DNA from: Xanthobacteraceae bacterium
GTDB taxonomy: Bacteria; Pseudomonadota; Alphaproteobacteria; Rhizobiales; Xanthobacteraceae
Assembly: GCA_050725855.1 (NCBI GenBank)
Contig: JBOHIU010000214.1
Span: forward strand, 32,838 to 96,837
Length of the DNA: 64,000 nucleotides
Reading direction: 5' to 3'
Shown here: positions 1 through 64,000 of the stretch, in pieces
How the letters are laid out: each line of letters opens with the position of its first letter
Numbering within the stretch: position 1 is the stretch's first letter
The notes under the pieces: model-generated
Told to the model about the DNA's origin: nothing
What the model saw: only the letters and a program-made list of their open reading frames with translations
Databases searched by the model: none
Made by a program: the position numbers and the translations under genes

Positions 1-442
1 TCAACACGTTCATCGCGGCGACGGCAAGCAGAAAGAAAGCCGAAATCAGCGTGCCCGCGATATTGCCGAAATTCTCGATCGAACCGAATCGGCCCTTGAT
101 CGCGACGGCGGTTGCCGCCACCGCGGCCGATAATCCGAATACGATGGTCGAATGGCCGAGCGAGAAGAAAAAACCGACGCCAACTGGACGCTTGCCCTGC
201 TGCATGAGTTTTCGCGTTACGTTGTCAATTGCGGCGATATGGTCCGCATCAACGGCGTGGCGAAGGCCGAAGCTGTAGGCGAGGAAAGCGGTGCCGAGCA
301 GGAGGGGATAACGGTGGAAGGCAACAACGGCTACGAGCCAGAGAACGACGTTTGCGATGCTGAGGAAGGCGTAGATGCCAATCACCTTGTCGCGCACGCT
401 TCCATGGTCATCGCTGAAGACCCGACTGATTGGCCCCCACAT
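1..442 (-). CDS. NiCoT-family (HoxN/HupN/NixA) nickel/cobalt permease, N-terminal 147 codons; C-terminus lies beyond the window start
   Basis: Open at the window edge, so absent from the ORF track. My minus-strand translation from ATG 442..440 gives MWGPISRVFSDDHGSVRDKVIGIYAFLSIANVVLWLVAVVAFHRYPLLLGTAFLAYSFGLRHAVDADHIAAIDNVTRKLMQQGKRPVGVGFFFSLGHSTIV..., with the NiCoT TM2 signature RHAVDADHI and FFSLGHS. Confidence 0.85.
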   Translation of the reverse strand, partial: MWGPISRVFSDDHGSVRDKVIGIYAFLSIANVVLWLVAVVAFHRYPLLLGTAFLAYSFGLRHAVDADHIAAIDNVTRKLMQQGKRPVGVGFFFSLGHSTIVFGLSAAVAATAVAIKGRFGSIENFGNIAGTLISAFFLLAVAAMNVL

Positions 443-497
443 CGTCGTCTCGTTCCCGTTCAGAGCATCTTGACGGGCAGACTGTAGCGCGGCCCGA

Positions 498-525
498 GTA
501 TGCAGTAAATGCATTTTCATCATAC
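498..525. promoter_or_regulatory. NikR-type operator candidate (6-16-6 inverted repeat) upstream of the NiCoT permease
   Basis: Plus strand GTATGC-N16-TCATAC, which is GTATGA-N16-GCATAC on the coding strand. 55 nt separate it from the ATG at 442. The E. coli NikR operator is GTATGA-N16-TCATAC. Confidence 0.5.
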
Positions 526-668
526 TAGCGGCGCTACTCCAGACCCGCTTCACCACCAACCCGAACGGTAAGGAAGCAGACAGCTTGCGCAAGCGACGTA
601 TGAGGCCGTCGGCGGTGCTCGTTTGGTTCAGTCAAGCACGCGGGCGTCAGTGTTGCGGCAGAAGCCGA

Positions 669-1724
669 TCAAGTGGACTTGGTTTGCGCTGCAAACGCGA
701 TCGCATCTCCTTCGACCATCAATTCAACTTCAGCTCCGATGCGTGGTGTGGCGTGGCCGGCGACGCGGGCGATGACTTCGCGCGAACTTTTCTCGTCAGG
801 CAACGAAAGCGCAACTCCTGCGTCGTGACCATAAAACGTGACGCTCTGAACGCGCCCGCGCGGGCCAGTTCCTGATTGGGATCCGAATTTGATCTGCTCC
901 GGCCGTATCATGACTTCCACCGGGCCCTCGGGCGCGCCCGCCGCGAGCTTGATCCGCCCCAGCGCGCAAGCCGCGTAGCCATTCGCGGAAATGCCGGGCA
1001 GCAGCACTGCTTCGCCGACAAAGAGCGCCAAATCCGCGCTTAGCGGTCTGCGATAGAGCGTAACCGGATCCGATACCTGCTTGAGCCGCCCACCTTGGAG
1101 TACCGCCACTTCGTCGCCCATCGATAAAGCTTCGGACTGGTCGTGAGTGACCAGCAGAGTGGTCGCACCCGCGGCGGCAAGCGCTTTTGCGACCGTGACG
1201 CGGGTCTCGCTGCGTGAAGCCGCGTCGAGAGACGAAAACGGTTCGTCGAGCAGGATAAGCTTGGGCGACGGAGCAAGCGCACGGGCGAGGGCCACGCGCT
1301 GCTGTTCGCCGCCCGAAAGCGATTGCGGCGGTCGCGTTGCGAATGCCGGCGACAGTCCGACGAGTTCGAGCAGTTCAAAGACGCGATCCCGCTTGCGGCG
1401 GAGACGCCGCGGCAGCCCAAATGCGATATTGTCGGCGACCGAAAGGTGCGGAAACAAGGCGCCCTCTTGCGCAACGTAACCCACCTGCCGTTGCTCCGGC
1501 GACAGATGCGTCCGGGCATCCGAGGCAATCCGCCCGCTGATTTCAATGATGCCTCCATCCGGGCGTTCGAAGCCGCAGATCAGGCGCAGCAGCGTGGTCT
1601 TGCCGCTGCCCGACGCCCCCAGAACCGCCAAAAGCCTGCCAGACTGCACAGCCAAGTCGATCCCGCGAAGCACGGGTTCGCCGCCAAATCCTTTCACCAA
1701 CTTCTCGATGCGCAGATGTACCAT
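669..1724 (-). CDS. Fe3+/polyamine-type ABC importer ATP-binding protein (FbpC-like)
   Basis: 351 aa. Walker A GASGSGKTT, signature LSGGEQQRVALARAL, Walker B LILLDEPFSSLD, C-terminal TOBE-like extension. Last gene of the SBP-permease-ATPase operon. Confidence 0.9.
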   Translation of the reverse strand: MVHLRIEKLVKGFGGEPVLRGIDLAVQSGRLLAVLGASGSGKTTLLRLICGFERPDGGIIEISGRIASDARTHLSPEQRQVGYVAQEGALFPHLSVADNIAFGLPRRLRRKRDRVFELLELVGLSPAFATRPPQSLSGGEQQRVALARALAPSPKLILLDEPFSSLDAASRSETRVTVAKALAAAGATTLLVTHDQSEALSMGDEVAVLQGGRLKQVSDPVTLYRRPLSADLALFVGEAVLLPGISANGYAACALGRIKLAAGAPEGPVEVMIRPEQIKFGSQSGTGPRGRVQSVTFYGHDAGVALSLPDEKSSREVIARVAGHATPRIGAEVELMVEGDAIAFAAQTKST

Positions 1725-1748
1725 TGGATCGGCCGATTGCCCGCTTCC

Positions 1749-3341
1749 TTATTGGAGAGATCGCACGGCAGCAAACCGGCGCGCAAGCAGCCAGGTGGAC
1801 AGGAACGACAGCACCATCATCAGCGCGGCATAGGGTGCTGCCGCAGCAAACGCGAGCGTGGACGTGTCGGCCCAAACCTGTGTGGCCAGTGTCTGTGTCC
1901 CGATAGGCGCGAGCAGCAAGGTTGCGGTGAGTTCGGTGACAATCGAGGCAAACACCAGCGCCGCCGCAGCGCCAAGCCCGGGTCCAGCCAGTGGCAGCAG
2001 CACACGCCAAGCAATTGCGGCCCAGCCGAGGCCAAGCGATCGGCCCGCTTCCTCGAGACCGCGTTGACACTGCGACAAGGCTGCACGGACGCTGACCAGC
2101 GCCAATGGCAAAAAGACAATGGCGTAGGCAACGATCAGGAGCAGCGCCGTCTGATACAGCGGATAGAGACTACGGATCGTCAGCGAGATAAGCGCCAACG
2201 CGACGACGATGCCGGGCACGCCCTGCGCCAGATAAGCGGCGCGCTCGATGAACGTAATAAGCCAGCCCTGATACCGCACCGCCACGAAGCCGAGCGGCAG
2301 CGCCAAAGCGACTGTGAACGCCGCGCCGGCCGCGGCAAGCCACAGCGAAGAGATCGTGGCATCCAAAAGCAGTGAAATGGAAACCTCGGCCGGCGAAATC
2401 GCCGCCGCGCCGTGTTGCGTCAACCAATAGGTGATCATCCCCAGGGGGACGCCCAGGGTCACCGCGACAAGCGAGGCGCAGACAGCTAGTACCGGCCATC
2501 GATACCACCCCAGCGCATAGCGTGGCGCGCGGCGGCGTGCGCCACGGCCGAAGCGAGCATATTGGGCGGCGCTGCTGACTTTCACTTCGGCGATCAGACA
2601 AATCAGACAGAGGAGCAAAAGCACGACGGCGAGCAGCGATGCGCCCGGACCGTTAAAACCCGTTCTATATTCCGCATAGAGTTCCGTGGTGAAGGTACGA
2701 AACCGAAGAAGGCTGAAGGCGCCGAATTCGGTCAGCACGTTGAGCGCGACCAATAGCATGCCGCCCAACAGGGCAGGCCGCAGCTGCGGGAGTACGATCC
2801 TACGAAAGCAACCCCAGGGGTTCTCGCCTAACGACCGGCCGGTTTCTTCCAATGCGGGGTCCAGTCCGCGCAACGCCGCGGCCACGGGCAGATAGATGAG
2901 GGGGTAGTAGGAAGACGTTACCACAAGCCAAGCGCCGCAGAAGTCTTGCAGCGCGGGACTGAGTGACACCCAAGCGTAACTGCTCACGAAGGGCGGCACC
3001 GCCAGAGGAACCGCCGCCAATACGGCCCAGATGTGACCCCCAGGCAAGTCCGTGCGCTCGACCAGCCAAGCCACCGTAGTGCCGACGATGGCGGCGGCCA
3101 CAGACGCGGCCAGCACGAGACCGACGGTGTTCATCAGCAGCTCACCGACGATCGGGCGCAGAAGAAGCTCAATGGCTCCGACCCAGCCGACTTGCGCGGC
3201 CTGCACGACCGTATAGGCCAGAGGCGTCAATACGAACAGCGGGCCGACGACTGCCGCCGCGAGGAGTGGACCCGGCGGCAATCGACGCTTCCAAAGACCT
3301 GGACGACGAGCGGCAGACTCTACAATAGCCACAGCCATCAA
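1749..3341 (-). CDS. iron(III) ABC importer permease, duplicated-domain FbpB type
   Basis: 530 aa, highly hydrophobic, two tandem permease halves. Overlaps the SBP gene by 4 nt. Confidence 0.88.
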   Translation of the reverse strand: MMAVAIVESAARRPGLWKRRLPPGPLLAAAVVGPLFVLTPLAYTVVQAAQVGWVGAIELLLRPIVGELLMNTVGLVLAASVAAAIVGTTVAWLVERTDLPGGHIWAVLAAVPLAVPPFVSSYAWVSLSPALQDFCGAWLVVTSSYYPLIYLPVAAALRGLDPALEETGRSLGENPWGCFRRIVLPQLRPALLGGMLLVALNVLTEFGAFSLLRFRTFTTELYAEYRTGFNGPGASLLAVVLLLLCLICLIAEVKVSSAAQYARFGRGARRRAPRYALGWYRWPVLAVCASLVAVTLGVPLGMITYWLTQHGAAAISPAEVSISLLLDATISSLWLAAAGAAFTVALALPLGFVAVRYQGWLITFIERAAYLAQGVPGIVVALALISLTIRSLYPLYQTALLLIVAYAIVFLPLALVSVRAALSQCQRGLEEAGRSLGLGWAAIAWRVLLPLAGPGLGAAAALVFASIVTELTATLLLAPIGTQTLATQVWADTSTLAFAAAAPYAALMMVLSFLSTWLLARRFAAVRSLQ

Positions 3342-4417
3342 ATGAGGCCCGCCTCCCGGAGCAGCTGCGCCGCCAATTGATCATCGCCGAGTTGGGCCAT
3401 GCTAACACTCGGCGGCTGCAATTGGGCGAAGGGACGCAACAGTGGATTTGGTGCAACGCCGCGCGCCAGGGGATATTCAAAATCGATATCGCCCTTGCCG
3501 ATCATCTGCTGAACCGGCTTACTGACCAGGAATGCGACGAAACGCTGCGCTTCCTTGGGGTGCTTGGACGACGCCAGCACCGCAGCTCCCGAAACATTGA
3601 CCAGCGCTCCGACGTCGCCGTCGCCGAAATGGTGGATCTGGCTGTGAATTTTGGAGGCGCCTTCCTCGGTGCGTAGCCGCGCCCAGTAATAATTGTTGAT
3701 GATGCCGGTTGCGACCGCTCCGCGATCGACCGCAGCCACGACACCCTCATCGTCATCGAAAACCTGAGCATTGTTCTTCAGGCCCTTCAGCCATGCGAGC
3801 GCCGCCGGCTTGCCGTGCAGAGCGACGACCGCCTGGACAAGGGGCAGGAAATCCGCATCCGCCGGGGCGATCGCGACTTTGCCCTTCCAGGAAGGCTTGG
3901 CAAGATCGAGTAGCGACGCCGGCAGTTCATTCTCCTTTATCATCGCCGGATTGAAAACCAGCACGTTCTCACGGGCGAGAACGCCGACCCATTTGCCATC
4001 GGCCGCACTATATTTCGCCGGGACCTGCGCCAGCGTCGTCGAATCGATCTTCGCCAGCAGTCCCTTCTCATCGAGCAAGGTCAGTTCCGGCGAGTTCTCG
4101 GTGAAATAGACGTCCGCGGGCGAACGCTGCCCCTCCCGCATGATCTGATTGGCGATTTCCGGCGCTTCGCCGGAATGAACCAGGATTTTGATTCCGGTCT
4201 GTTTGGTGAATTGAGTGGTAATAAGGTTCACCATCTGGTGGTGTTGGGCGTTGTAAAGCGTGAGCGTCGCTGCGTCCGCGGCGCCGCCCGGCTGCACCAT
4301 TGCGATTGCCCCCAGGACAGCGAGACAGCATGCGACAATGGCGCCACGGCCGCTTGGACGCATTCCCAAGCAGGATCCCTTCTCCATTCTTGTTGCAGTC
4401 ATGGTCACTCCATTCAA
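3338..4417 (-). CDS. periplasmic Fe3+-binding protein of the ABC importer (FbpA/AfuA-like solute-binding protein)
   Basis: 359-aa ORF with a signal peptide (AIVACCLAVLGAIAMVQPGGAADA) followed by TLTLYNAQHH...VYFTENSPEL, typical of ferric SBPs. The true start is probably an internal Met: 4402 has GGAG 6 nt upstream, 4363 is the alternative. Confidence 0.85.
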   Translation of the reverse strand: MNGVTMTATRMEKGSCLGMRPSGRGAIVACCLAVLGAIAMVQPGGAADAATLTLYNAQHHQMVNLITTQFTKQTGIKILVHSGEAPEIANQIMREGQRSPADVYFTENSPELTLLDEKGLLAKIDSTTLAQVPAKYSAADGKWVGVLARENVLVFNPAMIKENELPASLLDLAKPSWKGKVAIAPADADFLPLVQAVVALHGKPAALAWLKGLKNNAQVFDDDEGVVAAVDRGAVATGIINNYYWARLRTEEGASKIHSQIHHFGDGDVGALVNVSGAAVLASSKHPKEAQRFVAFLVSKPVQQMIGKGDIDFEYPLARGVAPNPLLRPFAQLQPPSVSMAQLGDDQLAAQLLREAGLI

Positions 4418-4560
4418 CGACGGGCCGGCTGCTCATGGAGGTCAAATTCCGTGCGCAAGTCTCAAAATCCAACTCCGAGATTTGGTTCGGCACGCGACGT
4501 GTATGGGACCTTAAGCCCGCCGATGCGGCTTCGTCCAGCAATGTTCACCATCACAATACC

Positions 4561-4580
4561 GAATGGAATTATTCTAATTC
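4561..4580. promoter_or_regulatory. ICE-like (Irr-box-like) operator, copy 1, upstream of the fbpABC-type operon
   Basis: GAATGGAATTATTCTAATTC. On the coding strand it contains TTAGAA-TAA-TTCCAT, compared with ICE TTTAGAA-N3-TTCTAAA. Near-identical boxes lie at 6440 and 9380. Confidence 0.6.
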
Positions 4581-4682
4581 AGAACAAGAGAACGCCGGTC
4601 GAAAAGGGCTCCGGAGCAAAAAGTCGAAGCGTGCTTGCGGCAGGTGGCGCTGGACACATTTGATCCGCCCAAACACCGTCAA

Positions 4683-4842
4683 GTGTGGTGGTTCAGAAGT
4701 CCGCATCATTCCTAAGGCGGGGCTGTTATGCGGACTTCCGAACCGTAGCCACGCGAGATCAATAACTTGCTAGTGTCTCTTCGATTCTGAAGTTCGCAAA
4801 CGAGAGTGCCGCATCATGATGCGATCGGAAGCGGGACACTAG
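4683..4842 (+). repeat. double-hairpin intergenic element, copy 1 (subfamily 1, second hairpin partly decayed)
   Basis: GTGTGGTGGTTCAGAAGTCCGCAT..loop..ATGCGGACTTCCGAACCGTAGCCACGC / linker ATCAATAACTTG / CTAGTGTCTCTTCGATTCTGAAGTTCGCA..loop..TGCGATCGGAAGCGGGACACTAG. Lies 40 nt downstream of the porin stop. Confidence 0.9.
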
Positions 4843-4881
4843 ATCACGTGGCGGATGTCGAAATTATTTTGCTGGTGAAGC

Positions 4882-6282
4882 CTAAAAGGTCACGCTACTG
4901 CGCGCCCCTAGTACCAATGCATTGCGAATCGCAATGGTGGGATCGGCCGGATCGGGCACATTGCCGCCGGGGTGTACGATATATTGCACATCGGGCTGCA
5001 CGGTCCACCATGGCGCGATCTGAATCTGGTAGCTGGCCTCCAGAACCAACTCGTGATCCCGGACGGGATACCACATACCCAGTGCGGCCGCGGTGTCCAT
5101 ATCCAGCGCGGCGGCGTCATTGCTGATGTTGGAAAAGGCCGCGCCGATGGTCAGCACGTCGTTGTCGCGTTTCGGTAGCGGTGCCGTGAAGCCCAAGCCG
5201 CCGTCGATGTAGAACGAAAGTAGATTACGGTCTGCCGGCGCGCCCCCGGCGCGGAGAAACGCATTGATGCTGCTCGGACCGCTTGCCGCCCGCCACGTCG
5301 TCTGATCGATCACGCCGTAGATTCCCCAATCGCCGATGTGCTCTAGGGGTGCTACGATGGCCGAGGAAGCCAGCGACACGGGCAAACCGGCAGCATCGAG
5401 CCCATAATGCTCATCCGCGAAATCCGCCGAATGATACCACGCGCCCAACTTGTACGTGCCGGGCAGCCCTGTGGCGTTCTTGCTCTGAGTGACGTCATAT
5501 TGCAGCTCCGCAATCGAGAACACGCCGCCGCTGAAGCTGAACCGCGTGCCGTAGAGATCGCAGCTCTGGGGATCGCCCGTGCAATTCGAACCGGCGGGGT
5601 TTCCGCTAAACGCAGCGGCCCGCATGGTAACGTCGCTGGATGGCTTAAGCGCGATGCGGATGCCGGGCGTGGCCAGCGGGTAGGCCGGCCCGCCGCTGGG
5701 CAGATTGGCGGCCATCAGATCAGGCCAGCCGAAGGTCCCATCGATCAAACCGGTCGCGGTCTTGCTGATCGCGAATTCATCGTCGGCCGCAAGCTGGCCC
5801 ATCCGCACTGAAACCTTTCCATCGGGCGAAACCTGCTGAAACCAGGCGGTAAAGAGGCGGGTCGTCGGCAAGGCATCGATGTTGCTCGGCTCGCTGATGC
5901 TGCCGACGAAATCGGGTCCTATCCGTCCGCCGATATTATGGATCTGATACACCGTCGTATGAGCGGAAGCTCCCGTCCAACCCAGCAGCTTCTGCAGGTC
6001 GGCGTCGATGGTGAACTCAAAGCGGCCCTCGTAGTCTGCGCCACGATTGATGCCGCCCGTAACGTCGCCCAATATTTCGCTGATGTAGTTGAGCGTGAAA
6101 TCGATTCCCCGCTTCTTCAGCGCAGCGCGTTCGCCACCCCAATCGCCCGTCAACGTATCTTGCTGCCATATGGAATTCGTAGAAGCCGTATTCGTCTGCG
6201 CCTGGGCAATGGATCCCCACGCCGTCGCGAGTGAGGTTGCCAGCGCAGTGAGTGCGACGCGCGATCGGATCGGCAGCGACAT
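4882..6282 (-). CDS. OprB-family (carbohydrate-selective type) outer-membrane porin
   Basis: 466 aa. Signal peptide ending SIAQA. Family-typical LTGDWGGERAALKKRGIDF, IDALPTTRLF, VRMGQLAADDEFAIS. C-terminal F. Confidence 0.85.
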   Translation of the reverse strand: MSLPIRSRVALTALATSLATAWGSIAQAQTNTASTNSIWQQDTLTGDWGGERAALKKRGIDFTLNYISEILGDVTGGINRGADYEGRFEFTIDADLQKLLGWTGASAHTTVYQIHNIGGRIGPDFVGSISEPSNIDALPTTRLFTAWFQQVSPDGKVSVRMGQLAADDEFAISKTATGLIDGTFGWPDLMAANLPSGGPAYPLATPGIRIALKPSSDVTMRAAAFSGNPAGSNCTGDPQSCDLYGTRFSFSGGVFSIAELQYDVTQSKNATGLPGTYKLGAWYHSADFADEHYGLDAAGLPVSLASSAIVAPLEHIGDWGIYGVIDQTTWRAASGPSSINAFLRAGGAPADRNLLSFYIDGGLGFTAPLPKRDNDVLTIGAAFSNISNDAAALDMDTAAALGMWYPVRDHELVLEASYQIQIAPWWTVQPDVQYIVHPGGNVPDPADPTIAIRNALVLGARSSVTF

Positions 6283-6439
6283 CCCGACTTTCCATTTCGC
6301 AACAGGACGACGATCGTTCTTCTAAAAGTCCTTCGCGATTCTTTCTCCCGCAGCGTCCGCCGGCGATGACGAAGAATCGCAAATTGACCATAAGGCGACG
6401 AACACTGAGAAGTCCAGGAAAGACTGAGCGTCCGTTCAA

Positions 6440-6459
6440 AAATGGAATTATTCCAATTC
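6440..6459. promoter_or_regulatory. ICE-like operator, copy 2, upstream of the porin gene
   Basis: AAATGGAATTATTCCAATTC. GGAAT-T-ATTCC is a perfect 5-1-5 palindrome. About 160 nt upstream of the porin start. Confidence 0.6.
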
Positions 6460-6478
6460 ATATCTGCGTCGCAGCTGA

Positions 6479-6493
6479 TTTGAATCATTCGAA
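6479..6493. promoter_or_regulatory. second, weaker ICE-like inverted repeat in the porin upstream region
   Basis: TTTGAA-TCA-TTCGAA, with the same TnGAA-N3-TTCnA half-site geometry as the 20-nt boxes. Confidence 0.3.
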
Positions 6494-6672
6494 TCTTGGA
6501 CCGGATTATTTGTTGCAACCGCGACGTGGCAAAGCTGCGGGAAGATGATGTCACCTGACACCATAAGCTTTGACGGCGGCGAAGATGTCAAAGCTCTTCT
6601 GTAGATCGAAGATTTCGGGCTATTGAGCGGCTCAGAATCATCGGGGCGGCAGGCCACCGCTCTCGCGCTGTA

Positions 6673-8040
6673 CTACGCGGTCTCAAACAGGTCTTGACCG
6701 ATGAAGCGGCCCTGCGCCGCTCCGGGAGGACAGGCAAAGAGGCCGCTGCCGACATGCGTCACGAATTGGTTCATCATGTCGAGCTTGGAAAGCTTGTCGA
6801 ATATTTTGATAAACCCGGTCCGCGGATCGCGCTGATAGGTGATGAAAAGCAAGCCGGCATCGTATTCGAGACCCTGGCGCCACGGCGGCCAGCGCTCGGC
6901 GGTGAAGTCCACGCCGTCGTTATATGAGTACGGCCGCCGCAGCAATTGCGCGCCATTGTTGCTGGCCGGGGCGGCGAGCCGGATATGTGCATGTTCGGGA
7001 ATGATTGGGTTGCCGCTACTGTCTGTGGCGTCGAGGTCAACGGCATCGGATTCGCGCGTCTTACCCAGCGGCGCGCCGGAATATTTGCGTCGACCGATGG
7101 TCTGCTCCTGGAACGCCGTCTTCATTCGGTCCCAATGCTCCAGAGCAATTCGGATCCGCCTGACGGCAAGGTATGTGCCGCCGCGCATCCAAGCCGGTCC
7201 CTCGGCACCGGCCCAGATAGCTTCCTGCATTGCTCGTGGGTCGCTGACGGACGGATTGACCGTTCCATCCTTGAAGCCCATGAGATTGCGCGGGGTCTCG
7301 TCGTCGGCGTAATTGGCGATAAACCCCGCCCGTGCCCAGCGCATTTTGGCAACGTCGGCGCCCAACCGGGCGAGTTGGCGCACCGCGTGGAATGCAACCT
7401 GCTGATCGTCGGCACAGGCTTGAACCGAGAGATCGCCGCCGGTATGCGCTTCCACCAATTGATCACCGACGAACTGAGGCATATCGACCAACGCCGTCGG
7501 TCGGTGCCGGGCGAGACCGTAACGATCCTTGCCATCTTTGGTGAACAATCCGGCCCCGAAACCGAAGGTGATCGTCAGCCGCGATGGCGACAGGCCCAGC
7601 GCCTCGCCGGTGTCGGCGGCAACCCCGGACAGATTCGAAGCCTCATAGCCATCATATGCCCCAGGCTGATCGCCGCCCGCCGCCATGACGGGCTGGAGGT
7701 TTCCGTCCAAGGCTTGCGCCGTTTGGCCTTGCGCCATGCGCGCCGCGGCCGCCGTCCAAGCCTGCAGCAGGTTAGCGACCTCGCGTCGGTCGCCGGTCGT
7801 CAGATCGAATGTGAGAAAGTATGTATGCTTTTGCGCGGGCGTGATGATGCCGCCCTGGTGCTCACCCCAGAACGGCTCGATCTGCGTCGGGCCTTGACGG
7901 TCAGTCGGCGTCTGCGTCTCGGCCTGTGCCTTCGTGGTAGGGACGCCATCCAGACCGGCGCCGGCTGCGACCAGACCGGCCGTCTTTGCGAAGAAGCCAC
8001 GACGCGAAGTGCGCAACGTCTCATCGCCTTTACGGCTCAT
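6673..8040 (-). CDS. efeB: Tat-exported Dyp-type peroxidase / deferrochelatase (EfeB family)
   Basis: 455 aa. Twin-arginine signal TSRRGFFAKTAGLVAAGAG. Dyp motifs MGFKDGTVNP and EHAHIRLAAP. Start overlaps the upstream gene stop (ATGA). Confidence 0.88.
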   Translation of the reverse strand: MSRKGDETLRTSRRGFFAKTAGLVAAGAGLDGVPTTKAQAETQTPTDRQGPTQIEPFWGEHQGGIITPAQKHTYFLTFDLTTGDRREVANLLQAWTAAAARMAQGQTAQALDGNLQPVMAAGGDQPGAYDGYEASNLSGVAADTGEALGLSPSRLTITFGFGAGLFTKDGKDRYGLARHRPTALVDMPQFVGDQLVEAHTGGDLSVQACADDQQVAFHAVRQLARLGADVAKMRWARAGFIANYADDETPRNLMGFKDGTVNPSVSDPRAMQEAIWAGAEGPAWMRGGTYLAVRRIRIALEHWDRMKTAFQEQTIGRRKYSGAPLGKTRESDAVDLDATDSSGNPIIPEHAHIRLAAPASNNGAQLLRRPYSYNDGVDFTAERWPPWRQGLEYDAGLLFITYQRDPRTGFIKIFDKLSKLDMMNQFVTHVGSGLFACPPGAAQGRFIGQDLFETA

Positions 8041-9251
8041 CGGGTTGCTTCCACCAGCGTGTTCACGTCATCCTCGACATAATAGAAGCCGCCATCGGGC
8101 GCCATGGCGATCCCGAACAAGTCGCCGTTGCCCGGTGGCGATTGCGCCTGATCGTTATCGATCCAGCGGGTTCCGAGCTGCCGTCCGCTTTTGGGGTCAA
8201 TCTCGACCACCTCACCATCCAGCGCATTCGTCACCAAAAGGTGACCCTCGGGCGTAATCGCCATGGCCAGCGGCCGTTTCAGATAACCCCCTACTGTAAT
8301 CGTCTTCCCGGCTCCCGCGCTGCCTGTCCGTGTGGTCGCCTTCGGGATCGCCGTAATCCTGTTGCCAAGCGCATCCGACACGTAAAGGGTATTATCCGGT
8401 CCAAGCGCCAGTCCGGTCGGTCCGATCAGAAAGGCATCCTTGTCCGCGCGCTGACCGAAGCCGTTAGCGACCACAACCCGGCTTTTGATGATGGGCGGCT
8501 TTCCCGGCGGAATTGTCAGCTCCAGGCGCAGCACGGTGGCTTTTTCAACCACTACCGGCGCTTTGGTCTTAGGATCGATCGTATCCGGCCCCGGCACATC
8601 GAATCCGGCCATGCTGATGAACAATGTCGCGGCCGACCCCCGGTCCACGACGGCCATGTTGCCCCACGGATCATTGATGTCGGAACCGGTCCAGGTCGCA
8701 ACCAGCCTGCCCGCGGGATCGAGCACGAGTAAGCAGCCGGGGCCCTTGGTTTTGGTCGTTCCGTCGGTGCTTGGCGTGCTGCCAACGATCACCCATCCGC
8801 TCTTGAGCATAGTCATTGCCGTGCCAAGACCCACTCCTCCCGGACATTGCGGGACCTGCTGCGGCAGGTCGACGAAAACGGACGTCTTCTTGCTGGACGG
8901 GCTATATACGACAATTGTGGTGCCGGTGCCTTGGAAGTTTTTCTTGTTGTTGAAGTTTGTGACCAGTACATCGCCTTTTTGAATTTTCCCCGTGGAGACC
9001 GGCGCGACCACAATCGCATAGGGATTGAGATCACCGTTTCCGGGCACGGTGGAGGTCCGCGTGATCTGATGCCGAATTCCCGCCAAATAACCGCTTCCCC
9101 TTGATGACTTGATGCGGCTATTGGTCTCGGCGGTCGACTGGGCGACGCCCCCACCCTGCGGAATCGGATTTTGCGCCACCGCCACCGTCGCAAAGGCCAG
9201 AGCGACGAATGTCGCCGTGAGCCCCAGCCCGATCACTTTCTGCGAATCCAT
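8037..9251 (-). CDS. secreted beta-propeller repeat protein (NHL/YncE-like blades), function unknown
   Basis: The ORF-track start at 9293 is GTG. The ATG at 9251 has AAGGGAAGGA just upstream and yields signal peptide MDSQKVIGLGLTATFVALAFATVAVAQ. Repeated blade motifs: DVLVTNFNN, LYVSDALGNRI, LLVTNALDGEVVEID, FYYVEDD. Confidence 0.75.
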   Translation of the reverse strand: MDSQKVIGLGLTATFVALAFATVAVAQNPIPQGGGVAQSTAETNSRIKSSRGSGYLAGIRHQITRTSTVPGNGDLNPYAIVVAPVSTGKIQKGDVLVTNFNNKKNFQGTGTTIVVYSPSSKKTSVFVDLPQQVPQCPGGVGLGTAMTMLKSGWVIVGSTPSTDGTTKTKGPGCLLVLDPAGRLVATWTGSDINDPWGNMAVVDRGSAATLFISMAGFDVPGPDTIDPKTKAPVVVEKATVLRLELTIPPGKPPIIKSRVVVANGFGQRADKDAFLIGPTGLALGPDNTLYVSDALGNRITAIPKATTRTGSAGAGKTITVGGYLKRPLAMAITPEGHLLVTNALDGEVVEIDPKSGRQLGTRWIDNDQAQSPPGNGDLFGIAMAPDGGFYYVEDDVNTLVEATR

Positions 9252-9379
9252 AATCCTTCCCTTCTGCAGCACTTCATCGTCCAATCCGACCACGTCACCC
9301 GCGAATCGCGCAAAGCGTCAGCGCGTCGCCCCGGAACAGCAGAAAAATGCAAATCGAGCGTACGTCCAGTAACAATCTT

Positions 9380-9399
9380 GAATTTAATTATTCCAATTA
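9380..9399. promoter_or_regulatory. ICE-like operator, copy 3, upstream of the propeller-efeB operon
   Basis: GAATTTAATTATTCCAATTA. About 130 nt upstream of the ATG at 9251. Confidence 0.55.
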
Positions 9400-9563
9400 A
9401 GCAAAGGAGGAAGCCGTATCGGCCCTGCGCCTGGCAGATCAGGTTGGTCGCAGCTCATCTGGCTGTAAGCGAATGCCCAGAACAGTCCGTGCGGCCAACA
9501 CAGCGACGAACGTTGCGCCGAGTGGAAGCCGACAGGGGCGATTCGAAGTCGCAGGTCGCTCGT

Positions 9564-11411
9564 TCACTCGGCCGCCTGCATGTCGGACGCGTCGATGAAG
9601 CCGCCGGCCTGGCGGCGCCACAGCGCCGCGTAATGGCCGTTTTGCGCAATCAGCTCGCGATGGCTGCCCTGCTCGACGATCCGGCCGTGTTCGAGCACGA
9701 CCAAACGGTCCATTTGCGCGATGGTGGAGAGGCGATGCGCAATGGCGATCACGGTCTTGCCTTGCATTAGCGTGCCGAGGCTCGATTGAATTGCGGCCTC
9801 CACTTCGCTGTCGAGCGCCGAGGTCGCCTCATCGAACACGAGGATCGGCGCGTCCTTGACAATGACGCGGGCGATGGCGACGCGCTGGCGCTGGCCGCCG
9901 GAAAGCTTCACGCCGCGCTCGCCGACGTGGGCTTCGTAGCCGCGGTTGTCCTGCCAATCTTCCAGTTCAAGAATGAAATCGTGCGCGTGCGCAAGCTTGG
10001 CGGCGCGCTCGATCTCCTCGTCGGTCGCCTGCGGCCGGCCGTAGCGAATGTTTTCTCGGATCGAACGGTGCAGGAGCGAGGTGTCCTGCGTCACCACCGA
10101 TATCTGGCTGCGCAGCGATTCGGCCGTGAGGCCGGAAATATCCTGGCCGTCGATCAGGATCGCGCCGCCTTCGAGATGGAAGAAGCGCAGCAACAGATTG
10201 ACCACGGTCGACTTGCCCGCGCCCGAGCGGCCGACCAAGCCGATCTTCTCGCCGGGATGAATCGTCAGGTTGAAATTCTGCAGCACGCCGGCGTCGCGGC
10301 CATAGCCGAAGCGGACATTCTTGAAGTCGATGCGGCCGGCGCGCACCGTCAGCGGCCGCGCGTTTTCCGGATCTGGAAGCTGCAGCGGCTGTGCAATCGT
10401 CAGCATGCCCTCCTGCACCACGCCCACATCTTCGAAAATCTCGGTGATACGCATGGCGATCTGACGCGACATGTTGGAGAGCTGCAGCGTCAGCGGCAGC
10501 ACCATGGCGATGGTGCCGACCTCGACGGCGCCGTAGCGCCACAGCATGACCGCCAAGGCGCCGGCGCCGGCGATCAGCAGCACGTTGAGAATGTCGAGCA
10601 GCGTCACGAATGCCGTCAGCAGCCGCTGCGCCGCCTTAAACAAGTCGACATGACTCTCGACCGCGTCGCGCACATATTCGTCTTCCTCGCGGGCGCGGGC
10701 GAACAGCTTGACCGTGAGGATGTTGGTGTAGCTGTCGACGATGCGACCCATCAGCGTCGAGCGGGCGATCGAGGAGACCTTCGAGCGCTCGCGCATGCGC
10801 GGAACGAAATAGACGAGCAACGCTGCGTAACCGCAGAACCACAGCACGAGCGGCAAAGCGAGCCAGCGATCCGCCGCCGCCGCCAATGCGATCGCCGAAG
10901 CGCCGTACACCGAGATATACCAGACCGTGGTTATGGTCGCGGTCAGCGTCGAGCGCACCGACGGGCCGGTCTGCATGACGCGATTGGAAATGCGACCGGC
11001 GAAATCGTTTTGAAAAAATGCCCAGCTCTGGCGCACCACGTGCCAGTGCGATTGCCAGCGGATCAGTCCGGTAAATGGCGCCGCGATGGCTTGGTTGGAG
11101 AGGAGATAGCGCATCAGCGTCACCGTCGGCCGCACCACGACGACGAACGCGGCGATGCCAAGGAGCCACGGCCAATCCTCGGTGAACAGCCGGTCGGGCG
11201 GCATCTTGGTCACCATGGTGACGATGCGGCCCATGAACCACGGCAGGGCGCTGTCAGTCAGCGCCGATAGGCATTCGACCACGAACAAGGCCGCGAACAG
11301 CCACTTCGCTTGACGCGCGAAGTGCCACAGGAACGCAATGAGCTTGTCCGGCGGTTCCGGGCTTTCCGGGGCGGCTGTCGGCGTCAGGATTCGTTCAAAA
11401 AAAGAAAACAT
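9564..11411 (-). CDS. fused permease/ATPase ABC exporter (MsbA-like half transporter)
   Basis: The ORF-track start 11447 is TTG. ATG 11411 gives MFSFFERILTP, a typical N-terminus for this Rhizobiales exporter family. Six TM segments followed by GRSGAGKST, LSGGQRQRVAIAR, ILVFDEATSALD. Confidence 0.88.
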   Translation of the reverse strand: MFSFFERILTPTAAPESPEPPDKLIAFLWHFARQAKWLFAALFVVECLSALTDSALPWFMGRIVTMVTKMPPDRLFTEDWPWLLGIAAFVVVVRPTVTLMRYLLSNQAIAAPFTGLIRWQSHWHVVRQSWAFFQNDFAGRISNRVMQTGPSVRSTLTATITTVWYISVYGASAIALAAAADRWLALPLVLWFCGYAALLVYFVPRMRERSKVSSIARSTLMGRIVDSYTNILTVKLFARAREEDEYVRDAVESHVDLFKAAQRLLTAFVTLLDILNVLLIAGAGALAVMLWRYGAVEVGTIAMVLPLTLQLSNMSRQIAMRITEIFEDVGVVQEGMLTIAQPLQLPDPENARPLTVRAGRIDFKNVRFGYGRDAGVLQNFNLTIHPGEKIGLVGRSGAGKSTVVNLLLRFFHLEGGAILIDGQDISGLTAESLRSQISVVTQDTSLLHRSIRENIRYGRPQATDEEIERAAKLAHAHDFILELEDWQDNRGYEAHVGERGVKLSGGQRQRVAIARVIVKDAPILVFDEATSALDSEVEAAIQSSLGTLMQGKTVIAIAHRLSTIAQMDRLVVLEHGRIVEQGSHRELIAQNGHYAALWRRQAGGFIDASDMQAAE

Positions 11412-11525
11412 TTTCGATGGGTATAGGGGGTCTATAGGCGGCGTCAATCGAGCGCCCAGGGGAGTGGCTGAGGAGCCCGCAAACCACGCGTTTGCGAGGC
11501 GTTCGCGGGCTGCCGCGACAGTCCG

Positions 11526-12416
11526 CTATGCCGGCGCCTGCTTAGCCGATCGTTGGTGCCGCTGGCGCAGCAGGCCTTCCTGCGCAACCGAGGCCACCAG
11601 CGTGCCGTCGCGCGTGAAAATCGATCCGCGGGAAAAGCCGCGCGAACCGGACAGACTGGGACTGTCCTGTGCATAGAGCAGCCATTCGTCGGCGCGAAAC
11701 GGGCGATGAAACCACAGCGCATGATCGAGACTTGCCGCCATGATGTCCTCGCTGAACACGCTCTTGCCGTGCGGGATGAGCGCGGCGTCGAGCAGCATCA
11801 TGTCGGAGGCGTAGGCCAGCACGCATTGATGGATGGCCGGCGCGTCGGGCAATCGTCCCGTCGCGCGAATCCAGACGTTGAAGCGGCCCTCCGGATTCTT
11901 CTCACCGAGGTAGCGGCCCATCTCGACGGGGCGCAGTTCGATCGGCCGCTCGCGCTCGTAATAGCGGCGCACCGGCTCGGGCATCAGCGGCCAAATCTGC
12001 TCTTTCAGCTCGGCTTCGCTCGGCAGCGCCTCGGGCGCCGCGACGTCGGGCATCCTGATCTGATGCGAGAGACCTTCCTCGATCAGCTGAAACGAAACCG
12101 CCATGGTGAAGATCGCCTGACCGTGCTGGATCGCCGTCACCCGGCGCGTCGTGAAGCTCTTGCCGTTACGGATGCGGTCGGCCTCGTAGATGATCGGGAC
12201 TTTGGGATCGCCGCCAAGCATGAAATAGGCGTGCAGCGAATGCGGCGGCCGCGTCGCCACGTCCTCGACCGTGCGGCAGGCCGCAACCAGCGCCTGCCCG
12301 ATGACCTGCCCGCCAAACACGCGCTGCCAGCGCGATTGTGGCGAGCGGCCGCGGAACAGGTTTACCTCCAGCGGCTCCAGATCGAGGGTCTCAATCAATT
12401 CCTGTACAGCGGACAT
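11526..12416 (-). CDS. tesB: acyl-CoA thioesterase II
   Basis: 296 aa. LEPLEVNLFRGRSPQ...RVFGGQVIGQAL and a double hot-dog layout. Confidence 0.9.
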   Translation of the reverse strand: MSAVQELIETLDLEPLEVNLFRGRSPQSRWQRVFGGQVIGQALVAACRTVEDVATRPPHSLHAYFMLGGDPKVPIIYEADRIRNGKSFTTRRVTAIQHGQAIFTMAVSFQLIEEGLSHQIRMPDVAAPEALPSEAELKEQIWPLMPEPVRRYYERERPIELRPVEMGRYLGEKNPEGRFNVWIRATGRLPDAPAIHQCVLAYASDMMLLDAALIPHGKSVFSEDIMAASLDHALWFHRPFRADEWLLYAQDSPSLSGSRGFSRGSIFTRDGTLVASVAQEGLLRQRHQRSAKQAPA

Positions 12417-12512
12417 GACTCGGTCCCTCGCGGCGTCGGCCGTTCACCCTTTGCATACGGGAACGCCTGCGGGGTCAAGCCCGGAGCTCTCCAGCGTGCT
12501 AGACTTACTCTC

Positions 12513-13781
12513 ATGACGCGGAACGATACGGACGTGCTGATCGCCGGCGGCGGCTTCGCCGGGCTGACACTTGCGATTGCGCTACGGCAGGCGCTGGGAT
12601 CGTCATTTGCCGTGACCGTGGCCGATCCGGCGTTTGGCGCGACCCATTGCACGACCTATGGCGGCGACGAGCGGGCGTCCGCCATCGTCGCTGCCGTCCG
12701 GCGGCTGTTCGAGACCATCGGCGTATGGGCGAGCGTGTCCGGCGAGGCGCAGCCAATCCTCGACATGGTGGTGACCGACAGCCGTCTTAACGACGCGGTC
12801 AGGCCGGTTTTTCTGACTTTCGCGGGTGACGTCGAGTCCGGCGAATCCTTTGCCCACATGATCGAGAACCGGCTTCTGGTTGCGGCGCTGGAAGACAGGG
12901 CGCGCGAACTCGGAGTCGAGTTTTACGCTTCGGCAGTGGGGTCGCGACCCTCTCCCTCCAGGGGAGGGTGGCAGTTGCCGACGAGTTCGGCGCAACGTGT
13001 CGATGTCGAGTTTGCCGATGGCACCATGATCGCGGCGCGCCTTCTCGTTGCCGCCGATGGAGCGCGCTCGACCATTCGCCAAGCCGCCGGCATTGCCACG
13101 CATGGCTGGACTTACGGCCAATCGGCTATTGTGCTCAACGTTGCACACGAACGCGATCATGGCGGCCGTGCCGAGGAGCATTTTCTTCCCGCCGGACCAT
13201 TCGCGATCCTGCCGCTCACCGGACAACGTTCCTCGATTGTGTGGACCGAGAGTACGCGAGAAGCTGAACGCATCGTGGCGTTGCCGGACGATGCCTTTCA
13301 GGCTGAGCTTGAGCAACGCTTCAAGCTGCATCTCGGCGCGGTCAGCGTGATTGGCGCGCGCCGGGTGCACCCGCTCGGATTCTTTGTCGCCCGATCATTC
13401 ATCGCGGAGCGCATTGCCTTGGTCGGCGACGCCGCGCACGTCATTCATCCGATCGCCGGGCAGGGGCTTAACATGGGATTGAAGGACGTCGCCGCGCTTG
13501 CCGAGGTGATCGTCGAGGCCGCACGGCTCGGCCTCGATCCAGGATCGGCAAACGCACTCGAGCAATATCAGCGATGGCGGCGTTTTGATACGATGACTAT
13601 GGGATTTGCAACGGACGGGCTCAACCGCCTGTTCTCCAATCGCTCCGACGTGCTGCGGCTCGCCCGCGACGTCGGGCTCGGCATGGTCGAACGGGTGCCG
13701 GTCCTCAAGCGCCTGTTTATTCGCGAGGCGGCAGGTCTGGTCGGCGAAGTGCCGAAACTGCTGCGCGGCGAATTGTTGTGA
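12513..13781 (+). CDS. UbiH/UbiF/VisC/COQ6-family FAD-dependent ubiquinone-biosynthesis hydroxylase
   Basis: In-frame ATG at 12513 within the long ORF 11553..13781. The upstream part of that ORF is antisense to tesB. DVLIAGGGFAGLTLA Rossmann motif and GDAAHVIHPIAGQGLNMG. Confidence 0.88.
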   Translation: MTRNDTDVLIAGGGFAGLTLAIALRQALGSSFAVTVADPAFGATHCTTYGGDERASAIVAAVRRLFETIGVWASVSGEAQPILDMVVTDSRLNDAVRPVFLTFAGDVESGESFAHMIENRLLVAALEDRARELGVEFYASAVGSRPSPSRGGWQLPTSSAQRVDVEFADGTMIAARLLVAADGARSTIRQAAGIATHGWTYGQSAIVLNVAHERDHGGRAEEHFLPAGPFAILPLTGQRSSIVWTESTREAERIVALPDDAFQAELEQRFKLHLGAVSVIGARRVHPLGFFVARSFIAERIALVGDAAHVIHPIAGQGLNMGLKDVAALAEVIVEAARLGLDPGSANALEQYQRWRRFDTMTMGFATDGLNRLFSNRSDVLRLARDVGLGMVERVPVLKRLFIREAAGLVGEVPKLLRGELL

Positions 13782-13937
13782 TAGGCGCGCTGAAATATAT
13801 TGATTCCCGGACGCGGTGCACCGCTGATCCGGGACCCTCACAAACTCCGAGTGCGTAACGGTCCGGTTCTGCAGTGCATCACTCCGTTTCACTAGGTGCT
13901 GCACTGCGCCCGGAACACGAAGGTATCTGCGTTGGTC

Positions 13938-14921
13938 ATGGCCTTCAACGAGATCACGGTGATTGGCGGCGGTGCCTGGGGAACGGCCCTGGCGCTCACC
14001 TGCGCGCGCGCCGGGCGCAAGGTAATGCTGTGGGAACACGACGCCGCCAACGCGGAGAATCTAAGAAGCAAGCGCGAGAGCCTGTTTCTGCCTGGCGTGC
14101 GACTTGACGACAGCATCGCGATCGCCGCCAATCTCGCCGACGCGGCGCGTCGGCAGGCGATTCTGCTGGTGGTTCCCGCGCAGGCGGTGAGCGGCGCCGC
14201 GTCGGCGCTGTCGCCCTTGCTCGCGCCGGGAACGCCGGTCATCGTCTGCGCCAAGGGAATTGAGCGCCGGACCAAAAAATTCATGACCGAGATCATTGCT
14301 GCGTGTGCGCCCAACGCCATGCCGGCAATTCTCTCCGGACCGAGCTTCGCCGCAGATGTCGCCCGCGGTATGCCGACCGCGGTGACGCTCGCGACGGACG
14401 ACGGCAAGCTCGCCGCCGAACTGGCGCGGGCGATCGGTTCGGCGAGTTTCCGGCCGTATCACTCGACCGACGTGCGCGGGGTAGAGATCGGCGGCGCCGC
14501 CAAGAACGTGCTCGCCATCGCGGCCGGCGTGGTGGCGGGCCGGGATCTCGGCGCCAGCGCCGCGGCGGCTCTGACCACGCGCGGCTTCGCTGAACTGACG
14601 CGCTTCGGCAGAGCCTACGGCGCAAGGCCTGAGACCATGATGGGTCTTTCCGGGCTCGGCGATCTGCTGCTCACCTGTTCAAGCTCGCAATCGCGCAATT
14701 TTTCCTTCGGCGTCGCGCTTGGCCGCGGCCAAAAACCTTCCGAGATTCACGGCGGTCTCGCCGAGGGCGTCTTCACCGCGCCGGTGCTTCTTGAAATGGC
14801 GCACGATCGCGAAGTGGAGATGCCGATCTCGGCCGCTGTCGCGGCGCTCCTGACCGAACAGATGAGCGTCGGCGAAGCGATCGATTCGCTACTGACGCGG
14901 CCGTTCAAGGCGGAGGAATGA
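13938..14921 (+). CDS. gpsA: NAD(P)H-dependent glycerol-3-phosphate dehydrogenase
   Basis: [19 protein letters not shown]..., [17 protein letters not shown]. Start taken at the internal ATG 13938 of ORF 13896..14921. Confidence 0.9.
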
Positions 14922-15346
14922 CCATGGCTTACTGGTTGTTGAAAACCGAGCCGGAAGAATTCTCCTGGAACGATCAGGTCAAGCGCGGGGCCAAGGGCGA
15001 GCCGTGGAGCGGCGTGCGCAATTTCACCGCGCGGCGGCATCTCAAAGACATGAAGAAGGGTGAAAAGTTCTTCTTTTATCACACCGGTGCCGAGAAGCAG
15101 GTGGTCGGTATCGGCGAGGTCATCCGCGAGGCTTATCCGGACCCGATCGCGAAAGAGGGCGAACCCTGGGTCGCCGTTCAGACAAGCGCGGTCGAGCCGG
15201 TGCCGAGGCCGGTCACGCTTGCGGAGATCAAAGCCGAGCCTAAGCTGAAAGACATGGCGCTGGTGAAATACGCGCGGCTGTCGGTGCAGCCCGTGACAGC
15301 CGACGAGTGGAAGCTCGTCCGCAAGATGGGCGGCCTAAAGGCTTAA
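14918..15346 (+). CDS. EVE (PUA-like) domain protein
   Basis: 142 aa. [15 protein letters not shown]...[14 protein letters not shown] overlap with the gpsA stop. Confidence 0.85.
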
Positions 15347-15435
15347 AGCCGTTACTATTGGAGCGCGACCTTTCCGAAAACCGGTGTCCACCGTCGGATC
15401 AAGTCCAAGGGCAAGCTTATCGGGATCACGCTCTA

Positions 15436-17031
15436 TTAATAATGCCGGAAATGCCGCGTATTTGTAAAAACCATGGCGACGTCGTGATCGTCGGCAGCCT
15501 TGATGACCTCGTCATCGCGCACCGAGCCGCCGGGCTGAATGACTGCGGTGGCGCCGGCCTCGATGGCCACGAGTAGTCCGTCGGCAAAAGGAAAGAACGC
15601 ATCCGAAGCAACCGCCGAGCCGTTGGTGGCGGGTTCTGCAAGACCAGCGGCTTGCGCAGCGTCCGCAGCCTTCCGCGCGGCAATGCGTGCTGCATCGACA
15701 CGGCTCATTTGCCCGGCGCCAATGCCGACAGTGGCTGAATCCTTGGCGTAGATAATCGTGTTGGATTTCACGTGCTTGGCGATGCGAAAGGCAAAGCGCA
15801 GGTCGCGCAGCTCGGCATTGGTTGGTGACCGCCTGGTCACGGCTTTTAGGTCCATGTCGTCGATCACGGCATTGTCGCGCGATTGCACCAAGACGCCGCC
15901 GGCGACGGTCTTCGCCATTAGCCCGTCGGCGCGCGGATCGGGCAATCCGCCGGCGAGGAGGAGCCGGAGATTTTTTTTGGCGCCGACAATCGCGATGGCC
16001 TCCTCGGTCGCGTCGGGTGCGATGATCACCTCGGTGAAAATTTCCGTAATCGTGCTCGCCACCTCGGCGTCGAGCGTGCGGTTGAGCGCGACGATGCCGC
16101 CGAACGCCGAGATCGGATCGCAGGCGAGCGCCTTGCGGTAGGCCTCGACGAGGTCCTTGCCCTCGGCGACGCCGCACGGATTAGCGTGCTTGATAATGGC
16201 GCACGCTGCCGTGCGCGCCGGGTCGAACTCGGCGGCGCATTCGTAAGCTGCGTCGGTGTCGTTGATATTGTTGTAGGAGAGCTGCTTGCCCTGCACTTGC
16301 CGTGCGGTGGCAACGCCGAAGCGCTGTTCAGGCATGCGATAAAACGCTGCCGACTGGTGCGGGTTCTCGCCGTAACGAAGTTTTTCGATCAAGCGGCCGC
16401 CCAGAGCGCGATAGTCGGGTGCCATCTCGCCAAGTTCGCGCGCGAACCAGTTCGCAATGGCAGAGTCGTATGTCGCCGTCCGGGCGAAGGCCTTGGTGGC
16501 GAGCCGCCGCCGCAGCCCGAGCGTCGTCATTCCGTTATGCAGTGCGAGTTCGTCGAGGAGCGCCGCGTAATCGCTCGCCTCGACCAGCACGGCGACGTCT
16601 TCGTGGTTTTTTGCCGCGGCACGGATCATCGCCGGTCCGCCGATGTCGATATTCTCGATGCAGTCGGTAAAAGCGGCACCGCGCGCCACGGTTTCCTCGA
16701 ACGGATAGAGGCTGACGACGAGAATATCGATCGGCCTGATCTTGTGTTCGTGCATCGCCGCGACATGCTGCGGGTCGTCGCGCATGGCAAGCAGTCCGCC
16801 ATGCACGGCCGGATGCAGCGTCTTTATCCGGCCATCCATCATCTCGGGGAATCCAGTGAGCTCGCTCACGTCGAGCACTTCCAGACCGGCATCAGTCAGC
16901 GCCTTGCGTGTACCGCCGGTCGAGATGAGTTCGATGCCGTAGCCGGACAGGGCGCGGGCAAATTCCGCTATCCCGGATTTGTCGGAGACAGAGATAAGGG
17001 CGCGCGTCGCGAGGCGCAGGTGCTCGGTCAT
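15436..17031 (-). CDS. purH: bifunctional AICAR transformylase / IMP cyclohydrolase
   Basis: Start at internal Met 17031 ([20 protein letters not shown]). Full-length PurH similarity through to ...TNTRHFRHY. Confidence 0.93.
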
Positions 17032-17092
17032 GCCGTGTTCAATCTCATTCTCCGCCTCCTGGCGCAAGCACGGCGGGGGGAGGCAACGCGGC

Positions 17093-18967
17093 TCACAGCG
17101 GCAGCTTCGGCTCGTTGGTGTGGACGGCGCGGGCCGTTGCCTTTGTTGCGGCAACGGAGCTGGATCGCTGCAGGCTCCAGGCCACGCGCGGCGTGTCGCG
17201 CGCACGGCCGTGTATGACGAGCTGCACCGTGCGCCGCGGTCCTTCGGCTCCGGCCAGATAGACGCTGTCCTCTAGTTCGATGTGCCCGCCGGAGACGACG
17301 AATGTCCATACTTCCTTATCGGGTGCTATCAAGAGGGCGCCTTGGCCTCCTGCGAGCCGCGTGGCTTTGACCGTCGGGTGCAAATGGAAGCGCACGGCAT
17401 ACTCGTCTTGCGCGCTACGGAGCCCGCGATGGCCGTCCGCGGCGAGGAATAGATCCTCGCCTTCAAGCCGGGCGCCATCGGCGGCAAGCACGATCGTGCG
17501 CTGGTGCACCAGTCCGAAGCTGTTGGCGTAACCATCATGGCTGGCGCGCAAGACGATGGCCTCGGGATCGTCCTTGCGAGTCACCGCGAGGTGCCGTGGG
17601 CCGTCGAGCATCGGAGCGCCGCCGAACACACGTCGCAAGGCCGGCGAAGTAACGAAGCGGGCGGACGACGTGTCATTAAATGTCACCGTTGAATGCGATG
17701 GCGTCGCCCGCGCGAGCTGGCGCCAGTCTTCGCGTGCCGTCGGCGGCATGCCGCAATTGACGATCAGCAGATTGTGCTGCGGCGTGGAAAATTCGAAGGA
17801 CAGGCAGCCGGCGTGGGCTTCGAGACTCATCTCAACGGGTGGAGGGCGACCGACATCCATGATCAATACCGCGCCGCCGGCTTCGAGGCGCTGATAACCC
17901 GAATGCGATGCGTTCGATAGCGGCGCGCCGCCCGTCTCGTCGTAAGCGAGCAGCGTCAGCAGGAGATCGGCCGGGGTCGGACCCATGCCGTTGAAGCGCG
18001 CGAAACTGCCGTCGGAATGACGGAAAAAGCGGATCATCGGCATCATGCGGTCGATGGCATTGAGCAGCGCCGGCGGCGGCGCGACATTGCGCGACGCGTA
18101 GATCTGACGCAGCGGCAATAATTCGAGCAGGATTTCGACCACGGCGGCAGGGTCTCGGGCGGCGTGGCCGCCGTCGGGCAGGATCTGCCGTTGCAGTTCC
18201 TGCCGCAGCCGAGTGGTGGCCGAATTGATGCGGCGCGACTGTCCAGCGATGCACAGCGCCGACTCGGCAATAGCGACGACCGCTTGGAGATGCGCCATCC
18301 CGCGTCGCGCATCGGCTGCCGTGTAGCGCAAATAGTGCACCTGACAAGTGAGGCTACGCAGGAAACGACGATAAAATGCAACGTCAGCATCCTGCAGGAC
18401 CAGCGCCGCCTGGCTGAACCAGGAGATGACGCGGCGTGACAGCACGTCCGGCCGCCAGGCCAGCGGATGCCACGAGCCTTGCAGTGCGATCCATTCATCG
18501 ACCAGCGCGCGCGCGTTGGCGCGGCTGATCGCCGACTCGGCGGCGCGCAAATGGCGCAGCCAGGCGAATCCCAAAAGCTCGGCCGCCCATTCCTCCGATG
18601 GCGGGTCCATTGCGAAGATCGAGCGGCCGTCGCAGATCACCACCTTGCCGGCAAAGGCAAAACGGCCGGCGTAAATTTCACTGGCGTGGGTGGCGTCGGA
18701 AGTCCGCAAATCCGGCGGGGCGATCAGCAACCGCTCAGTTCGGAGCGAGAGAATAGGCCAGCACAGCAGCCGACGGCCGGCTAGGCGTCCGGCAAACTGA
18801 CGCAGACCGCTGCGCAGCAACAGCCACGGCACCTTTGCGTGATCACCAAATGCAAGGCGCGCCATCGCGGCGCTCGCCCCTTTCTGCCCACGTCCCGGGC
18901 GCGCGTGCCCGCTCGCATCATAAAGTGGCAGCGGCGGGCGAATCCTTCCCTTAAGGTATTGCAGCAC
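17093..18967 (-). CDS. heparinase II/III-family protein (conserved alphaproteobacterial, function unknown)
   Basis: 624-aa ORF in the conserved position between rsmB and purH. The true start may be Met35 (MARLAFGDH). Confidence 0.75.
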
Positions 18968-20386
18968 CTATGATTTTTCCAGCCTTGCGGCGTAGAAACC
19001 GTCGAGACCGCTGAGCCGCCAATCGGCATCTGGAAGCTGGCACGGCAGCGTGCGAAGGTCGCCTCGTTTGCTGATGAACTCGCCGTGGCCGAACACTTCG
19101 CTAGCCGTGATCGGAATGCGGCGTACGCCCGTCTCGCGGGCGAGCGCTACCGCCACGACCTCCTCGTTCTCCTCGGGCTCGAGTGAGCACGTGCAGTAGA
19201 TCAATGTGCCACCCGCTTTGGTGAGCGCCAGTGCGTGTTCGATCAAGCGGCTTTGTGCGCGTGCGAGCCCTGCGATGTCGGACGCGCGTTTAAGCCATGG
19301 CACGTCGGGGTGACGGCGAATGGTGCCGGTCGACGAGCACGGTGCATCAACCAGCACGGCGTCGAATTTTTGCTCAGTGGTCCACGTCGTTGCATCGGCG
19401 CAGACGGATTCAACCGCAAGCGAAAGCCGTTCCAGATTTTGGCGCACCCGATCGAGCCGTGCCGGCGCCCGGTCGACAGAGGTGACGAGAGCACCGGCGG
19501 CTGCAAGCTGTGCGGTTTTGCCGCCGGGCGCGGCACAGAGATCGGCGACGCGCTTGCCCTTGAGGTCACCGAAAAGACGCGCCGGCAGCGCCGCCGCAGC
19601 GTCCTGGACCCACCATGCGCCCTCGGTGAATCCCGGCAGCCCGGTGATCGGCCCATGAGGAATGGTGCGCACCGTGCCGGTCAGCACGACGCGCCCATTA
19701 AGGTGGCCCGCCCAGGTCTCGGGATCGGACTTGACCGTGAGATCGAGGCCGGGCTCATGGCCGTTCGCGGCGGCGATCGCCCGCGCCGTCCCTTCGCCGT
19801 AATTCTTAGTCCAGCGGTCCAGCAGCCAAGGTGGCGCGTCGAGAACAACGGGATCGAGCGTGGCGAGCCGCTCCGTCCCCTCGCGGATTAGGCGACGCAG
19901 CACGGCGTTAACGAGGCCTGCATAGCGCGCGGCGCCCCGGTCGGCCTGCGCGAGGCGCACCGCAAGATCGACGGCGGCATGATCGGGGATCTGCAGGAAC
20001 AGTATCTGCGCCGCGCCAAGGAGCAACACCGTCTCTACGAGCGGCGCTTGCGCCGGCGGCCCGCGGTCGAGAAAGAGACCGATGAGATGGCGCAGGGTGC
20101 CGAGTCGGCGGAGCACGGTCGCAACGAGCGCCCGCACGAGCGCACGGTCACGCTCGGCCAGACCGGTCAGACGTGTCGAGCCGTTGAGTTGTTCATCGAG
20201 TGCGCGGTGCCGCCGCAGCACCCCCTCCAGGATATCGGCCGCGACACGGCGCGCGGCGAAACCCGGCGTGTCGTCGATGCGATGAGTGCCGGCCGGCACT
20301 TGTGGACCTATCGGCAACGAAAAATTCCTCCTTGCGGCCGGCGCACGGCTACGCCAAGTCAGGATCGATGCCAACCGATCATCCAT
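18968..20386 (-). CDS. rsmB: 16S rRNA (cytosine967-C5)-methyltransferase
   Basis: 472 aa. NusB-like N-terminal domain plus SAM-MTase motifs DLCAAPGGKT, DAPCSSTGTIRRHPD, YCTCSLEPEENE. Confidence 0.9.
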   Translation of the reverse strand: MDDRLASILTWRSRAPAARRNFSLPIGPQVPAGTHRIDDTPGFAARRVAADILEGVLRRHRALDEQLNGSTRLTGLAERDRALVRALVATVLRRLGTLRHLIGLFLDRGPPAQAPLVETVLLLGAAQILFLQIPDHAAVDLAVRLAQADRGAARYAGLVNAVLRRLIREGTERLATLDPVVLDAPPWLLDRWTKNYGEGTARAIAAANGHEPGLDLTVKSDPETWAGHLNGRVVLTGTVRTIPHGPITGLPGFTEGAWWVQDAAAALPARLFGDLKGKRVADLCAAPGGKTAQLAAAGALVTSVDRAPARLDRVRQNLERLSLAVESVCADATTWTTEQKFDAVLVDAPCSSTGTIRRHPDVPWLKRASDIAGLARAQSRLIEHALALTKAGGTLIYCTCSLEPEENEEVVAVALARETGVRRIPITASEVFGHGEFISKRGDLRTLPCQLPDADWRLSGLDGFYAARLEKS

Positions 20387-20604
20387 TGCCCGATCCGTCC
20401 GCGTCGAAAGCCGCCGGCAGCGGAGCCGGTGAGAAGCGACAGCTCTCCGCGGCCGCCCAACGCGCTCTTGCCGAAGCCGCCGCGCGCCGCGCGGCGCGAG
20501 AGCAGGAGGCGGCCAATCCGCCGACGGAGGTCAACGGTCGCGGCGGTGTTGATCCGACCCGCTATGGCGATTGGGAAATCAACGGCTTGGCGACGGATTT
20601 TTGA
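20368..20604 (+). CDS. DUF1674 (SDHAF4-like) small protein
   Basis: Internal ATG of ORF 20200..20604. C-terminal GVDPTRYGDWEINGLATDF is the DUF1674 signature. Confidence 0.8.
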   Translation: MPTDHPLPDPSASKAAGSGAGEKRQLSAAAQRALAEAAARRAAREQEAANPPTEVNGRGGVDPTRYGDWEINGLATDF

Positions 20605-20686
20605 GGTCTTTCGCCGTCGCGGTTGACCGATCGCGGATTTGTCCCTCTATGGCTGGAGCCTGCTTTCTCTCTGCTTGAGGCCTATT

Positions 20687-21223
20687 TTATCGCGTGACGA
20701 CCACTGTCGTGCCGACGCGAACACGGCTGAAGAGATCGGTGACGTCGGCGTTGTACATGCGAATGCAGCCATGGGATACCAAGCGGCCGATCAGCTGCGG
20801 TTGGTTGGTGCCGTGGATGGCATATTGCCCGCCACCGGAGAGTGTCATCGCCGCGACACCCATCGGATTATGCGGTGACCCGCCCGGGATCACGACAGGG
20901 TACTTGCTGTAATCCTTCCGGATCGAGGCCGGTGCCGTCCATGCCGGCTCGACATACTTGCCATCGATCTGCACCCTGCCGGTCCATTGCATGGAGGGGC
21001 GGCCGACCGCGACGGGATACCGGATCGCCTCGCTGTTGCCTAGCATGAGATAGAGGCGCCGCTCGCTTTGCCGCACCACAATGGTTCCGACCGGGTAACT
21101 GTTCGTGACCGTCACGAGCTCAGGGCGCGCCGCTGCCGGCCGGGGCGCAAGCGCAACGAAAGAAAAGGCCGCGAGCGCGGCCGCCAATAGAGTCTTTACA
21201 CGCATGCTGGAATTCCCCGTCAC
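20687..21223 (-). CDS. L,D-transpeptidase (YkuD domain), secreted
   Basis: 178 aa with a signal peptide. Active-site motif HGTNQPQLIGRLVSHGCIRM. Confidence 0.9.
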   Translation of the reverse strand: MTGNSSMRVKTLLAAALAAFSFVALAPRPAAARPELVTVTNSYPVGTIVVRQSERRLYLMLGNSEAIRYPVAVGRPSMQWTGRVQIDGKYVEPAWTAPASIRKDYSKYPVVIPGGSPHNPMGVAAMTLSGGGQYAIHGTNQPQLIGRLVSHGCIRMYNADVTDLFSRVRVGTTVVVTR

Positions 21224-21384
21224 AACGCGCTCGCCAGCCGCGGGGCCCCAATCCCCGCGGTTATCAAGTGGAAACCATCATAGCCGAAACGGCAGACACT
21301 CTCAGCAACGGCCCAGTATTACGGTAAAGTATTTGCAAATTTCGGGCGTCGCCGGCGCGCCGCTCGTCGTCCCGAGGTGAAATC

Positions 21385-21551
21385 CTAGTGTCCCGATTCC
21401 GAAGTTCGCATCATTGTGTGGCCCCCTCGTTTGCGAACTTCGCAATCGAAAGGACACTAGCAAGTTGTCGATCTAGTACGGCTTTGGTTCAGAAGTCCGC
21501 ATAACGAGCCCCGCCGTAAGAATAATGCGGACTTCTGAACCGCCACACTAG
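21385..21551 (-). repeat. double-hairpin intergenic element, copy 2 (subfamily 1, inverted orientation)
   Basis: CTAGTGTCCCGATTCCGAAGTTCGCA..TGCGAACTTCGCAATCGAAAGGACACTAG / CAAGTTGTCGAT / CTAGTACGGCTTTGGTTCAGAAGTCCGCAT..ATGCGGACTTCTGAACCGCCACACTAG. The terminal CTAG contains the acs stop codon. Confidence 0.92.
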
Positions 21552-23497
21552 GCGTTTTCCTTGCTTCGATTCTGCCGGTTCTTGACCAGGTCGTCGACCA
21601 CCGCCGGATCGGCAAGCGTCGACGTGTCGCCGAGATTGCCGGACTCGCCCTCGGCGATCTTGCGCAGAATGCGTCGCATGATTTTGCCCGAGCGGGTCTT
21701 CGGCAGGCTTGGAGCGAACTGGATGAGATCGGGCGAAGCGATCGGACCGATTTCTTTGCGCACCCAGTCGACGAGATCCTTATGCAATTTTTCGCCGGGT
21801 TGTTCGCCCGCCATGAGCGTGACATAGGCGTAGATGCCCTGTCCTTTGATGTCGTGCGGATAACCGACGACGGCGGCTTCGGACACTTTCGGATGCGCCA
21901 CCAGCGCCGATTCGACCTCGGCCGTGCCGAGCCGATGGCCCGCGACGTTGATAACATCATCGACGCGGCCGGTGATCCAGTAATAGCCGTCCTCGTCGCG
22001 GCGGCAGCCGTCGCCGGTGAAATACTTTCCTGGATAAGTGCTGAAATAGGTGTCGATGAAGCGCTGATGGTCACCATAGACGGTGCGCATCTGCCCGGGC
22101 CAAGAATCGGCAAGACAGAGATTGCCGCTGCCGGCACCCTCTTGCACTTTGCCGTCGCCATCGACGATTTGAGGAACAATACCGAAGAACGGTTGGGTCG
22201 CCGAGCCCGGTTTAAGCCGAGTCGCGCCCGGCAGCGGCGTAATCAGGATGCCGCCAGTTTCGGTCTGCCACCAGGTGTCGACGACGGGACATCGGCCATC
22301 GCCAACGACGCGGTGATACCATTCCCACGCTTCCGGATTGATCGGTTCGCCGACGCTGCCCAGAAGCCGCAGTGACGCGCGCGAGGTTTTAGTCACCGGC
22401 GCGTCTCCCGCCTGCATCAGGGCGCGGATCGCGGTCGGCGCGGTGTAGAAGATATTGACTTGGTGCTTGTCGATCACTTCCCAGAAGCGCGACATGCTGG
22501 GGTAGTTCGGCACGCCCTCGAACATCAGCGTGGTGGCGCCGTTGCAGAGCGGACCATAGACGATATAGCTGTGGCCGGTGACCCAGCCGACGTCGGCGGT
22601 GCACCAATAGACATCGCCGTCGTGGTAATCGAAGACGTATTGGTGCGTCATCGACGTAAAGACCAGATAGCCGCCGGTCGTGTGCAACACGCCTTTCGGC
22701 TTTCCGGTCGAGCCAGACGTATAGAGGATGAACAGCGGGTCTTCCGCGTTCATTTCCTCGCACGGACAATCGGCGGTTACGACTTCCTTGGCCTCATGAT
22801 ACCAGACGTCCCGGACCGGATCCATGTCGACCGGCGCGCCGGTCCGCTTGACCACAATGACGAAATCGACGCCGCCGGCTTTTGCGACCGCCGCATCGGT
22901 GTTGGCCTTGAGCGGAATCTTGCGGCCGCCGCGCAGCCCCTCGTCGGCGGTTATGACGACTTTCGACTTGCAGTCTTCGATGCGGCCGGCCAGCGACTCC
23001 GGTGAGAAACCGCCAAACACCACGGAATGAATGGCGCCAATGCGCGCGCAGGCGAGCATGGCGTAAGCCGCCTCCGGGATCATCGGCATATAGATGGTGA
23101 CGCAGTCGCCCTTCTTGACGTTGCGATTGCGCAGGATGTTGGCGAAGCGACAGACCTCGTCATGCAGTTCGCGATAGGTGATTTTCTTTGATTCTTTCGG
23201 GTCGTCGGCTTCCCAGATGATCGCCGTCTGATTACCGCGCAAATGCAGATGGCGATCGATGCAATTATAGGCGGCATTGGTAGCGCCGTCCTCGAACCAT
23301 TTGATCGATACCGGTTTGGCGAAGGAGGTATTCTTGACCTTGCTGAAATGCTTCATCCAGTGGATGCGGTTGGCCTGCTCGGCCCAGAATGCATTTGGCT
23401 CCTTGAGCGAGGCCGCATACATTTGCTGGTACTTGGCGTCATCGACATAGGCGCGCTTTTTCCATTCCGCCGGCACGTCATAAATTTTTTCGCTCAT
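21548..23497 (-). CDS. acs: acetyl-CoA synthetase
   Basis: 649 aa, full-length Acs similarity ([33 protein letters not shown]). Confidence 0.95.
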
Positions 23498-23780
23498 CGC
23501 GCTCCTCCGTAACGCCGCAGCTTAAGTCCTTCATGGCGCGGCCTTATTGCTCCGCGGGCCGGTTTGTCATGCAGCATTATGCGCCGGTCGCGCGCGAGGC
23601 GACAAGGTCTCGTCTGTGTCGACGGCTTGTCGCGCTGCCGGAATTGGGGAGCGGGCCAGAAGCTCGTCGTCGCGATCTCAGACAGGAGATCACCGGTGGG
23701 CTGAAGAAGATACCCGGCGACTCCCACATTGGCGTCGCGCAGGCGGAGTTGGCAGGTTCAGCGGATCGATCAGATGCGAG

Positions 23781-24098
23781 TCACACCGAGCCGGTGATCC
23801 ACTGCTCCAGCTTCAGCTTGGGAGCGGCGCCGATCTGGCGGGAGGCGAGTTGACCGTCCTTGAACAGCATCAGTGTCGGAATCGACATGATGCCATATTT
23901 CGCCGCGGTGCCGGGGTTCTCGTCGACATTGAGCTTGACAATTTTGACCTTGCCGCCGAGCGACTTGGAAATTTCTTCAAGCGCCGGCGCGATCATCCGG
24001 CATGGGCCGCACCACTCAGCCCAGAAGTCGACGACTACGGGCTCGTTTGCCTTGAGCACGTCCTGATCGAACGTTGCATCGGTGACTTTGTCGACCAT
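23781..24098 (-). CDS. trxA: thioredoxin
   Basis: 105 aa with WAEWCGPCR. Confidence 0.95.
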
Positions 24099-24168
24099 GG
24101 AAAACCTCGTTTTTGGCCAAGGAGATCGTGCCGGCGAGCGTCGAAACTATGAACCGTCTCCGCTGGCG

Positions 24169-27100
24169 TCAAGGGACTTTCACCGCACCGTGACAGGCAT
24201 TCATGAGCACTTTGGCAACTGCTGTTTCCATTGATGCTTCAGGCAATTCGATCAGATGCGGACCCTCGGTGAAGATCAGGGCGGCGCGCACCCGCTTGTC
24301 GGGATACAGACGCGACAGTATTGCCCGATAGAGCCCGAGCTGGGCGACGTAGGGTTCGACTTCGACGAGGTCCGATGGAATGGCACGATCGCTCTTGTAG
24401 TCGGCAATCAGCACGGCATCGTCCATGACGGCCAGACGATCGACCTGACCCGAGACCGGCATCGGTTCGGCGCCGGCGCATGGAATATGCCCTACGATCG
24501 GAGTTTCCGCCCGACTGCTCGCTGCGAATAGCGGCGCAAAGCTCGCATTATCGAGAATAGCGAGGACCTGCCGGACGATTTCCGCCCGCTCCGTGGCGGC
24601 AAATTCGGCTGCAGATTTTGCCAAATAGCGTTCCGCGGCGTCTTGGCGCCGCGCAAGCGGAATGTCGGGAAGCGATTGCAGCAGTCGATGCACCAGACGG
24701 CCCCGCGCGAGTGCCTTCTGCCGCGCGAACGCCGAGGCTCCTCTGCGTGCGCCGCCGTCCTCATCAAACACGGTGGACGGCGATAACGGCGCGCGGCGCC
24801 GCGGTGGCTCGGACGCCGGGCGTCGCAACCAGTCCGGCACCCTGACCAGTTCGATCCTGCCGCCGGTTGCCGGCTGTTCGCGTTCGCCCGCGCCGGATCC
24901 GTGGCTCCGATAACGCAAGACCTTTTCCTCGTTTTCAGCTTCCTCGACCAGCATTGAGTCGAGCGCACCGCGGATGAGATCGTACCAGCAGCCTTTCGGC
25001 CGCCCGCGCAGGCCGTCGGCGCCGCAGACAATTAGCGTGTCGGCGGCGCGCGTCATGGCGACGTAGAGCAGCCGGCGATATTCGTGTTCGGCTTCGGTCA
25101 GCACCTCGCTACGCGCCGCGGCGACGCTACCCGGGTCGTCGTCCTTTCGTCCCGCCCAGACGATCGCGCCGGAGTCGAGCGGCAACAGCCGCGGCGGTCG
25201 TGGACCGCCGGGCGGCGTCACGGTATCGGCCAGAATGACGATGGGGGCTTCAAGGCCTTTGGCGCCATGCACGGTCATGACCCGGACTTCGTCGCGCGCG
25301 ATCTCCATGTCGCGTTTTACTTCGGCACGGGCGTCACGCAGCCAGGCGAGAAATCCTTGCAATGAGGGCGTCTCACGCCGCTCGTAATCCAAGGCGACGT
25401 TGAGAAACTCATCAAGTGCATCGTTTGCTTCCGGCCCGAGCCGCGCCAGAAAGCGCGCTCGAGCGCCGCCGGGGCCGAGCAGATGCGCATAAAATGAAAA
25501 CGGGGTATCGCGCCGCGCGGCCTCCGCCAGGTCGTCGAGCCGGGCCGCGGCTTTAGCAAAAATCGGTCGCTCGCCGGCCTTGCGCCGAAGCGCGCCTCGC
25601 AGTGTAGCCCGGCCGCGATCCCATGCGATATCGAACAGGTCTTCGTCCTCGAAGCCGAACAGCGGGCTGCGCAGCACCGTCGCCAGCGCGAGATCGTCCT
25701 GCGGCAAGAGCAGGGCGTCGGCCAGCGTCATCAAATCCATGACGGCGATGTGCTCGGTGAGCACCAGCCGGTCGGCGCCGGCGACCTGCACCTGCTGATT
25801 CTTGAGCGCGCGAATGATGGCCTCGAATAGCTCGCCGCGCTGGCGTACCAGGATCAGAACGTCGCCGTAACGGGCCCGGCCGCTGTCCACCGCCCGGCGC
25901 ACGGCGCGCGCGATGCGTCGCGCGAGCTTCACCCGTGGACTCGTTTCGCTGACGGTGTCGAACGGGGCATCCCAGCCCTCGATCTCCTGGCGCTCATCGG
26001 GCTGCTCCGCGTCCCAGATTTCAACCACGCTCGGCGGGGCGTCCGGCAGCGCGATGTGCGGCGGAAAACCGTCGAGATCCGAGGTGACGCTGCGCGCGAT
26101 ATCCATCCGCTTGAACACCTTGTCCACCGCGCCAAGTACGCTGTCGCCCGATCGGAACGAATGCTCGAATTTGCTGACGACGAACGTCTGTCGGCTGTTA
26201 TCGTGGGCTGCCTTGAAGTGGCGCAACATTTCCGCAAATTCCTTGGGCGCGGCGTCCTGGAACGAGTAGATCGACTGCTTTTCGTCGCCGACCGCGAAGA
26301 TGGTGCGTTTGGCGCTGCGCGCACCGGCGCCGGCGGTAAACTCGGCCGTGAGCAGCCGCACGATGCTCCATTGCTTGGCGCTGGTGTCCTGCGCTTCATC
26401 GACCAGGACGTGGTCGATACCCAGGTCGAGCTTGTAATGAACCCAGGAGGCATCGCAGCTCGAAAGCAGCGTCAGCGTTTTATCGATCAGATCGTCGTAA
26501 TCCAGCAGGCCGCGGCGCCCTTTCTCGGCGCGATAGCGCCGCAGAACCTCATCTGTCACAATGACCAGGGCCGCGCTCCGATCGCGGCAGATAGCGGCGC
26601 GTACCCGTTGCAGGATGGCGCATACGCGCTGCTGTTCGGCGGCAAGGCGTGCGGTTACCGAGGTGTCGACGATCGCTTTGGTGACGATGGATTTGCGCGG
26701 CGTGCGCCCGTCGCTGGTACAGAATATGTCGAGGTAGCTGTTGACGAGCTCTGAGCCGGACAGCGTTGCGAGCTTGCGCAGGCGGTCGGCCTGATCGCGA
26801 TCCGTCTTGTTACCTTGATCCAGAATTGCAGCGAGCGCCGGCCACTCGGTTGGTGCAATGGCCTCACCCGAAAGGTATTCGGCTTCTATCTTCTCTAGTT
26901 CGTCGGCCGGATCGACGCCAAGCCGCGTCGATAATCCTGCAATCGCGGCGGTCACGCTGCCGGCACTTTCGACCCATCGCGTGATCGCGTCATGGCGGCC
27001 GATCGCCTCGCGGATCACGTCGCGAAACGTTTGATCGGCCGCGGCCGTCATGGCGAAGGCCAGCGCGCGACCAAGGTCGCTGTCCGGCGCGGCGGCGCCA

Positions 27101-27609
27101 TCGAGCAGCACGGCGAGCGTCAGCTTTTCAAGAAGCTGCGACTGCTGGGCGTCGTCGAGCACGGAAAAGCGCGCGGCGACGTTCGCCTCGAATGGAAACT
27201 GATGCAGAAGCTGCGTGCAGAACGCGTGGATGGTATGAACCTTAAGGCCGCCGGGCGTTTCGAGCGCACGGGCGAAGAGTTGCCGCGCACGCGTCCGCAA
27301 CGGCCCACTCGGCGTCATTCGGGAGTGGTCGAGGATAGCCTGATCGAGATCGCCCTCGTTGAGCGTGGTCCAGTGCGCGAGCCGGTCAAACACCTGTTTC
27401 GCCATATTGGCGGCGGCGGCTTTGGTGAATGTGATGCAGAGTATCTTCTCCGCCTCCGCGCCCTTGAGCAGCAGATTGATGACGCGCTGTGCCAGCACGT
27501 AGGTCTTGCCGGCGCCGGCGTTGGCGGCGACCCAGGCCGAGACGTCGGGATCGGAGGCATCCTGTTGGCGCCGGCGCACCTCGTCGGGAATACTGTGCGG
27601 CGCTCTCAC
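24169..27609 (-). CDS. addA: double-strand break repair helicase-nuclease AddA (alphaproteobacterial type)
   Basis: 1146 aa. UvrD-type helicase (ANAGAGKTYVL, VDEAQDTS) plus C-terminal RecB-type nuclease (LIADYKSD). Confidence 0.92.
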   Translation of the reverse strand: MRAPHSIPDEVRRRQQDASDPDVSAWVAANAGAGKTYVLAQRVINLLLKGAEAEKILCITFTKAAAANMAKQVFDRLAHWTTLNEGDLDQAILDHSRMTPSGPLRTRARQLFARALETPGGLKVHTIHAFCTQLLHQFPFEANVAARFSVLDDAQQSQLLEKLTLAVLLDGAAAPDSDLGRALAFAMTAAADQTFRDVIREAIGRHDAITRWVESAGSVTAAIAGLSTRLGVDPADELEKIEAEYLSGEAIAPTEWPALAAILDQGNKTDRDQADRLRKLATLSGSELVNSYLDIFCTSDGRTPRKSIVTKAIVDTSVTARLAAEQQRVCAILQRVRAAICRDRSAALVIVTDEVLRRYRAEKGRRGLLDYDDLIDKTLTLLSSCDASWVHYKLDLGIDHVLVDEAQDTSAKQWSIVRLLTAEFTAGAGARSAKRTIFAVGDEKQSIYSFQDAAPKEFAEMLRHFKAAHDNSRQTFVVSKFEHSFRSGDSVLGAVDKVFKRMDIARSVTSDLDGFPPHIALPDAPPSVVEIWDAEQPDERQEIEGWDAPFDTVSETSPRVKLARRIARAVRRAVDSGRARYGDVLILVRQRGELFEAIIRALKNQQVQVAGADRLVLTEHIAVMDLMTLADALLLPQDDLALATVLRSPLFGFEDEDLFDIAWDRGRATLRGALRRKAGERPIFAKAAARLDDLAEAARRDTPFSFYAHLLGPGGARARFLARLGPEANDALDEFLNVALDYERRETPSLQGFLAWLRDARAEVKRDMEIARDEVRVMTVHGAKGLEAPIVILADTVTPPGGPRPPRLLPLDSGAIVWAGRKDDDPGSVAAARSEVLTEAEHEYRRLLYVAMTRAADTLIVCGADGLRGRPKGCWYDLIRGALDSMLVEEAENEEKVLRYRSHGSGAGEREQPATGGRIELVRVPDWLRRPASEPPRRRAPLSPSTVFDEDGGARRGASAFARQKALARGRLVHRLLQSLPDIPLARRQDAAERYLAKSAAEFAATERAEIVRQVLAILDNASFAPLFAASSRAETPIVGHIPCAGAEPMPVSGQVDRLAVMDDAVLIADYKSDRAIPSDLVEVEPYVAQLGLYRAILSRLYPDKRVRAALIFTEGPHLIELPEASMETAVAKVLMNACHGAVKVP

Positions 27610-30600
27610 TGCCCGCTCCCGAACATGGCGGCGATCGCGGCATCATCGTTCTCGCCGCCGGTCGCCGACCATTCCTTGACCCGCGCGAGATGGTCGTATT
27701 CGCCGTAATGCGTCGTCCACATCGGATGGACGAGCGAACGGTACGGTTCGGTGTCGCTGTCGAAGCGCATGGCGAGCGCGGCGAGTTTCTGCAACGCGCG
27801 ATCCGCCTGTAGATCGGGCGTGCCTTCGGTGAAGTCGATCGGCTTCGACTCGCCAGGCCGCGCGCCGCCTTTGAGCAGCACATAGCCAATCCCCGCAACC
27901 GACGCGCCGGCGCCAATGCCGGGGAAGCCGCCGCCGCGCAGCATCGCGGCCTCCAGCGTGAGCTGCGGAGCAAGACCCGTACGCACCTGCTTTTCGCTGC
28001 GTGAGGAGCCGGTCTTGTAATCGAGAATGACGTAGCTGCCGGCCGGCAGGCGTTCGATCCGGTCGGCAATGCCGCGCAATTTGAACACGCTGTCAGCGAG
28101 TGGAATGTCGATCTCGCCGCGGATTTCCGCCACGATGGCGGTGATCGACGGCCGCCGCCTTCGCTCCCAATCCGCGAACCAGCGCGCAATACGTTGGAAG
28201 CGCGGCCACCAAAACGCGCGCGCCTCGGGAAAATCGTCGATCGCCGCAAAATGCGGTCGCCCGAGCGCGATCAATTCCTTCACCGGGTCGGCAGGCAGAG
28301 CGGCAGCGTAAAGCTTGGTGAAGTCGCCGATGGCGGCGTGAATGATGGTGCCGCGCTCGGCCGCGCCGGGCGAGACATCGATAGGATCGAGCGGGCTCAG
28401 ACGCAGAATGTATTTCGCGTAGATCGTGTAAGGATCGCGCAGCCAATTTTCGATATCGGTGACCGACAGGCTTTTTGGCCGCACGGCGCGTGGCGGCTTA
28501 GGTGCGGGCTGCGGGACCGGCGCGATTTTTTCCGGGCGGTCCAGCGCGCGCGCCCAGGCAAGATAAACGTCGCCGCGTGTGCGTGCCGCGTTCCAGCGCT
28601 CGCCCGCCACCGCCGCCAATCGCTGGACGAAACGCGATGGCACCGTTGGGCTGCCGGAAACCTTGGCCGCGTGCGAAAGAATAATCTCTTTGGCGCCGAG
28701 GAGCTGAGCGAAATCGTGCGCCGTGAGTCCGATGCGGCGTTCGGGCAGATCGAGTCCGAGCTGAAGCCGCATGGGCCGACTGAGCCATGCGTCGGTGCGG
28801 CTCTCCGGCGGCCACGAGCCTTCCACGAGCCCGCCGAGCACAACGCGGTCGCTTTCGGTAAGCCGCGCTTCGAGCAGCCCGAAAATGCGCACCGGCATCT
28901 TGAAGCCCGCGGCGCGACGGACGACACGGTCGGCGATGAGCGCAGTAAAAAGCTCGACGTAGTCGGAGGCATCGACGATGACAGCTGTGGCGGCCGCGCT
29001 GGTGGCGAATTCATCGAAAGCCGCCGCAAGCTTGGTGCCGTCCGATCCCGCGAAGGCGCTTTCGTCGTCGGCCTGCCGCGACAGCGCCGCCACGACTTTT
29101 TGATGACGCGCGGCCATGTCGCTGAGCCTGTGCGATTGTCCGACGACGTTTTCAATGGGCGCAAGCGCCTCGCCGAGGCGGTCAACGAGATCGGCCGCCG
29201 CCGCGAGATCCTTATCGCGAAGTGTCGTCCGCGGATCGGAGGGATGCAGATCGGTATTTTCCTTGCGGTGGAACTTTTCCAATTCGCCGCGGAAAGTTTT
29301 GAGCGCATGAGCGAGACCGACGCTGCCGGCGCGCGGCCGTGGCCCGCGCAGTACTGCGCGCTCCAGCCCCGTGATGGCTCGTGTCTGATCGTTACCGCCG
29401 AGCTGTAGCAGCGGATGCTTGAGCAAGGCGAGCAGCGTAACCGGAGCGAGCCCGCCAAGTGCGGCATCCGCCGCAAGCCGTGCAAAAATTCCGGCACGGG
29501 TGTCAGACAGTGGCAGCCCACTGGAATCCTCGGCAGCGATATTCCAACGCGCCAGCGCCGCCAGTACCCGGCGGCCCAACGCGCGATCCGGGGTGACCAA
29601 AGCAGCGGTTTTGTTCTGCTCGACCGCCTCCCGCAGCGCCACCGCGGTGGCGAGCGCCTCTTCCTCGGCATTGGCGGCTTCAATCACGCTGATCTTCGCG
29701 AGCGCGCTGTCGGCGAGGGCGTCGAACGCCACGCCGGCAGCCCGTTCCGGCCACAGATCAGTCGCAGCGGCGGGCCGCAGCGCCTCGGAGATGAGCCGCT
29801 CACGCGGTGATGGTTTTGCCAGCATCTCGACGGCTTCACGCTCGATACCGATGCGCGTGAGCAGCGCCTGCATCGCAAATTGAGGATGCCCCGGCGCCGG
29901 CGGGATGCCGTTGCTGCGGTCTCCGGCGATCAAGCGCCAGGACGGTTCGTCGAGATCGGTGTCAAGTCCCGGCAACACGACAGCGCCATGCGGCAGCCGG
30001 GCGACGGTTGCGATCAGTTCGGCCGTGGCCGGTATCGACCCGGTCGACCCCGCCGCGATCACCGGCGCGTCGGTCTCGCGCGTAAGCCGCGCTGCTTCGG
30101 CCTTGATCAGCCGATCGCGCCGCTCCGCCATTTCGATGCAGCCGCGTTCCCTCAGAATCTCCGGCCAACGCTCGCGGGCAATCTGCAGGAACTCCAACGT
30201 GAGCTGCCAATACGCGTCGAATTGCTCCGGCACGAGTTCGTCGAGCCGGCCCCATGACACGCCGCGCATGGTCATGTCGTCGATCAGCCGAGCGAGGTCG
30301 TCGGCCAGACCGCAAGCCGCCGCTGGCGTCTGCGCGACGAGCGGAATGCCACCGGCGCCGCGCACGCGCGGCGCGATCGCCCACTCGCCCACAAGCTTGG
30401 CAAGCAGCAAGCGCCGCTCCAGGCCGCCGAGCGCCTCCGGCAAGGCCAGCGCCTCCGCGGCGATATCGCCGGTCGCCGCCTCGGAGAACGCAATCTCGTC
30501 CTCATCGATATCGCCGATGGCGACGATCCGCGGCAGGATCGCCGCATCGCCCTTCATGACTTCGAGAAAGGCGTCCCGCGCCAACCGACAGGCGCGCCGC

Positions 30601-30746
30601 GTCGGCAAATAAAGAGTGACCGCAGCGAGCGCCAATGGATCGACCGGCGTCGCGAAACCGAGCCTCCCGCCGATCAATGCCTCGATCAATGTCGGCAGAA
30701 ACGGCGCCGAGGGTGGAATGGTGAAAGCGCGAGGGCCCATGGTCAT
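27606..30746 (-). CDS. addB: double-strand break repair protein AddB
   Basis: 1046 aa. 4-nt overlap with addA. C-terminal PD-(D/E)xK-like YVILDYKTGS. Confidence 0.9.
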   Translation of the reverse strand: MTMGPRAFTIPPSAPFLPTLIEALIGGRLGFATPVDPLALAAVTLYLPTRRACRLARDAFLEVMKGDAAILPRIVAIGDIDEDEIAFSEAATGDIAAEALALPEALGGLERRLLLAKLVGEWAIAPRVRGAGGIPLVAQTPAAACGLADDLARLIDDMTMRGVSWGRLDELVPEQFDAYWQLTLEFLQIARERWPEILRERGCIEMAERRDRLIKAEAARLTRETDAPVIAAGSTGSIPATAELIATVARLPHGAVVLPGLDTDLDEPSWRLIAGDRSNGIPPAPGHPQFAMQALLTRIGIEREAVEMLAKPSPRERLISEALRPAAATDLWPERAAGVAFDALADSALAKISVIEAANAEEEALATAVALREAVEQNKTAALVTPDRALGRRVLAALARWNIAAEDSSGLPLSDTRAGIFARLAADAALGGLAPVTLLALLKHPLLQLGGNDQTRAITGLERAVLRGPRPRAGSVGLAHALKTFRGELEKFHRKENTDLHPSDPRTTLRDKDLAAAADLVDRLGEALAPIENVVGQSHRLSDMAARHQKVVAALSRQADDESAFAGSDGTKLAAAFDEFATSAAATAVIVDASDYVELFTALIADRVVRRAAGFKMPVRIFGLLEARLTESDRVVLGGLVEGSWPPESRTDAWLSRPMRLQLGLDLPERRIGLTAHDFAQLLGAKEIILSHAAKVSGSPTVPSRFVQRLAAVAGERWNAARTRGDVYLAWARALDRPEKIAPVPQPAPKPPRAVRPKSLSVTDIENWLRDPYTIYAKYILRLSPLDPIDVSPGAAERGTIIHAAIGDFTKLYAAALPADPVKELIALGRPHFAAIDDFPEARAFWWPRFQRIARWFADWERRRRPSITAIVAEIRGEIDIPLADSVFKLRGIADRIERLPAGSYVILDYKTGSSRSEKQVRTGLAPQLTLEAAMLRGGGFPGIGAGASVAGIGYVLLKGGARPGESKPIDFTEGTPDLQADRALQKLAALAMRFDSDTEPYRSLVHPMWTTHYGEYDHLARVKEWSATGGENDDAAIAAMFGSGQ

Positions 30747-30878
30747 ATGTCGATCGTTCCCGCCGCTCCAGCGCCATTTCGGACCATGACCACACGTCGA
30801 GCCGGTTCTGCGTGGCGGATTGGCTGTCAGCGATTAGGTCCCGAATTGGCCCGGGAGGACAAGCTGCGGTAGCAGATT

Positions 30879-31044
30879 CTAGTGGTCCGATTCCAGCATT
30901 CGCATCCGGGCTCGGCAGGCTTTCATGCTGAATGCTGGAGTCGAAGGAGCACTAGCAAGTATAAGGCTCATGGACTTTTTGGGTTTGACATTCGCTTGTC
31001 GAGTTCGCGGTGGGGCAGGTAGCGAATGTCAAATCGCTCCACTA
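30879..31044 (-). repeat. double-hairpin intergenic element, copy 4 (subfamily 2, inverted orientation, diverged stems)
   Basis: CTAGTGGTCCGATTCCAGCATTCGCAT..ATGCTGAATGCTGGAGTCGAAGGAGCACTAG / CAAGTATAAG.. / GGTTTGACATTCGCT..AGCGAATGTCAAATCGCTCCACTA. The terminal CTA is the stop codon of the murU-like gene. Confidence 0.9.
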
Positions 31045-31812
31045 TGCTGTCGTGGCGAGCGCTGCCTCGGCCGCTGCAACAGCTTGCGGTGTGCCGACAT
31101 GCATCCAGACGCCTTCGAGGCGGAGCCCGAACAGCCGTCCGCGTGCCGCGGCACTATCAAACAACAGCGTAAGTGCAAACGGGCTTGCGGGCGCCCCCGC
31201 AAATAGCGTCGGCGACAGGATCGCGGCGCCCGCGTATACGAACGGGACAACCTCGCGCTCGGCGCGCCGTCGCAGCCGGCCATCGGGCTGCATGGCGTAG
31301 TCGCCGCTTCCTTGGTAGCCGATGCTGCCGGCAGTCGGTGCGAGCAAGAGAAGGGCATCCATGTCGCCGGCATCGAAAGCGTCAGCAAGCCGTACAAAAT
31401 TCGGTTTGACGCCATCGAGCCACAGCGTGTCGGAATTGACCAGAAAGAACGGCGCATCGCCCAATCGCGGCAGCGCCCTGGCGATGCCGCCGCCGGTACC
31501 CAGAAGCGCGCCGCGTTCGTCCGAAACGACGATCTGCGGTTCTTTCCGCGACGCCAAATGCAGCTCCAGCGCGTCGGCGAGATAATGAACGTTGACCACG
31601 GCGCGCTCGACGCCGGCTTCGGCGAGCCGATCGAGCGCATAATCGATCAGTGGCTTGCCGCCAACTCGGACGAGCGGTTTGGGGAGCGTGCCGTCATGGG
31701 GCCGCATGCGCGTACCAAGGCCGGCGGCCAACACAATCGCGGATGTCGGCATCGTCGATTGACCCGTCCAGGATAGTGCCCCCATCGTCGCGCCTCGCGT
31801 CACGCCGCCCAT
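31042..31812 (-). CDS. sugar-1-phosphate nucleotidyltransferase (MurU-like N-acetylmuramate-1-P uridylyltransferase)
   Basis: AIVLAAGLGTRMRP motif. Probable start is Met21 at 31752. Conserved position next to the TsaE/kinase gene. Confidence 0.8.
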   Translation of the reverse strand: MGGVTRGATMGALSWTGQSTMPTSAIVLAAGLGTRMRPHDGTLPKPLVRVGGKPLIDYALDRLAEAGVERAVVNVHYLADALELHLASRKEPQIVVSDERGALLGTGGGIARALPRLGDAPFFLVNSDTLWLDGVKPNFVRLADAFDAGDMDALLLLAPTAGSIGYQGSGDYAMQPDGRLRRRAEREVVPFVYAGAAILSPTLFAGAPASPFALTLLFDSAAARGRLFGLRLEGVWMHVGTPQAVAAAEAALATTA

Positions 31813-31828
31813 TCCGCGAATCGCACTA

Positions 31829-33367
31829 CTATACTTGTTGCGGCGCCGGCACGTTGGCCGCGTACCATTCCTTCAAGGAAACGAGCGCCGGATGTGCGAG
31901 CGAACGGTGCAGGTACCGCCATAGACGGGGAATATGGCACAGATATTGCGGTTTGCCGTCGCGCCGATTGAGCCGTGCGAAGATGCCCAGAATTTTGGTT
32001 GCGCGTTGGGCGGCCAGTGTTGCGTAAAGCAGGGCAAAGTCGGCCGGGTCGAAGCGGCTGTCGCCTGTCATGCGAGCGCGGACATAGCGGCTGAGCAGTA
32101 GCACCTCCGTGGATTCCGGCACGTCCACGCGCGCATCCTGCAACAGCGACGCGACGTCGTACGCCGCCGGACCGACGACGGCGTCCTGAAAATCCAGTAC
32201 GCCAATGCGAGCAATATCCAACCGATCCTCAAGCCACAGCAGGTTAGGCGAATGATAATCGCGGAGCACCCAGGTTTTGGGCGCCTCGATGGCGGGTGTC
32301 AGCGCCGCCCGCCACAGCGCGGCGAATTTGACCCGTTCCTCCTCGCCGATCTGTGCCTTCACATGCGGCAAATACCAGTCGAGCAGAAGCTCGGCCTCGA
32401 TCAAAAAAGCCGGCATGTCGTAGGGCGGCAGCTTGTATTCGCGGTGCGGCGCCAGCGGCAATGTTTCCGGCAGCCGGCGCCGATGCAGCGCAACCAACGC
32501 ATCGAGTGCTGTTTGGTAGCGCGTTTCGATCGGTGCCGGCGGATCGCCTTCGACGATCCGCTCGGTGCCGAGGTCCTCCATGATGACCAAGCCACGATCC
32601 GTGTCGGCGTGAAAAATCAACGGCGTGGAAAGATTGCGTTCGTGCAGAGCCGACGCCAGGGCGACGTACGGAACGGTATTCTCGGCGAGATGGGCGATTG
32701 CGCTATAAGGCTTGCCGTCGCGGACCGGCGGACCGTCGGGATGCGGCGGCGCGTTCATCAATATCGTTGTCTGCTCGGCGAGCGTCAGCCGCTCGAAGAC
32801 GCGGGTGGACGCGTCGCCTTGCATGCGCCGGCGCTCCGCATCGCGGTAACCGGTCTCGTCGAGAAAGGAGCGGATTTGGCCGATTCGCTCGGCCCGCGCG
32901 GCGAAGGCGCCGTAGCCGGTATAGCGCACATTACGCATCTCGGCGCCTAATGCCGGCGCCAGCGTGAACGTGATATCGAGCCGATCGGCCGGCAGAAGTC
33001 CGGCGGCGCGATCAGGCCATTCCATCAGCACCACGCTTTGTTCGGGCAGATCGTCAAAGCCGATCTCAGCCAGTTCGGCGGCGCTCGATAGCCGATACAG
33101 ATCCGCATGCACCAGCGTGAAGCGCGGCAGGTCGTAGCTCTGTAACAACGTGAAGGTCGGGCTCGGTACCTCGAGCTTATCATCGCCGGCGAGATAGCGG
33201 ATCAGCGCGCGCGCAAAGGTGGTTTTGCCAGCGCCCAGATCGCCCGACAGCGTAACAAGATCGCCGGGCTCAAGAGTGCAAGCGACATCGATGGCGAAGC
33301 GCGCGGTTGCTCCCTCATTGGGCAAGTTCTTTGAAAAGCTTGCCCCACCCGTGCTGGTCAGAAGCAT
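31829..33367 (-). CDS. fused TsaE (t6A ATPase) / aminoglycoside-phosphotransferase-fold kinase (AmgK-like)
   Basis: 512 aa. The N-terminal ~150 aa are TsaE (GDLGAGKTTFARALIR, PSPTFTL, HADLYRL). The remainder is an APH/choline-kinase fold (LRDYHSPNLLW, VLDFQDA). Confidence 0.85.
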   Translation of the reverse strand: MLLTSTGGASFSKNLPNEGATARFAIDVACTLEPGDLVTLSGDLGAGKTTFARALIRYLAGDDKLEVPSPTFTLLQSYDLPRFTLVHADLYRLSSAAELAEIGFDDLPEQSVVLMEWPDRAAGLLPADRLDITFTLAPALGAEMRNVRYTGYGAFAARAERIGQIRSFLDETGYRDAERRRMQGDASTRVFERLTLAEQTTILMNAPPHPDGPPVRDGKPYSAIAHLAENTVPYVALASALHERNLSTPLIFHADTDRGLVIMEDLGTERIVEGDPPAPIETRYQTALDALVALHRRRLPETLPLAPHREYKLPPYDMPAFLIEAELLLDWYLPHVKAQIGEEERVKFAALWRAALTPAIEAPKTWVLRDYHSPNLLWLEDRLDIARIGVLDFQDAVVGPAAYDVASLLQDARVDVPESTEVLLLSRYVRARMTGDSRFDPADFALLYATLAAQRATKILGIFARLNRRDGKPQYLCHIPRLWRYLHRSLAHPALVSLKEWYAANVPAPQQV

Positions 33368-33458
33368 TGCGGCGATCCGCTAAGGTGTTCTCAGAAATCG
33401 CATAGGCTTTCACAACCGAGATTGCGCCTGCGCCAATTCCGGCACAACACCGTCCTAT

Positions 33459-33625
33459 TAGGGGAGCGGATTTGACATTCGCTACCCACCTGGCCGAAAG
33501 CTCCAGTAGCGAATGTCAAATCCAAAGCTCCACAACCACTTATATTTTTCTAGCGGTCCTTTGATTCTAACATTCGCATGATCGAGTGCCGAAATGGAAT
33601 GCGAATGTTAGAATCGGTCCACTAG
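33459..33625 (+). repeat. double-hairpin intergenic element, copy 5 (subfamily 2)
   Basis: TAGGGGAGCGGATTTGACATTCGCTA..TAGCGAATGTCAAATCCAAAGCTCCAC / CACTTATATTTTT / CTAGCGGTCCTTTGATTCTAACATTCGCAT..ATGCGAATGTTAGAATCGGTCCACTAG. The terminal CTAG contains the kinase stop codon. Confidence 0.92.
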
Positions 33626-36261
33626 GCCGCCGTCAGCGCTGTTGCGACGTTCCCGGCCGGGAAGGTGCAAGTCACCGTAGTGCCCTGGCCGACAACCGAC
33701 GCAATCGTCACAGTGCCGCCGTGCAGTTCGACGAACGAGCGCACAAGGGAAAGCCCTATTCCCGGTCCGCGATGGTGCGAACCGAGCGAATGCGTTTCGA
33801 ACCAGTCGAAGACTCGCTCCAGCACCTCGGGCGGAATGCCCGGTCCGCTGTCGCTGACCGAGAATGACACCTCGTCGGCGCGCCGGTCGGCCTGCAAGAT
33901 GACCGTTGCGCCGCCCGGAGAAAAGGTCACGGCGTTGGCCATGAGATTGAACAGAATCTGCCGCACGCGGCGGCCGTCGGCGACGAAGCTGCCGATACCG
34001 GCGGCTGCCTTGATATCCAGCGTGATGCCGGCGCTTACCAGGCGATCCTGCACCCCTTCGGCCGCCGCCTGCATGGTCGCGCGAATGTCGACCAAGCCGA
34101 GATTAAGCTGCATGCGGCCGGCATCGATCGTCGCCAGATCGAGAATGTTGTTGATCAGCGCCAGCAGTGTATTCGAAGAGACCGTGATGTAATCGAGATA
34201 TTCGAGCTGCTTCGGGGCGAGCGGGCCGGTCGCCGGATCGCCGAGCAGATGCACGAAGCCGATGATGTTCGTGAGCGGCGAGCGCAGCTCGTACGATACA
34301 TGATGCACGAAGCTGATCTTGACGCGGTCGGCCTCCTCGAGCGCGTCATTGCGTTCGCGCAGGGCGCGCTCGACATTGACCGAGTCCGTCACGTCGTGGA
34401 AGGTCGCCAGAGTGGCGCCGCCCGGCAACGGCACGGTGGTGCAATCGATCACGCTGCCGTCGCGCCGTTCTAATCGCCCGGCGATGGCTTTGCGGCTGTC
34501 GATTGCCGTTACCACTTCGCGCAACGATTGCCACGTGGGATCATCGCCATGCAGCGGCCGACATAGCGTCGTGATGGTTTCGATATGCGGCCGTTCGGCA
34601 AGCATCTGATGCGGCAGCTTCCACATTCTGGCGAACGCGGCATTGTGCAGCCGCAGTCTTCCATCGCTCCCGAACACAGCAACGCCTTCGGCAAGATTGT
34701 CGAGTGTTTCACCTTGGACGCGGATCAGTTCCTCGAAACGCCGCTCCAAATCAAGCCGCTCGGTCACATCGTGGAAAAGGTAGGTGACGCCGCCATCCGG
34801 GTTCGGCGTGGTGACGACCCGCAAGGTGCGCCCGTCGGGCAGGTGCCAGATATGCTCCTTGGCTTCGCTGGCGCGATAAGCCGTGTGCAGTTGCGCCTTC
34901 CATTGCCGAAAGCTCTGCTGCTCCGGCAGTTTGCGCCGTACCCGCAATTCGTCGAGCATGGCCGAATCAGTCGGGCCCTGATCCAGATATGCCGCATCGA
35001 GTTCCCACAAGGCGCGATAGGCCGCATTGTAGAAGGTGAGCCGTTGGGCGGGCCCGAACATGGCGACGCCGGTCGAGAGCTGATCCAGAGTGCGCCGGTG
35101 AGCGTCGACCAGGCGCGCCAGCGCACTGCGCATTGTTTCCGCTTCGGTGGCGTCGATGCCAATCCCGGCGCTGCCGCTGTCGGTACGAACGTCCAGCACG
35201 TCCAAGCTGCGCCGCACCCCCGCAGCGACTGCAGCCAGGCGGCCCGAATAGGCGCCGCCGCTCGCGCGCGCAGTGGCGATCGTTTCGCGTGCCGCACTGT
35301 CGAGCAATTCCAGGTTTCGTTCGACCGCATCGGCCTGGTCCTTGGCTTCGACGGCGCGCGCATAAGCTGAATTGACGAAGCTGAGCCGGCCGACGCCGTC
35401 GCGCGTCCATGCCGGTGACGGCAGCGTTTCGATGAGCGTGCGCAGCGATTCGACTTCGGTCAGCAAACGCTGATGACGCCCCGTGAGCTGCACCAATTCG
35501 CGCGTCAGCGCGGTCGCGTCCCTGAGCTGCAGCACGGCGCGGCCGCCGAGGGCCCGGCCTTGGGCCTCGATCGGCCGATCGTTAAGCGCCGTGACATTCA
35601 TGACGAAGGCTTCGCCCCGCGTCCGCAGGGCCTCGACCGCATGGTCCATGGCGCTGGCCTGGGTCGCATCTAACCACGAGCCGAACGCCAGTACGTGGCG
35701 CGATTTGTTCACACCGAGAATTTCGACGTCGCCGTCGACGTGGGGTCGGTCGGAGGCAGCCGGCCAATCTACGAGCACTTGCCGCTGCGACAGCAAAAGC
35801 GCGTTCGCGCGGTCAAGCCGGTCGCGCAGGACGGCGATTTGCTCGCGGGAAGTGGCTTCCAGACGGGCAGCGCGCGTTGAAGTTCGCACCAGCAGAATTG
35901 CGGTGATCACGGCGAAGAAAACCAGTCCGAGCATCGGTACCAGGACGGCGATCTCGTGGCTGCCGAAGTCATGATAGACGCCGAGCGTAAGGTCTTCAGC
36001 GCTGCCGAGGGAATGTTGCTCGGCGCGAGCCAGCGCCGTGCACGGCGAGGCGAAGAGCATCAGCAAGGCGAACGGCAATGCGCGGGCGGCGAGCGAGCCG
36101 GCCGCCAGGAATCCGCCTTGCCGCGGACGCGCACAGCCCGCCCTCGTCCGGATTATCTCCGGCATGCCCCTTTGCCTCTGCTGGCGATCCCGCCGCCGCG
36201 CCAGCCGCGAATCAGACGACTTTACTCTCAAGCGAAATCGTGCCGAAAGAGTCCAGATCAA
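33622..36261 (-). CDS. divL: membrane-anchored multi-PAS histidine-kinase-fold protein with Tyr at the phospho-acceptor position (DivL-like)
   Basis: 879-aa ORF; the real start is probably Met33 at 36165. H-box reads FVHHVSYELRSPLTNIIGF, with Y where the canonical motif has H-E-L-R-x-P-L. Complete HATPase_c (DSGPGIP, GPGIGLSLV). Confidence 0.6.
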   Translation of the reverse strand: MIWTLSARFRLRVKSSDSRLARRRDRQQRQRGMPEIIRTRAGCARPRQGGFLAAGSLAARALPFALLMLFASPCTALARAEQHSLGSAEDLTLGVYHDFGSHEIAVLVPMLGLVFFAVITAILLVRTSTRAARLEATSREQIAVLRDRLDRANALLLSQRQVLVDWPAASDRPHVDGDVEILGVNKSRHVLAFGSWLDATQASAMDHAVEALRTRGEAFVMNVTALNDRPIEAQGRALGGRAVLQLRDATALTRELVQLTGRHQRLLTEVESLRTLIETLPSPAWTRDGVGRLSFVNSAYARAVEAKDQADAVERNLELLDSAARETIATARASGGAYSGRLAAVAAGVRRSLDVLDVRTDSGSAGIGIDATEAETMRSALARLVDAHRRTLDQLSTGVAMFGPAQRLTFYNAAYRALWELDAAYLDQGPTDSAMLDELRVRRKLPEQQSFRQWKAQLHTAYRASEAKEHIWHLPDGRTLRVVTTPNPDGGVTYLFHDVTERLDLERRFEELIRVQGETLDNLAEGVAVFGSDGRLRLHNAAFARMWKLPHQMLAERPHIETITTLCRPLHGDDPTWQSLREVVTAIDSRKAIAGRLERRDGSVIDCTTVPLPGGATLATFHDVTDSVNVERALRERNDALEEADRVKISFVHHVSYELRSPLTNIIGFVHLLGDPATGPLAPKQLEYLDYITVSSNTLLALINNILDLATIDAGRMQLNLGLVDIRATMQAAAEGVQDRLVSAGITLDIKAAAGIGSFVADGRRVRQILFNLMANAVTFSPGGATVILQADRRADEVSFSVSDSGPGIPPEVLERVFDWFETHSLGSHHRGPGIGLSLVRSFVELHGGTVTIASVVGQGTTVTCTFPAGNVATALTAA

Positions 36262-36288
36262 GAACAGCCAATTTAGCCCCGCGCCGCG

Positions 36289-36762
36289 CTACGCGGTCCC
36301 CGTCGAGCCCATGCCACCGGCGGCGCGCTCGGTCGTATCAAGGTTTGCGGTTTCGAGCAGTCTGGCGCGCTCGACACGCGCGACGACCAGCTGTGCAATG
36401 CGCATCCCACGGCTGACGGTGAATGGTTCGCTGCCGAGATTGATCAGAATCACCTGGATTTCGCCGCGATAATCGGCGTCGATTGTCCCCGGCGTATTAA
36501 GTACGGTAACGCCGTGGCGAATGGCGAGGCCCGAGCGCGGCCGGATCTGCCCTTCGCTGCCGCCCGGGAGCGCGACGGCAATGCCGGTCGGGATCATGGC
36601 GCGGCCACGTGGTGCGATTTCGACCGGGGCGTTGGCTGGGACTGCAGCCATAAGATCAAGCCCGGCGGCGAGCGCGCTTTGGTAGGCCGGCAACGGCAGG
36701 TCCGCTCCGTGTGGCAAGCGCACGACGCGAACGTCGATGGAGTCTTGTCTCGCGCTACTCAC
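36289..36762 (-). CDS. dut: dUTP diphosphatase
   Basis: 157 aa. [26 protein letters not shown]. Confidence 0.93.
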
Positions 36763-38174
36763 CGTTTTGCCGCCGCGAGCGCTGCCGCGATCCGTTCGAT
36801 CAGGTTGCCCGCCACGTCCTCTTTCGATTGCGGCGGCCAGGATTCAATCCCGGACGCGGTAACAAGGTGAATCGTATTGCTGTCGCCGCCCATGATCCCG
36901 GTCTCCGGCGAAACGTCATTGGCCAGGATCCAGTCGCAGCCCTTTTTGGCGAGCTTGGCTTTTGCATTGGCGACGACGTTGTCTGTCTCCGCGGCAAATC
37001 CGATGACGAGTGCCGGCCGGCCGGCCTTGCGGTGAGCAAACGTCGCCAGGAGATCGGGGTTTTCCACCAGCGCGAGTTGCTGTGGGCCGCCTTGCTGCTT
37101 CTTGATTTTGTGGGCGCTCGCCTCCGCGACCCGCCAATCGGCGACCGCCGCAGCAAAAACAGCCACGTCGGCCGGGAGCGCCTTTTCGACGGCATCGAGC
37201 ATCTGCCTCGCGGTCTCCACTTTGACCACGGCTACGTTCGGCGGATCGGGTATGTCGACGGGGCCCGACACAAGCATCACGTCGGCGCCTGCAGCCGCTG
37301 AAGCTGCAGCAATCGCGTGGCCCTGCTTGCCGGAGGAGCGATTGGCGATGAAGCGGACGGGGTCGATCGGTTCATGGGTAGGTCCGGAGGTCACCAACAC
37401 ACGCTTGCCGGTAAGTTGTCCTCGTGGTCGCAATATCGCGTCGACCGCACCGGCGATCTCGTTGGGCTCCGCCATGCGGCCGAGACCGGCTTCGCCGCGT
37501 TCCGCCATCTCGCCGCTGCCGGGACCGATCAGGCGGATCCCATCAGCCACAAGCTGGGCCAGATTGCGCTTTGTTGAGTTGGCGCTCCACATGCGCGGGT
37601 TCATCGCCGGTGCAAGAACGATCGGCTTGTCAGTCGCCAGCAGCACTGCGGAGGCAAGATCATCGGCGTGACCGCCCGCCATCTTGGCCATCAGATCGGC
37701 GGTTGCCGGCGCCACGACAATGAGATCGGTGTCGCGCCCCAGGCGGATATGGCCCACGTCGAACTCGCCGTGCGCATCGAACAGATCGGTGTGAGCGCGC
37801 TCGCCGCAGAGGGCGCCGGCTGCAAGCGGCGTCACGAATTGCCGTGCGGCTTCGGTGAGAATGCAGCGTACGCGCGCGCCGCGGTCCTGCAGCCGGCGGA
37901 TGAGGTCGAGCGATTTATAGGCCGCAATGCCGCCGCCGATGATGAGCAGGACGCGCTTGGTGTCTGCCCGGCCGATGGTCGCCTGCCGCCGAACCGGCTG
38001 ATCGGGGGGCTCGAACTGCTCCAGCACGCTGAGCCCGGTATCCTGCGCAGCATCCTTGAGGATAACGCGAACCTCATCCTCCATCGAGCGGCCGTGCCGC
38101 GCGGCGCGCAGACGGAGCAGCGTCTTCAGCCTGTCGTCGATCTGCCGAACGGTGAGGCTTCCCATGGGATTCAC
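36759..38174 (-). CDS. coaBC: bifunctional phosphopantothenoylcysteine decarboxylase / phosphopantothenate-cysteine ligase with an N-terminal ribbon-helix-helix (FitA/VapB-antitoxin-like) extension
   Basis: The CoaBC core starts near residue 72 ([23 protein letters not shown]). Residues 4-40 ([39 protein letters not shown]) match the RHH antitoxin consensus. No stop separates the two parts. ORF-track start is GTG 38174; an ATG lies at 38165. Confidence 0.85.
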
Positions 38175-38198
38175 TCGCCAGAGCCGGCATCATATCGG

Positions 38199-38234
38199 AC
38201 CGGTGATTGCATTGCAATCAATGCAATCACCGGT
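38199..38234. other. perfect 15-bp-stem palindrome spanning the ubiB stop codon, just upstream of the coaBC start
   Basis: ACCGGTGATTGCATT-gcaatc-AATGCAATCACCGGT. No U-tract on either strand. Confidence 0.85.
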
Positions 38235-39813
38235 GCAGGATGATCAGCCAAGCCAACAGCGCCGCAATGATCCAGAGTGCCGCGATGGTCCAGCGGCCGC
38301 GCCGCGCCTCGGCTTTGTCGATCTCGGCGATCGTTGCGGGCGATAGCGCGAGGCCGTCGCGGGTTATTTCGTCAAGTTGCTCGAGCACGCGGACTCCGCG
38401 CGCCAACAGGCCCGGTGCGTTGCCGACAAAACGGCCCAACTGAGATGCGCCTTCCGCCGCGCTCTCCAGCTTGCCCGTCGGGCCAAGATGCCGAGCCATC
38501 CATTCGCCGACGACCGGCTCGGCAGTGCTCCACATGTCGAGCTTTGGATCGAGGGAGCGCGCCACGCCCTCGACCACCACCATGGTTTTCTGCAGGAGCA
38601 GAAGTTCGGGCCGTGTGCGCATGTCGAAAATGCCGGTCACTTCAAATAACAGCGTGAGCAGCCGCGCCATCGAAATCTCCTCGGCCGTGCGGCTGTGTAT
38701 CGGCTCGCCGATGGCGCGAATGGCTTGCGCGAACTCATCGACCGAATGGTGGCGCGGCACATAGCCGGCCTCGAAATGGACTTCGGCCACCCGGCGATAA
38801 TCGCGGGTGATGAAGCCATGCAGGATCTCTGCGAGGAACAAGCGTTCCTTCGCACCCAGCCGTCCCATAATGCCGAAGTCGACCGCGATCAGCCTTCCTT
38901 CGTCGTCGGCGAACAGGTTGCCGGGGTGCATATCGGCGTGAAAGAAGCCGTCGCGCAGCGCGTGCCGCAGGAACGTTTGGATCAGCGCGCGGGCGACTTG
39001 ACGCAGATCGAGGCCCTTGGCTTGCAGGTTGGCCCGGTCGGACAAGGCGGTCGCATCGATCCATTCAAGCGTGAGCACGTCCTTACTGGTGCGATCCCAA
39101 TCGACGGCCGGTACTCGAAAATCGGGATCGTTTTTGGTGTTTTCGGCTATCTCCGAGGCTGCTGCCGCCTCCAGGCGGAAATCCATCTCGACCATGACCG
39201 ATCGCCGCAATGTGTCGACGACCTCGATCATCCGCAGCCGTCGGGCCTCGGCTGACAAGTTTTCCGCGTGACGCGCCACATAGGTGAAGGCGCGCAGATC
39301 CGCATGAAAACGCTCTTCAATTCCGGGCCGCAACACCTTGACGGCGACGGCGCGCGGGCCGGCCGCAGTCGCTACCGAGGCGCGGTGCACTTGCGCGATC
39401 GAGGCCGCCGCGACCGGCGGGCCGAAGCTCGCGAACACCTCGCCGGGCGAGCGCCCCAGCGACATGGCAACGACGCGCTCTGCCTCGGCTTGGGCGAACG
39501 GCGGCATGTGATCTTGCAACTGCTCAAGATCGCGGGCGAGCGCCACGCCGACGACATCGGGCCTGGTCGCCAGAAACTGGCCAAGTTTGACGTAGCTTGG
39601 TCCGAGCCGCGTGAGCGCTTTCGACAGCCGCGCCTTCGCGCTACCGCGGCTCGGTCGCTCGACCAGCCGGGCGAGCCGCAGTCCGATGCGCGCCGGCACC
39701 GGCAGCATTGCCGGCTCGACAAGTCCAAAAACGCCTTCGCGCGCGAAAACAAATCCGGCGCGGCCGATTCGCAGGAGATTCGCAGGGCCGGAGATCACAA
39801 GCGCCAGCCGCAA
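38227..39813 (-). CDS. ubiB: ubiquinone biosynthesis ABC1/UbiB-family kinase-like protein
   Basis: 528 aa with ABC1 domain motifs ([24 protein letters not shown]) and C-terminal TM helices. Confidence 0.92.
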
Positions 39814-40553
39814 TGCAGCGCCACGATTCCGCCGCTCATCAGCTTGTGCGTGACGCGACCAAAGCCGGCCGCACGCAGCATGGCGGCGAAATCCTGCGGC
39901 GTCGGAAAACGGCGGATCGATTCTACCAGGTAGCGATACGCGTCGGCATCGCCGGCAACGACGCGGCCCAGCGAAGGGATGACCTTGAACGAGTAGAAGT
40001 CATAGAGACGATCAAGGCCCGGTATGTCGACGGCGGAGAATTCGAGGCAAACGAACTTGCCTCCAATCTTGAGAACGCGAAACGCCTCGGCGAGTCCGGC
40101 CTCGATGCGCGCCACGTTGCGGATACCGAAGGCAATGGTCGCGGCATCGAAGCTGCGATCGGCAAACGGCAGCGACTCGGCGTTGGCTTCGGTGAAGCTT
40201 ATCGCCTCGCCAAGCCGGCGCGTGGCGGCACGTTCACGGCCGACCGTCAGCATGTCGGCGTTGATATCGCAGACCGTTGCGCGCGCCTGCAGGCCGCCCG
40301 CCTCGATCACGCGGAACGCCACATCGCCCGTGCCGCCGGCGATATCGAGTAGCGCGAACGGGCTATTCTTCGGCGGATCGAGAGCTGTGATCAGCGCATC
40401 CTTCCAGGCACGATGCAGCCCGAACGACATCAGATCGTTCATCAGGTCATAGCGGCGCGCGACGCTGCGGAAAACGCCGTCGACCAGTGCCTGCTTGTCG
40501 TCAAGCGGCACTTTGCGCGAACCGAAATGGGTCTCATTCATCGCCGATCTCAC
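39795..40553 (-). CDS. ubiE: demethylmenaquinone/ubiquinone C-methyltransferase
   Basis: 252 aa. [27 protein letters not shown]. 19-nt overlap with ubiB. Confidence 0.93.
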
Positions 40554-40627
40554 AACTTAAGCATAGCGCGGCTGCGTCAGCGACGCTATGTGTCGAAAAT
40601 TAACCATGTTTCCCGGACGCGCCGGAT

Positions 40628-40796
40628 CTAGTGGAGCGGATTTGACATTCGCTATCCACCCAGCCGAGAAGTTCCAGTAGCGAATGTCAAATCCAAAGCT
40701 CCACTAGCACTTATATTTGCTAGTGGCCCCTTTGATTCTAACATTCGCATGTGAGGGTGCCGAAATGGGATGCGAATGTTAGAATCGGGCCACTAG
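40628..40796 (+). repeat. double-hairpin intergenic element, copy 6 (subfamily 2, best-preserved copy)
   Basis: CTAGTGGAGCGGATTTGACATTCGCTA..TAGCGAATGTCAAATCCAAAGCTCCACTAG / CACTTATATTTG / CTAGTGGCCCCTTTGATTCTAACATTCGCAT..ATGCGAATGTTAGAATCGGGCCACTAG. Both inner stems are 17 bp and perfect. Ends 2 nt before the mutM ATG. Confidence 0.95.
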
Positions 40797-40798
40797 CG

Positions 40799-41692
40799 AT
40801 GCCCGAACTGCCCGAAGTCGAAACCGTGCGCCGCGGGCTCGAGCCCGCCATGGAGGGTGCCCGCTTCACCAAGGTGGAGGTGCGCCGTGGCGATCTGCGC
40901 TGGCCGCTGCCCAAGGATTTCAAGGCGCAGCTCGAGGGTAAGACGGTCACCGGCATGGGCCGTCGGGCCAAATATTTGCTCGCCGACCTGTCCTCGGGCG
41001 AGGTTCTGCTCATGCATCTCGGCATGTCGGGTTCTTTTTATGTGTTCGATGAAAAAGCCCACGCAGCCAAAGGCGAAACGCCGGGCCTCTATTATCATCA
41101 GCGCGCCCAGCATATCGCCCACGACCATGTGGTTTTTCATATGTCGTCGGGCATGGTCGTGACTTTCAACGATCCGCGCCGCTTCGGTTCGATGAAGGTC
41201 GTGCCGCGCCAACAGCTCGACACTGAGCCGCTCCTCAATCGGCTCGGCCCGGAGCCGCTCGGCAACGAATTCGATGCGACCATGTTGGCGTGCGCCTGCG
41301 CGGGCAAGAAGACAAGCCTCAAGGCGGCGCTGCTGGACCAGCGTGTCGTTGCCGGGCTCGGCAACATCTATGTTTGCGAGGCGCTGCATCGCGCTCACCT
41401 GTCTCCCAAGCGAACGGCTTCCACCATCGCCAGCCGAAACAGGGCGCCGAACGAACGCGCTGAACGCCTTGTTGATGGCATCAAGGCCGTGCTCAACCAG
41501 GCCATCAAGGACGGCGGCTCGACACTCCGCAATCACCGGCTCACCGATGGCGATCTCGGCATGTTCCAGACCCATTTCCGCGTCTACGATCGGGAAGGCC
41601 GGAAATGTCCGGCACCGGGCTGTGGCGGTACCGTCAAGCGTATCGTGCAGAGCGGACGATCAACGTTCTATTGCCCGACATGCCAGAAGTGA
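40799..41692 (+). CDS. mutM: formamidopyrimidine-DNA glycosylase
   Basis: Starts [15 protein letters not shown]-terminal zinc finger [27 protein letters not shown]. The ORF-track start 40751 lies inside the repeat. Confidence 0.93.
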
Positions 41693-41714
41693 ATTTAAGC
41701 GAACGGGAACACGA

Positions 41715-42488
41715 ATGAGCAGCGAGAACATCATTGCCGAGAGACGCGGCCGGGTGGGCCTGATCAGGCTTAACCGCCCCCAGGTGCTCAACGCCCTCAA
41801 CGGCGCGCTGATGCGCGAGCTGGCTGCAGCCGTCGATGCATTTGAGGCCGATGAAAACGTCGGCTGCATGATCATGACCGGATCGGAGAAGGCCTTCGCG
41901 GCCGGCGCCGACATCAAGGAGATGGCCGACAAGGAGTTCACTGACGTCTATTTCGCCGACTTAACGGCGGCATGGCATCGCGTCGCAGCGGCACGCAAGC
42001 CGGTGGTCGCTGCTGTCGCCGGTTTTGCACTCGGCGGCGGCTGCGAACTGGCCCAACAGTGCGATCTGATCATCGCTGCCGACAACGCGAAATTCGGCCA
42101 GCCAGAAATCAAGCTCGGTATTATTCCCGGAATCGGCGGCACGCAGCGTCTCACGCACGCGGTCGGAAAGGCCAAAGCGATGGATTTGATACTCACCGGC
42201 CGCATGATGGACGCGACGGAAGCCGAGCGTTGCGGTCTCGTCGCGCGCGTGGTGCCGGCCGCGAGCCTGGTTGATGAAGCCTTGAAAATCGCCGAGACGA
42301 TTGCCGCCATGTCGCTGCCTTCGGTTTTGGCGGCCAAAGAGGCGGTCAATCGCGCGTTCGAGACTTCGCTCGCCGAAGGCATCCGTTTCGAACGCCGCAT
42401 TTTTCATTCGCTGTTTGCAACGAATGACCAAAAAGAAGGTATGAGCGCATTCGTCGAAAAGCGCCCGCCGAAGTTCGAAAATAAGTGA
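41715..42488 (+). CDS. enoyl-CoA hydratase (crotonase family)
   Basis: Internal ATG of ORF 41274..42488. [32 protein letters not shown]. Confidence 0.9.
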
Positions 42489-43877
42489 TCACTTGCGCAC
42501 GCAGATCACACGGACGACCGACTGATCGGCGTTGCCCCGGCGGAGCGAGGGCAGAATACCATGCGCCTTAAGGAAAGCGCGCACGGCAGCCGCAGGCACC
42601 ACGGCTGCCTGCCGCGTGACCGAGCCGCTTCCGGCGTCGATAGACGACCGTAGTACGGCAATTCCCGAGAAACGGCCCTGCGCATCGATAGCCGCCGCGC
42701 CGGAGAAGCCGGCTTTCGGGACGAGCTCAAGGTTCTGCTCGTCGCGGTGCACCGCTATCCTCGTAACCGCGTCGCTGCCCTGTTGCGCGGCCGGATCGGC
42801 GATGCCGACAATTGCCAGATCGTCACCTTGGCTTCCGCCGGCGAGCTCCACGGGAACCAAGTTTTGCGCGCCATAAAGCCGGATCAGCGCAAGATCGCTT
42901 GCACCGTCGTCGGCGATACGCGCGGCATGACCATAGCCGGGAATCGTGATGGCGTTGCAATCGGCGGTGACCTGCCGCGTGGTGATGAGGTCGCCGCTGG
43001 TGTCAACCACGGTGGCGGTGCCGTATACGACCGCGCGCTCCCGATCCAACGGCAGAGCCGCAGTGGGGTCGGGAAATCCCTGAAACGAATTGGCGATCGC
43101 GAGCGCGACTGGCGCCATGATCCCTGCGGTCGCCTGATCGTAGAGGATGGTGATGCCGCGGATATGGCTGCCGCTGCTTTCGGCGCGTGCGACGAAATAC
43201 TTCAGGCCCTGAGTGCCGGACATGACAAATGAATTTGGCGCAAGGGTGCTCGATTCCACCGAGCGGCCGCGTGGCGCCGTCTTGTCGCGCTCGAACAGCA
43301 CCGGCAAACTCGCATCGCTCAGGGCGAAAGCGTAGATCTGGATCTGGCCGTGTCCGGAGCTCCAGCGGCTGCCAATGCGGGACGGGCCTAGCGGCAACAC
43401 CAGCTTCTCTGGAATACCGAAATGTGCGCCGGTCGCCGTATCGTCGATAACCCGCCAGCCCACCGCTTGCCGATGCGGTTCCGCGGCGGCGGCGAGACGC
43501 GCGCGGTCCTCATCGGTGAGGATGCTAGTTTCCTGATCGTTGTTGGCCTTCTGAAACAGTTTCACTGCGTCTATGACGCGCTGATCGTCAAAATTGCCGC
43601 CCCCTGGACCTTCGTAATAGCCGGTCCAGGCAAGGTCCGCTTGAATCGCAAGACGCTTGTCCGCTGGCATGACCGCGTAGGCGCTCGCTATTGCTGCCGC
43701 GGCCTCTTTTCCGTCCGACTTTTTTCCCGCCGCCTTGGCTCTCGGCTTGCGGGCAGCTCCGTGCGCGGGTTTTTTCTCGGTCTGGACGGCCGGTTTGTGC
43801 GCCCTAGCCTGCTGGGCCAAAGCGGATCCGCTCGCCAGTGCAAGGCATGCAACGATGGCCGTCATCCTTGCTTTCAT
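42489..43877 (-). CDS. secreted peptidoglycan-binding-domain / trypsin-like serine protease-domain protein
   Basis: Start at Met42 (MKARMTAIVACLALASGSALA signal peptide). PG_binding_1-like LAIQADLAWTGYYEGP...AVKLFQ. C-terminal chymotrypsin-fold-like GFSGAAAIDAQGRFSGIAV. Confidence 0.7.
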   Translation of the reverse strand: MKARMTAIVACLALASGSALAQQARAHKPAVQTEKKPAHGAARKPRAKAAGKKSDGKEAAAAIASAYAVMPADKRLAIQADLAWTGYYEGPGGGNFDDQRVIDAVKLFQKANNDQETSILTDEDRARLAAAAEPHRQAVGWRVIDDTATGAHFGIPEKLVLPLGPSRIGSRWSSGHGQIQIYAFALSDASLPVLFERDKTAPRGRSVESSTLAPNSFVMSGTQGLKYFVARAESSGSHIRGITILYDQATAGIMAPVALAIANSFQGFPDPTAALPLDRERAVVYGTATVVDTSGDLITTRQVTADCNAITIPGYGHAARIADDGASDLALIRLYGAQNLVPVELAGGSQGDDLAIVGIADPAAQQGSDAVTRIAVHRDEQNLELVPKAGFSGAAAIDAQGRFSGIAVLRSSIDAGSGSVTRQAAVVPAAAVRAFLKAHGILPSLRRGNADQSVVRVICVRK

Positions 43878-43992
43878 GCCCGCACTCGCCGCCTTTCCCG
43901 AAAGCGTAGCCGAACCATACGGTAACGCAATCTTGTCGGTGCGCGCTTGACGGACCGGTCCCGGCGGCGTTCGGTTATCGCGCAGGATCAAG

Positions 43993-44793
43993 ATGCTCAC
44001 CGCCGACGAACTGGAACGCTACGCGCGTCATATCGTATTGCGGGAAGTGGGCGGCCCTGGACAAGCCGCGCTCCACCGCGCGCGCGTGCTTGTGATCGGA
44101 GCCGGGGGGCTCGGCGCGCCGGTGCTCCTCTACCTTGCCGCTGCCGGTCTCGGCACGCTTGCGGTCGTCGACGATGATGTCGTCACGCTTTCCAACTTGC
44201 AGCGTCAGGTGATTCACGAAACCCCGGATGTCGGGCGGCCCAAGGTCGAAAGCGCGGCGGCCTCCATTCGCGGGCTCAATCCGCATGTCGCTGTGGAACA
44301 GCACCAGACGCGGTTAACCTCGCAAAACGCACTCGACCTGATCAAGCGTTATGACATCATTGCCGACGGATCGGATAATTTCGCCACGCGCTATCTCGTT
44401 TCCGACGCCTGTTATTTTGCTGGCAAGCCGCTGGTCACTGCTGCGCTCGGCAGCTTTGACGCCACACTCACGACGATCCGCGCCCATGAGCGCGGCGCCA
44501 GCGGCAAGCCCAATCCCAGCTACCGCTGCCTATTCCCGGAACCGCCGCCGCCCGGCAGCGTCCCAGCCTGCGCCGAAGCCGGCGTGCTCGGCGCGCTCGC
44601 CGGCGTCATCGGCTCTATGATGGCTTTGGAGATCATTCGCGAAGTCGTCGGCTTCGGCGAAAACCTGGTTGGGCGACTTTTGATGATTGACGCGCGCGCG
44701 ATGCGCTTCGAGACGCTGCGCTACGAATGGGACCCGGACAATCCGCTGTCGGGCGAGAAGCCGACGATCAAGGACCTGTCCGGACACACCTGA
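43993..44793 (+). CDS. ThiF/MoeB/HesA-family adenylyltransferase
   Basis: 266 aa. YARHIVLREVGGPGQ, VLVIGAGGLGAP, LSNLQRQ. Confidence 0.88.
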   Translation: MLTADELERYARHIVLREVGGPGQAALHRARVLVIGAGGLGAPVLLYLAAAGLGTLAVVDDDVVTLSNLQRQVIHETPDVGRPKVESAAASIRGLNPHVAVEQHQTRLTSQNALDLIKRYDIIADGSDNFATRYLVSDACYFAGKPLVTAALGSFDATLTTIRAHERGASGKPNPSYRCLFPEPPPPGSVPACAEAGVLGALAGVIGSMMALEIIREVVGFGENLVGRLLMIDARAMRFETLRYEWDPDNPLSGEKPTIKDLSGHT

Positions 44794-44884
44794 AGCGGGT
44801 CATTGCCAGCGGAGGCGAACCAACCCACTTTGGGCGGTTGGCTCTGGGCCGCTTCGCGGGTGTGCTTCTCGCTGTTACGAACGA

Positions 44885-45535
44885 TCACCTCGCCTGCCCG
44901 TGATAGACGCTGTTCGGCCGCATGTCGGTCGCGGACGCCACGCGGTTGGTCATGTTGAAGAAGCCGGCCACCGCGGCGATGTCCCAGATGTCGCGGTCGG
45001 AGAAGCCGGCGCGACGCAGCGCGGCATGGTCGTCCTCCTCGGCCAGCCACGGCTCGGCGGTGAGCTTGACGGCGAAATCGAGCATGGCGCGTTGGCGCTT
45101 CGATAACCGGGCGGCGCGGTAATTCATCGCCATCAGCTCGCCAAGCACCGGATCGCTGGAAAGCGCTCGCACCCCCGCGCCGTGGGCGACGAGACAGTAA
45201 TAGCAGCGGTTCTGCGCCGACACCACGACCGCGATCATCTCCCGCTCGAGCCTGCTCAAGCCGGACGGCGCCAGCATCAAATCGTTATACATGGCGACAA
45301 AAGCGGAAAGCTTGGCCATGTCGAACGCGTAGGCCTTGAGCACGTTTGGAACGAAGCCGAGCTTTTCCTCGCACTTGGCGAAATAGGCGGCCATGTCGGC
45401 CGACAGCGGTGCCGGCGGAAGCGACAACGCGGTGATCGTGGTGTCATCGCCGGCTGCGGCGCCGGGCCGCGTGTTCCCACCACTTGCAGCCGAAGTGATT
45501 TTGCTGTTTCGCTTCTTGCTGTTGCGCTTGGCCAT
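44885..45535 (-). CDS. peroxidase-related carboxymuconolactone-decarboxylase (AhpD-like) family protein
   Basis: 216 aa. GFVPNVLKAYAF, NRCYYCLVAHG. Lys/Ser-rich N-terminal tail. Confidence 0.8.
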   Translation of the reverse strand: MAKRNSKKRNSKITSAASGGNTRPGAAAGDDTTITALSLPPAPLSADMAAYFAKCEEKLGFVPNVLKAYAFDMAKLSAFVAMYNDLMLAPSGLSRLEREMIAVVVSAQNRCYYCLVAHGAGVRALSSDPVLGELMAMNYRAARLSKRQRAMLDFAVKLTAEPWLAEEDDHAALRRAGFSDRDIWDIAAVAGFFNMTNRVASATDMRPNSVYHGQAR

Positions 45536-45671
45536 GTCGGCTCCCTGTGTCTTGTCGTGCCGCGGTCGGCGATGCTCGCCGTCGAGCCATTATAAGTCCC
45601 GCTATGGCGGAAGGGGCGCGTCGCTAAAGCTATCTGCAGGGGTTCGGGGCCACCGATGCGGAAGGGCGCCC

Positions 45672-48600
45672 ATGCAAGATGAGTCTCGTATTGACGATGA
45701 GGCCGCTGGCCGGTCCCTGATCGATGCCGCGGTCGCGGTGATTGCACGCCGCAATCTGGGTGTTCCGGCAGAGTTTCTGGCTGAGCTTTTTGGCCGGGCA
45801 CTGCCCGAGGACCTGCAACGTTATAATCCCGATGGGTTGGCGGAGATCGCCGCGAGTTCTTGGACCTTTTTTGCTCATCGGGCTCCGGGCGCGCCAAAGA
45901 TTTTCCTATCGCCTCCGCCTCCGAGCCGTGGCGTGACCATTCTCGATATCGTCAACGATGACATGCCGTTTCTGGTCGACTCCGTCGCCGGCGAACTGCA
46001 CGAACGCGCGCTCGAGATCTCGCTCCTGGTGCATCCGATGTTCTCGGTCCAGCGCGACAGCGGCGGAAACCTCGTTCGTTTCGCGGCGGTGGAGCAGAAT
46101 GACGGCCAACGCGAGAGCTTCATTCACATCCATATCGGCGGCTTGCAGGACGCGGCTGAGCGCGCGGACCTTGTTCGCGCGCTCGAAGATATTCTCGCCG
46201 AGGTGCGCGTCAGTGTGCAGGACTGGGAGCCGATGCTGGCGCGGGCGCGTGAGGTCATCGCGGATTTGCGTCAGAATCCGCCGCCGCTGCCGGCCGAGGA
46301 TATCGCCGAAGCGGTGCAGTTCCTCGAATGGCTGACCAACGACAACTTCACTCTGCTGGGTGCCCGCGACTACGCCTACACGGACAGTGAGCACCCGCTG
46401 CAGCCTGTTTTTGCGACCGGCCTCGGGCTGTTGCGCTCGCGCGACATGCGGCTTCTAAAGCGCGGCGACCAGCTCCTGACCATGACGCCCGAAATCCGCG
46501 AGTTTCTCAACGAGCCGCGGCTGCTCATCCTTGCCAAGACGGCGGTGCGCTCGCGCGTCCATCGGCGCGTCTATCTGGATTACGTCGGCATCAAGCGCTT
46601 CGACGCCGATGGCAGGCTTGTCGCTGAACGTCGGTTTTGCGGCCTATTCACCTCGACCGCCTACACGCGCTCGACTCGCGCCATTCCGTATCTGCGGCGC
46701 AAGGTCGATGGCGTGATCCGGCGCGCCGGATTTGCGCCCAACAGTCACTCCGGCAAGGCTCTGGTCAACGTGCTGGAGACCTATCCGCGCGACGAGTTGT
46801 TTCAGATCGACGAGGACACGCTCTATCAGTTCGCGCTTGCCATCTTGCAGCTCGATCAACGTCCGCGCGTGCGCGTGCTGCCGCGGCCGGACCGCTTCGG
46901 CCGTTTTGTGTCGGTTCTGGTCTACGTTCCGCGCGATCGTTACGACAGCGAGATCAGGGCGAAAATCGGCGCGTATCTCGCCGAGGTCTTCAAAGGCCGG
47001 CTGCGCGCCTTTTATCCGTTTTTCCCCGAAGGGCCGCTGGTGCGCGTCTATTTCATCATCGGGCGCTACGAGGGCGAAACGCCGAGTCCCGATCGCCACA
47101 TGGTCGAGCGTGCCGTCGAAGAGATCGTGCGCAACTGGGTGGATCGGCTCTATGACTCGCTTGGCGCCGGGGCCGACCCGGCGAAGAGCCGGATGCTGTT
47201 CGCCCGCTATCGTGAAGCATTCCCGGTCGATTACCGCGAGGTCTACCCACCCTCGGCGGCCGTCGTCGACCTTGGGGTGATCGAGGCGTTGACGCCGAAG
47301 CGTTCGCTTGGCGTCACGTTCTATCGCGAGTCCGATAAGGAACCAAGCCGCGCGGGACTGAAAGTCCTCAGTCACGAGAGACCCATCCCGCTGTCGGTAC
47401 GGGTGCCGGTGCTGGAAGACATGGGTTTTCGCGTCGTCGATGAACGCACCTACCACATTCGACCGCAGGACGGCGCTGACGTCTGGTTCCATGACATGGT
47501 GCTCGAAAGCGCGTCAGGTCGGGACTTCGATCTCGCGGTGCTCAAAGGCCGGCTGGAAGCGTGCTTTCTCGTCGTCATGGGCAAAAGGGCGGAGAGCGAC
47601 GGCTACAACGCTCTTGTGCTCGCGATCGGGATGATGTGGCGCGACGTGGCGCTGATCCGCGCCATATCCCGTTTCCTGCGCCAGATTCGAGTTCCCTATT
47701 CGCAAGATTATATGTGGGCCACGCTGCGCAAACACGCCGGCATCGCCGGCCAAATCGTGGCTCTGTTTCACGTCCGGTTCGATCCGCATCTCGGAGTTTC
47801 GGACAACGAACGGCGCGCGCACGAGTCCGCGATTGTATCTGCGATCGAGCAGGCTTTGCAGGCAGTCGACAGTCTGGATGAGGATCGCATTCTTCGCCAC
47901 TTCGTCAATGCCGTGGAAGCTGCCGTCCGCACCAATTTCTATCAGCTCGACGGCAACGGCGGCGTGAAGGACCTTATCGCCATTAAGTTTGCGAGCCGCA
48001 AAGTCGACGGAGTCCCATTGCCGCGGCCGCTTTATGAAATCTTTGTCTATTCGCCGCGAGTCGAGGCCGTGCATATGCGCTTCGGCAAGGTGGCGCGCGG
48101 CGGCATTCGTTGGTCCGACCGGCCGCAGGATTTCCGCACCGAGATTCTCGGCTTGGCCAAGGCGCAGAACGTCAAGAATGCCGTGATTGTGCCGGTCGGC
48201 GCCAAGGGCGGTTTCGTGCCGAAGTATCTGCCGATCGGGGGGCCGCGCGAGTCGATCCAGGCCGAAGGCATCGCTACCTACAAAATGTTTATCTCGACGT
48301 TGCTGGACGTTACCGACAACATCGGGACGGGAACGGCCGGCGTGATCCCGCCGTCCGACGTCGTGCGCCACGACGGCGACGATCCCTATCTCGTAGTTGC
48401 CGCCGATAAGGGCACCGCGACCTTTTCCGATATCGCCAATGAGCTTGCCATCGCGCACGATTATTGGCTCGGCGACGCCTTCGCGTCAGGCGGTTCGGCG
48501 GGGTACGACCACAAGAAAATCGGCATCACCGCGCGCGGCGCATGGGAATCGGTCAAACGCCATTTCCGCGAAATGGACGTCAATATTCACGCGATTCCGT

Positions 48601-50483
48601 TCACGGCGGCCGGCGTTGGCGACATGTCGGGTGACGTGTTCGGCAATGGCATGTTGCGTGGGAAGACCATCAAGCTTGTCGCCGCTTTCGACCATCGCGA
48701 CATCTTCATCGACCCGAATCCCGATCCAGAGCGCACATTCGGCGAACGGCGGCGGCTGTTCGATCTGCCGCGATCGAGCTGGCAGGATTTCGACAAGACC
48801 TTGATTTCCGAAGGAGGCGGCGTCTATCCGCGCAACGCCAAGGAAGTCCATCTGTCCGCGCAGGCGCAAACATTGTTCGGCGTCGGAGAGCGCCTCACCG
48901 CGCAGGAGCTTATTCGCGCCATCCTCAAAGCCCCGGTTGACCTCCTGTTCTTCGGCGGCATCGGCACCTATGTGCGCGCCGCCGACGAGACCGACGAGTC
49001 GGTCGGAGACCGCGGCAACGATGCCGTCCGCGTCGCAGCGAAGGATTTGCGTTGCAAGGTGATCGGCGAAGGCGCCAACCTTGGCATGACGCAACGCGGG
49101 CGCATCGAGGCGGCTTTCCACGGCCTTCGTCTCAATACTGATGCGATCGACAACTCGGCCGGCGTGAACACCTCCGACCTGGAGGTCAATATCAAGATCG
49201 CGCTGTCGATTCCGCTGCGCGATGGCCGTCTCGCCATGGCGGGCCGCAACGCGCTTCTCGCCGCGATGACGGATGACGTCGCGAACCTGGTGTTGCGCAA
49301 CAATTATCTGCAGACGCTGGCTCTGTCGCTGTCGGAGCGGCGCGGGATGGAGGATTTCGGATTTCTGCAGCGATTGATGCAAACGCTGGAAGCGCATCGC
49401 TTGCTCGACCGCGCGGTGGAGTATCTGCCGGACGATATTGTATTGACCGAGCGCCGCCGCCGTTCGCTTCCCTTCACGCGCCCCGAGCTGTCGGTACTGC
49501 TCGCCTACGCCAAGCTGTCACTTTACGACGACCTTTTGGAATCGCCGGTTCCGGACGATCCGTATCTGGCGCGCGAAATGGCGCGTTATTTTCCCAAGCC
49601 GACCGCCGAGCGTTTTCCGGATGCTCTCGATCACCACAGGCTGCGCCGCGAAATTGTTGCCACCCAGCTCGGCAACTCGATGATCAATCGCGGCGGTCCT
49701 TCGTTGGTCGTGCGCATCGCCGACCAGACCGGTGCCAAGCCTGCAGCCATTGCGTTGGCGTTCATCGTCGTGCGGGACACCTACGGGATGACCGCGCTCA
49801 ATGCCGCCATCGACGAACTCGACAACCGTGTCGCCGGCAAGGTTCAGCTCGATCTTTACGCCTCGGTGCAGGATCTTCTGCTCGACCGCATTGTTTGGTT
49901 TTTGCGCAATGTCGATCTTTCCAAGGGTCTTGCGGACGTGGTCAGCCATTACCGCGATGGGATCGCAACGATCGCGGCGTGTCTCGACAATACCCTTTCA
50001 GAGGATGGATTGCGTATACGCGCGGCGCGCAGGAGGGATATTGCTGGCCGTGGAGTTCCCGACGCGCTTGCCGGCCGCATCGCCGATATCGGGGCGCTCA
50101 GGGCCGCGCCGGACATCGTTCTCGTCTCCGATCGAACCAGCAAGCCAGTAAGCGACGTCGCGGCAATCTTTTTCGCCGCGGCGGCATTCTTCCGTCTCGA
50201 TCGCATTGTCGGGGCTGCTGCCACCATTCCGGTTAGCGATTACTTCGACCGGCTGGCACTCGATCGTGCGCGGGATGCCATTGGCGACGCCGAGCGGCGC
50301 ATCGCCGTTGCGATTGTTGGAACTGGCGCGGTTGGCGACAAGGCTGTTGAGGCTTGGGCAACGCCGCGCAAAGCGGAAGTGGAACGCATCCGTGGCGCGG
50401 TTGCCGAGATTGCGACCTCGGGGTTGACGCTTTCGAAGCTCACGGTGGCCGCCAGTTTGCTTGGTGACCTGGCAAAAAACTGA
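45672..50483 (+). CDS. gdhB: large NAD-specific glutamate dehydrogenase (about 1600-aa class)
   Basis: Start at internal ATG 45672 (MQDESRIDDE), 1603 aa. Catalytic core VHMRFGKVARGGIRWSDRPQDFRTEILGLAKAQNVKNAVIVPVGAKGGF. Confidence 0.92.
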   Translation: MQDESRIDDEAAGRSLIDAAVAVIARRNLGVPAEFLAELFGRALPEDLQRYNPDGLAEIAASSWTFFAHRAPGAPKIFLSPPPPSRGVTILDIVNDDMPFLVDSVAGELHERALEISLLVHPMFSVQRDSGGNLVRFAAVEQNDGQRESFIHIHIGGLQDAAERADLVRALEDILAEVRVSVQDWEPMLARAREVIADLRQNPPPLPAEDIAEAVQFLEWLTNDNFTLLGARDYAYTDSEHPLQPVFATGLGLLRSRDMRLLKRGDQLLTMTPEIREFLNEPRLLILAKTAVRSRVHRRVYLDYVGIKRFDADGRLVAERRFCGLFTSTAYTRSTRAIPYLRRKVDGVIRRAGFAPNSHSGKALVNVLETYPRDELFQIDEDTLYQFALAILQLDQRPRVRVLPRPDRFGRFVSVLVYVPRDRYDSEIRAKIGAYLAEVFKGRLRAFYPFFPEGPLVRVYFIIGRYEGETPSPDRHMVERAVEEIVRNWVDRLYDSLGAGADPAKSRMLFARYREAFPVDYREVYPPSAAVVDLGVIEALTPKRSLGVTFYRESDKEPSRAGLKVLSHERPIPLSVRVPVLEDMGFRVVDERTYHIRPQDGADVWFHDMVLESASGRDFDLAVLKGRLEACFLVVMGKRAESDGYNALVLAIGMMWRDVALIRAISRFLRQIRVPYSQDYMWATLRKHAGIAGQIVALFHVRFDPHLGVSDNERRAHESAIVSAIEQALQAVDSLDEDRILRHFVNAVEAAVRTNFYQLDGNGGVKDLIAIKFASRKVDGVPLPRPLYEIFVYSPRVEAVHMRFGKVARGGIRWSDRPQDFRTEILGLAKAQNVKNAVIVPVGAKGGFVPKYLPIGGPRESIQAEGIATYKMFISTLLDVTDNIGTGTAGVIPPSDVVRHDGDDPYLVVAADKGTATFSDIANELAIAHDYWLGDAFASGGSAGYDHKKIGITARGAWESVKRHFREMDVNIHAIPFTAAGVGDMSGDVFGNGMLRGKTIKLVAAFDHRDIFIDPNPDPERTFGERRRLFDLPRSSWQDFDKTLISEGGGVYPRNAKEVHLSAQAQTLFGVGERLTAQELIRAILKAPVDLLFFGGIGTYVRAADETDESVGDRGNDAVRVAAKDLRCKVIGEGANLGMTQRGRIEAAFHGLRLNTDAIDNSAGVNTSDLEVNIKIALSIPLRDGRLAMAGRNALLAAMTDDVANLVLRNNYLQTLALSLSERRGMEDFGFLQRLMQTLEAHRLLDRAVEYLPDDIVLTERRRRSLPFTRPELSVLLAYAKLSLYDDLLESPVPDDPYLAREMARYFPKPTAERFPDALDHHRLRREIVATQLGNSMINRGGPSLVVRIADQTGAKPAAIALAFIVVRDTYGMTALNAAIDELDNRVAGKVQLDLYASVQDLLLDRIVWFLRNVDLSKGLADVVSHYRDGIATIAACLDNTLSEDGLRIRAARRRDIAGRGVPDALAGRIADIGALRAAPDIVLVSDRTSKPVSDVAAIFFAAAAFFRLDRIVGAAATIPVSDYFDRLALDRARDAIGDAERRIAVAIVGTGAVGDKAVEAWATPRKAEVERIRGAVAEIATSGLTLSKLTVAASLLGDLAKN

Positions 50484-50522
50484 GCCTGGTCAGTCAGTTC
50501 CGCGATTATCACAGAGCCGCCA

Positions 50523-50561
50523 CAAAAAAGAACCCCAAGCAGGGTACGCGCTTGGGGTTCT
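50523..50561 (-). terminator. intrinsic terminator (11-bp GC-rich stem plus U6) on the minus strand
   Basis: Minus strand reads GAACCCCAAGC-gcgtaccct-GCTTGGGGTTC-TTTTTTG. Confidence 0.8.
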
Positions 50562-50642
50562 CCGAGTCGTTGCCTCAACTTAGGCTTATGGGGCCGGACG
50601 GCGGGGTGTCGGGGGATGGGGGAGCCGCCCGGCCGGCCTAAT
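50523..50642 (-). ncRNA. candidate small RNA, or alternatively the long 3' UTR of the M48 gene, ending at the intrinsic terminator
   Basis: Sigma70-like TTGCAT (50676..50671), 16-nt spacer, TACTTT (50654..50649). A 5' hairpin GGCCGGCCGGGCGG/CCCCGCCGUCCGGCC presents a CUCCCCCAUCCCCC loop. Followed by the terminator. Confidence 0.25.
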
Positions 50643-50780
50643 GAGCGCAAAGTAAGCGCATGATACGCAGATGCAATGCGGATCACGCGTTAGTGTTATC
50701 GGCTGCGTCAAACCGCCCGAATTTCCGGGCCAAGTTCCAGCTCTTTTCAAGTCCCGCCGGAAGCCTCTCGCTCACCGCAA

Positions 50781-51641
50781 CTAATCTGTTTCCCGCCTGG
50801 ATTCTGGCAAGCCGTAGCGGTGCAAATCCGTACCGTGGACGTCGAGCCAGGCTTTGGCACGTTCGTGATCGGGGCAGATCCGCTGCACCAGACGCCAGAA
50901 ACGCGGCGAATGGTTCATCTCGATGAGGTGCGCAACTTCGTGCGCCGCCAGATATTCGAGTACGGCGCTTGGCGCGAGAATAAGCCGCCATGAGAATGAC
51001 AGCACGCCACTCGTCGAACACGATCCCCAGCGGCTTGATTGATCGCGCACGGAGACGCGTTTGACGCGCACGCCTAGCGCACCGGCGTAGCGTAGGCTCG
51101 CGGCCTCCAAATCGCGATTGGCTTCACGTCGCAAGAAGTCGCTGACGCGCCGGTCGACGTGCGGAGCTTTGCCAGCCACGCAGAGCAGATGAGCGCCATC
51201 GTCGCGTGATTCCGTCCACACAGTACCGCGAACTCCGGGACAATGAGCGATCCGATGCGGGATGCCGCGGAGCGGCACGATGATCCCGTCGGCGAAGGGC
51301 GCAGCCTTCGGCAATCGGTCGAACCGCGCCGCGATCCAGCCGCCGTGCTTTTGTGCAAAGTCGCGTGCCTCCTTGAGCGTGCCGCGCGGCGGAATCGTGA
51401 GCACGACTTCGCGCGTTGCCGACTGAATGCGCAGCGTATAGCGGCGGGCCTGCCGATGGCGGCGTACGCGGACGAGATAGATCGACCGGTCGAAGACGAT
51501 CTCGATCGCCTGCGGTTCACTCGGACGGCGATAGAGCAGCGCGCGCTGCGGCATGACGGACAATCCCGAACCAACCCTGGGGGAATAGTGCCACATCCAG
51601 CGGTCTGCGTAGTCCCCTTCAGCAGTCGTGTCGGCTGCCAC
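50781..51641 (-). CDS. M48-family (YgjP/DUF45) zinc metallohydrolase
   Basis: HEVAHLIEMNHSPRFW HExxH motif. N-terminal boundary uncertain. Confidence 0.85.
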   Translation of the reverse strand: MAADTTAEGDYADRWMWHYSPRVGSGLSVMPQRALLYRRPSEPQAIEIVFDRSIYLVRVRRHRQARRYTLRIQSATREVVLTIPPRGTLKEARDFAQKHGGWIAARFDRLPKAAPFADGIIVPLRGIPHRIAHCPGVRGTVWTESRDDGAHLLCVAGKAPHVDRRVSDFLRREANRDLEAASLRYAGALGVRVKRVSVRDQSSRWGSCSTSGVLSFSWRLILAPSAVLEYLAAHEVAHLIEMNHSPRFWRLVQRICPDHERAKAWLDVHGTDLHRYGLPESRRETD

Positions 51642-51876
51642 AAGATGTTGGGGCTATCGCGTCAATCGCCGCCAAAATGATGGAAACAACGGAGCGAATG
51701 TTAGTTCAGTTCTTTGACCGTCCCACGCCGAGCAAATTGACTCCTGATGATTCCGAGATTCTTGCTGTTATTCAGGCCCTTAGCCCAGCAGCAACGCAGG
51801 GATGGTGGTTTTCGCGCGGCAAATCGCGGGTTTTCTCGGATTCTCGGGTGGCGACGGCTCGACCCGGCGGCCTGGG

Positions 51877-53241
51877 TCAGGCGTGGAGCCTGCCGCCGTT
51901 GTGTGCGCGGTGCCTCGCGAGCCCTGTTTGCGTCGCGCGGCTCGTGTGGTTCATCGACAGTACGAAATCGGAAATGCGTGGCGCGATCTCCGCGCGAAAG
52001 CGTGAGCCGTTGAACACCCCGTAGTGACCGACGCCCGGCTGCAGCCAGTGCGCCTGTCGATCCGCTGGAATATTCACGCACAGCCGATGCGCCGCCTCGG
52101 TCTGGCCCACACCGGAAATGTCATCGTGCTCGCCTTCGACTGTAAGCAGTCCGACCCGCTTGATTTTGGCCGGATCAATCGGGCGCCCACGATGGGTCAT
52201 CTCGCCCCTGGGCAGATCATGCCGCACGAATACCGTCTCGACGGTCTGCAGATAGTATTCCGCGGCGAGATCCATGACTGCCAGATATTCGTCGTAAAAT
52301 TCCTTATGCTTGTGCGCCGAATCGCCGTCGCCGCGCACGAGATGCATGAATAATTGCTTGTGCGCCTCGATGTGGCGGTCGAGATTCATGCTCACGAAGC
52401 CGTTGAGCTGCAAGAATCCTGGATAGACGTCGCGCATGAAGCCGGGGTTGGGGAACGGCACCTTGGTGATCACATGCCGGTGGAACCACTCGGTCCCACG
52501 TTTTTCGGCAAGGTCGTTCACGACAGTCGGGTTGATGCGAGTATCGATCGGGCCGCCCATTAGCACCATGGAAACCGGAACATCGGGATCGCCATCGGCT
52601 TCCATGAGCGCGACCGCGGCGATCACCGGTACCGAGGGTTGGCACACCGCGACGACATGCGTGTCACCGCCGAGCGTATGCAGGATGGAGATCACATAAT
52701 CGATGTAATCGTCGAGGTCGAAGCCGCCCTCCGAAAGCGGTACCGTGCGGGCGTCGACCCAGTCGGTAACGTAAACATCATGGTTTGGCAGGAAGGCCTC
52801 GACGGTGCCGCGCAACAGTGTCGCGTAATGGCCCGACATCGGCGCCACGATCAGGAGTTGCGGCTGCGGACGCTGCGGCTTGTGTGCGAACATCCGTTCA
52901 AAACGCATAAGCCGGCAGAACGGCCGCTCCCACACCATCTTCAACTGCACCGGCACGCGCTCGCCGCCGACCAGCGTTGAGGCGATGCGCCACTCTGGGC
53001 GGCTGTAGCGACGGGTCGAGCGTTCGAATAGTTCGCAGGCGGCGGCGACCGTCTTGCCGTAGGTGGTGAACGAAAGCGGATTGACGGGATTCCTGAAGAA
53101 CAAACGAGTGGCGTCAGCCCAGGCGCGTGAGGGATTAAGCGCCGCATGGCCCATTTCATACAGCCAGTAGAGCGGCGCCGATAACAGTAGGCCATCGCCG
53201 CCGGGCGTCGCAGGCGCCCCGCCGAACTCCCCGATAGGCAT
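51877..53241 (-). CDS. phaZ: intracellular polyhydroxyalkanoate (PHB) depolymerase
   Basis: Similarity begins at LYWLYEMGHAALNPSRAWAD. Start chosen at Met48 (53241, GGGGA 7 nt upstream). The ORF track extends to 53382. Confidence 0.85.
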   Translation of the reverse strand: MPIGEFGGAPATPGGDGLLLSAPLYWLYEMGHAALNPSRAWADATRLFFRNPVNPLSFTTYGKTVAAACELFERSTRRYSRPEWRIASTLVGGERVPVQLKMVWERPFCRLMRFERMFAHKPQRPQPQLLIVAPMSGHYATLLRGTVEAFLPNHDVYVTDWVDARTVPLSEGGFDLDDYIDYVISILHTLGGDTHVVAVCQPSVPVIAAVALMEADGDPDVPVSMVLMGGPIDTRINPTVVNDLAEKRGTEWFHRHVITKVPFPNPGFMRDVYPGFLQLNGFVSMNLDRHIEAHKQLFMHLVRGDGDSAHKHKEFYDEYLAVMDLAAEYYLQTVETVFVRHDLPRGEMTHRGRPIDPAKIKRVGLLTVEGEHDDISGVGQTEAAHRLCVNIPADRQAHWLQPGVGHYGVFNGSRFRAEIAPRISDFVLSMNHTSRATQTGLARHRAHNGGRLHA

Positions 53242-53414
53242 CGATGATCCCCGCCCGGCTTGCTGCGGTGCAGCACTGTCGTGATGATCTGTCATATCAT
53301 CATCATAAAAGCAATTTCTTCCTTGATGGTTAGGTATGAGATGGAGCGGTTCCACGCCAGTCGCAGTGCACATAACCGGCATTCGGCGGTCCGGAACTCA
53401 AGGCGGGCTCAGGT

Positions 53415-54263
53415 CTATTCGCCCGTTTGCATCAGCGAGCCGTGGCGCCGCGCGCTGCGCAACAGCGCCAGGAATCCAAGGACGCCCGCGGCGAAAAGTA
53501 TCACGTTCAGCCCGAGAGCATCGAGCATGAGGTCGGGGCGGAACAGCTTTTGGATGAGCAGCTCCCGCATGCCTTCAAATACGTAGGTCGGGGGCAGCGC
53601 CCAGGCGACGGGCTGCAGCCAGACCGGCAGCGTCGACACGGGGTAATAGACGCAGGTCAAGGGCATGAACAGGAACATGATCGACCAGGCGAAATTCTCG
53701 GCACCCATGCCGTTGCGCAGGATGAGGCCCGAGACAAAGATGCCGATCGCCCACGACGTCAGCATCAAATTGAAAAAGAATGCCACCAGGGCGAGACCGA
53801 GTGCGTAAAGATTGAAGCCGAAGAAGGCGATGGCGAGAAACGTCACCGGCACGAGACCGATCGACAACCGCACCAAGCTCATCACCATCAGTGCGCCGAT
53901 AAACTCGGCCGGCCGCAGCGGGCTCATCATCAAGTTGCCGAGATTGCGCGACCACATTTCCTCGAGAAACGAGATCGAATACCCTAGCTGGCCGCGGAAC
54001 AAAATGTCCCAGAGCAGTACGGCGCCGATAAACGTGCCGCCTGCGCGCGCAAAGAAGCCGGCATTATGCGAGATATAATATTGCAGAAATCCCCAGGTGA
54101 GCATCTGCACCGTGGGCCAGTATATGAGATCGAGAAGCCGCGGCCATGACGACCGCAGCAGGTACCAGTAGCGCAGCATCATCGCGGCGACACGGCGAAG
54201 GGAGAACGATCTCCCTCTCGTTTCTCTTTCGTGTGCCGGGAACGGCGACGCGAGCGCGTTCAT
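53415..54263 (-). CDS. ABC-2 type exporter permease
   Basis: 282 aa, six hydrophobic segments. 4-nt overlap with the upstream ATPase gene. Confidence 0.85.
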   Translation of the reverse strand: MNALASPFPAHERETRGRSFSLRRVAAMMLRYWYLLRSSWPRLLDLIYWPTVQMLTWGFLQYYISHNAGFFARAGGTFIGAVLLWDILFRGQLGYSISFLEEMWSRNLGNLMMSPLRPAEFIGALMVMSLVRLSIGLVPVTFLAIAFFGFNLYALGLALVAFFFNLMLTSWAIGIFVSGLILRNGMGAENFAWSIMFLFMPLTCVYYPVSTLPVWLQPVAWALPPTYVFEGMRELLIQKLFRPDLMLDALGLNVILFAAGVLGFLALLRSARRHGSLMQTGE

Positions 54264-55015
54264 TGCGCGGCCTCGCGTTCGATGCCGCCGCCGCGGGCGA
54301 CATCGAGAAACACCTCTTCGAGCGTGCGCCGGCCATAGCGCGCGAGCAATTTCCCCGGCGTGTCGTCATCTTCGATGCGGCCGCGCTTCATGATGATGAC
54401 CCGATCGCACAGCCGTTCGACCTCGGCCATGTTGTGCGATGCCAGCAGGACCGTGGCGCGGCGCTCACGGCAATAACGCGCGAGATGGCCGCGTACCCAG
54501 TCGGCGGTGTCGGGATCGAGCGAGGCCGTGGGTTCATCGAGCAAGAGCACATCCGGATTATTGATCAGCGCCTTGGCAAGCGACACGCGCGTCTTCTGGC
54601 CGGCTGAAAGCCGGCCGGTCGGCCGATCGAGAAAGTCGGTCAGATCCAGATCGCGGCCAAGCTGAGCGATGCGTTTCTTCAGATCGCCCACCCCATAAAG
54701 CATACCGAACACCGTCATGTTCTGCCGCACGGTGAGCCGCATCGGGACCTCGACATACGGGCTTTCAAAGTTCATGCGATGAAGTACGCGATAGCGCTGC
54801 TTCGGCATTTCGGCCCCGAGCACGGTCACCCGTCCCGAAGTCGGCGTCACCAGCCCCATGATCGAGGCGATCGTCGTGGTTTTGCCGGCGCCATTGCCGC
54901 CGAGAAGACCGGTGATCGAACCCGGCGCGAGGGTGAACGAGATGCCATCGACGGCCGGAACGGTCTTGTAAATTTTGACCAGCCGCTCGACGGCTATGGG
55001 AGGTGCGGCGGGCAT
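54260..55015 (-). CDS. ABC-2 type exporter ATP-binding protein
   Basis: Start at Met45 (MPAAPPIAVERLVKIYK). GGNGAGKTT, LSAGQKTRVSLAKAL, LLLDEPTASLD. The ORF-track N-terminal extension runs into repeat copy 3. Confidence 0.88.
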   Translation of the reverse strand: MPAAPPIAVERLVKIYKTVPAVDGISFTLAPGSITGLLGGNGAGKTTTIASIMGLVTPTSGRVTVLGAEMPKQRYRVLHRMNFESPYVEVPMRLTVRQNMTVFGMLYGVGDLKKRIAQLGRDLDLTDFLDRPTGRLSAGQKTRVSLAKALINNPDVLLLDEPTASLDPDTADWVRGHLARYCRERRATVLLASHNMAEVERLCDRVIIMKRGRIEDDDTPGKLLARYGRRTLEEVFLDVARGGGIEREAAQ

Positions 55016-55120
55016 GCCGGGCAGATGTGGCGCGCGCGGTCGGCAGAGGCAAGAGGCGAATGCCAGACACGACGACAGAGTGTATGGAAGAGGGCTCTGG
55101 AAGATGGCACAAGGCATCTC

Positions 55121-55281
55121 GTGTGGCGGTTCAGAAATCCGCATCATTCTTGCCGCACTCCATTATGCGGATTTCTGAACCAAAGCCACACTAAATCAAT
55201 AAGTTGCTAGTGTCCCTCGATTCCGAAGTTCGCAAACACGGGTGTCGCAGAATGATGCGAACTTCGGAATCGGGACGCTGG
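55121..55281 (+). repeat. double-hairpin intergenic element, copy 3 (subfamily 1)
   Basis: GTGTGGCGGTTCAGAAATCCGCAT..ATGCGGATTTCTGAACCAAAGCCACAC / TAAATCAATAAGTTG / CTAGTGTCCCTCGATTCCGAAGTTCGCA..TGCGAACTTCGGAATCGGGACGCTGG. Confidence 0.92.
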
Positions 55282-55307
55282 GGGATTAACCGGCCGAGTT
55301 TGGACAA

Positions 55308-55781
55308 ATGAGCATCATCAGTCTTGCGCAGGCCGAGCGCATCATCGACGCCATTATCGAGCGTGGCGTCGCTCTGGATTGTCGGCCGTTGAGCGTCATT
55401 GTGGTCGAACCGGGTTGCAAGGTGAAGGCCTTCAAGAAGGAGGATGGATCCTCGATGATCCGCTTCGAGATGGCGTATGGGAAAGCCTACGCGGCGCTGG
55501 CCCTCGGACGCAGTTCCAAGCTCGTGCATCAGCGGGCCGAAGAGCGCCCGATCTTCATGCGCTATCTGATTGCGGCGAGCGGCGAGCAGATTTTTCCCGA
55601 GGGCGGCGGCATGCTGATCCGCGACCACAGCGGCGAGGTCATCGGCGCGGTTGGTGTCACCGGAGACACCGAGGACCGCGACGAGGAGCTTGCTGCCTTG
55701 GGCATCCGCGCCGCGGGTCTGAAGACCGACGAGGATTGCGCCGGCATGGGCCGGCGCGCCGCCCTGCGAACGACGAAATAG
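55308..55781 (+). CDS. GlcG/HbpS-like (DUF336) putative heme-binding protein
   Basis: 157 aa. LSLAQAERIIDA..., GKAYAALALG, GAVGVTGDT. Confidence 0.85.
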   Translation: MSIISLAQAERIIDAIIERGVALDCRPLSVIVVEPGCKVKAFKKEDGSSMIRFEMAYGKAYAALALGRSSKLVHQRAEERPIFMRYLIAASGEQIFPEGGGMLIRDHSGEVIGAVGVTGDTEDRDEELAALGIRAAGLKTDEDCAGMGRRAALRTTK

Positions 55782-55941
55782 GAGAGATTCGTTTCCCGCG
55801 CGCGGTGCAGCGCACAGCGTCGCACCGCGGACGCGGGATCGTCCCAAACTCTGAGCTTGTTACGACTCCGGGTCTGCAATGCAGCACTTCGCTATGCTAC
55901 GTGCTGCGCTGCGCCCGGGAAATTTTGGAAGGTGAGGCACC

Positions 55942-56985
55942 ATGAAAGTCGGACTTTTCGATCACATCGAGGATGGCGCCCGGCCGCTGACGACGCTGTT
56001 CGACGAACGTTTGAAATTCGCGGAAGCCGCCGAAGCCGCTGGCATGTATTGCCTGCACCTCGCCGAACATCACGCCACGCCGCTCAACATGGTGCCAGTG
56101 CCGGGGGTGTATATGGGCGCGCTGGCGCGCGCGACCAGGCGTATGCGGATGGGCCCGCTTGTCTATCTGTTGCCGCTCTATTCGCCGCTGCGGATGATCG
56201 AGGAAATCTGCATGCTCGATCATCTGAGCTACGGCCGTCTTGATGTCGGCGTGGGCCGCGGCGTCTCGCCGTACGAGCTGAAGTACCACAAGGTCGAGCA
56301 CGAGGACTCGCGCGATATTTTCTTCGATGCTTTCGCCTGCCTGAGCGCGGGCCTGACCACCGATAGGCTCACCTACAAGGGCAAGCACTACATCTACGAA
56401 AATGTGCCAATCGTGTTGCGCCCGCTGCAGCAGCCGCATCCGCCGTTCTGGTATGCCTCGTCGAATGAAATCGGATCGACCTGGGCAGGCGAGCATGGCC
56501 TGCACTTCGTGACGCTTGGCCCGACCGCCTTTGCCAAGATCAACATTGAGGCCTTCAAGACGGCGTTCGCCAAGCGTGGCGCTGCGGCGCAGCCCAAAGC
56601 GGAATTCCCGGGCGGCATCGTCATCGGCGTGCAGCGGCACATCTTTGTCGCCGATACCGATGAGGAAGCGCATCGATTCGCCAAAGCGCCGATGGAAGCG
56701 CACCTCGCGAATCTGAATTGGCTGCGTGTCACACACGGCGTGACCGGCCTCACCTCGCGCCTCAACGTGCCGCGCGGCGCAACCTACGAAGCCGGTTTGG
56801 CCGACGGCTCGGTGATCGCTGGTTCGCCGCGGACCGTGCGCGCGGAGATCGAGCGGCAGGTCAAGGAACTGGGCGTCAATTACCTGCTGACGTATCTCTT
56901 CCTCGGCACCATGTCGCTCGCGGAGGCATTGCGCTCGTTGAACCTGTTTTCAAGTGAGGTGATGCCGTATCTGGCGAAATTGTGA
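55942..56985 (+). CDS. LLM-class (luciferase-like) flavin-dependent oxidoreductase
   Basis: 347 aa. MKVGLFDH..., LDHLSYGRLDVGVGRG. Confidence 0.85.
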   Translation: MKVGLFDHIEDGARPLTTLFDERLKFAEAAEAAGMYCLHLAEHHATPLNMVPVPGVYMGALARATRRMRMGPLVYLLPLYSPLRMIEEICMLDHLSYGRLDVGVGRGVSPYELKYHKVEHEDSRDIFFDAFACLSAGLTTDRLTYKGKHYIYENVPIVLRPLQQPHPPFWYASSNEIGSTWAGEHGLHFVTLGPTAFAKINIEAFKTAFAKRGAAAQPKAEFPGGIVIGVQRHIFVADTDEEAHRFAKAPMEAHLANLNWLRVTHGVTGLTSRLNVPRGATYEAGLADGSVIAGSPRTVRAEIERQVKELGVNYLLTYLFLGTMSLAEALRSLNLFSSEVMPYLAKL

Positions 56986-56992
56986 GGATGGT

Positions 56993-57820
56993 TTACTTCG
57001 CGGCCTCGTCCGCCGCCTGCTTCGCATCGGCCCGTAGCGCGTCCGGATGCGGCATGGCGATGACATTGTAGCCGGAATCGACGAAATGGATTTCGCCGGT
57101 CACGCCGGTCGAGAGATCCGAAAGCAGATAGACCGCCGCGCCGCCGAGTTCGTCGAGCGTAATACCCCGATGCAGCGGCGAATGCCGCTGCTGAAACGCG
57201 AACATTGAGCGTGCATCGCCAATTCCAGCGCCGGCGAGGGTACGGATCGGGCCGGCCGAAATGGCGTTGACGCGAATGCGGTCCTTTCCGAAGTCCACGG
57301 CGAGGTAACGCACCGAGGCCTCAAGCGCCGCCTTGGCGACGCCCATGGCGTTATAGTTCGGCATCGCGCGCAGGCCGCCATTGTAGGTCAGCGTGACCAT
57401 CGCGCCGCCGTTCGGCATCAGGGCCGCGGCGCGTTTGGCGCCTTCGGTGAAAGAAAAGCAGGAAATCATCATTGTGCGCGAGAAATTCTCGCGCGTCGTG
57501 TCGGAATAGCGGCCGGTGAGCTGGGTCTTGTCGGAAAACGCGACCGCATGGACCAAAAAATCAATTGTGCCCCACATGCGGCCGACCTCGGAGAACACAG
57601 CATCGACCGAGGCGATATCCTCGACATCGCATGGCAGGACGAGATCGGCGCCGACCGAAGCTGCAAGCGGTTTGACGCGCTTGCCAAGCGCATCGCCCTG
57701 ATAGGTGAACGCGAGCTTTGCTTCATGCGCGGCGAGCGTGCGGGCAATGCCCCAGGCGATAGAATGATCGTTGGCGACCCCAATGATCAGGCCGCGTTTG
57801 CCGTGCATCAGCCCCTGCAT
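56993..57820 (-). CDS. fabI: enoyl-ACP reductase (NADH)
   Basis: 275 aa. GKRGLIIGVANDHSIAWG, YNAMGVAKAALE, NAISAGPIRT. Confidence 0.93.
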   Translation of the reverse strand: MQGLMHGKRGLIIGVANDHSIAWGIARTLAAHEAKLAFTYQGDALGKRVKPLAASVGADLVLPCDVEDIASVDAVFSEVGRMWGTIDFLVHAVAFSDKTQLTGRYSDTTRENFSRTMMISCFSFTEGAKRAAALMPNGGAMVTLTYNGGLRAMPNYNAMGVAKAALEASVRYLAVDFGKDRIRVNAISAGPIRTLAGAGIGDARSMFAFQQRHSPLHRGITLDELGGAAVYLLSDLSTGVTGEIHFVDSGYNVIAMPHPDALRADAKQAADEAAK

Positions 57821-57836
57821 GCATTGATTCCTGTGT

Positions 57837-57954
57837 CGTCATTCCGGGGCGGCCCGAAGGGCCGAATCCGGAATCTATAGCCCCAGCATTGGGTGTTATG
57901 CTGCAGCACGGAGGTCATGGATTCCGGCTCTCGCCGCGCTCGGCCGGAATGACG
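57837..57954. repeat. 118-bp palindromic intergenic element with CGTCATTCCGG / CCGGAATGACG termini
   Basis: CGTCATTCCGGGGCGGCCCGAAGGGCCGAATCCGGAATC ... GGATTCCGGCTCTCGCCGCGCTCGGCCGGAATGACG. A half copy lies at 60630..60671. Confidence 0.8.
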
Positions 57955-57964
57955 GAGGGACAAG

Positions 57965-59182
<1,218 letters not shown>

Positions 59183-59294
59183 TTTTTGCCTCGTCCGCCC
59201 TTGCCCGCCAAAGCGGCTTCTTCCGTCCGGCGCGGTCAATTTCTAATGGAGCGCAAGCCGGCGCGAAAGCCCCGTTTCGCCCTTCGGATGCCGC

Positions 59295-59831
59295 CTACGC
59301 CCCGCTCGGCTGGGGCGCGGCATTCTGAAACAGGCCCACTTTGAGATCGAGGGCCCGGTAGATCACGTTGCCGTCGGCGGAGAGCCAGCCATCGGCAATG
59401 CCGAGCACCAGCTTGGAGCGCATCACACGCTTGATATCGATGCCATAAACGATGTTCTTCATTGTCGGCAGGACCTGCCCGGAAAGCTTGATTTCGCCCA
59501 TGCCGAGCGCACGGCCTTTGCCGGCCGCCCCGACCCAGCCGAGAAAGAAGCCAAGCAATTGCCACAGCGCATCAACACCGAGGCAGCCCGGCATCACCGG
59601 ATCGCCCTTGAAATGACAAGGGAAGAACCAGAGATCGGGCTTCAAATCGAGTACCGCGCGCACCAAGCCCTTGCCGTATTCGCCGCCCGCTTCCGCGATC
59701 TCGGAAATACGGTCGAACATAAGCATCGGCGGTAACGGCAATTGCGGACCCTCGGCGAAAAGCTCGCCGCGCCCGCAGGCCAGGAGATCCTCGTATTCGA
59801 AATTCGAACGGCGTTCCTGCATCCACGTCAT
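59295..59831 (-). CDS. fabA: 3-hydroxydecanoyl-ACP dehydratase/isomerase
   Basis: Start at Met57 or Met60 of ORF 59295..59999. [38 protein letters not shown]. Confidence 0.92.
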
Positions 59832-59957
59832 CTCCGCCCGGCGCCCCCGCCAGGCAGTACCCAATTTCCTAACATATGGGGACAAAGCGGCAAAGCCGCA
59901 TCCCTTCGCCCTCTGCAATAATGCGGTCTCAGTGGAAAGGCGATTGGCGCGAGGCAG

Positions 59958-59985
59958 TTGCGCACTTTGCGGGTGAGCGTATAAT
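59958..59985 (+). promoter_or_regulatory. sigma70-type promoter candidate for irr
   Basis: TTGCGC (59958..59963), 16-nt spacer, TATAAT (59980..59985). 65 nt upstream of the irr ATG. Confidence 0.4.
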
Positions 59986-60050
59986 GATTTCACTTGCAAC
60001 GATCTCGTTCAGTGACCGTGCGGAACAGCGCGGCGCCGTCTGGTGCAGTC

Positions 60051-60539
60051 ATGAATCAATCTCGTCCAGCCCTTTTGGGCCCCCCCTCGCAAACCCACAT
60101 GGCGCCGGCGCGTCCGGACTATACGGGCTGTCCTTGGCATGACGTCAAATCGAAGCTGCGCGAAGTCGGCTTGCGTCCGACACGCCAGCGCATGGCGCTG
60201 GGCTGGATTCTGTTTGCCAAGGGCGACCGCCATGTGACGGCGGAAATGCTTTACGAGGAAGCCACCCACGCGAAGGTGCCGGTTTCGCTCGCGACCGTCT
60301 ACAACACCCTGCACCAGTTCACCGACGTGGGGCTGTTGCGCCAAGTGGCTGTGGACGGTTCAAAAGCCTATTTCGATACCAACAATTCCGCTCACCACCA
60401 CTTCTTCGTCGAGGATGAGAACAACCTCCTTGATATTCCGGCAGATGACGTTGTCGTCGGCAAGGCGCCGATCCCGCCCGATGGCTACGAGATTGCCCGC
60501 ATTGACGTGGTGGTACGGCTGCGGCGTAAGCAGGGTTGA
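60051..60539 (+). CDS. irr: iron response regulator Irr (Fur family)
   Basis: 162 aa from the internal ATG. TGCPWHD heme-regulatory motif, GLRPTRQRMALGWILF, VSLATVYNTLHQF, HHH motif (SAHHHFFVED). Divergent from fabA, as in Bradyrhizobium. Confidence 0.92.
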   Translation: MNQSRPALLGPPSQTHMAPARPDYTGCPWHDVKSKLREVGLRPTRQRMALGWILFAKGDRHVTAEMLYEEATHAKVPVSLATVYNTLHQFTDVGLLRQVAVDGSKAYFDTNNSAHHHFFVEDENNLLDIPADDVVVGKAPIPPDGYEIARIDVVVRLRRKQG

Positions 60540-60671
60540 GCCCTGTCGTTGCAGCCGGGCGCGCAACCCACCGAAACCGCGAAGCAATGGCCGGCCATCT
60601 GAGCGCTCGGTTCGGGGGCGTGATTAGTAGGGATTCGACCTGGCGCTGCTGGCGCCCTCCGGAATGACGGA

Positions 60672-61187
60672 TCAATCGATCTTTTCATTGGGGTAGACCC
60701 CCCAAAGATCGTCTTGCTCGACCCAGCCATCGAAGTTCTTGCCGACCAGGTGGCACCAGATGCCATTACAGGCCGTGACGGTGCCGAGAACACCTTCCTC
60801 GAGTTTCGCCATCACCGGGCTCCTGGTTTCGGGCGCTTCGTGCAGCAGGGCGAGACCGTTCTTGTCCTTCATTTCGATGGCGGCCGTCCGCTTGCCGGAG
60901 AGCAGCGAGTGATAGACCCAGCCCTCCGACCCGTCCGAATCCCGGATACGCCGCCAATTCTCGAACTCGGCGGTGATCTCGACGGGCCAGCCAACGCGCG
61001 TGAAGATGAAGGAAACGTCGTGATCCTTGTCCGGACCGCCGCGCACATTGACCCGGTCGGCCTTGATGCTGACGAAGCGTGGAACCGGCAGCCCGCCCGT
61101 TTCGGCTTGGTTGCCGGCATGGGTTGGGCCGACGGTCGTTGCGAATGTGAGCAGAGCCGCAAAGGCCGCCCGGAGCCATGCGATCAT
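60672..61187 (-). CDS. secreted bacterial SH3-like domain protein (DUF1058/COG3807)
   Basis: Start at Met62 (MIAWLRAAFAALLTFATTVGPTHA signal peptide). LPVPRFVSIKADRVNVRGGP...GWPVEI...WRRIRDSDGSEGWV. Confidence 0.8.
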   Translation of the reverse strand: MIAWLRAAFAALLTFATTVGPTHAGNQAETGGLPVPRFVSIKADRVNVRGGPDKDHDVSFIFTRVGWPVEITAEFENWRRIRDSDGSEGWVYHSLLSGKRTAAIEMKDKNGLALLHEAPETRSPVMAKLEEGVLGTVTACNGIWCHLVGKNFDGWVEQDDLWGVYPNEKID

Positions 61188-61466
61188 CAGCCTCCCATGC
61201 CACAGTGCCGCCGCGGCATGCCCTGACCTCGTTTGTATGCAGTCTCGCCGGGAACTCCCGGCGCTTGGTGGGAGCGCGGCCCATCTGCTAGAGAAAATTG
61301 CGAAGCCAAATCCCCGCTCCCAAGTGTCGGCGAGCGGGGTTAAGGAGACCTGAACGCGCGCATGCGGCAAACGCGCCCTGCTTGGTCAACCGGGCAAGAT
61401 CAGGGGAAGGTCCCTGCGGTTGCTGCGCTGTGACCTCGCATTCGGGCCCACCACGAGAGGCAGGCA

Positions 61467-62468
61467 ATGGCACAGGGCAAGAAGGCGTTGGTCGTGGTTA
61501 CCCGCCGGCTGCCGGACAGTGTCGAGATGCGCATGCGCGAGTTGTTCGACGCGCGGCTTAATGCCGACGATGTCCCGATGACCCAGGCGCAGCTGGTCGA
61601 CGCCGCCAAAATCGCGGAGGTCATTGTTCCTACCGTGACCGATCACATCGATCGCACGGTGCTCAGCCAATCCGGCGAAGGATTGAGGTTGATCGCCAAT
61701 TTTGGCAACGGGGTCGACAACATCGATGTGGCGACCGCCGTGCAGCGTGGGATTACCGTCACCAACACGCCCGGCGTCCTGACCGAAGACACTGCCGACA
61801 TGACCATGGCGCTCATCCTCGCGGTGCCGCGGCGGCTGGCCGAGGGGGCCAATGTGCTGACCGGTAATGTGGATTGGACCGGCTGGACTCCAACCTGGAT
61901 GCTCGGCCATCGCATTTGGGGCAAGCGGCTGGGCATTGTCGGAATGGGCCGGATTGGCCAAGCTGTGGCGCGCCGCGCGCAGGCCTTTGGCCTGAAGATC
62001 CACTATCACAACCGCCGCCGGGTGGCGCCGCGGATCGAGGAAGAACTGCACGCGACCTATTGGGAAAGCCTCGACCAGATGTTGATGCGAATGGACATCA
62101 TCTCGGTCAATTGCCCACACACACCCGCCACTTATCACCTGCTTTCCGCGCGCCGTCTCAAGCTTATTCGACCCGAGGCCTATGTGGTCAACACCGCGCG
62201 CGGCGAAGTGATCGATGAGAACGCGCTCGCGCGCCTGATCGAAGCCGAGGAAATTGCCGGCGCCGGCCTGGATGTGTTCGAGCATGAGCCGGCGGTCAGT
62301 CCAAAGCTGGTCAAGCTCGCCAAAGCGAACAAAGTCGTGCTGCTGCCGCATCTCGGATCGGCCACGCTCGAAGGCCGCGTCGATATGGGCGAAAAGGTCA
62401 TCGTCAACATCAAGACTTTCATGGACGGTCATCGCCCGCCCGACCGCGTCCTGCCGTCGATGTTGTAA
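61467..62468 (+). CDS. D-isomer-specific 2-hydroxyacid dehydrogenase (glyoxylate/hydroxypyruvate reductase type)
   Basis: 333 aa. GIVGMGRIGQAVARRA NAD-binding motif, NTARG, LPHLGSAT. Confidence 0.88.
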   Translation: MAQGKKALVVVTRRLPDSVEMRMRELFDARLNADDVPMTQAQLVDAAKIAEVIVPTVTDHIDRTVLSQSGEGLRLIANFGNGVDNIDVATAVQRGITVTNTPGVLTEDTADMTMALILAVPRRLAEGANVLTGNVDWTGWTPTWMLGHRIWGKRLGIVGMGRIGQAVARRAQAFGLKIHYHNRRRVAPRIEEELHATYWESLDQMLMRMDIISVNCPHTPATYHLLSARRLKLIRPEAYVVNTARGEVIDENALARLIEAEEIAGAGLDVFEHEPAVSPKLVKLAKANKVVLLPHLGSATLEGRVDMGEKVIVNIKTFMDGHRPPDRVLPSML

Positions 62469-62491
62469 GCGTGCCAGGCAGAAACGACGCG

Positions 62492-64000
62492 ATGCGAAAT
62501 TCTTGCCGATGCGTGCCGGGGCGCTTCGTACGGTTTCTGGCGTTGATCGCGGTCCTGCTGCTGTCTGGCGCGGCGTTCGGCCAAGATCAGGCCGGCAACG
62601 GACAACAACGCCTCCAGCACGCCCAGGAAGCCGTCGCACATGACGGCATGGTGGTGGCCCAAGAACCGCAGGCGGCGCGCATCGGGGTCGCCATCCTGAA
62701 GCAAGGCGGCAATGCGATCGACGCCGCGGTCGCGGTCGGGTTTGCGCTTGCCGCCACCTATCCGCGCGCCGGCAATATCGGCGGCGGCGGCTTCATGGTG
62801 ATCCACCGCGCCAACGGCCAGGACGTCGCGATCGACTATCGGGAGACGGCACCACGAGCGATAACCGACAAGTCATTCCTCGATGCGCGCGGCAATGCCG
62901 ACCCGCAGAAATCGCGCAATTCGGCGCTGGCCATCGGCGTGCCGGGCACAGTCGCCGGCCTCGCCCTTGCCGAGGAGAAATTCGGCTCCGGCCGTTTCAC
63001 GCTGGCGGATCTCATGGCGCCGGCGATTGCGCTGGCGCGGGATGGTTTCACGGTGACCCTGCACACACTGTCGCCAGCGCCGTCTGATCCGTCGCGGCTT
63101 AAACGCTGGCCGTCTTCGGCGAAGTTATTTTTCAATCCCGATGGCAGCATCTTGCAGCCTGGCGAGCGGCTGGTGCAACCCGACTTGGCCAAATCGCTGG
63201 AAGCGATTGCCAAAGGCGGTCCGCGCGCTTTCTACCAGGGTCCGATCGCGGCCAAGATCGCCGCCGCCATACGGACGGCGGGCGGCGTCATGACGGTCGA
63301 CGACCTGAAAAATTACCGCGCCATCGAACGCAGGCCGGTGCGCGGCACCTATCGCGGCTACGATATCGTCTCCATGCCACCGCCTTCTTCCGGCGGCATC
63401 GAACTCATCGAGATGCTCAATATTCTCGAAGGCTACGACCTCACACACGCCGACCAGACGCAGGAATTATTTCTGCTTATCGAAGCGATGAAGCGCGCCT
63501 ACGCGGATCGCGCGCTCTACCTCGGCGATCCGGATCAGGTTGAAAATCCAGTGGCGCGGTTGATATCGAAGGATTACGCGGCGACGTGGCGCGCCACCAT
63601 CGATTCCACGCGGGCAACTCCGGCCAATGCAATCGGCGCCGGAGGCGTCGTCCAGCCGGAAGGGCGCAACACCACGCATTTCTCCGTGGTGGACCGCTTT
63701 GGCAACGCGGTCTCCAACACCTACACCCTCAATTTCATTTACGGGCTCGGAATGGTCGCGGAAGGTACCGGCATTCTGCTCAATAATGAGCTTGACGATT
63801 TTGCGGCCAAGCCGGATTCGCCAAACGCCTTTGGGCTCACCGGATTCAAGGCCAATGCGCCCGGGCCCGGCAAGCGGCCATTGTCTTCCATGACGCCGAC
63901 GATCGTGCTCAAGGACGGAAAGCCGTTTCTCGTTACCGGCTCGCCCGGCGGCAGCCACATCACAACGGCGGTTCTTCAGGTGATCGTCAACGTGATCGAC
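62492..64000 (+). CDS. ggt: gamma-glutamyltransferase, N-terminal 503 codons; continues past the window end
   Basis: Open at the window edge, so absent from the ORF track. My translation gives MRNSCRCVPGRFVRFLALIAVLLLSGAAFG...GMVVAQEPQAARIGVAILKQGGNAIDAAVAVGFALAATYPRAGNIGGGGFMVIH...TTHFSVVDRFGNAVS...GSPGGSHITTAVLQVIVNVID. Confidence 0.88.
   Translation, partial: MRNSCRCVPGRFVRFLALIAVLLLSGAAFGQDQAGNGQQRLQHAQEAVAHDGMVVAQEPQAARIGVAILKQGGNAIDAAVAVGFALAATYPRAGNIGGGGFMVIHRANGQDVAIDYRETAPRAITDKSFLDARGNADPQKSRNSALAIGVPGTVAGLALAEEKFGSGRFTLADLMAPAIALARDGFTVTLHTLSPAPSDPSRLKRWPSSAKLFFNPDGSILQPGERLVQPDLAKSLEAIAKGGPRAFYQGPIAAKIAAAIRTAGGVMTVDDLKNYRAIERRPVRGTYRGYDIVSMPPPSSGGIELIEMLNILEGYDLTHADQTQELFLLIEAMKRAYADRALYLGDPDQVENPVARLISKDYAATWRATIDSTRATPANAIGAGGVVQPEGRNTTHFSVVDRFGNAVSNTYTLNFIYGLGMVAEGTGILLNNELDDFAAKPDSPNAFGLTGFKANAPGPGKRPLSSMTPTIVLKDGKPFLVTGSPGGSHITTAVLQVIVNVID

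Follow-up and report, generated by a model that had tools for sequence, protein, structure and literature searches.

Small mobile elements that carry no genes of their own lie between genes in distantly related bacteria. The Correia elements of Neisseria and the RUP elements of Streptococcus pneumoniae are MITEs of ~100-150 bp that duplicate a TA target and are co-transcribed with their neighbours. RIME1 and RIME2, which Østerås and colleagues are said to have described in 1995, are reportedly Rhizobium-specific intergenic mosaic elements of Rhizobiaceae that comprise two large palindromes. Insertion sequences (IS) of the IS630 family move by cut-and-paste into TA, which they duplicate (Feng & Colloms 2007, PMC2170065), and Tenzen & Ohtsubo 1991 is cited there for a preference for TA inside CTAG. 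REP families tagged GTAG/CGTC, together with Y1 transposases, are known in Bradyrhizobium and Rhodopseudomonas (PMC3733652), and Hahn et al. 2016 (PMC5082802) reported small RNAs derived from 3'-UTR REP elements in Bradyrhizobium.

The window (the whole 64-kb stretch of DNA that was analysed) contains six elements of ~165 bp (163-170 bp), each consisting of a hairpin, a 12-nt AT-rich linker and a second hairpin, a layout referred to here as a doublet. Its source, by 100% protein matches (P0001 and P0121), is a Xanthobacteraceae bacterium assembled from a metagenome. Each copy is very probably a MITE of the IS630/Tc1-mariner superfamily with a 'double foldback' build. The initial annotation had proposed a 'MITE/REPIN-like non-autonomous element family', of which the first part, a non-autonomous mobile MITE family, is retained; the likeness to REPINs is given up, since the ends match IS630 terminal inverted repeats (TIRs) and TA(G) is duplicated.

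All six double hairpins of the initial annotation were recovered, at coordinates right to within 1-5 nt and in both orientations, as it had claimed: read from module 1, whose hairpin has an AAA bulge on its 3' side, through the linker to module 2, with a YTT bulge on the 5' side, copies A, D, E and F lie on the plus strand and B and C on the minus strand. The hairpin fold was likewise borne out, with an outer stem of 6-10 bp, a bulge of 3-4 nt, an inner stem of 16-17 bp and a loop of 19-23 nt; folded as single-stranded DNA, the hairpins have free energies of -22 to -27 kcal/mol (z = -7.1 to -10.4 vs shuffles). The pattern CTAGTG-N50-80-CACTAG occurs five times in the window vs 0 in 100 shuffles, and matches to the arm consensus number 23 vs 6.2 expected, all good ones falling inside the six copies; neither search revealed a seventh copy in the window. 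Aligned segments are 79-94% alike between copies (D/E 90-94%; pairs among A, B and F 82-88%; C vs D 79%) and define two subfamilies: I (A, B, F), with arms GGTTCAGAAGTCCGC / GATTCCGAAGTTCGC and outermost arms GTGTCCCGATTCCGAAGTTCGC at one end and GTGTGGCGGTTCAGAAGTCCGC at the other, and II (C, D, E), with arms GGATTTGACATTCGC / GATTCTAACATTCGC. The outermost, bulge-less arms of 22-24 nt are very probably the working TIRs. Each of these arms recurs ~20 nt further inward, inverted and with 3-4 nt inserted, so that each end folds into a hairpin of ~75 nt, and the conserved 12-nt AT-rich linker connects the two.

Copy A (4680..4842, +, subfamily I) is composed of module 1 (4680-4757), linker ATCAATAACTTG (4758-4769) and module 2 (4770-4842); it is partly decayed, with CAAG instead of CTAG at its left end and a 3-nt deletion in the 3' arm of module 2. 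Copy B (21385..21551, -, subfamily I) reads on the plus strand as module 2 (21385-21460), linker CAAGTTGTCGAT (21461-21472) and module 1 (21473-21551), with CTAG at both outer ends. Copy C (30879..31045, -, subfamily II; on the plus strand module 2 at 30879-30955 and module 1 at ~30967-31045) is the most diverged, the inner outer-stem of its module 1 having decayed; linkers had been put at 12-26 nt, of which the 12-nt AT-rich form stands and the 26-nt version is this decayed module, not another linker. Copy D (33458..33625, +, subfamily II) contains module 1 (33458-33536), linker CACTTATATTTTT (33537-33549) and module 2 (33550-33625), and its left end has decayed to TTAGGG. Copy E (40628..40796, +, subfamily II; module 1 40628-40707, linker CACTTATATTTG 40708-40719, module 2 40720-40796) is the most intact, with CTAG at all four module boundaries. 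In copy F (55118..55281, +, subfamily I; module 1 55118-55194, linker ATCAATAAGTTG 55195-55206, module 2 55207-55281) decay has turned the outer ends into CTCG and CTGG. We agree with the initial annotation that the short ORF peptides predicted here are read-throughs of non-coding repeats; the elements give rise to spurious ORF calls, a point of relevance to genome annotation.

A scan of species-representative genomes returned at least 120 loci; the family counts that follow refer to the matches listed together with the window. These hold at least 249 hairpin modules, arranged as about 100 doublets and 38 'singles', and most of the singles (among the matches listed) are doublets with a diverged or truncated partner. 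The six copies had been taken for members of a repeat family, and at least 100 or so doublets of the same architecture do exist in many Alphaproteobacteria; the hosts, soil Alphaproteobacteria, include Bradyrhizobium, Afipia, Hyphomicrobiaceae, Caulobacter and Rhizomicrobium. Among the matches listed, the bulge-less arms are outermost in 96/100 doublets (96%) and CTAG stands at 149/178 doublet ends (84%). Other forms comprise 72-bp single hairpins made from just the two outer arms (L019, L059), two doublets with one CTAG in common (L052) and a classical 208-bp MITE with the same repeats (L007), all derivatives expected of transposase substrates. Arms pair at 97% of cells, with changes on both sides in 29 of 40 pairs, and the arm position GA[A/C] shifts together in both hairpins (C with C in 28/28, A with A in 60/60), again among the matches listed. 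The two hairpins that share the GA[A/C] change do not pair with each other, and the joint change of all four arms would be accounted for by one protein that recognises them. The near-perfect complementarity of the arms exceeds what transposase binding by itself would clearly demand, so hairpin DNA or RNA may be under an additional constraint.

Related genomes provide filled and empty versions of the same sites. For copies B, C, D and E, four of the six, the orthologous site is empty in relatives, the whole ~165-bp doublet being present or absent as a unit, and comparison of filled with empty sites reveals a flanking direct repeat of TA(G), usually within CTAG. Site B is empty in L129 and L130 (Acs identity 91-92%), which read gcaTAGcac and gcgTAGtcc vs gccTAG[element]TAGgat in the window. 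Site C is empty in four relatives (TsaE identity 81-85%), with gYgTAGAATCTGCTA vs gcaTAG[element]TAGAATCTGCTA, and site D is empty in the same four relatives (TsaE identity 81-85%), which read gccTAGc... there. At site E, empty in L001 and L002, the comparison is GCATCG-CTCGAT vs GCATCG-CTAG[element]CTAGAT. Six relatives (L001, L002, L003, L127-L129) contain no module in ~89 kb; the one module of a seventh, L130, stands where the window has an empty site. Small and multi-copy, the non-coding element differs in presence between relatives and inserts at TA, often in CTAG, with duplication of TA, a 2-bp duplication being inseparable by sequence from one of 3-4 bp (TAG/CTAG).

Judged by their sequence, the doublet arms are TIRs of IS630/Tc1-mariner-family insertion sequences. 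The arm pattern matched the exact TA-flanked termini of two elements, L033 (974 bp, with a frameshifted transposase) and L063 (736 bp, internally deleted), whose ends agree with the arms at 20-21/22 nt, a figure that carries ascertainment bias, the elements having been located by the arm-derived pattern itself. The NCBIfam model transpos_IS630 (cut-off 100) gives the L033 protein 226.8 bits, and Pfam recognises DDE_3 and HTH_32 in it. Intact, annotated, plasmid-borne IS630 elements, L124 and L126 among them, were picked by protein similarity alone, and their choice is therefore free of end-sequence bias. The intact IS630 elements are flanked cTA...TAg; the left repeat of L126 and the right repeat of L124 each match module 2 at 18/22, and the right repeat of L126 matches module 1 at 17/21, less closely than L033 and L063 match the arms. 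In all four (L033, L063, L124, L126) the TIRs of a transposase-encoding IS630 element are homologous to those of the doublet. Subfamily II ends (…ACATTCGC) were not found on any full-length IS. The window was said to lack a transposase gene, and tblastn of its 64 kb indeed detected no IS630-type transposase; the copies were therefore presumably mobilised in trans.

Spread by a RAYT, an IS200/IS605-like HUH tyrosine transposase acting on single-stranded hairpin DNA, would suit a REPIN/REP-type element that is intergenic, highly repeated and made of hairpins strongly conserved through compensatory changes, in a group where Bradyrhizobium and Rhodopseudomonas carry GTAG/CGTC REP families and Y1 transposases (PMC3733652). 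However, the arms are non-palindromic, 22-24 nt long and start CTAGTG with neither a GTAG nor a CGTC tag, the ends agree with the terminal repeats of IS630, the TA(G) direct repeat at TA/CTAG is an IS630 signature, and the transposase remnants found adjoining arm sequences are all of IS630 type; we give this explanation next to no chance of being right. The initial annotation had also pointed to an IS5-family transposase. A MITE of that family would duplicate a 4-bp CTAG target, the IS5 target being YTAR, in line with CTAG at 84% of doublet ends (among the matches listed) and with an unrelated IS inserted at CTAG in the loop of one element (L090). Yet the left flank of site C reads aTAG vs gTAG in the empty sites, and the duplicated repeat consequently excludes the C; moreover, no IS5-type transposase was seen with these ends, which five IS630 elements have. 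An IS5 origin is thus extremely improbable, the suggestion failing on the match of the ends to IS630 TIRs and on the duplication of TA(G).

Copy A follows the stop of an OprB porin gene (4882-6282, -) by 39 nt and precedes a solute-binding-protein gene (3338-4417, -) by ~265 nt. The terminal CTA of copies B (21548-21550), C (31042-31044) and D (33622-33624) is the TAG stop of genes encoding an acetyl-CoA synthetase (21548-23497, -), an NTP-transferase (31042-31812, -) and a PAS histidine kinase (33622-36261, -), respectively. Copy E lies between the divergent ubiE (39795-40553, -) and mutM (ATG at 40799, +), ending 2 nt before the ATG, and copy F between a divergent ABC ATPase gene (54260-~55117, -) and an HbpS-like gene (55308-55781, +). 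The copies had been called 'strictly intergenic'; all six do lie between genes, with the qualification that in B, C and D the terminal CTA doubles as the neighbour's TAG stop. Among the matches listed, a long open frame ends at the terminal TAG at 46/163 element ends vs 21-26 in control frames.

Such stop-codon abutment would fit an RNA or DNA structure that the host retains for its function, as a bidirectional transcript end, a pair of hairpins that stabilises mRNA or a site for protein binding; it could be a domesticated MITE or be unconnected with transposition. The same reading would suit the very stable, covarying stems, the four window copies (of six) that lie just 3' of a gene, and the small RNAs that Hahn et al. 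2016 (PMC5082802) observed from other REP elements in Bradyrhizobium 3'-UTRs. We consider this very unlikely. The element is missing at orthologous sites in close relatives and so is not needed by the adjoining genes; its copies face either way, and two (E, F) occupy 5' regions between divergent genes; it has neither the T-run nor the short loop typical of intrinsic terminators, nor an Rfam match; the abutment of stop codons is accounted for by the TA/CTAG target; and arms that do not pair change in concert, which speaks for recognition by a protein. The role in ending transcripts that the initial annotation had entertained is likewise disfavoured: the loops are of 19-23 nt with no T-run after them, the terminator scan was negative (no terminator-like sites around copies B and E), and E and F also lie directly upstream of starts between divergent genes. 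Rfam yielded no gathering-score match across the whole window and, at E<=1, only chance-level matches to miRNA models for copy E and none for copy B, so the family that could not be named at the outset has no Rfam counterpart; no published name for it was found in the searchable literature.

On the preferred reading, an IS630/Tc1-mariner MITE, a DDE transposase of the IS630 family, whose gene would lie elsewhere in the genome, would bind the outer arms through its N-terminal helix-turn-helix domains, cut the element out and paste it into TA, duplicating the TA. The element begins with G and ends with C, and insertion into C-TA-G would remake CTAG on both sides, as insertion into a TAG stop codon would remake the stop; insertions rebuilding CTAG or the stop would hence be nearly neutral. 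With 62% G+C in the genome, targets would be scarce and supplied by TAG stops and intergenic DNA, hence the preference of the copies for gene ends and the space between genes. Stable RNA hairpins at 3' ends or in the mutM 5' region may affect the transcripts of neighbours, mRNA stability perhaps included, as by-products and not as the cause of the element's existence. It is possible, if rather unlikely, that the double foldback is a maintained design, with hairpin formation in single-stranded DNA or RNA under selection and a long-term, largely vertical tie to a low-copy IS630 transposase across Alphaproteobacteria; it could be kept for efficient synapsis or excision with four transposase-binding sites, or as a stop-preserving bidirectional RNA 3'-end structure, tolerated by or useful to the host. 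If true, such a family would be the DDE-transposon analogue of the REPIN-RAYT relationship.

A previously unexplained repeat is now identified, and our findings leave the current understanding of transposition unaltered. The strong apparent covariation makes these elements easily mistaken for small-RNA genes, and RNA-motif discovery calls for caution where the inverted terminal repeats of DNA transposons can yield 97% pairing and dozens of 'compensatory' changes without RNA function. The family differs between close relatives and could therefore serve as a strain marker; it also offers a system for asking how IS630 transposases treat four-repeat substrates and why TAG stops are favoured as landing sites.

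Among known systems, REPINs and REP-BIMEs (RAYT-associated) resemble the doublet in being intergenic, abundant, hairpin-forming doublets of inverted units whose complementarity is kept across lineages, but the doublet lacks their GTAG/CGTC-tagged short palindrome and has a TA duplication and DDE-transposon ends. Br-REP1 and Br-REP2 of Bradyrhizobium japonicum USDA 110 (Hahn et al. 2016, PMC5082802) are, like the doublet, intergenic palindromic repeats found in Bradyrhizobium and related bacteria near gene 3' ends and have a short GATTCCGG-like motif in common with it; they differ in being 20-40-nt palindromes for which no repeat or target-duplication structure is reported (PMC5082802). In the window, Br-REP1 (CCGGAATCTCGAGATTCCGG) went unmatched with <=3 mismatches allowed, and nothing there matched the Br-REP2 core convincingly. 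The reported two-palindrome architecture of RIME1/RIME2 resembles that of the doublet; against 72,556 plasmids, among which Sinorhizobium records are numerous, blastn with a subfamily II copy gave no Sinorhizobium match and with a subfamily I copy no match at all. Correia and RUP elements are, like the doublet, bacterial MITEs between genes with a TA target duplication, but their hosts and sequences are unrelated and they have one pair of terminal repeats vs the two-hairpin, four-repeat layout. The IS630 family (IS630, ISY100; Tc1/mariner superfamily) has in common with the doublet TA insertion with a CTAG preference, duplication of TA, and terminal repeats of ~22-24 nt that open with GTG right after TA, and the ends of its transposase-gene elements (L033, L063, L124, L126) are identical to the doublet's at 17-21 of 21-22 nt; unlike the doublet, the full-length IS630 ISs examined are without full internal repeat copies. 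IS630-derived MITEs are, like the doublet, small, non-coding, multi-copy and polymorphic between genomes. Whereas an ordinary MITE consists of a repeat, unrelated filler and a repeat, the doublet carries its repeat four times, in two independent hairpins joined by a conserved 12-nt linker. Only this four-TIR 'double foldback' layout and the strict complementarity of its arms are unusual; the element is otherwise of an ordinary kind, a member of the known IS630-MITE type.

The six elements of the window, copies A (4680–4842), B (21385–21551), C (30879–31045), D (33458–33625), E (40628–40796) and F (55118–55281), very probably represent a new, apparently unnamed IS630-type MITE (small non-coding transposon) with an unusual four-repeat double-hairpin build. 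Reading all six confirmed the composite structure given for these intervals in the initial annotation: each comprises two hairpins of ~75 nt joined by an AT-rich linker of 12 nt (together a ‘doublet’ of two ‘modules’). Intact hairpins open with CTAGTG and close with CACTAG in every case, and consist of an outer stem of 6–10 bp, a one-sided bulge of 3–4 nt, an inner stem of 16–17 bp and a loop of 19–23 nt. The pattern CTAGTG-N50-80-CACTAG matches five times in the window vs. zero times in 100 dinucleotide-preserving shuffles, and a search with a degenerate consensus of the arms (single strands of the stems) detected no seventh copy in the window. Folded one by one as single-stranded DNA, the hairpins reach −22 to −27 kcal/mol (z-scores −7 to −10).

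The bulge sets the direction of the element: it is AAA on the 3′ side in module 1 and YTT(Y) on the 5′ side in module 2. Module 1, linker and module 2 follow in this order on the plus strand in copies A, D, E and F and on the minus strand in B and C, so both orientations indeed occur. Copies A, B and F make up subfamily I (module 1 arm GGTTCAGAAGTCCGC, module 2 arm GATTCCGAAGTTCGC), and copies C, D and E subfamily II (module 1 arm GGATTTGACATTCGC, module 2 arm GATTCTAACATTCGC). Copy-to-copy likeness is 79–94% over aligned segments, and the two subfamilies can be aligned end to end, linker included.

Orthologous regions were fetched from related genomes via TsaE/AmgK and Acs homologues. Sites C and D are short intergenic regions in four relatives (TsaE identity 81–85%), site E is short in two, and site B is short in two closer relatives (Acs identity 91–92%). 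Alignment with these relatives fixes the element boundaries exactly at B, C, D and E. At site C the empty form gYgTAGAATCTGCTA corresponds to the filled form gcaTAG[TGGAGC...GGACCAC]TAGAATCTGCTA; at site D, gccTAGc... corresponds to gccTAG[TGGACC..., with a decayed far end; at site B, gcaTAGcac and gcgTAGtcc correspond to gccTAG[TGTGGCGG...GGGACAC]TAGgat; and at site E, GCATCG-CTCGAT corresponds to GCATCG-CTAG[...]CTAGAT. Since the filled and empty alignments place its boundaries, the doublet as a whole, not one hairpin, is the unit of insertion in both subfamilies. TA stands on either side of it as a direct repeat, which reads TAG or CTAG where adjacent bases chance to match.

No hairpin modules were found in ~89 kb from six relatives (L001, L002, L003 and L127–L129). 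A further Xanthobacteraceae genome, JOPF206 (GCA_030044555.1), lacks the window's copy B and carries one module upstream of acs (positions 643–722 of the fetched locus, L130), where the window is empty. Neighbouring sites are thus polymorphic in both directions, this locus being filled upstream of acs but empty at B. With six relatives module-free over the ~89 kb compared and one module at a different site in JOPF206, the family is therefore mobile, and its expansion is specific to the window's lineage.

Which transposase family these ends belong to was approached by scanning an arm pattern, CTAGTGNNNCGRWTYNRAMRTYCGC, over one representative genome per species, which gave at least 120 loci. 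Among the matches listed, 114 of 134 have an inverted partner 20–27 nt downstream; the partner-less arm matches listed include no full-length IS with subfamily II ends. One locus (L033) has the arm as a TA-flanked end of a 974-bp element with a frameshifted transposase gene, the protein of which scores 226.8 bits against NCBIfam transpos_IS630 (cut-off 100) and also matches Pfam DDE_3 and HTH_32. At a second (L063) it is the end of a 736-bp internally deleted relative flanked by CTAG...CTAG, and a third arm-ended example (L053) is truncated. The ends of these three elements were located by an arm-derived pattern and are thus not independent of the arm sequence. An independent set was obtained by searching plasmids by protein only, yielding three intact, annotated IS630-family elements (L124–L126) of 1152–1209 bp, all flanked by cTA...TAg. 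The left repeat of L126 (ATGTCCCGAGTCACAAGTTCGC) shares 18 of 22 positions with the outer arm of window module 2, its right repeat (GTGTGGTGGACCAGAAGTTCG) shares 17 of 21 with the outer arm of module 1, and the right repeat of L124 shares 18 of 22 with module 2; at least one IS shows between its left and right repeats the difference seen between modules 2 and 1. Because the ends of transposase-bearing IS630 elements match them, the hairpin arms are, as judged by sequence, IS630-family terminal inverted repeats. By eye, part of the left repeat of L063 also recurs in inverted form (GCGAGACTTCGCGGGTC) 24–60 nt inside the left end of this element, just upstream of the transposase start; this copy could be a precursor of the MITE foldback or a device sequestering read-through transcripts.

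IS630-family elements move by cut-and-paste into TA, which is duplicated (Feng & Colloms 2007, PMC2170065), and TA within CTAG is preferred (Tenzen & Ohtsubo 1991, as cited in PMC2170065); this cut-and-paste mode with TA duplication fits the filled and empty sites. Insertion, target repeat and end homology together bear out the proposal of a non-autonomous MITE and specify it as IS630-type. The IS5 family, also proposed at the outset, would imply duplication of CTAG, and is disfavoured by the repeat at site C, which lacks the C, and by the match of the ends to IS630 elements. The window contains no transposase gene of the IS630 type; we infer that the doublet is mobilised in trans, whereby an IS630 transposase elsewhere in this genome would act on it and the outer arms would serve as working ends.

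A module-built profile, run over the window and at least 120 loci, detected at least 249 non-overlapping hairpins among the window and the loci listed (100 doublets, 38 singles, one triplet and two quadruplets); on inspection, most ‘singles’ are doublets with a second hairpin that is truncated or from a diverged lineage. The suspected multi-copy family thus exists, with at least 100 doublets in other genomes and the window. Among the matches listed, the bulge-less arms are outermost in 96 of 100 doublets, giving the layout repeat, loop, inverted repeat copy with a 3–4-nt insert, linker and mirror image. CTAG stands at 149 of 178 doublet ends among the matches listed, a count to be read knowing that the search itself demanded CTAG at one or more ends per doublet; about two-thirds of the remaining ends are CTAG also. 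Several derivatives support the outer arms as probable working ends: 72-bp single hairpins composed of a module 2 and a module 1 outer arm (L019, L059), tandem doublets overlapping by exactly one CTAG (L052, 3428–3752), as expected if the TA flanking one had been the target of the other, and, in a Vicinamibacterales genome, a MITE of classical build that is 208 bp long and has these repeats (L007, ~272–479, plus-strand coordinates). A further tandem pair of doublets lies at 6516–6895 of L011.

Cultured carriers include Afipia massiliensis (DSM 17498), Bradyrhizobium spp. (among them SYSU BS000235 and B. australafricanum WSM 4400), Caulobacter ginsengisoli (DSM 18695), Mesorhizobium sp. and Paramagnetospirillum marisnigri; many metagenome-assembled carriers belong to Xanthobacteraceae, Hyphomicrobiaceae, Rhizomicrobium, Caulobacteraceae and Rhodospirillales. 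IS630-type repeats outside Alphaproteobacteria (the L007 MITE, the transposase-gene end of L053 in a Haliangiales genome, and a full doublet, L041, in a ‘Bordetella’ genome) suggest either that the IS/MITE lineage has spread horizontally or that contigs were mis-assigned to genomes. Unrelated DNA splits a subfamily II hairpin of L090 (~7827, reverse strand) at a CTAG in the hairpin's own loop. By eye, the start of this DNA encodes a transposase-like N-terminus (…GSLFSYVDLE…) that may belong to an IS of IS5/IS1182 type, in which case the element loops can themselves serve as CTAG targets.

RNAalifold, applied to 88 aligned doublets, predicted 40 pairs, in 29 of which both sides vary with pairing kept; a separate count gave 97% paired cells. 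Per-column conservation is ~90% in the arms and ~50% in the loops, with the linker between. By itself such covariation looks like that of a structured RNA, but as inverted repeats of a transposon both arms must suit one and the same protein. No meaningful match to an Rfam family was found for the whole window at gathering score or for copies E and B at E≤1. At one arm position, GA[A/C], the two hairpins vary together although they do not pair with each other (C with C in 28 of 28, A with A in 60 of 60), counts that stem from one deep subfamily split and are suggestive, not statistical proof; such a change would be expected from transposase recognition and is not demanded by intramolecular pairing. 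Arm complementarity is tighter than protein binding fully explains, and may reflect an additional hairpin-level constraint or arm-to-arm correction.

All copies lie between genes of the window (G+C ~62%; largest ORF a single frame of 1696 aa, 45393–50483, plus strand). Copy A lies 39 nt past the stop codon of an OprB porin gene and ~265 nt ahead of a same-strand solute-binding-protein gene; B separates an acetyl-CoA synthetase gene from a YkuD gene; C is flanked by an NTP-transferase gene and addB, D by a PAS histidine-kinase gene and tsaE/amgK, E by the divergent ubiE and mutM, and F by divergent ABC ATPase and HbpS-like genes. The description of the copies as strictly intergenic needs one amendment: in B, C and D, the element's final CTA doubles as the upstream gene's TAG stop codon. 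The first base of the element is G and its last is C; an insertion into C-TA-G would restore both junctions to CTAG, and one into a TAG stop would restore the stop codon. Acs has 649 aa in the window vs. 640–654 aa in relatives, and the C-termini of the histidine kinase and NTP-transferase align with those of relatives, protein lengths being unchanged. Family-wide, among the matches listed, the terminal TAG closes an open frame of 150 codons or more at 46 of 163 element ends, vs. 21 and 26 in two control frames. Insertions at stop codons are probably near-neutral, and target preference together with purifying selection against disruptive insertions explains the gene-end-hugging distribution with no need for a host function. 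A role as intrinsic terminator finds no support in the sequence: the hairpins lack terminator features, and a scan around copies B and E found no terminator-like sites.

Copy E ends 2 nt short of the mutM ATG (window 40796–40801) and so displaces the native 5′ region of mutM (Fpg) by 169 bp; the ubiE/mutM intergenic region of relatives measures 80–95 nt. Expression of mutM must now pass through copy E or start from it; the one sigma-70-like site in module 2 of copy E lies on the opposite strand (40763–40735).

Plasmid searches by blastn returned 12 weak matches to subfamily II, none in Sinorhizobium, and zero to subfamily I. A possible link to the RIME elements of Rhizobium was also considered. 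In the literature searched, no paper was found that prints or names the arm sequences, nor anything relevant on an IS630 MITE in Bradyrhizobium and relatives. Br-REP1 and Br-REP2 of B. japonicum were excluded, having no real match in the window. Anatomy and target duplication speak against the REPIN/RAYT and GTAG/CGTC REP families (PMC3733652), and with the ends being IS630-type, the REPIN/RAYT-like affinity first suggested must be dropped. The element is real, widespread and mechanistically ordinary; its chief value lies in annotation, and in the warning that transposon ends may imitate RNA covariation. It departs from REPINs, Rfam families and intrinsic terminators, and in every feature that can be tested by sequence it agrees with an IS630-derived MITE.

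What the first reader, a model, noticed from the sequence alone, without database searches (positions are those of the whole stretch)
30879..40796. Two subfamilies of the element keep identical architecture through compensatory changes in both hairpin arms
Seen, hairpin 2 inner stems. Copies 5 and 6: GATTCTAACATTCGCAT / ATGCGAATGTTAGAATC. Copy 4: ..TCCAGCATTC.. / ..GAATGCTGGA.. Copies 2 and 3: GATTCCGAAGTTCGCA / TGCGAACTTCGGAATC. The ends GATTC...TTCGCA are constant, while the central 5 nt differ between subfamilies and are matched on the opposite arm. Seen, hairpin 1 inner stems: GGATTTGACATTCGCTA / TAGCGAATGTCAAATCC in subfamily 2 versus GGTTCAGAAGTCCGCAT / ATGCGGACTTCTGAACC in subfamily 1. 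Within subfamily 1, copy 3 has AAATCC/GGATTT where copy 2 has AAGTCC/GGACTT. Flanks (GTGG.GCGG on the left, CC-AAAG-C..CAC on the right) and linker ends (TTGCTAG) are shared. Inference: selection or a copying mechanism maintains the fold rather than the sequence. This is expected for a structure-recognised substrate (HUH/RAYT-type transposase, structured RNA, or protein-bound hairpin) and less so for a simple decaying repeat.
Basis: seen in the sequence. Interest (0 to 1): 0.7.

Follow-up and report, generated by a model that had tools for sequence, protein, structure and literature searches.

The report
CTAG-targeting double-hairpin mobile DNA repeat
The window carries six copies of a roughly 170-bp mobile DNA repeat, made of two long hairpins, that inserts at the rare sequence CTAG; its subfamilies differ by matched changes on both hairpin arms, as in known bacterial hairpin repeats such as REPINs and MITEs, but the repeat fits none of the catalogued families I could check.

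Summary
There are six copies: three inside the stated span and three outside it. Each copy is two bulged hairpins of 76-80 nt, each bounded by CTAG, joined by a 12-13 nt A/T-rich linker.

In 121-131 copies from Xanthobacteraceae genomes, and in 88 independent metagenome copies, the arms are 94-96% paired. Forty-one of 54 pairs show changes on both sides.

The element is mobile DNA, not an RNA:
- Syntenic relatives have an empty site that lacks exactly the element minus one CTAG.
- Whole elements sit nested inside the CTAG of other elements.
- Thirty-seven of 131 copies overlap a neighbouring gene's TAG stop codon.
- G:T and A:C mismatches are equally frequent.
- Orientation is unrelated to transcription.
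- Rfam has no match.

Arm sequence is conserved as well as pairing: 99% in the arms against about 70% in the loops. One core position co-varies across all four arms.

Variants of the outer CTAG are matched by the inner hairpin partner, not by the other end. This argues against a simple TA duplication and for recognition of folded hairpins.

No transposase or RAYT was found, so the enzyme is unknown. I rate it a new variant of the REPIN/BIME/MITE kind.

The parts
40628..40796 (+). Copy 6, subfamily 2, complete element. It lies between ubiE (start at 40553, - strand) and mutM (ATG at 40799).
   Evidence: nhmmer 169.7 bits; sequence; DNA fold -52.6 kcal/mol, z -12.4. The syntenic spacers in L120, L121 and L122 are empty.
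40628..40707 (+). Copy 6, hairpin 1: CTAGTGGAGC + GGATTTGACATTCGCTA / loop / TAGCGAATGTCAAATCC + AAA bulge + GCTCCACTAG
40708..40719 (+). Copy 6, A/T-rich linker CACTTATATTTG. The family consensus AATCA[T/A]NNNNTTG resembles an IHF site.
40720..40796 (+). Copy 6, hairpin 2: CTAGTGGCCC + CTTT bulge + GATTCTAACATTCGCAT / loop / ATGCGAATGTTAGAATC + GGGCCACTAG
33458..33625 (+). Copy 5, subfamily 2 (hairpin 1 33458-33536, linker 33537-33549, hairpin 2 33550-33625). The terminal CTAG (33622-33625) contains the TAG stop codon of the 879-aa histidine-kinase ORF 33622..36261 (-).
30879..31045 (-). Copy 4, subfamily-2 variant (TCCAGCATTC / GAATGCTGGA), reverse orientation. Hairpin 2 is at 30879-30955 and hairpin 1 at about 30966-31045. 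The degenerate foot CTAT (31042-31045) holds the stop codon of the NTP-transferase ORF 31042..31812 (-).
4670..4842 (+). Copy 1, subfamily 1. The 3' arm of hairpin 2 is partly deleted.
21385..21551 (-). Copy 2, subfamily 1, reverse orientation. The terminal CTAG (21548-21551) contains the TAG stop codon of the acetyl-CoA synthetase ORF 21548..23497 (-).
55108..55281 (+). Copy 3, subfamily 1, with a private compensated change (AAATCC / GGATTT). It lies between divergent genes: an ABC ATPase and an HbpS-like gene.

Best explanation
The six copies belong to a large family of non-autonomous mobile DNA repeats found in Xanthobacteraceae and related Hyphomicrobiales (Bradyrhizobium, Nitrobacter, Afipia, Pseudolabrys, Rhodoplanes) and in soil metagenomes.

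Shown:
- The unit is an inverted doublet. A bulged hairpin module of about 75 nt, bounded by CTAG on both sides, is followed by a 12-13 nt A/T-rich linker and then the same module inverted. The AAA bulge on the 3' arm of hairpin 1 becomes a TTT bulge on the 5' arm of hairpin 2.
- The whole doublet moves as one piece.
- It inserts at a CTAG. Afterwards CTAG is found on both sides, and the net gain is the element minus one CTAG.
- Because CTAG is rare and often includes a TAG stop codon, copies end up wedged between genes, at stop codons, and inside other copies.
- Lineages keep both arms of each hairpin complementary and largely constant in sequence, while loops and linker drift. Subfamilies therefore differ by matched changes on both arms.

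Inferred:
- Only copies whose arms still pair and still carry the recognition sequence get copied, and this produces the compensatory pattern.
- The mobilising enzyme recognises the modules as folded hairpins on single-stranded DNA, in the manner of REP/RAYT or IS200/IS605 ends.
- The outermost CTAG, including the one supplied by the target, pairs with the inner foot of the same hairpin.
- The enzyme is encoded elsewhere in the genome and acts in trans.

I put the mobile-DNA, CTAG-target part at about 0.9 and the folded-hairpin recognition part at about 0.45.
For: Family size, boundaries and host range:
- 131 full-length copies were found in 119 genome loci, with sharp ends at CTAG...CTAG and random flanks.
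- 88 more came from a metagenome scan anchored only on the linker.

Mobility:
- The ubiE-mutM spacer reads GGAT|CTAG..164 nt..CTAG|CGATG in the window, against GGATCGAGCAATG in L120/L121 and CGATCAAACGATG in L122. No element occurs anywhere in those syntenic loci.
- Complete doublets are nested in the CTAG at the 3' foot of hairpin 1 of host elements in L115, L012 and L058, in either orientation. A tandem pair in L014 shares one CTAG.
- 127 of 131 copies are intergenic, and 37 have a neighbouring gene's TAG stop codon inside the terminal CTAG (22 at one end, 15 at the other).
- CTAG occurs 32 times in the window against 218 expected, and 15 of the 32 lie inside the elements.

Palindrome constraint:
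-, and (95.7% pairing within hairpins against 68-71% between them).
- Arms are 99% conserved against about 70% for loops.

Folded-hairpin recognition rather than target duplication:
- About 49 variants of the outer TA were seen. About 20 are matched by the complementary change in the inner foot of the same hairpin (CCAG/CTGG, CTGG/CCAG, CTCG/CGAG, TTAG/CTAA, CAAG/CTTG). Only about 3 are repeated at the other outer end.
- The 3-nt bulge is conserved in position and sequence.

DNA rather than RNA:
- G:T 99 against A:C 90, and 60 against 49.
- No orientation bias with respect to flanking genes.
- No terminator-like tails.
- No Rfam family.
Against: - No candidate enzyme was found. There is no transposase or Y1/RAYT gene among about 38 window ORFs or among ORFs bracketed by element pairs. 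No protein family recurs next to elements in 1.5 Mb. IS200 and RAYT sequences recalled from memory found no homologue (a weak test).
- CTAG on both sides with a net gain of one CTAG is also exactly what an IS630-type TA duplication in CTAG, or an IS5/IS701-type 4-bp duplication, would give.
- Strong conservation of arm sequence, discrete subfamilies and four-arm co-variation of the core fit sequence-specific binding to double-stranded DNA at least as well as recognition of structure alone.
- The foot co-variation could come from repair of hairpin mismatches in place, or from inheritance within lineages.
- There is no orientation bias with respect to GC skew (60:61), where IS200/IS605 elements show one. 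The test is weak, because skew is small and the element is a pseudo-palindrome.
Confidence: 0.5

Rival explanations
1. An ordinary MITE moved as double-stranded DNA by a DDE transposase that targets CTAG, either IS630/Tc1-mariner type (TA duplicated within CTAG) or IS5/IS701 type (4-bp CTAG duplication). On this reading the arms are inverted transposase-binding sites, so both arms of a pair, and partly all four arms, must carry the same recognition sequence. The ability to form hairpins is a by-product.
For: - CTAG on both sides and a net gain of the element minus one CTAG.
- IS630 prefers the TA within CTAG (Tenzen & Ohtsubo 1991, as cited in PMC2170065).
- Other transposons in the same genomes (an IS701-like IS, a GNAT-carrying TIR element and an IS5/IS427-like remnant) are also flanked by CTAG or inserted at one.
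- Arm sequence is 99% conserved and subfamilies are discrete.
- The core base is concordant in all four arms, 64 of 64.
- Insertion occurs in either orientation.
Against: - Variants of the outer TA are mirrored by the inner foot of the same hairpin about 20 times, but by the other outer end only about 3 times. A target duplication predicts the opposite.
- Hairpin 1 and hairpin 2 differ consistently from each other, yet each stays perfectly self-complementary. A shared binding site does not require this.
- The inner arms and the conserved 3-nt bulge have no obvious role in this model.
- No parent element with these ends was found in 1.5 Mb, and there was no match in 72,556 plasmids.
Confidence: 0.3
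2. The repeats are no longer mobile, or only rarely so. On this reading the compensatory pattern is produced in place: each long palindrome extrudes as a hairpin or cruciform during replication, and repair copies one arm onto the other (gene conversion within the element). The host may also keep the copies as protein-binding sites, for example for IHF or gyrase, as with E. coli BIMEs.
For: - Closely related copies within one MAG carry different compensated foot variants (L013, L017 and L001).
- Private compensated changes exist, such as AAATCC/GGATTT in c3.
- The linker resembles the IHF consensus: at most 1 mismatch in 45 of 131 copies against 65 of 655 shuffles (consensus recalled from memory).
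Against: - Conversion alone would let the arm pairs drift as fast as the loops, yet arms are 99% conserved against about 70% for loops.
- Empty sites and nested whole-element insertions show real mobility.
- The copies sampled are a tiny fraction of each genome, so 'private' changes may belong to lineages.
Confidence: 0.1
3. A structured RNA, either a small RNA or a cis-regulatory double hairpin, whose stems are kept by selection on the transcript.
For: - Strong covariation and very stable folds.
- Intergenic location.
- Subfamily 2 carries an outward-facing extended -10-like TGTTAGAAT.
Against: - G:T and A:C mismatches are equally frequent (99 against 90, and 60 against 49).
- No orientation preference with respect to neighbouring genes, and copies occur in divergent, tandem and convergent spacers.
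- Presence/absence polymorphism and nesting.
- No T-tract terminators.
- No Rfam match even at E up to 10, other than generic hairpin miRNA models far below their thresholds.
Confidence: 0.05

Closest known systems
REPINs / BIMEs (REP doublets mobilised by RAYT Y1 transposases; E. coli, Pseudomonas)
   Same: - High-copy extragenic palindromes.
- The replicating unit is an inverted doublet separated by a short linker.
- Hairpin stems are kept through compensated changes.
- Several subfamilies coexist in one genome.
- Some BIME linkers carry an IHF site.
- The enzyme is encoded elsewhere and acts in trans.
   Different: - Modules here are bulged hairpins of about 75 nt with 27-bp stems, not 20-40 nt REPs.
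- They are bounded by CTAG on both feet, not tagged by GTAG or CGTC (Di Nocera 2013, PMC3733652).
- A defined CTAG target is seen.
- No RAYT was found.
IS630/Tc1-mariner-derived MITEs (pneumococcal RUP; Neisseria Correia elements)
   Same: - Size of 100-170 bp, with inverted ends.
- Insertion at TA, preferably in CTAG for IS630.
- Either orientation; intergenic, close to genes.
- Correia elements also carry an IHF site and outward promoters (my own knowledge).
   Different: - Each end is itself a long self-complementary hairpin.
- Outer TA variants follow the inner hairpin partner, not the other end.
- No parent IS with matching ends was found.
- The sequences are unrelated as far as I could check.
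IS200/IS605-family ends and their miniature derivatives (PATEs); IS608 guide-target pairing
   Same: - Two similar hairpins at the two ends with a short middle.
- Insertion next to a specific tetranucleotide, with that tetranucleotide retained.
- In IS608 the cleavage and target tetranucleotide is read by base pairing with an internal guide sequence (my own knowledge). That would explain the co-variation between outer and inner feet seen here.
   Different: - The hairpins are much longer.
- The target CTAG forms the outermost stem pairs.
- No orientation bias was detected.
- No TnpA or TnpB gene was found.
RIME1/RIME2 (Rhizobium-specific intergenic mosaic elements, Sinorhizobium; Osteras et al. 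1995, from memory)
   Same: - Repeats in Rhizobiales.
- Intergenic, about 100 bp or more, built from two large palindromes.
   Different: - The host family is different.
- The sequences could not be compared here.
- I know of no report of CTAG targeting for RIMEs.
Integron attC sites
   Same: Bulged hairpins whose structure is conserved through covariation while the sequence varies, recognised as folded single strands.
   Different: - No cassette arrays and no integrase.
- Scattered single copies in both orientations.
- Arm sequence is strongly conserved.

Membership tests
REP / BIME / REPIN (RAYT-associated) | Short (20-40 nt) imperfect palindrome with a conserved GTAG (or CGTC) tetranucleotide at one foot | tested here: not met
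   Modules are 76-80 nt with 27-bp stems and CTAG at both feet. The definition is from PMC3733652.
REP / BIME / REPIN (RAYT-associated) | The mobile unit is an inverted doublet of the palindromic module | tested here: met
   Hairpin 2 is the reverse complement of hairpin 1: the AAA and TTT bulges mirror each other, and subfamily 1 shares the loop start CATCATT. Whole doublets are found nested.
REP / BIME / REPIN (RAYT-associated) | A cognate single-copy RAYT (Y1 transposase) gene flanked by the repeats | tested here: inconclusive
   None was found in the window, between element pairs or in 1.5 Mb of loci. Whole genomes could not be searched.
MITE of an IS630/Tc1-mariner (or IS5/IS701) transposon | Target-site duplication: direct repeat of TA (or CTAG) at the two outer junctions | tested here: inconclusive
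   The net gain equals the element minus one CTAG, and CTAG is on both sides. This fits. But about 20 of about 49 outer TA variants match the inner foot, and only about 3 match the other end. This does not fit.
MITE of an IS630/Tc1-mariner (or IS5/IS701) transposon | Terminal inverted repeats shared with an autonomous IS that encodes a DDE transposase | tested here: not met
   No long element with these ends was found in 1.5 Mb. The ISs seen there have other ends. No plasmid match. Whole genomes were not searched.
IS200/IS605-derived miniature element (PATE) | Insertion 3' of a fixed tetra- or pentanucleotide without duplication; hairpins at both ends | tested here: inconclusive
   The CTAG target and the two hairpins are compatible. 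I could not tell which of the two outer CTAGs comes from the target.
IS200/IS605-derived miniature element (PATE) | Orientation bias relative to replication (lagging-strand template) | tested here: not met
   60:61 with respect to local GC skew. Orientation is mixed (3 + and 2 -) among c1, c2, c4, c5 and c6, which lie within the mostly minus-strand-coded first 40 kb of the window. The test is weak: skew is small and the element is a pseudo-palindrome.
Any Rfam RNA family | Covariance-model score at or above the family's gathering threshold | tested here: not met
   0 hits at gathering score over the whole window. Only generic miRNA hairpin models at 13-22 bits, against thresholds of 35-165 bits.
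Integron attC | Arrays of cassettes, each ending in an attC site, next to an intI gene | tested here: not met
   Copies are 2.5-17 kb apart, in both orientations, between housekeeping genes. There is no integrase.
RIME1/RIME2 | Sequence similarity to the Sinorhizobium RIME consensus | not testable with these tools
The papers found only mention the name.

The most novel reading that the evidence does not exclude
The element may be the substrate of an undescribed single-strand DNA transposition system. In that system the target tetranucleotide is chosen by base pairing with the inner foot of the terminal hairpin, so that the target completes the stem. A lineage whose inner foot mutates (CTAG to CTGG) would then be redirected to the complementary target (CCAG). 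This would be a programmable target choice akin to IS608 guide sequences, but built into a 27-bp hairpin, carried by a pseudo-palindromic doublet that can use either strand, and served by an enzyme still to be identified.
Probability: 0.15. Interest if true: 0.75.

Novelty: new variant of a known kind. Interest (0 to 1): 0.5.

Why it matters
- These repeats occur about once per 10 kb in this window, and they are widespread in abundant soil bacteria of the Bradyrhizobium-Nitrobacter lineage. They therefore shape a large share of the intergenic regions in those genomes. They abut start codons (2 nt before the mutM ATG), supply or preserve TAG stop codons, and make up almost half of the CTAG sites in the window.
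- They confuse searches for small RNAs and regulatory motifs, because they show textbook covariation without being RNAs.
- They fragment assemblies of metagenome-assembled genomes.
- They offer a natural dataset of hundreds of lineages for asking how a hairpin-bearing mobile element keeps its arms matched.
- If the co-variation between outer and inner feet reflects target choice by base pairing, the system would interest people who study or engineer single-strand DNA transposases.

Tried and rejected
- Rfam, at gathering threshold on the whole window and at E up to 10 on two copies: nothing relevant.
- blastn of copy 3 against 72,556 plasmids: no match.
- Literature searches for MITE/REP/RAYT with Bradyrhizobium, for RIME, and for the arm sequences themselves. 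These gave only the GTAG/CGTC REP survey (PMC3733652) and IS630/CTAG references. No paper contains the arm sequences.
- Search for a parent element:
  - Split copies in L070, L016 and L114 turned out to be elements interrupted by unrelated ISs, or decayed solo hairpins.
  - Arms without a nearby partner were truncations.
  - Distant arm pairs were simply separate elements bracketing housekeeping genes.
- Pfam on about 38 window ORFs: all housekeeping.
- Clustering of 1,362 predicted proteins from all loci: no family recurs next to elements.
This is a weak test.
- Orientation against GC skew and gene strand: no signal, with low power.
- Terminator scan: no T-tract terminators at the elements.
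- P0001, the exact MutM of the window, could not be located in the assemblies index, so the name of the source organism was not recovered.
- The alternative fold that pairs hairpin 1 with hairpin 2 was rejected: 68-71% paired against 95.7%.

Full report
**What is in the sequence**

The window holds six copies of one element:

| Copy | Coordinates | Strand | Subfamily |
|---|---|---|---|
| c1 | 4670-4842 | + | 1 |
| c2 | 21385-21551 | - | 1 |
| c3 | 55108-55281 | + | 1 |
| c4 | 30879-31045 | - | 2 |
| c5 | 33458-33625 | + | 2 |
| c6 | 40628-40796 | + | 2 |

The stated span covers only c4-c6. A profile built from the six copies finds exactly these six places. The sense strand scores 143-170 bits and the antisense strand at most 47 bits, so the element has a polarity. 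The core pattern occurs 10 times against 2.5 expected by chance. As single-stranded DNA, c6 and c3 fold into two long hairpins at -52.6 and -50.3 kcal/mol, 10-12 standard deviations below shuffled sequence.

**Anatomy**

The anatomy comes from 131 distinct full-length copies found in 119 genome loci.
- The element has sharp boundaries, and the flanks are random.
- It reads: CTAG-TG.. outer stem (10 bp), inner stem (14-17 bp), loop of about 20 nt with a partly conserved GCCGC, inner stem, a 3-nt AAA bulge, outer stem ..CA-CTAG. Then comes a 12-13 nt A/T-rich linker (consensus AATCA[T/A]NNNNTTG). Then comes a second hairpin with the same plan, except that the bulge (TTT or TTC) lies on the 5' arm.
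- Hairpin 2 is therefore an inverted copy of hairpin 1, and the whole element is a pseudo-palindromic doublet.
- Pairing within each hairpin is 95.7%. Pairing between hairpins is only 68-71%. The two-hairpin form is the one being maintained.

**The compensatory changes**

On 121 aligned copies the named structure gives the following:
- 93.5% of cells are paired, against 82.5% after shuffling partners and 23-39% when the partner is slid by 1-3 columns.
- 41 of 54 pairs have changes on both sides, in 794 cells.
- The covariation score is 0.323 against 0.131, reached by 0 of 500 shuffles.

Many pairs show three or four Watson-Crick types, including transversions such as GC/CG and AT/TA.

That first sample was fished with a pattern that fixed parts of hairpin 2. 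I therefore repeated the test on 88 metagenome copies fished only by the linker and its two CTAGs. These are 96.1% Watson-Crick against 76.4% shuffled, and 27 of 50 pairs have at least two Watson-Crick types each present in three or more copies. Many more subfamilies appear in this sample, in both hairpins.

**It is mobile DNA that targets CTAG**

(i) Empty sites. Between ubiE and mutM the window reads GGAT-CTAG-[element body]-CTAG-CG-ATG. Syntenic contigs whose MutM is 83-85% identical read GGATCGAGCAATG (L120, L121) and CGATCAAACGATG (L122). These contigs carry no element anywhere in up to 20 kb. The insertion adds 164 nt, which is the element minus one CTAG.

(ii) Nested copies. Complete doublets sit inside other elements in L115, L012 and L058, each time at the CTAG at the 3' foot of the host's hairpin 1. 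They occur in either relative orientation, with CTAG on both sides. A tandem pair in L014 shares one CTAG.

(iii) Position relative to genes. With a crude gene caller, 127 of 131 copies are intergenic. In 37 of them a neighbouring gene's TAG stop codon lies inside the terminal CTAG, 22 at one end and 15 at the other. In the window this holds for c2, c4 and c5.

(iv) CTAG is scarce. The window has 32 CTAGs against 218 expected from base composition. Fifteen of the 32 lie inside the six elements. This explains the nesting and the positions at stop codons. Other transposons in these genomes also use CTAG: an IS701-like IS, a TIR element carrying a GNAT gene, and an IS5/IS427-like remnant.

**It is not an RNA**

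- G:T and A:C mismatches in the stems are equally frequent: 99 against 90, and 60 against 49. An RNA stem should tolerate G:U but not A:C.
- Orientation is unrelated to the neighbouring genes. Copies occur in divergent (38), tandem (36 + 25) and convergent (18) spacers.
- No T-tract follows the hairpins.
- Rfam gives nothing at gathering thresholds. Relaxed thresholds give only generic hairpin miRNA models far below their cut-offs.

**What is constrained**

Within the largest subfamily (33 copies from different genomes, chosen on their 5' arms):

| Region | Agreement with consensus |
|---|---|
| 3' arms (not used for selection) | 99% |
| Outer stems | 87-95% |
| Bulges | 91% |
| Linker | 76% |
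| Loops | 70-73% |
| Flanks | 33-36% |

So the arm sequence is kept as well as the pairing. The two copies from one genome, c5 and c6, share loop features that copies from other genomes lack. This is what lineages evolving within genomes would show.

One core position, GA[A/C], has the same state in hairpin 1 and hairpin 2 in 129 of 131 genome copies and in 64 of 64 metagenome copies. This amounts to one deep split, so it counts as a single event. It still shows that all four arms were changed together.

Hairpin 1 and hairpin 2 otherwise differ from each other in a way specific to each subfamily, and each remains self-complementary.

**How it may move**

CTAG on both sides with a net gain of one CTAG is what an IS630-type insertion would give. 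IS630 duplicates the TA within CTAG (Tenzen & Ohtsubo 1991, cited in PMC2170065). An IS5/IS701-type 4-bp duplication would give the same picture.

A duplication predicts that a variant outer dinucleotide is repeated at the other outer end. I tabulated the four CTAGs of every copy. About 49 outer variants were seen. About 20 are matched by the complementary change in the inner foot of the same hairpin (CCAG with CTGG, CTGG with CCAG, CTCG with CGAG, TTAG with CTAA, CAAG with CTTG). Only about 3 are repeated at the other end.

The outermost CTAG, one of which comes from the target, therefore behaves as part of the stem. Three things favour an enzyme that reads folded hairpins on single-stranded DNA, as RAYTs read REPs and IS200/IS605 TnpA reads its end hairpins:
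- this foot pairing;
- the conserved bulge;
- the strict self-complementarity of each hairpin where the two hairpins differ.

In IS608 the target tetranucleotide is read by pairing with an internal guide (my own knowledge). A similar logic would explain the foot co-variation. This is inference, not demonstration. Repair of hairpin mismatches in place, or inheritance of both feet within lineages, could give the same pattern.

**The enzyme was not found**

- The roughly 38 ORFs of the window are housekeeping genes, including AddAB, acetyl-CoA synthetase, thioredoxin, UbiB/UbiE, MutM, NAD-glutamate dehydrogenase and FabA/FabB.
- ORFs bracketed by nearby element pairs are housekeeping too.
- No long element carries these ends in 1.5 Mb of related sequence.
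- No protein family recurs beside the elements.
- IS200 and RAYT sequences recalled from memory find nothing (a weak test).
- Orientation shows no relation to GC skew (60:61). The skew is weak, and the element looks nearly the same on both strands.

**Comparison with what is known**

The closest kinds are REPINs/BIMEs, IS630-type MITEs (RUP, Correia), miniature IS200/IS605 derivatives, and the RIME elements of Sinorhizobium.

The element works like these. It is a short, non-coding, hairpin-forming repeat that is moved in trans and accumulates between genes. It fails the membership features I could test:
- It has neither the 20-40 nt size nor the GTAG/CGTC tag of REPs, including those described for Bradyrhizobium and Rhodopseudomonas (PMC3733652).
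- Its junction variants do not behave as a target duplication.
- No parent IS was found.
- No orientation bias was found.

I found no Rfam family, no plasmid match and no paper containing its arm sequences. The literature library is incomplete, so an earlier description cannot be excluded.

**Verdict**

A palindrome or fold constraint on a recognised substrate exists, but it acts together with strong sequence conservation, at the DNA level, in a mobile element that targets CTAG.

Compensatory evolution of mobile hairpin repeats is already known from REPINs (my own knowledge). The finding is therefore a new variant of a known kind, not a new principle. Its most interesting open points are the unknown enzyme and the pairing of the target-side CTAG with the inner foot.

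Noticed in passing
window, whole; CTAG outside the elements at 525, 2486, 4908, 5343, 12499, 13892, 17272, 18781, 19101, 21040, 26895, 43388, 43525, 43804, 51074, 53984, 61288: CTAG is strongly under-represented: 32 seen against 218 expected from base composition and 49 from tri- and dinucleotide counts. Fifteen of the 32 lie inside the six elements, which make up 1.6% of the window.
   Followed up: partly
window 40708-40719, 33537-33549, and the linkers of all copies: The linker consensus AATCA[T/A]NNNNTTG resembles the IHF consensus WATCAANNNNTTR, which I recalled from memory. At most 1 mismatch is seen in 45 of 131 elements against 65 of 655 shuffles, mostly at the linker.
   Followed up: partly
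window 40776-40784 and 33605-33613 (+ strand), with mirror sites at about 40735-40743 and 33564-33572 (- strand): The hairpin 2 arms of subfamily 2 contain TGTTAGAAT, an extended -10-like motif that points outwards on both strands. Copy 6 ends 2 nt before the mutM ATG (40799), so the element may supply or displace the mutM promoter.
   Followed up: no
L070 1083-3410: A host element is interrupted at the 5' CTAG of its hairpin 2 by two other transposons, each flanked by CTAG. One is an element of about 0.9 kb with ends GCCGTGTACTCAT and a GNAT ORF. The other is an IS701-like IS with ends CACTACTTTGGCAGATTT and a 454-aa DDE transposase.
   Followed up: partly
L114 3861-4206: A remnant of an IS5/IS427-like transposase gene (C-terminal motif ..FFNKLKHFRAIATRYDK..) is inserted at the 3' CTAG of a host element's hairpin 1.
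   Followed up: no
L112 103-198; L009 49-130; L002 7345-7424; L016 769-840 and 2354-2422: Solo modules exist. One is hairpin 1 plus linker plus CTAG, with hairpin 2 missing exactly at the CTAG. Others are lone hairpin 1 or lone hairpin 2. This suggests that single modules can be lost, or perhaps moved, at CTAG boundaries.
   Followed up: no
window 30879-33625: Copies 4 (-) and 5 (+) form an inverted pair that brackets two housekeeping genes (an NTP-transferase and TsaE/APH), like a composite transposon. This is probably coincidence.
   Followed up: no
window 38189-38244: An unrelated 26-nt inverted repeat, 85% complementary with a 4-nt gap (ATCATATCGGACCGGTGATTGCATTG / CAATGCAATCACCGGTGCAGGATGAT), lies between the CoaBC-like and UbiB genes (I7).
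   Followed up: no
L122 2565-2891, compared with window 33368-33621: In the syntenic relative, a RelE-like toxin gene occupies the spacer between TsaE/APH and the histidine kinase, where the window carries copy 5.
   Followed up: no
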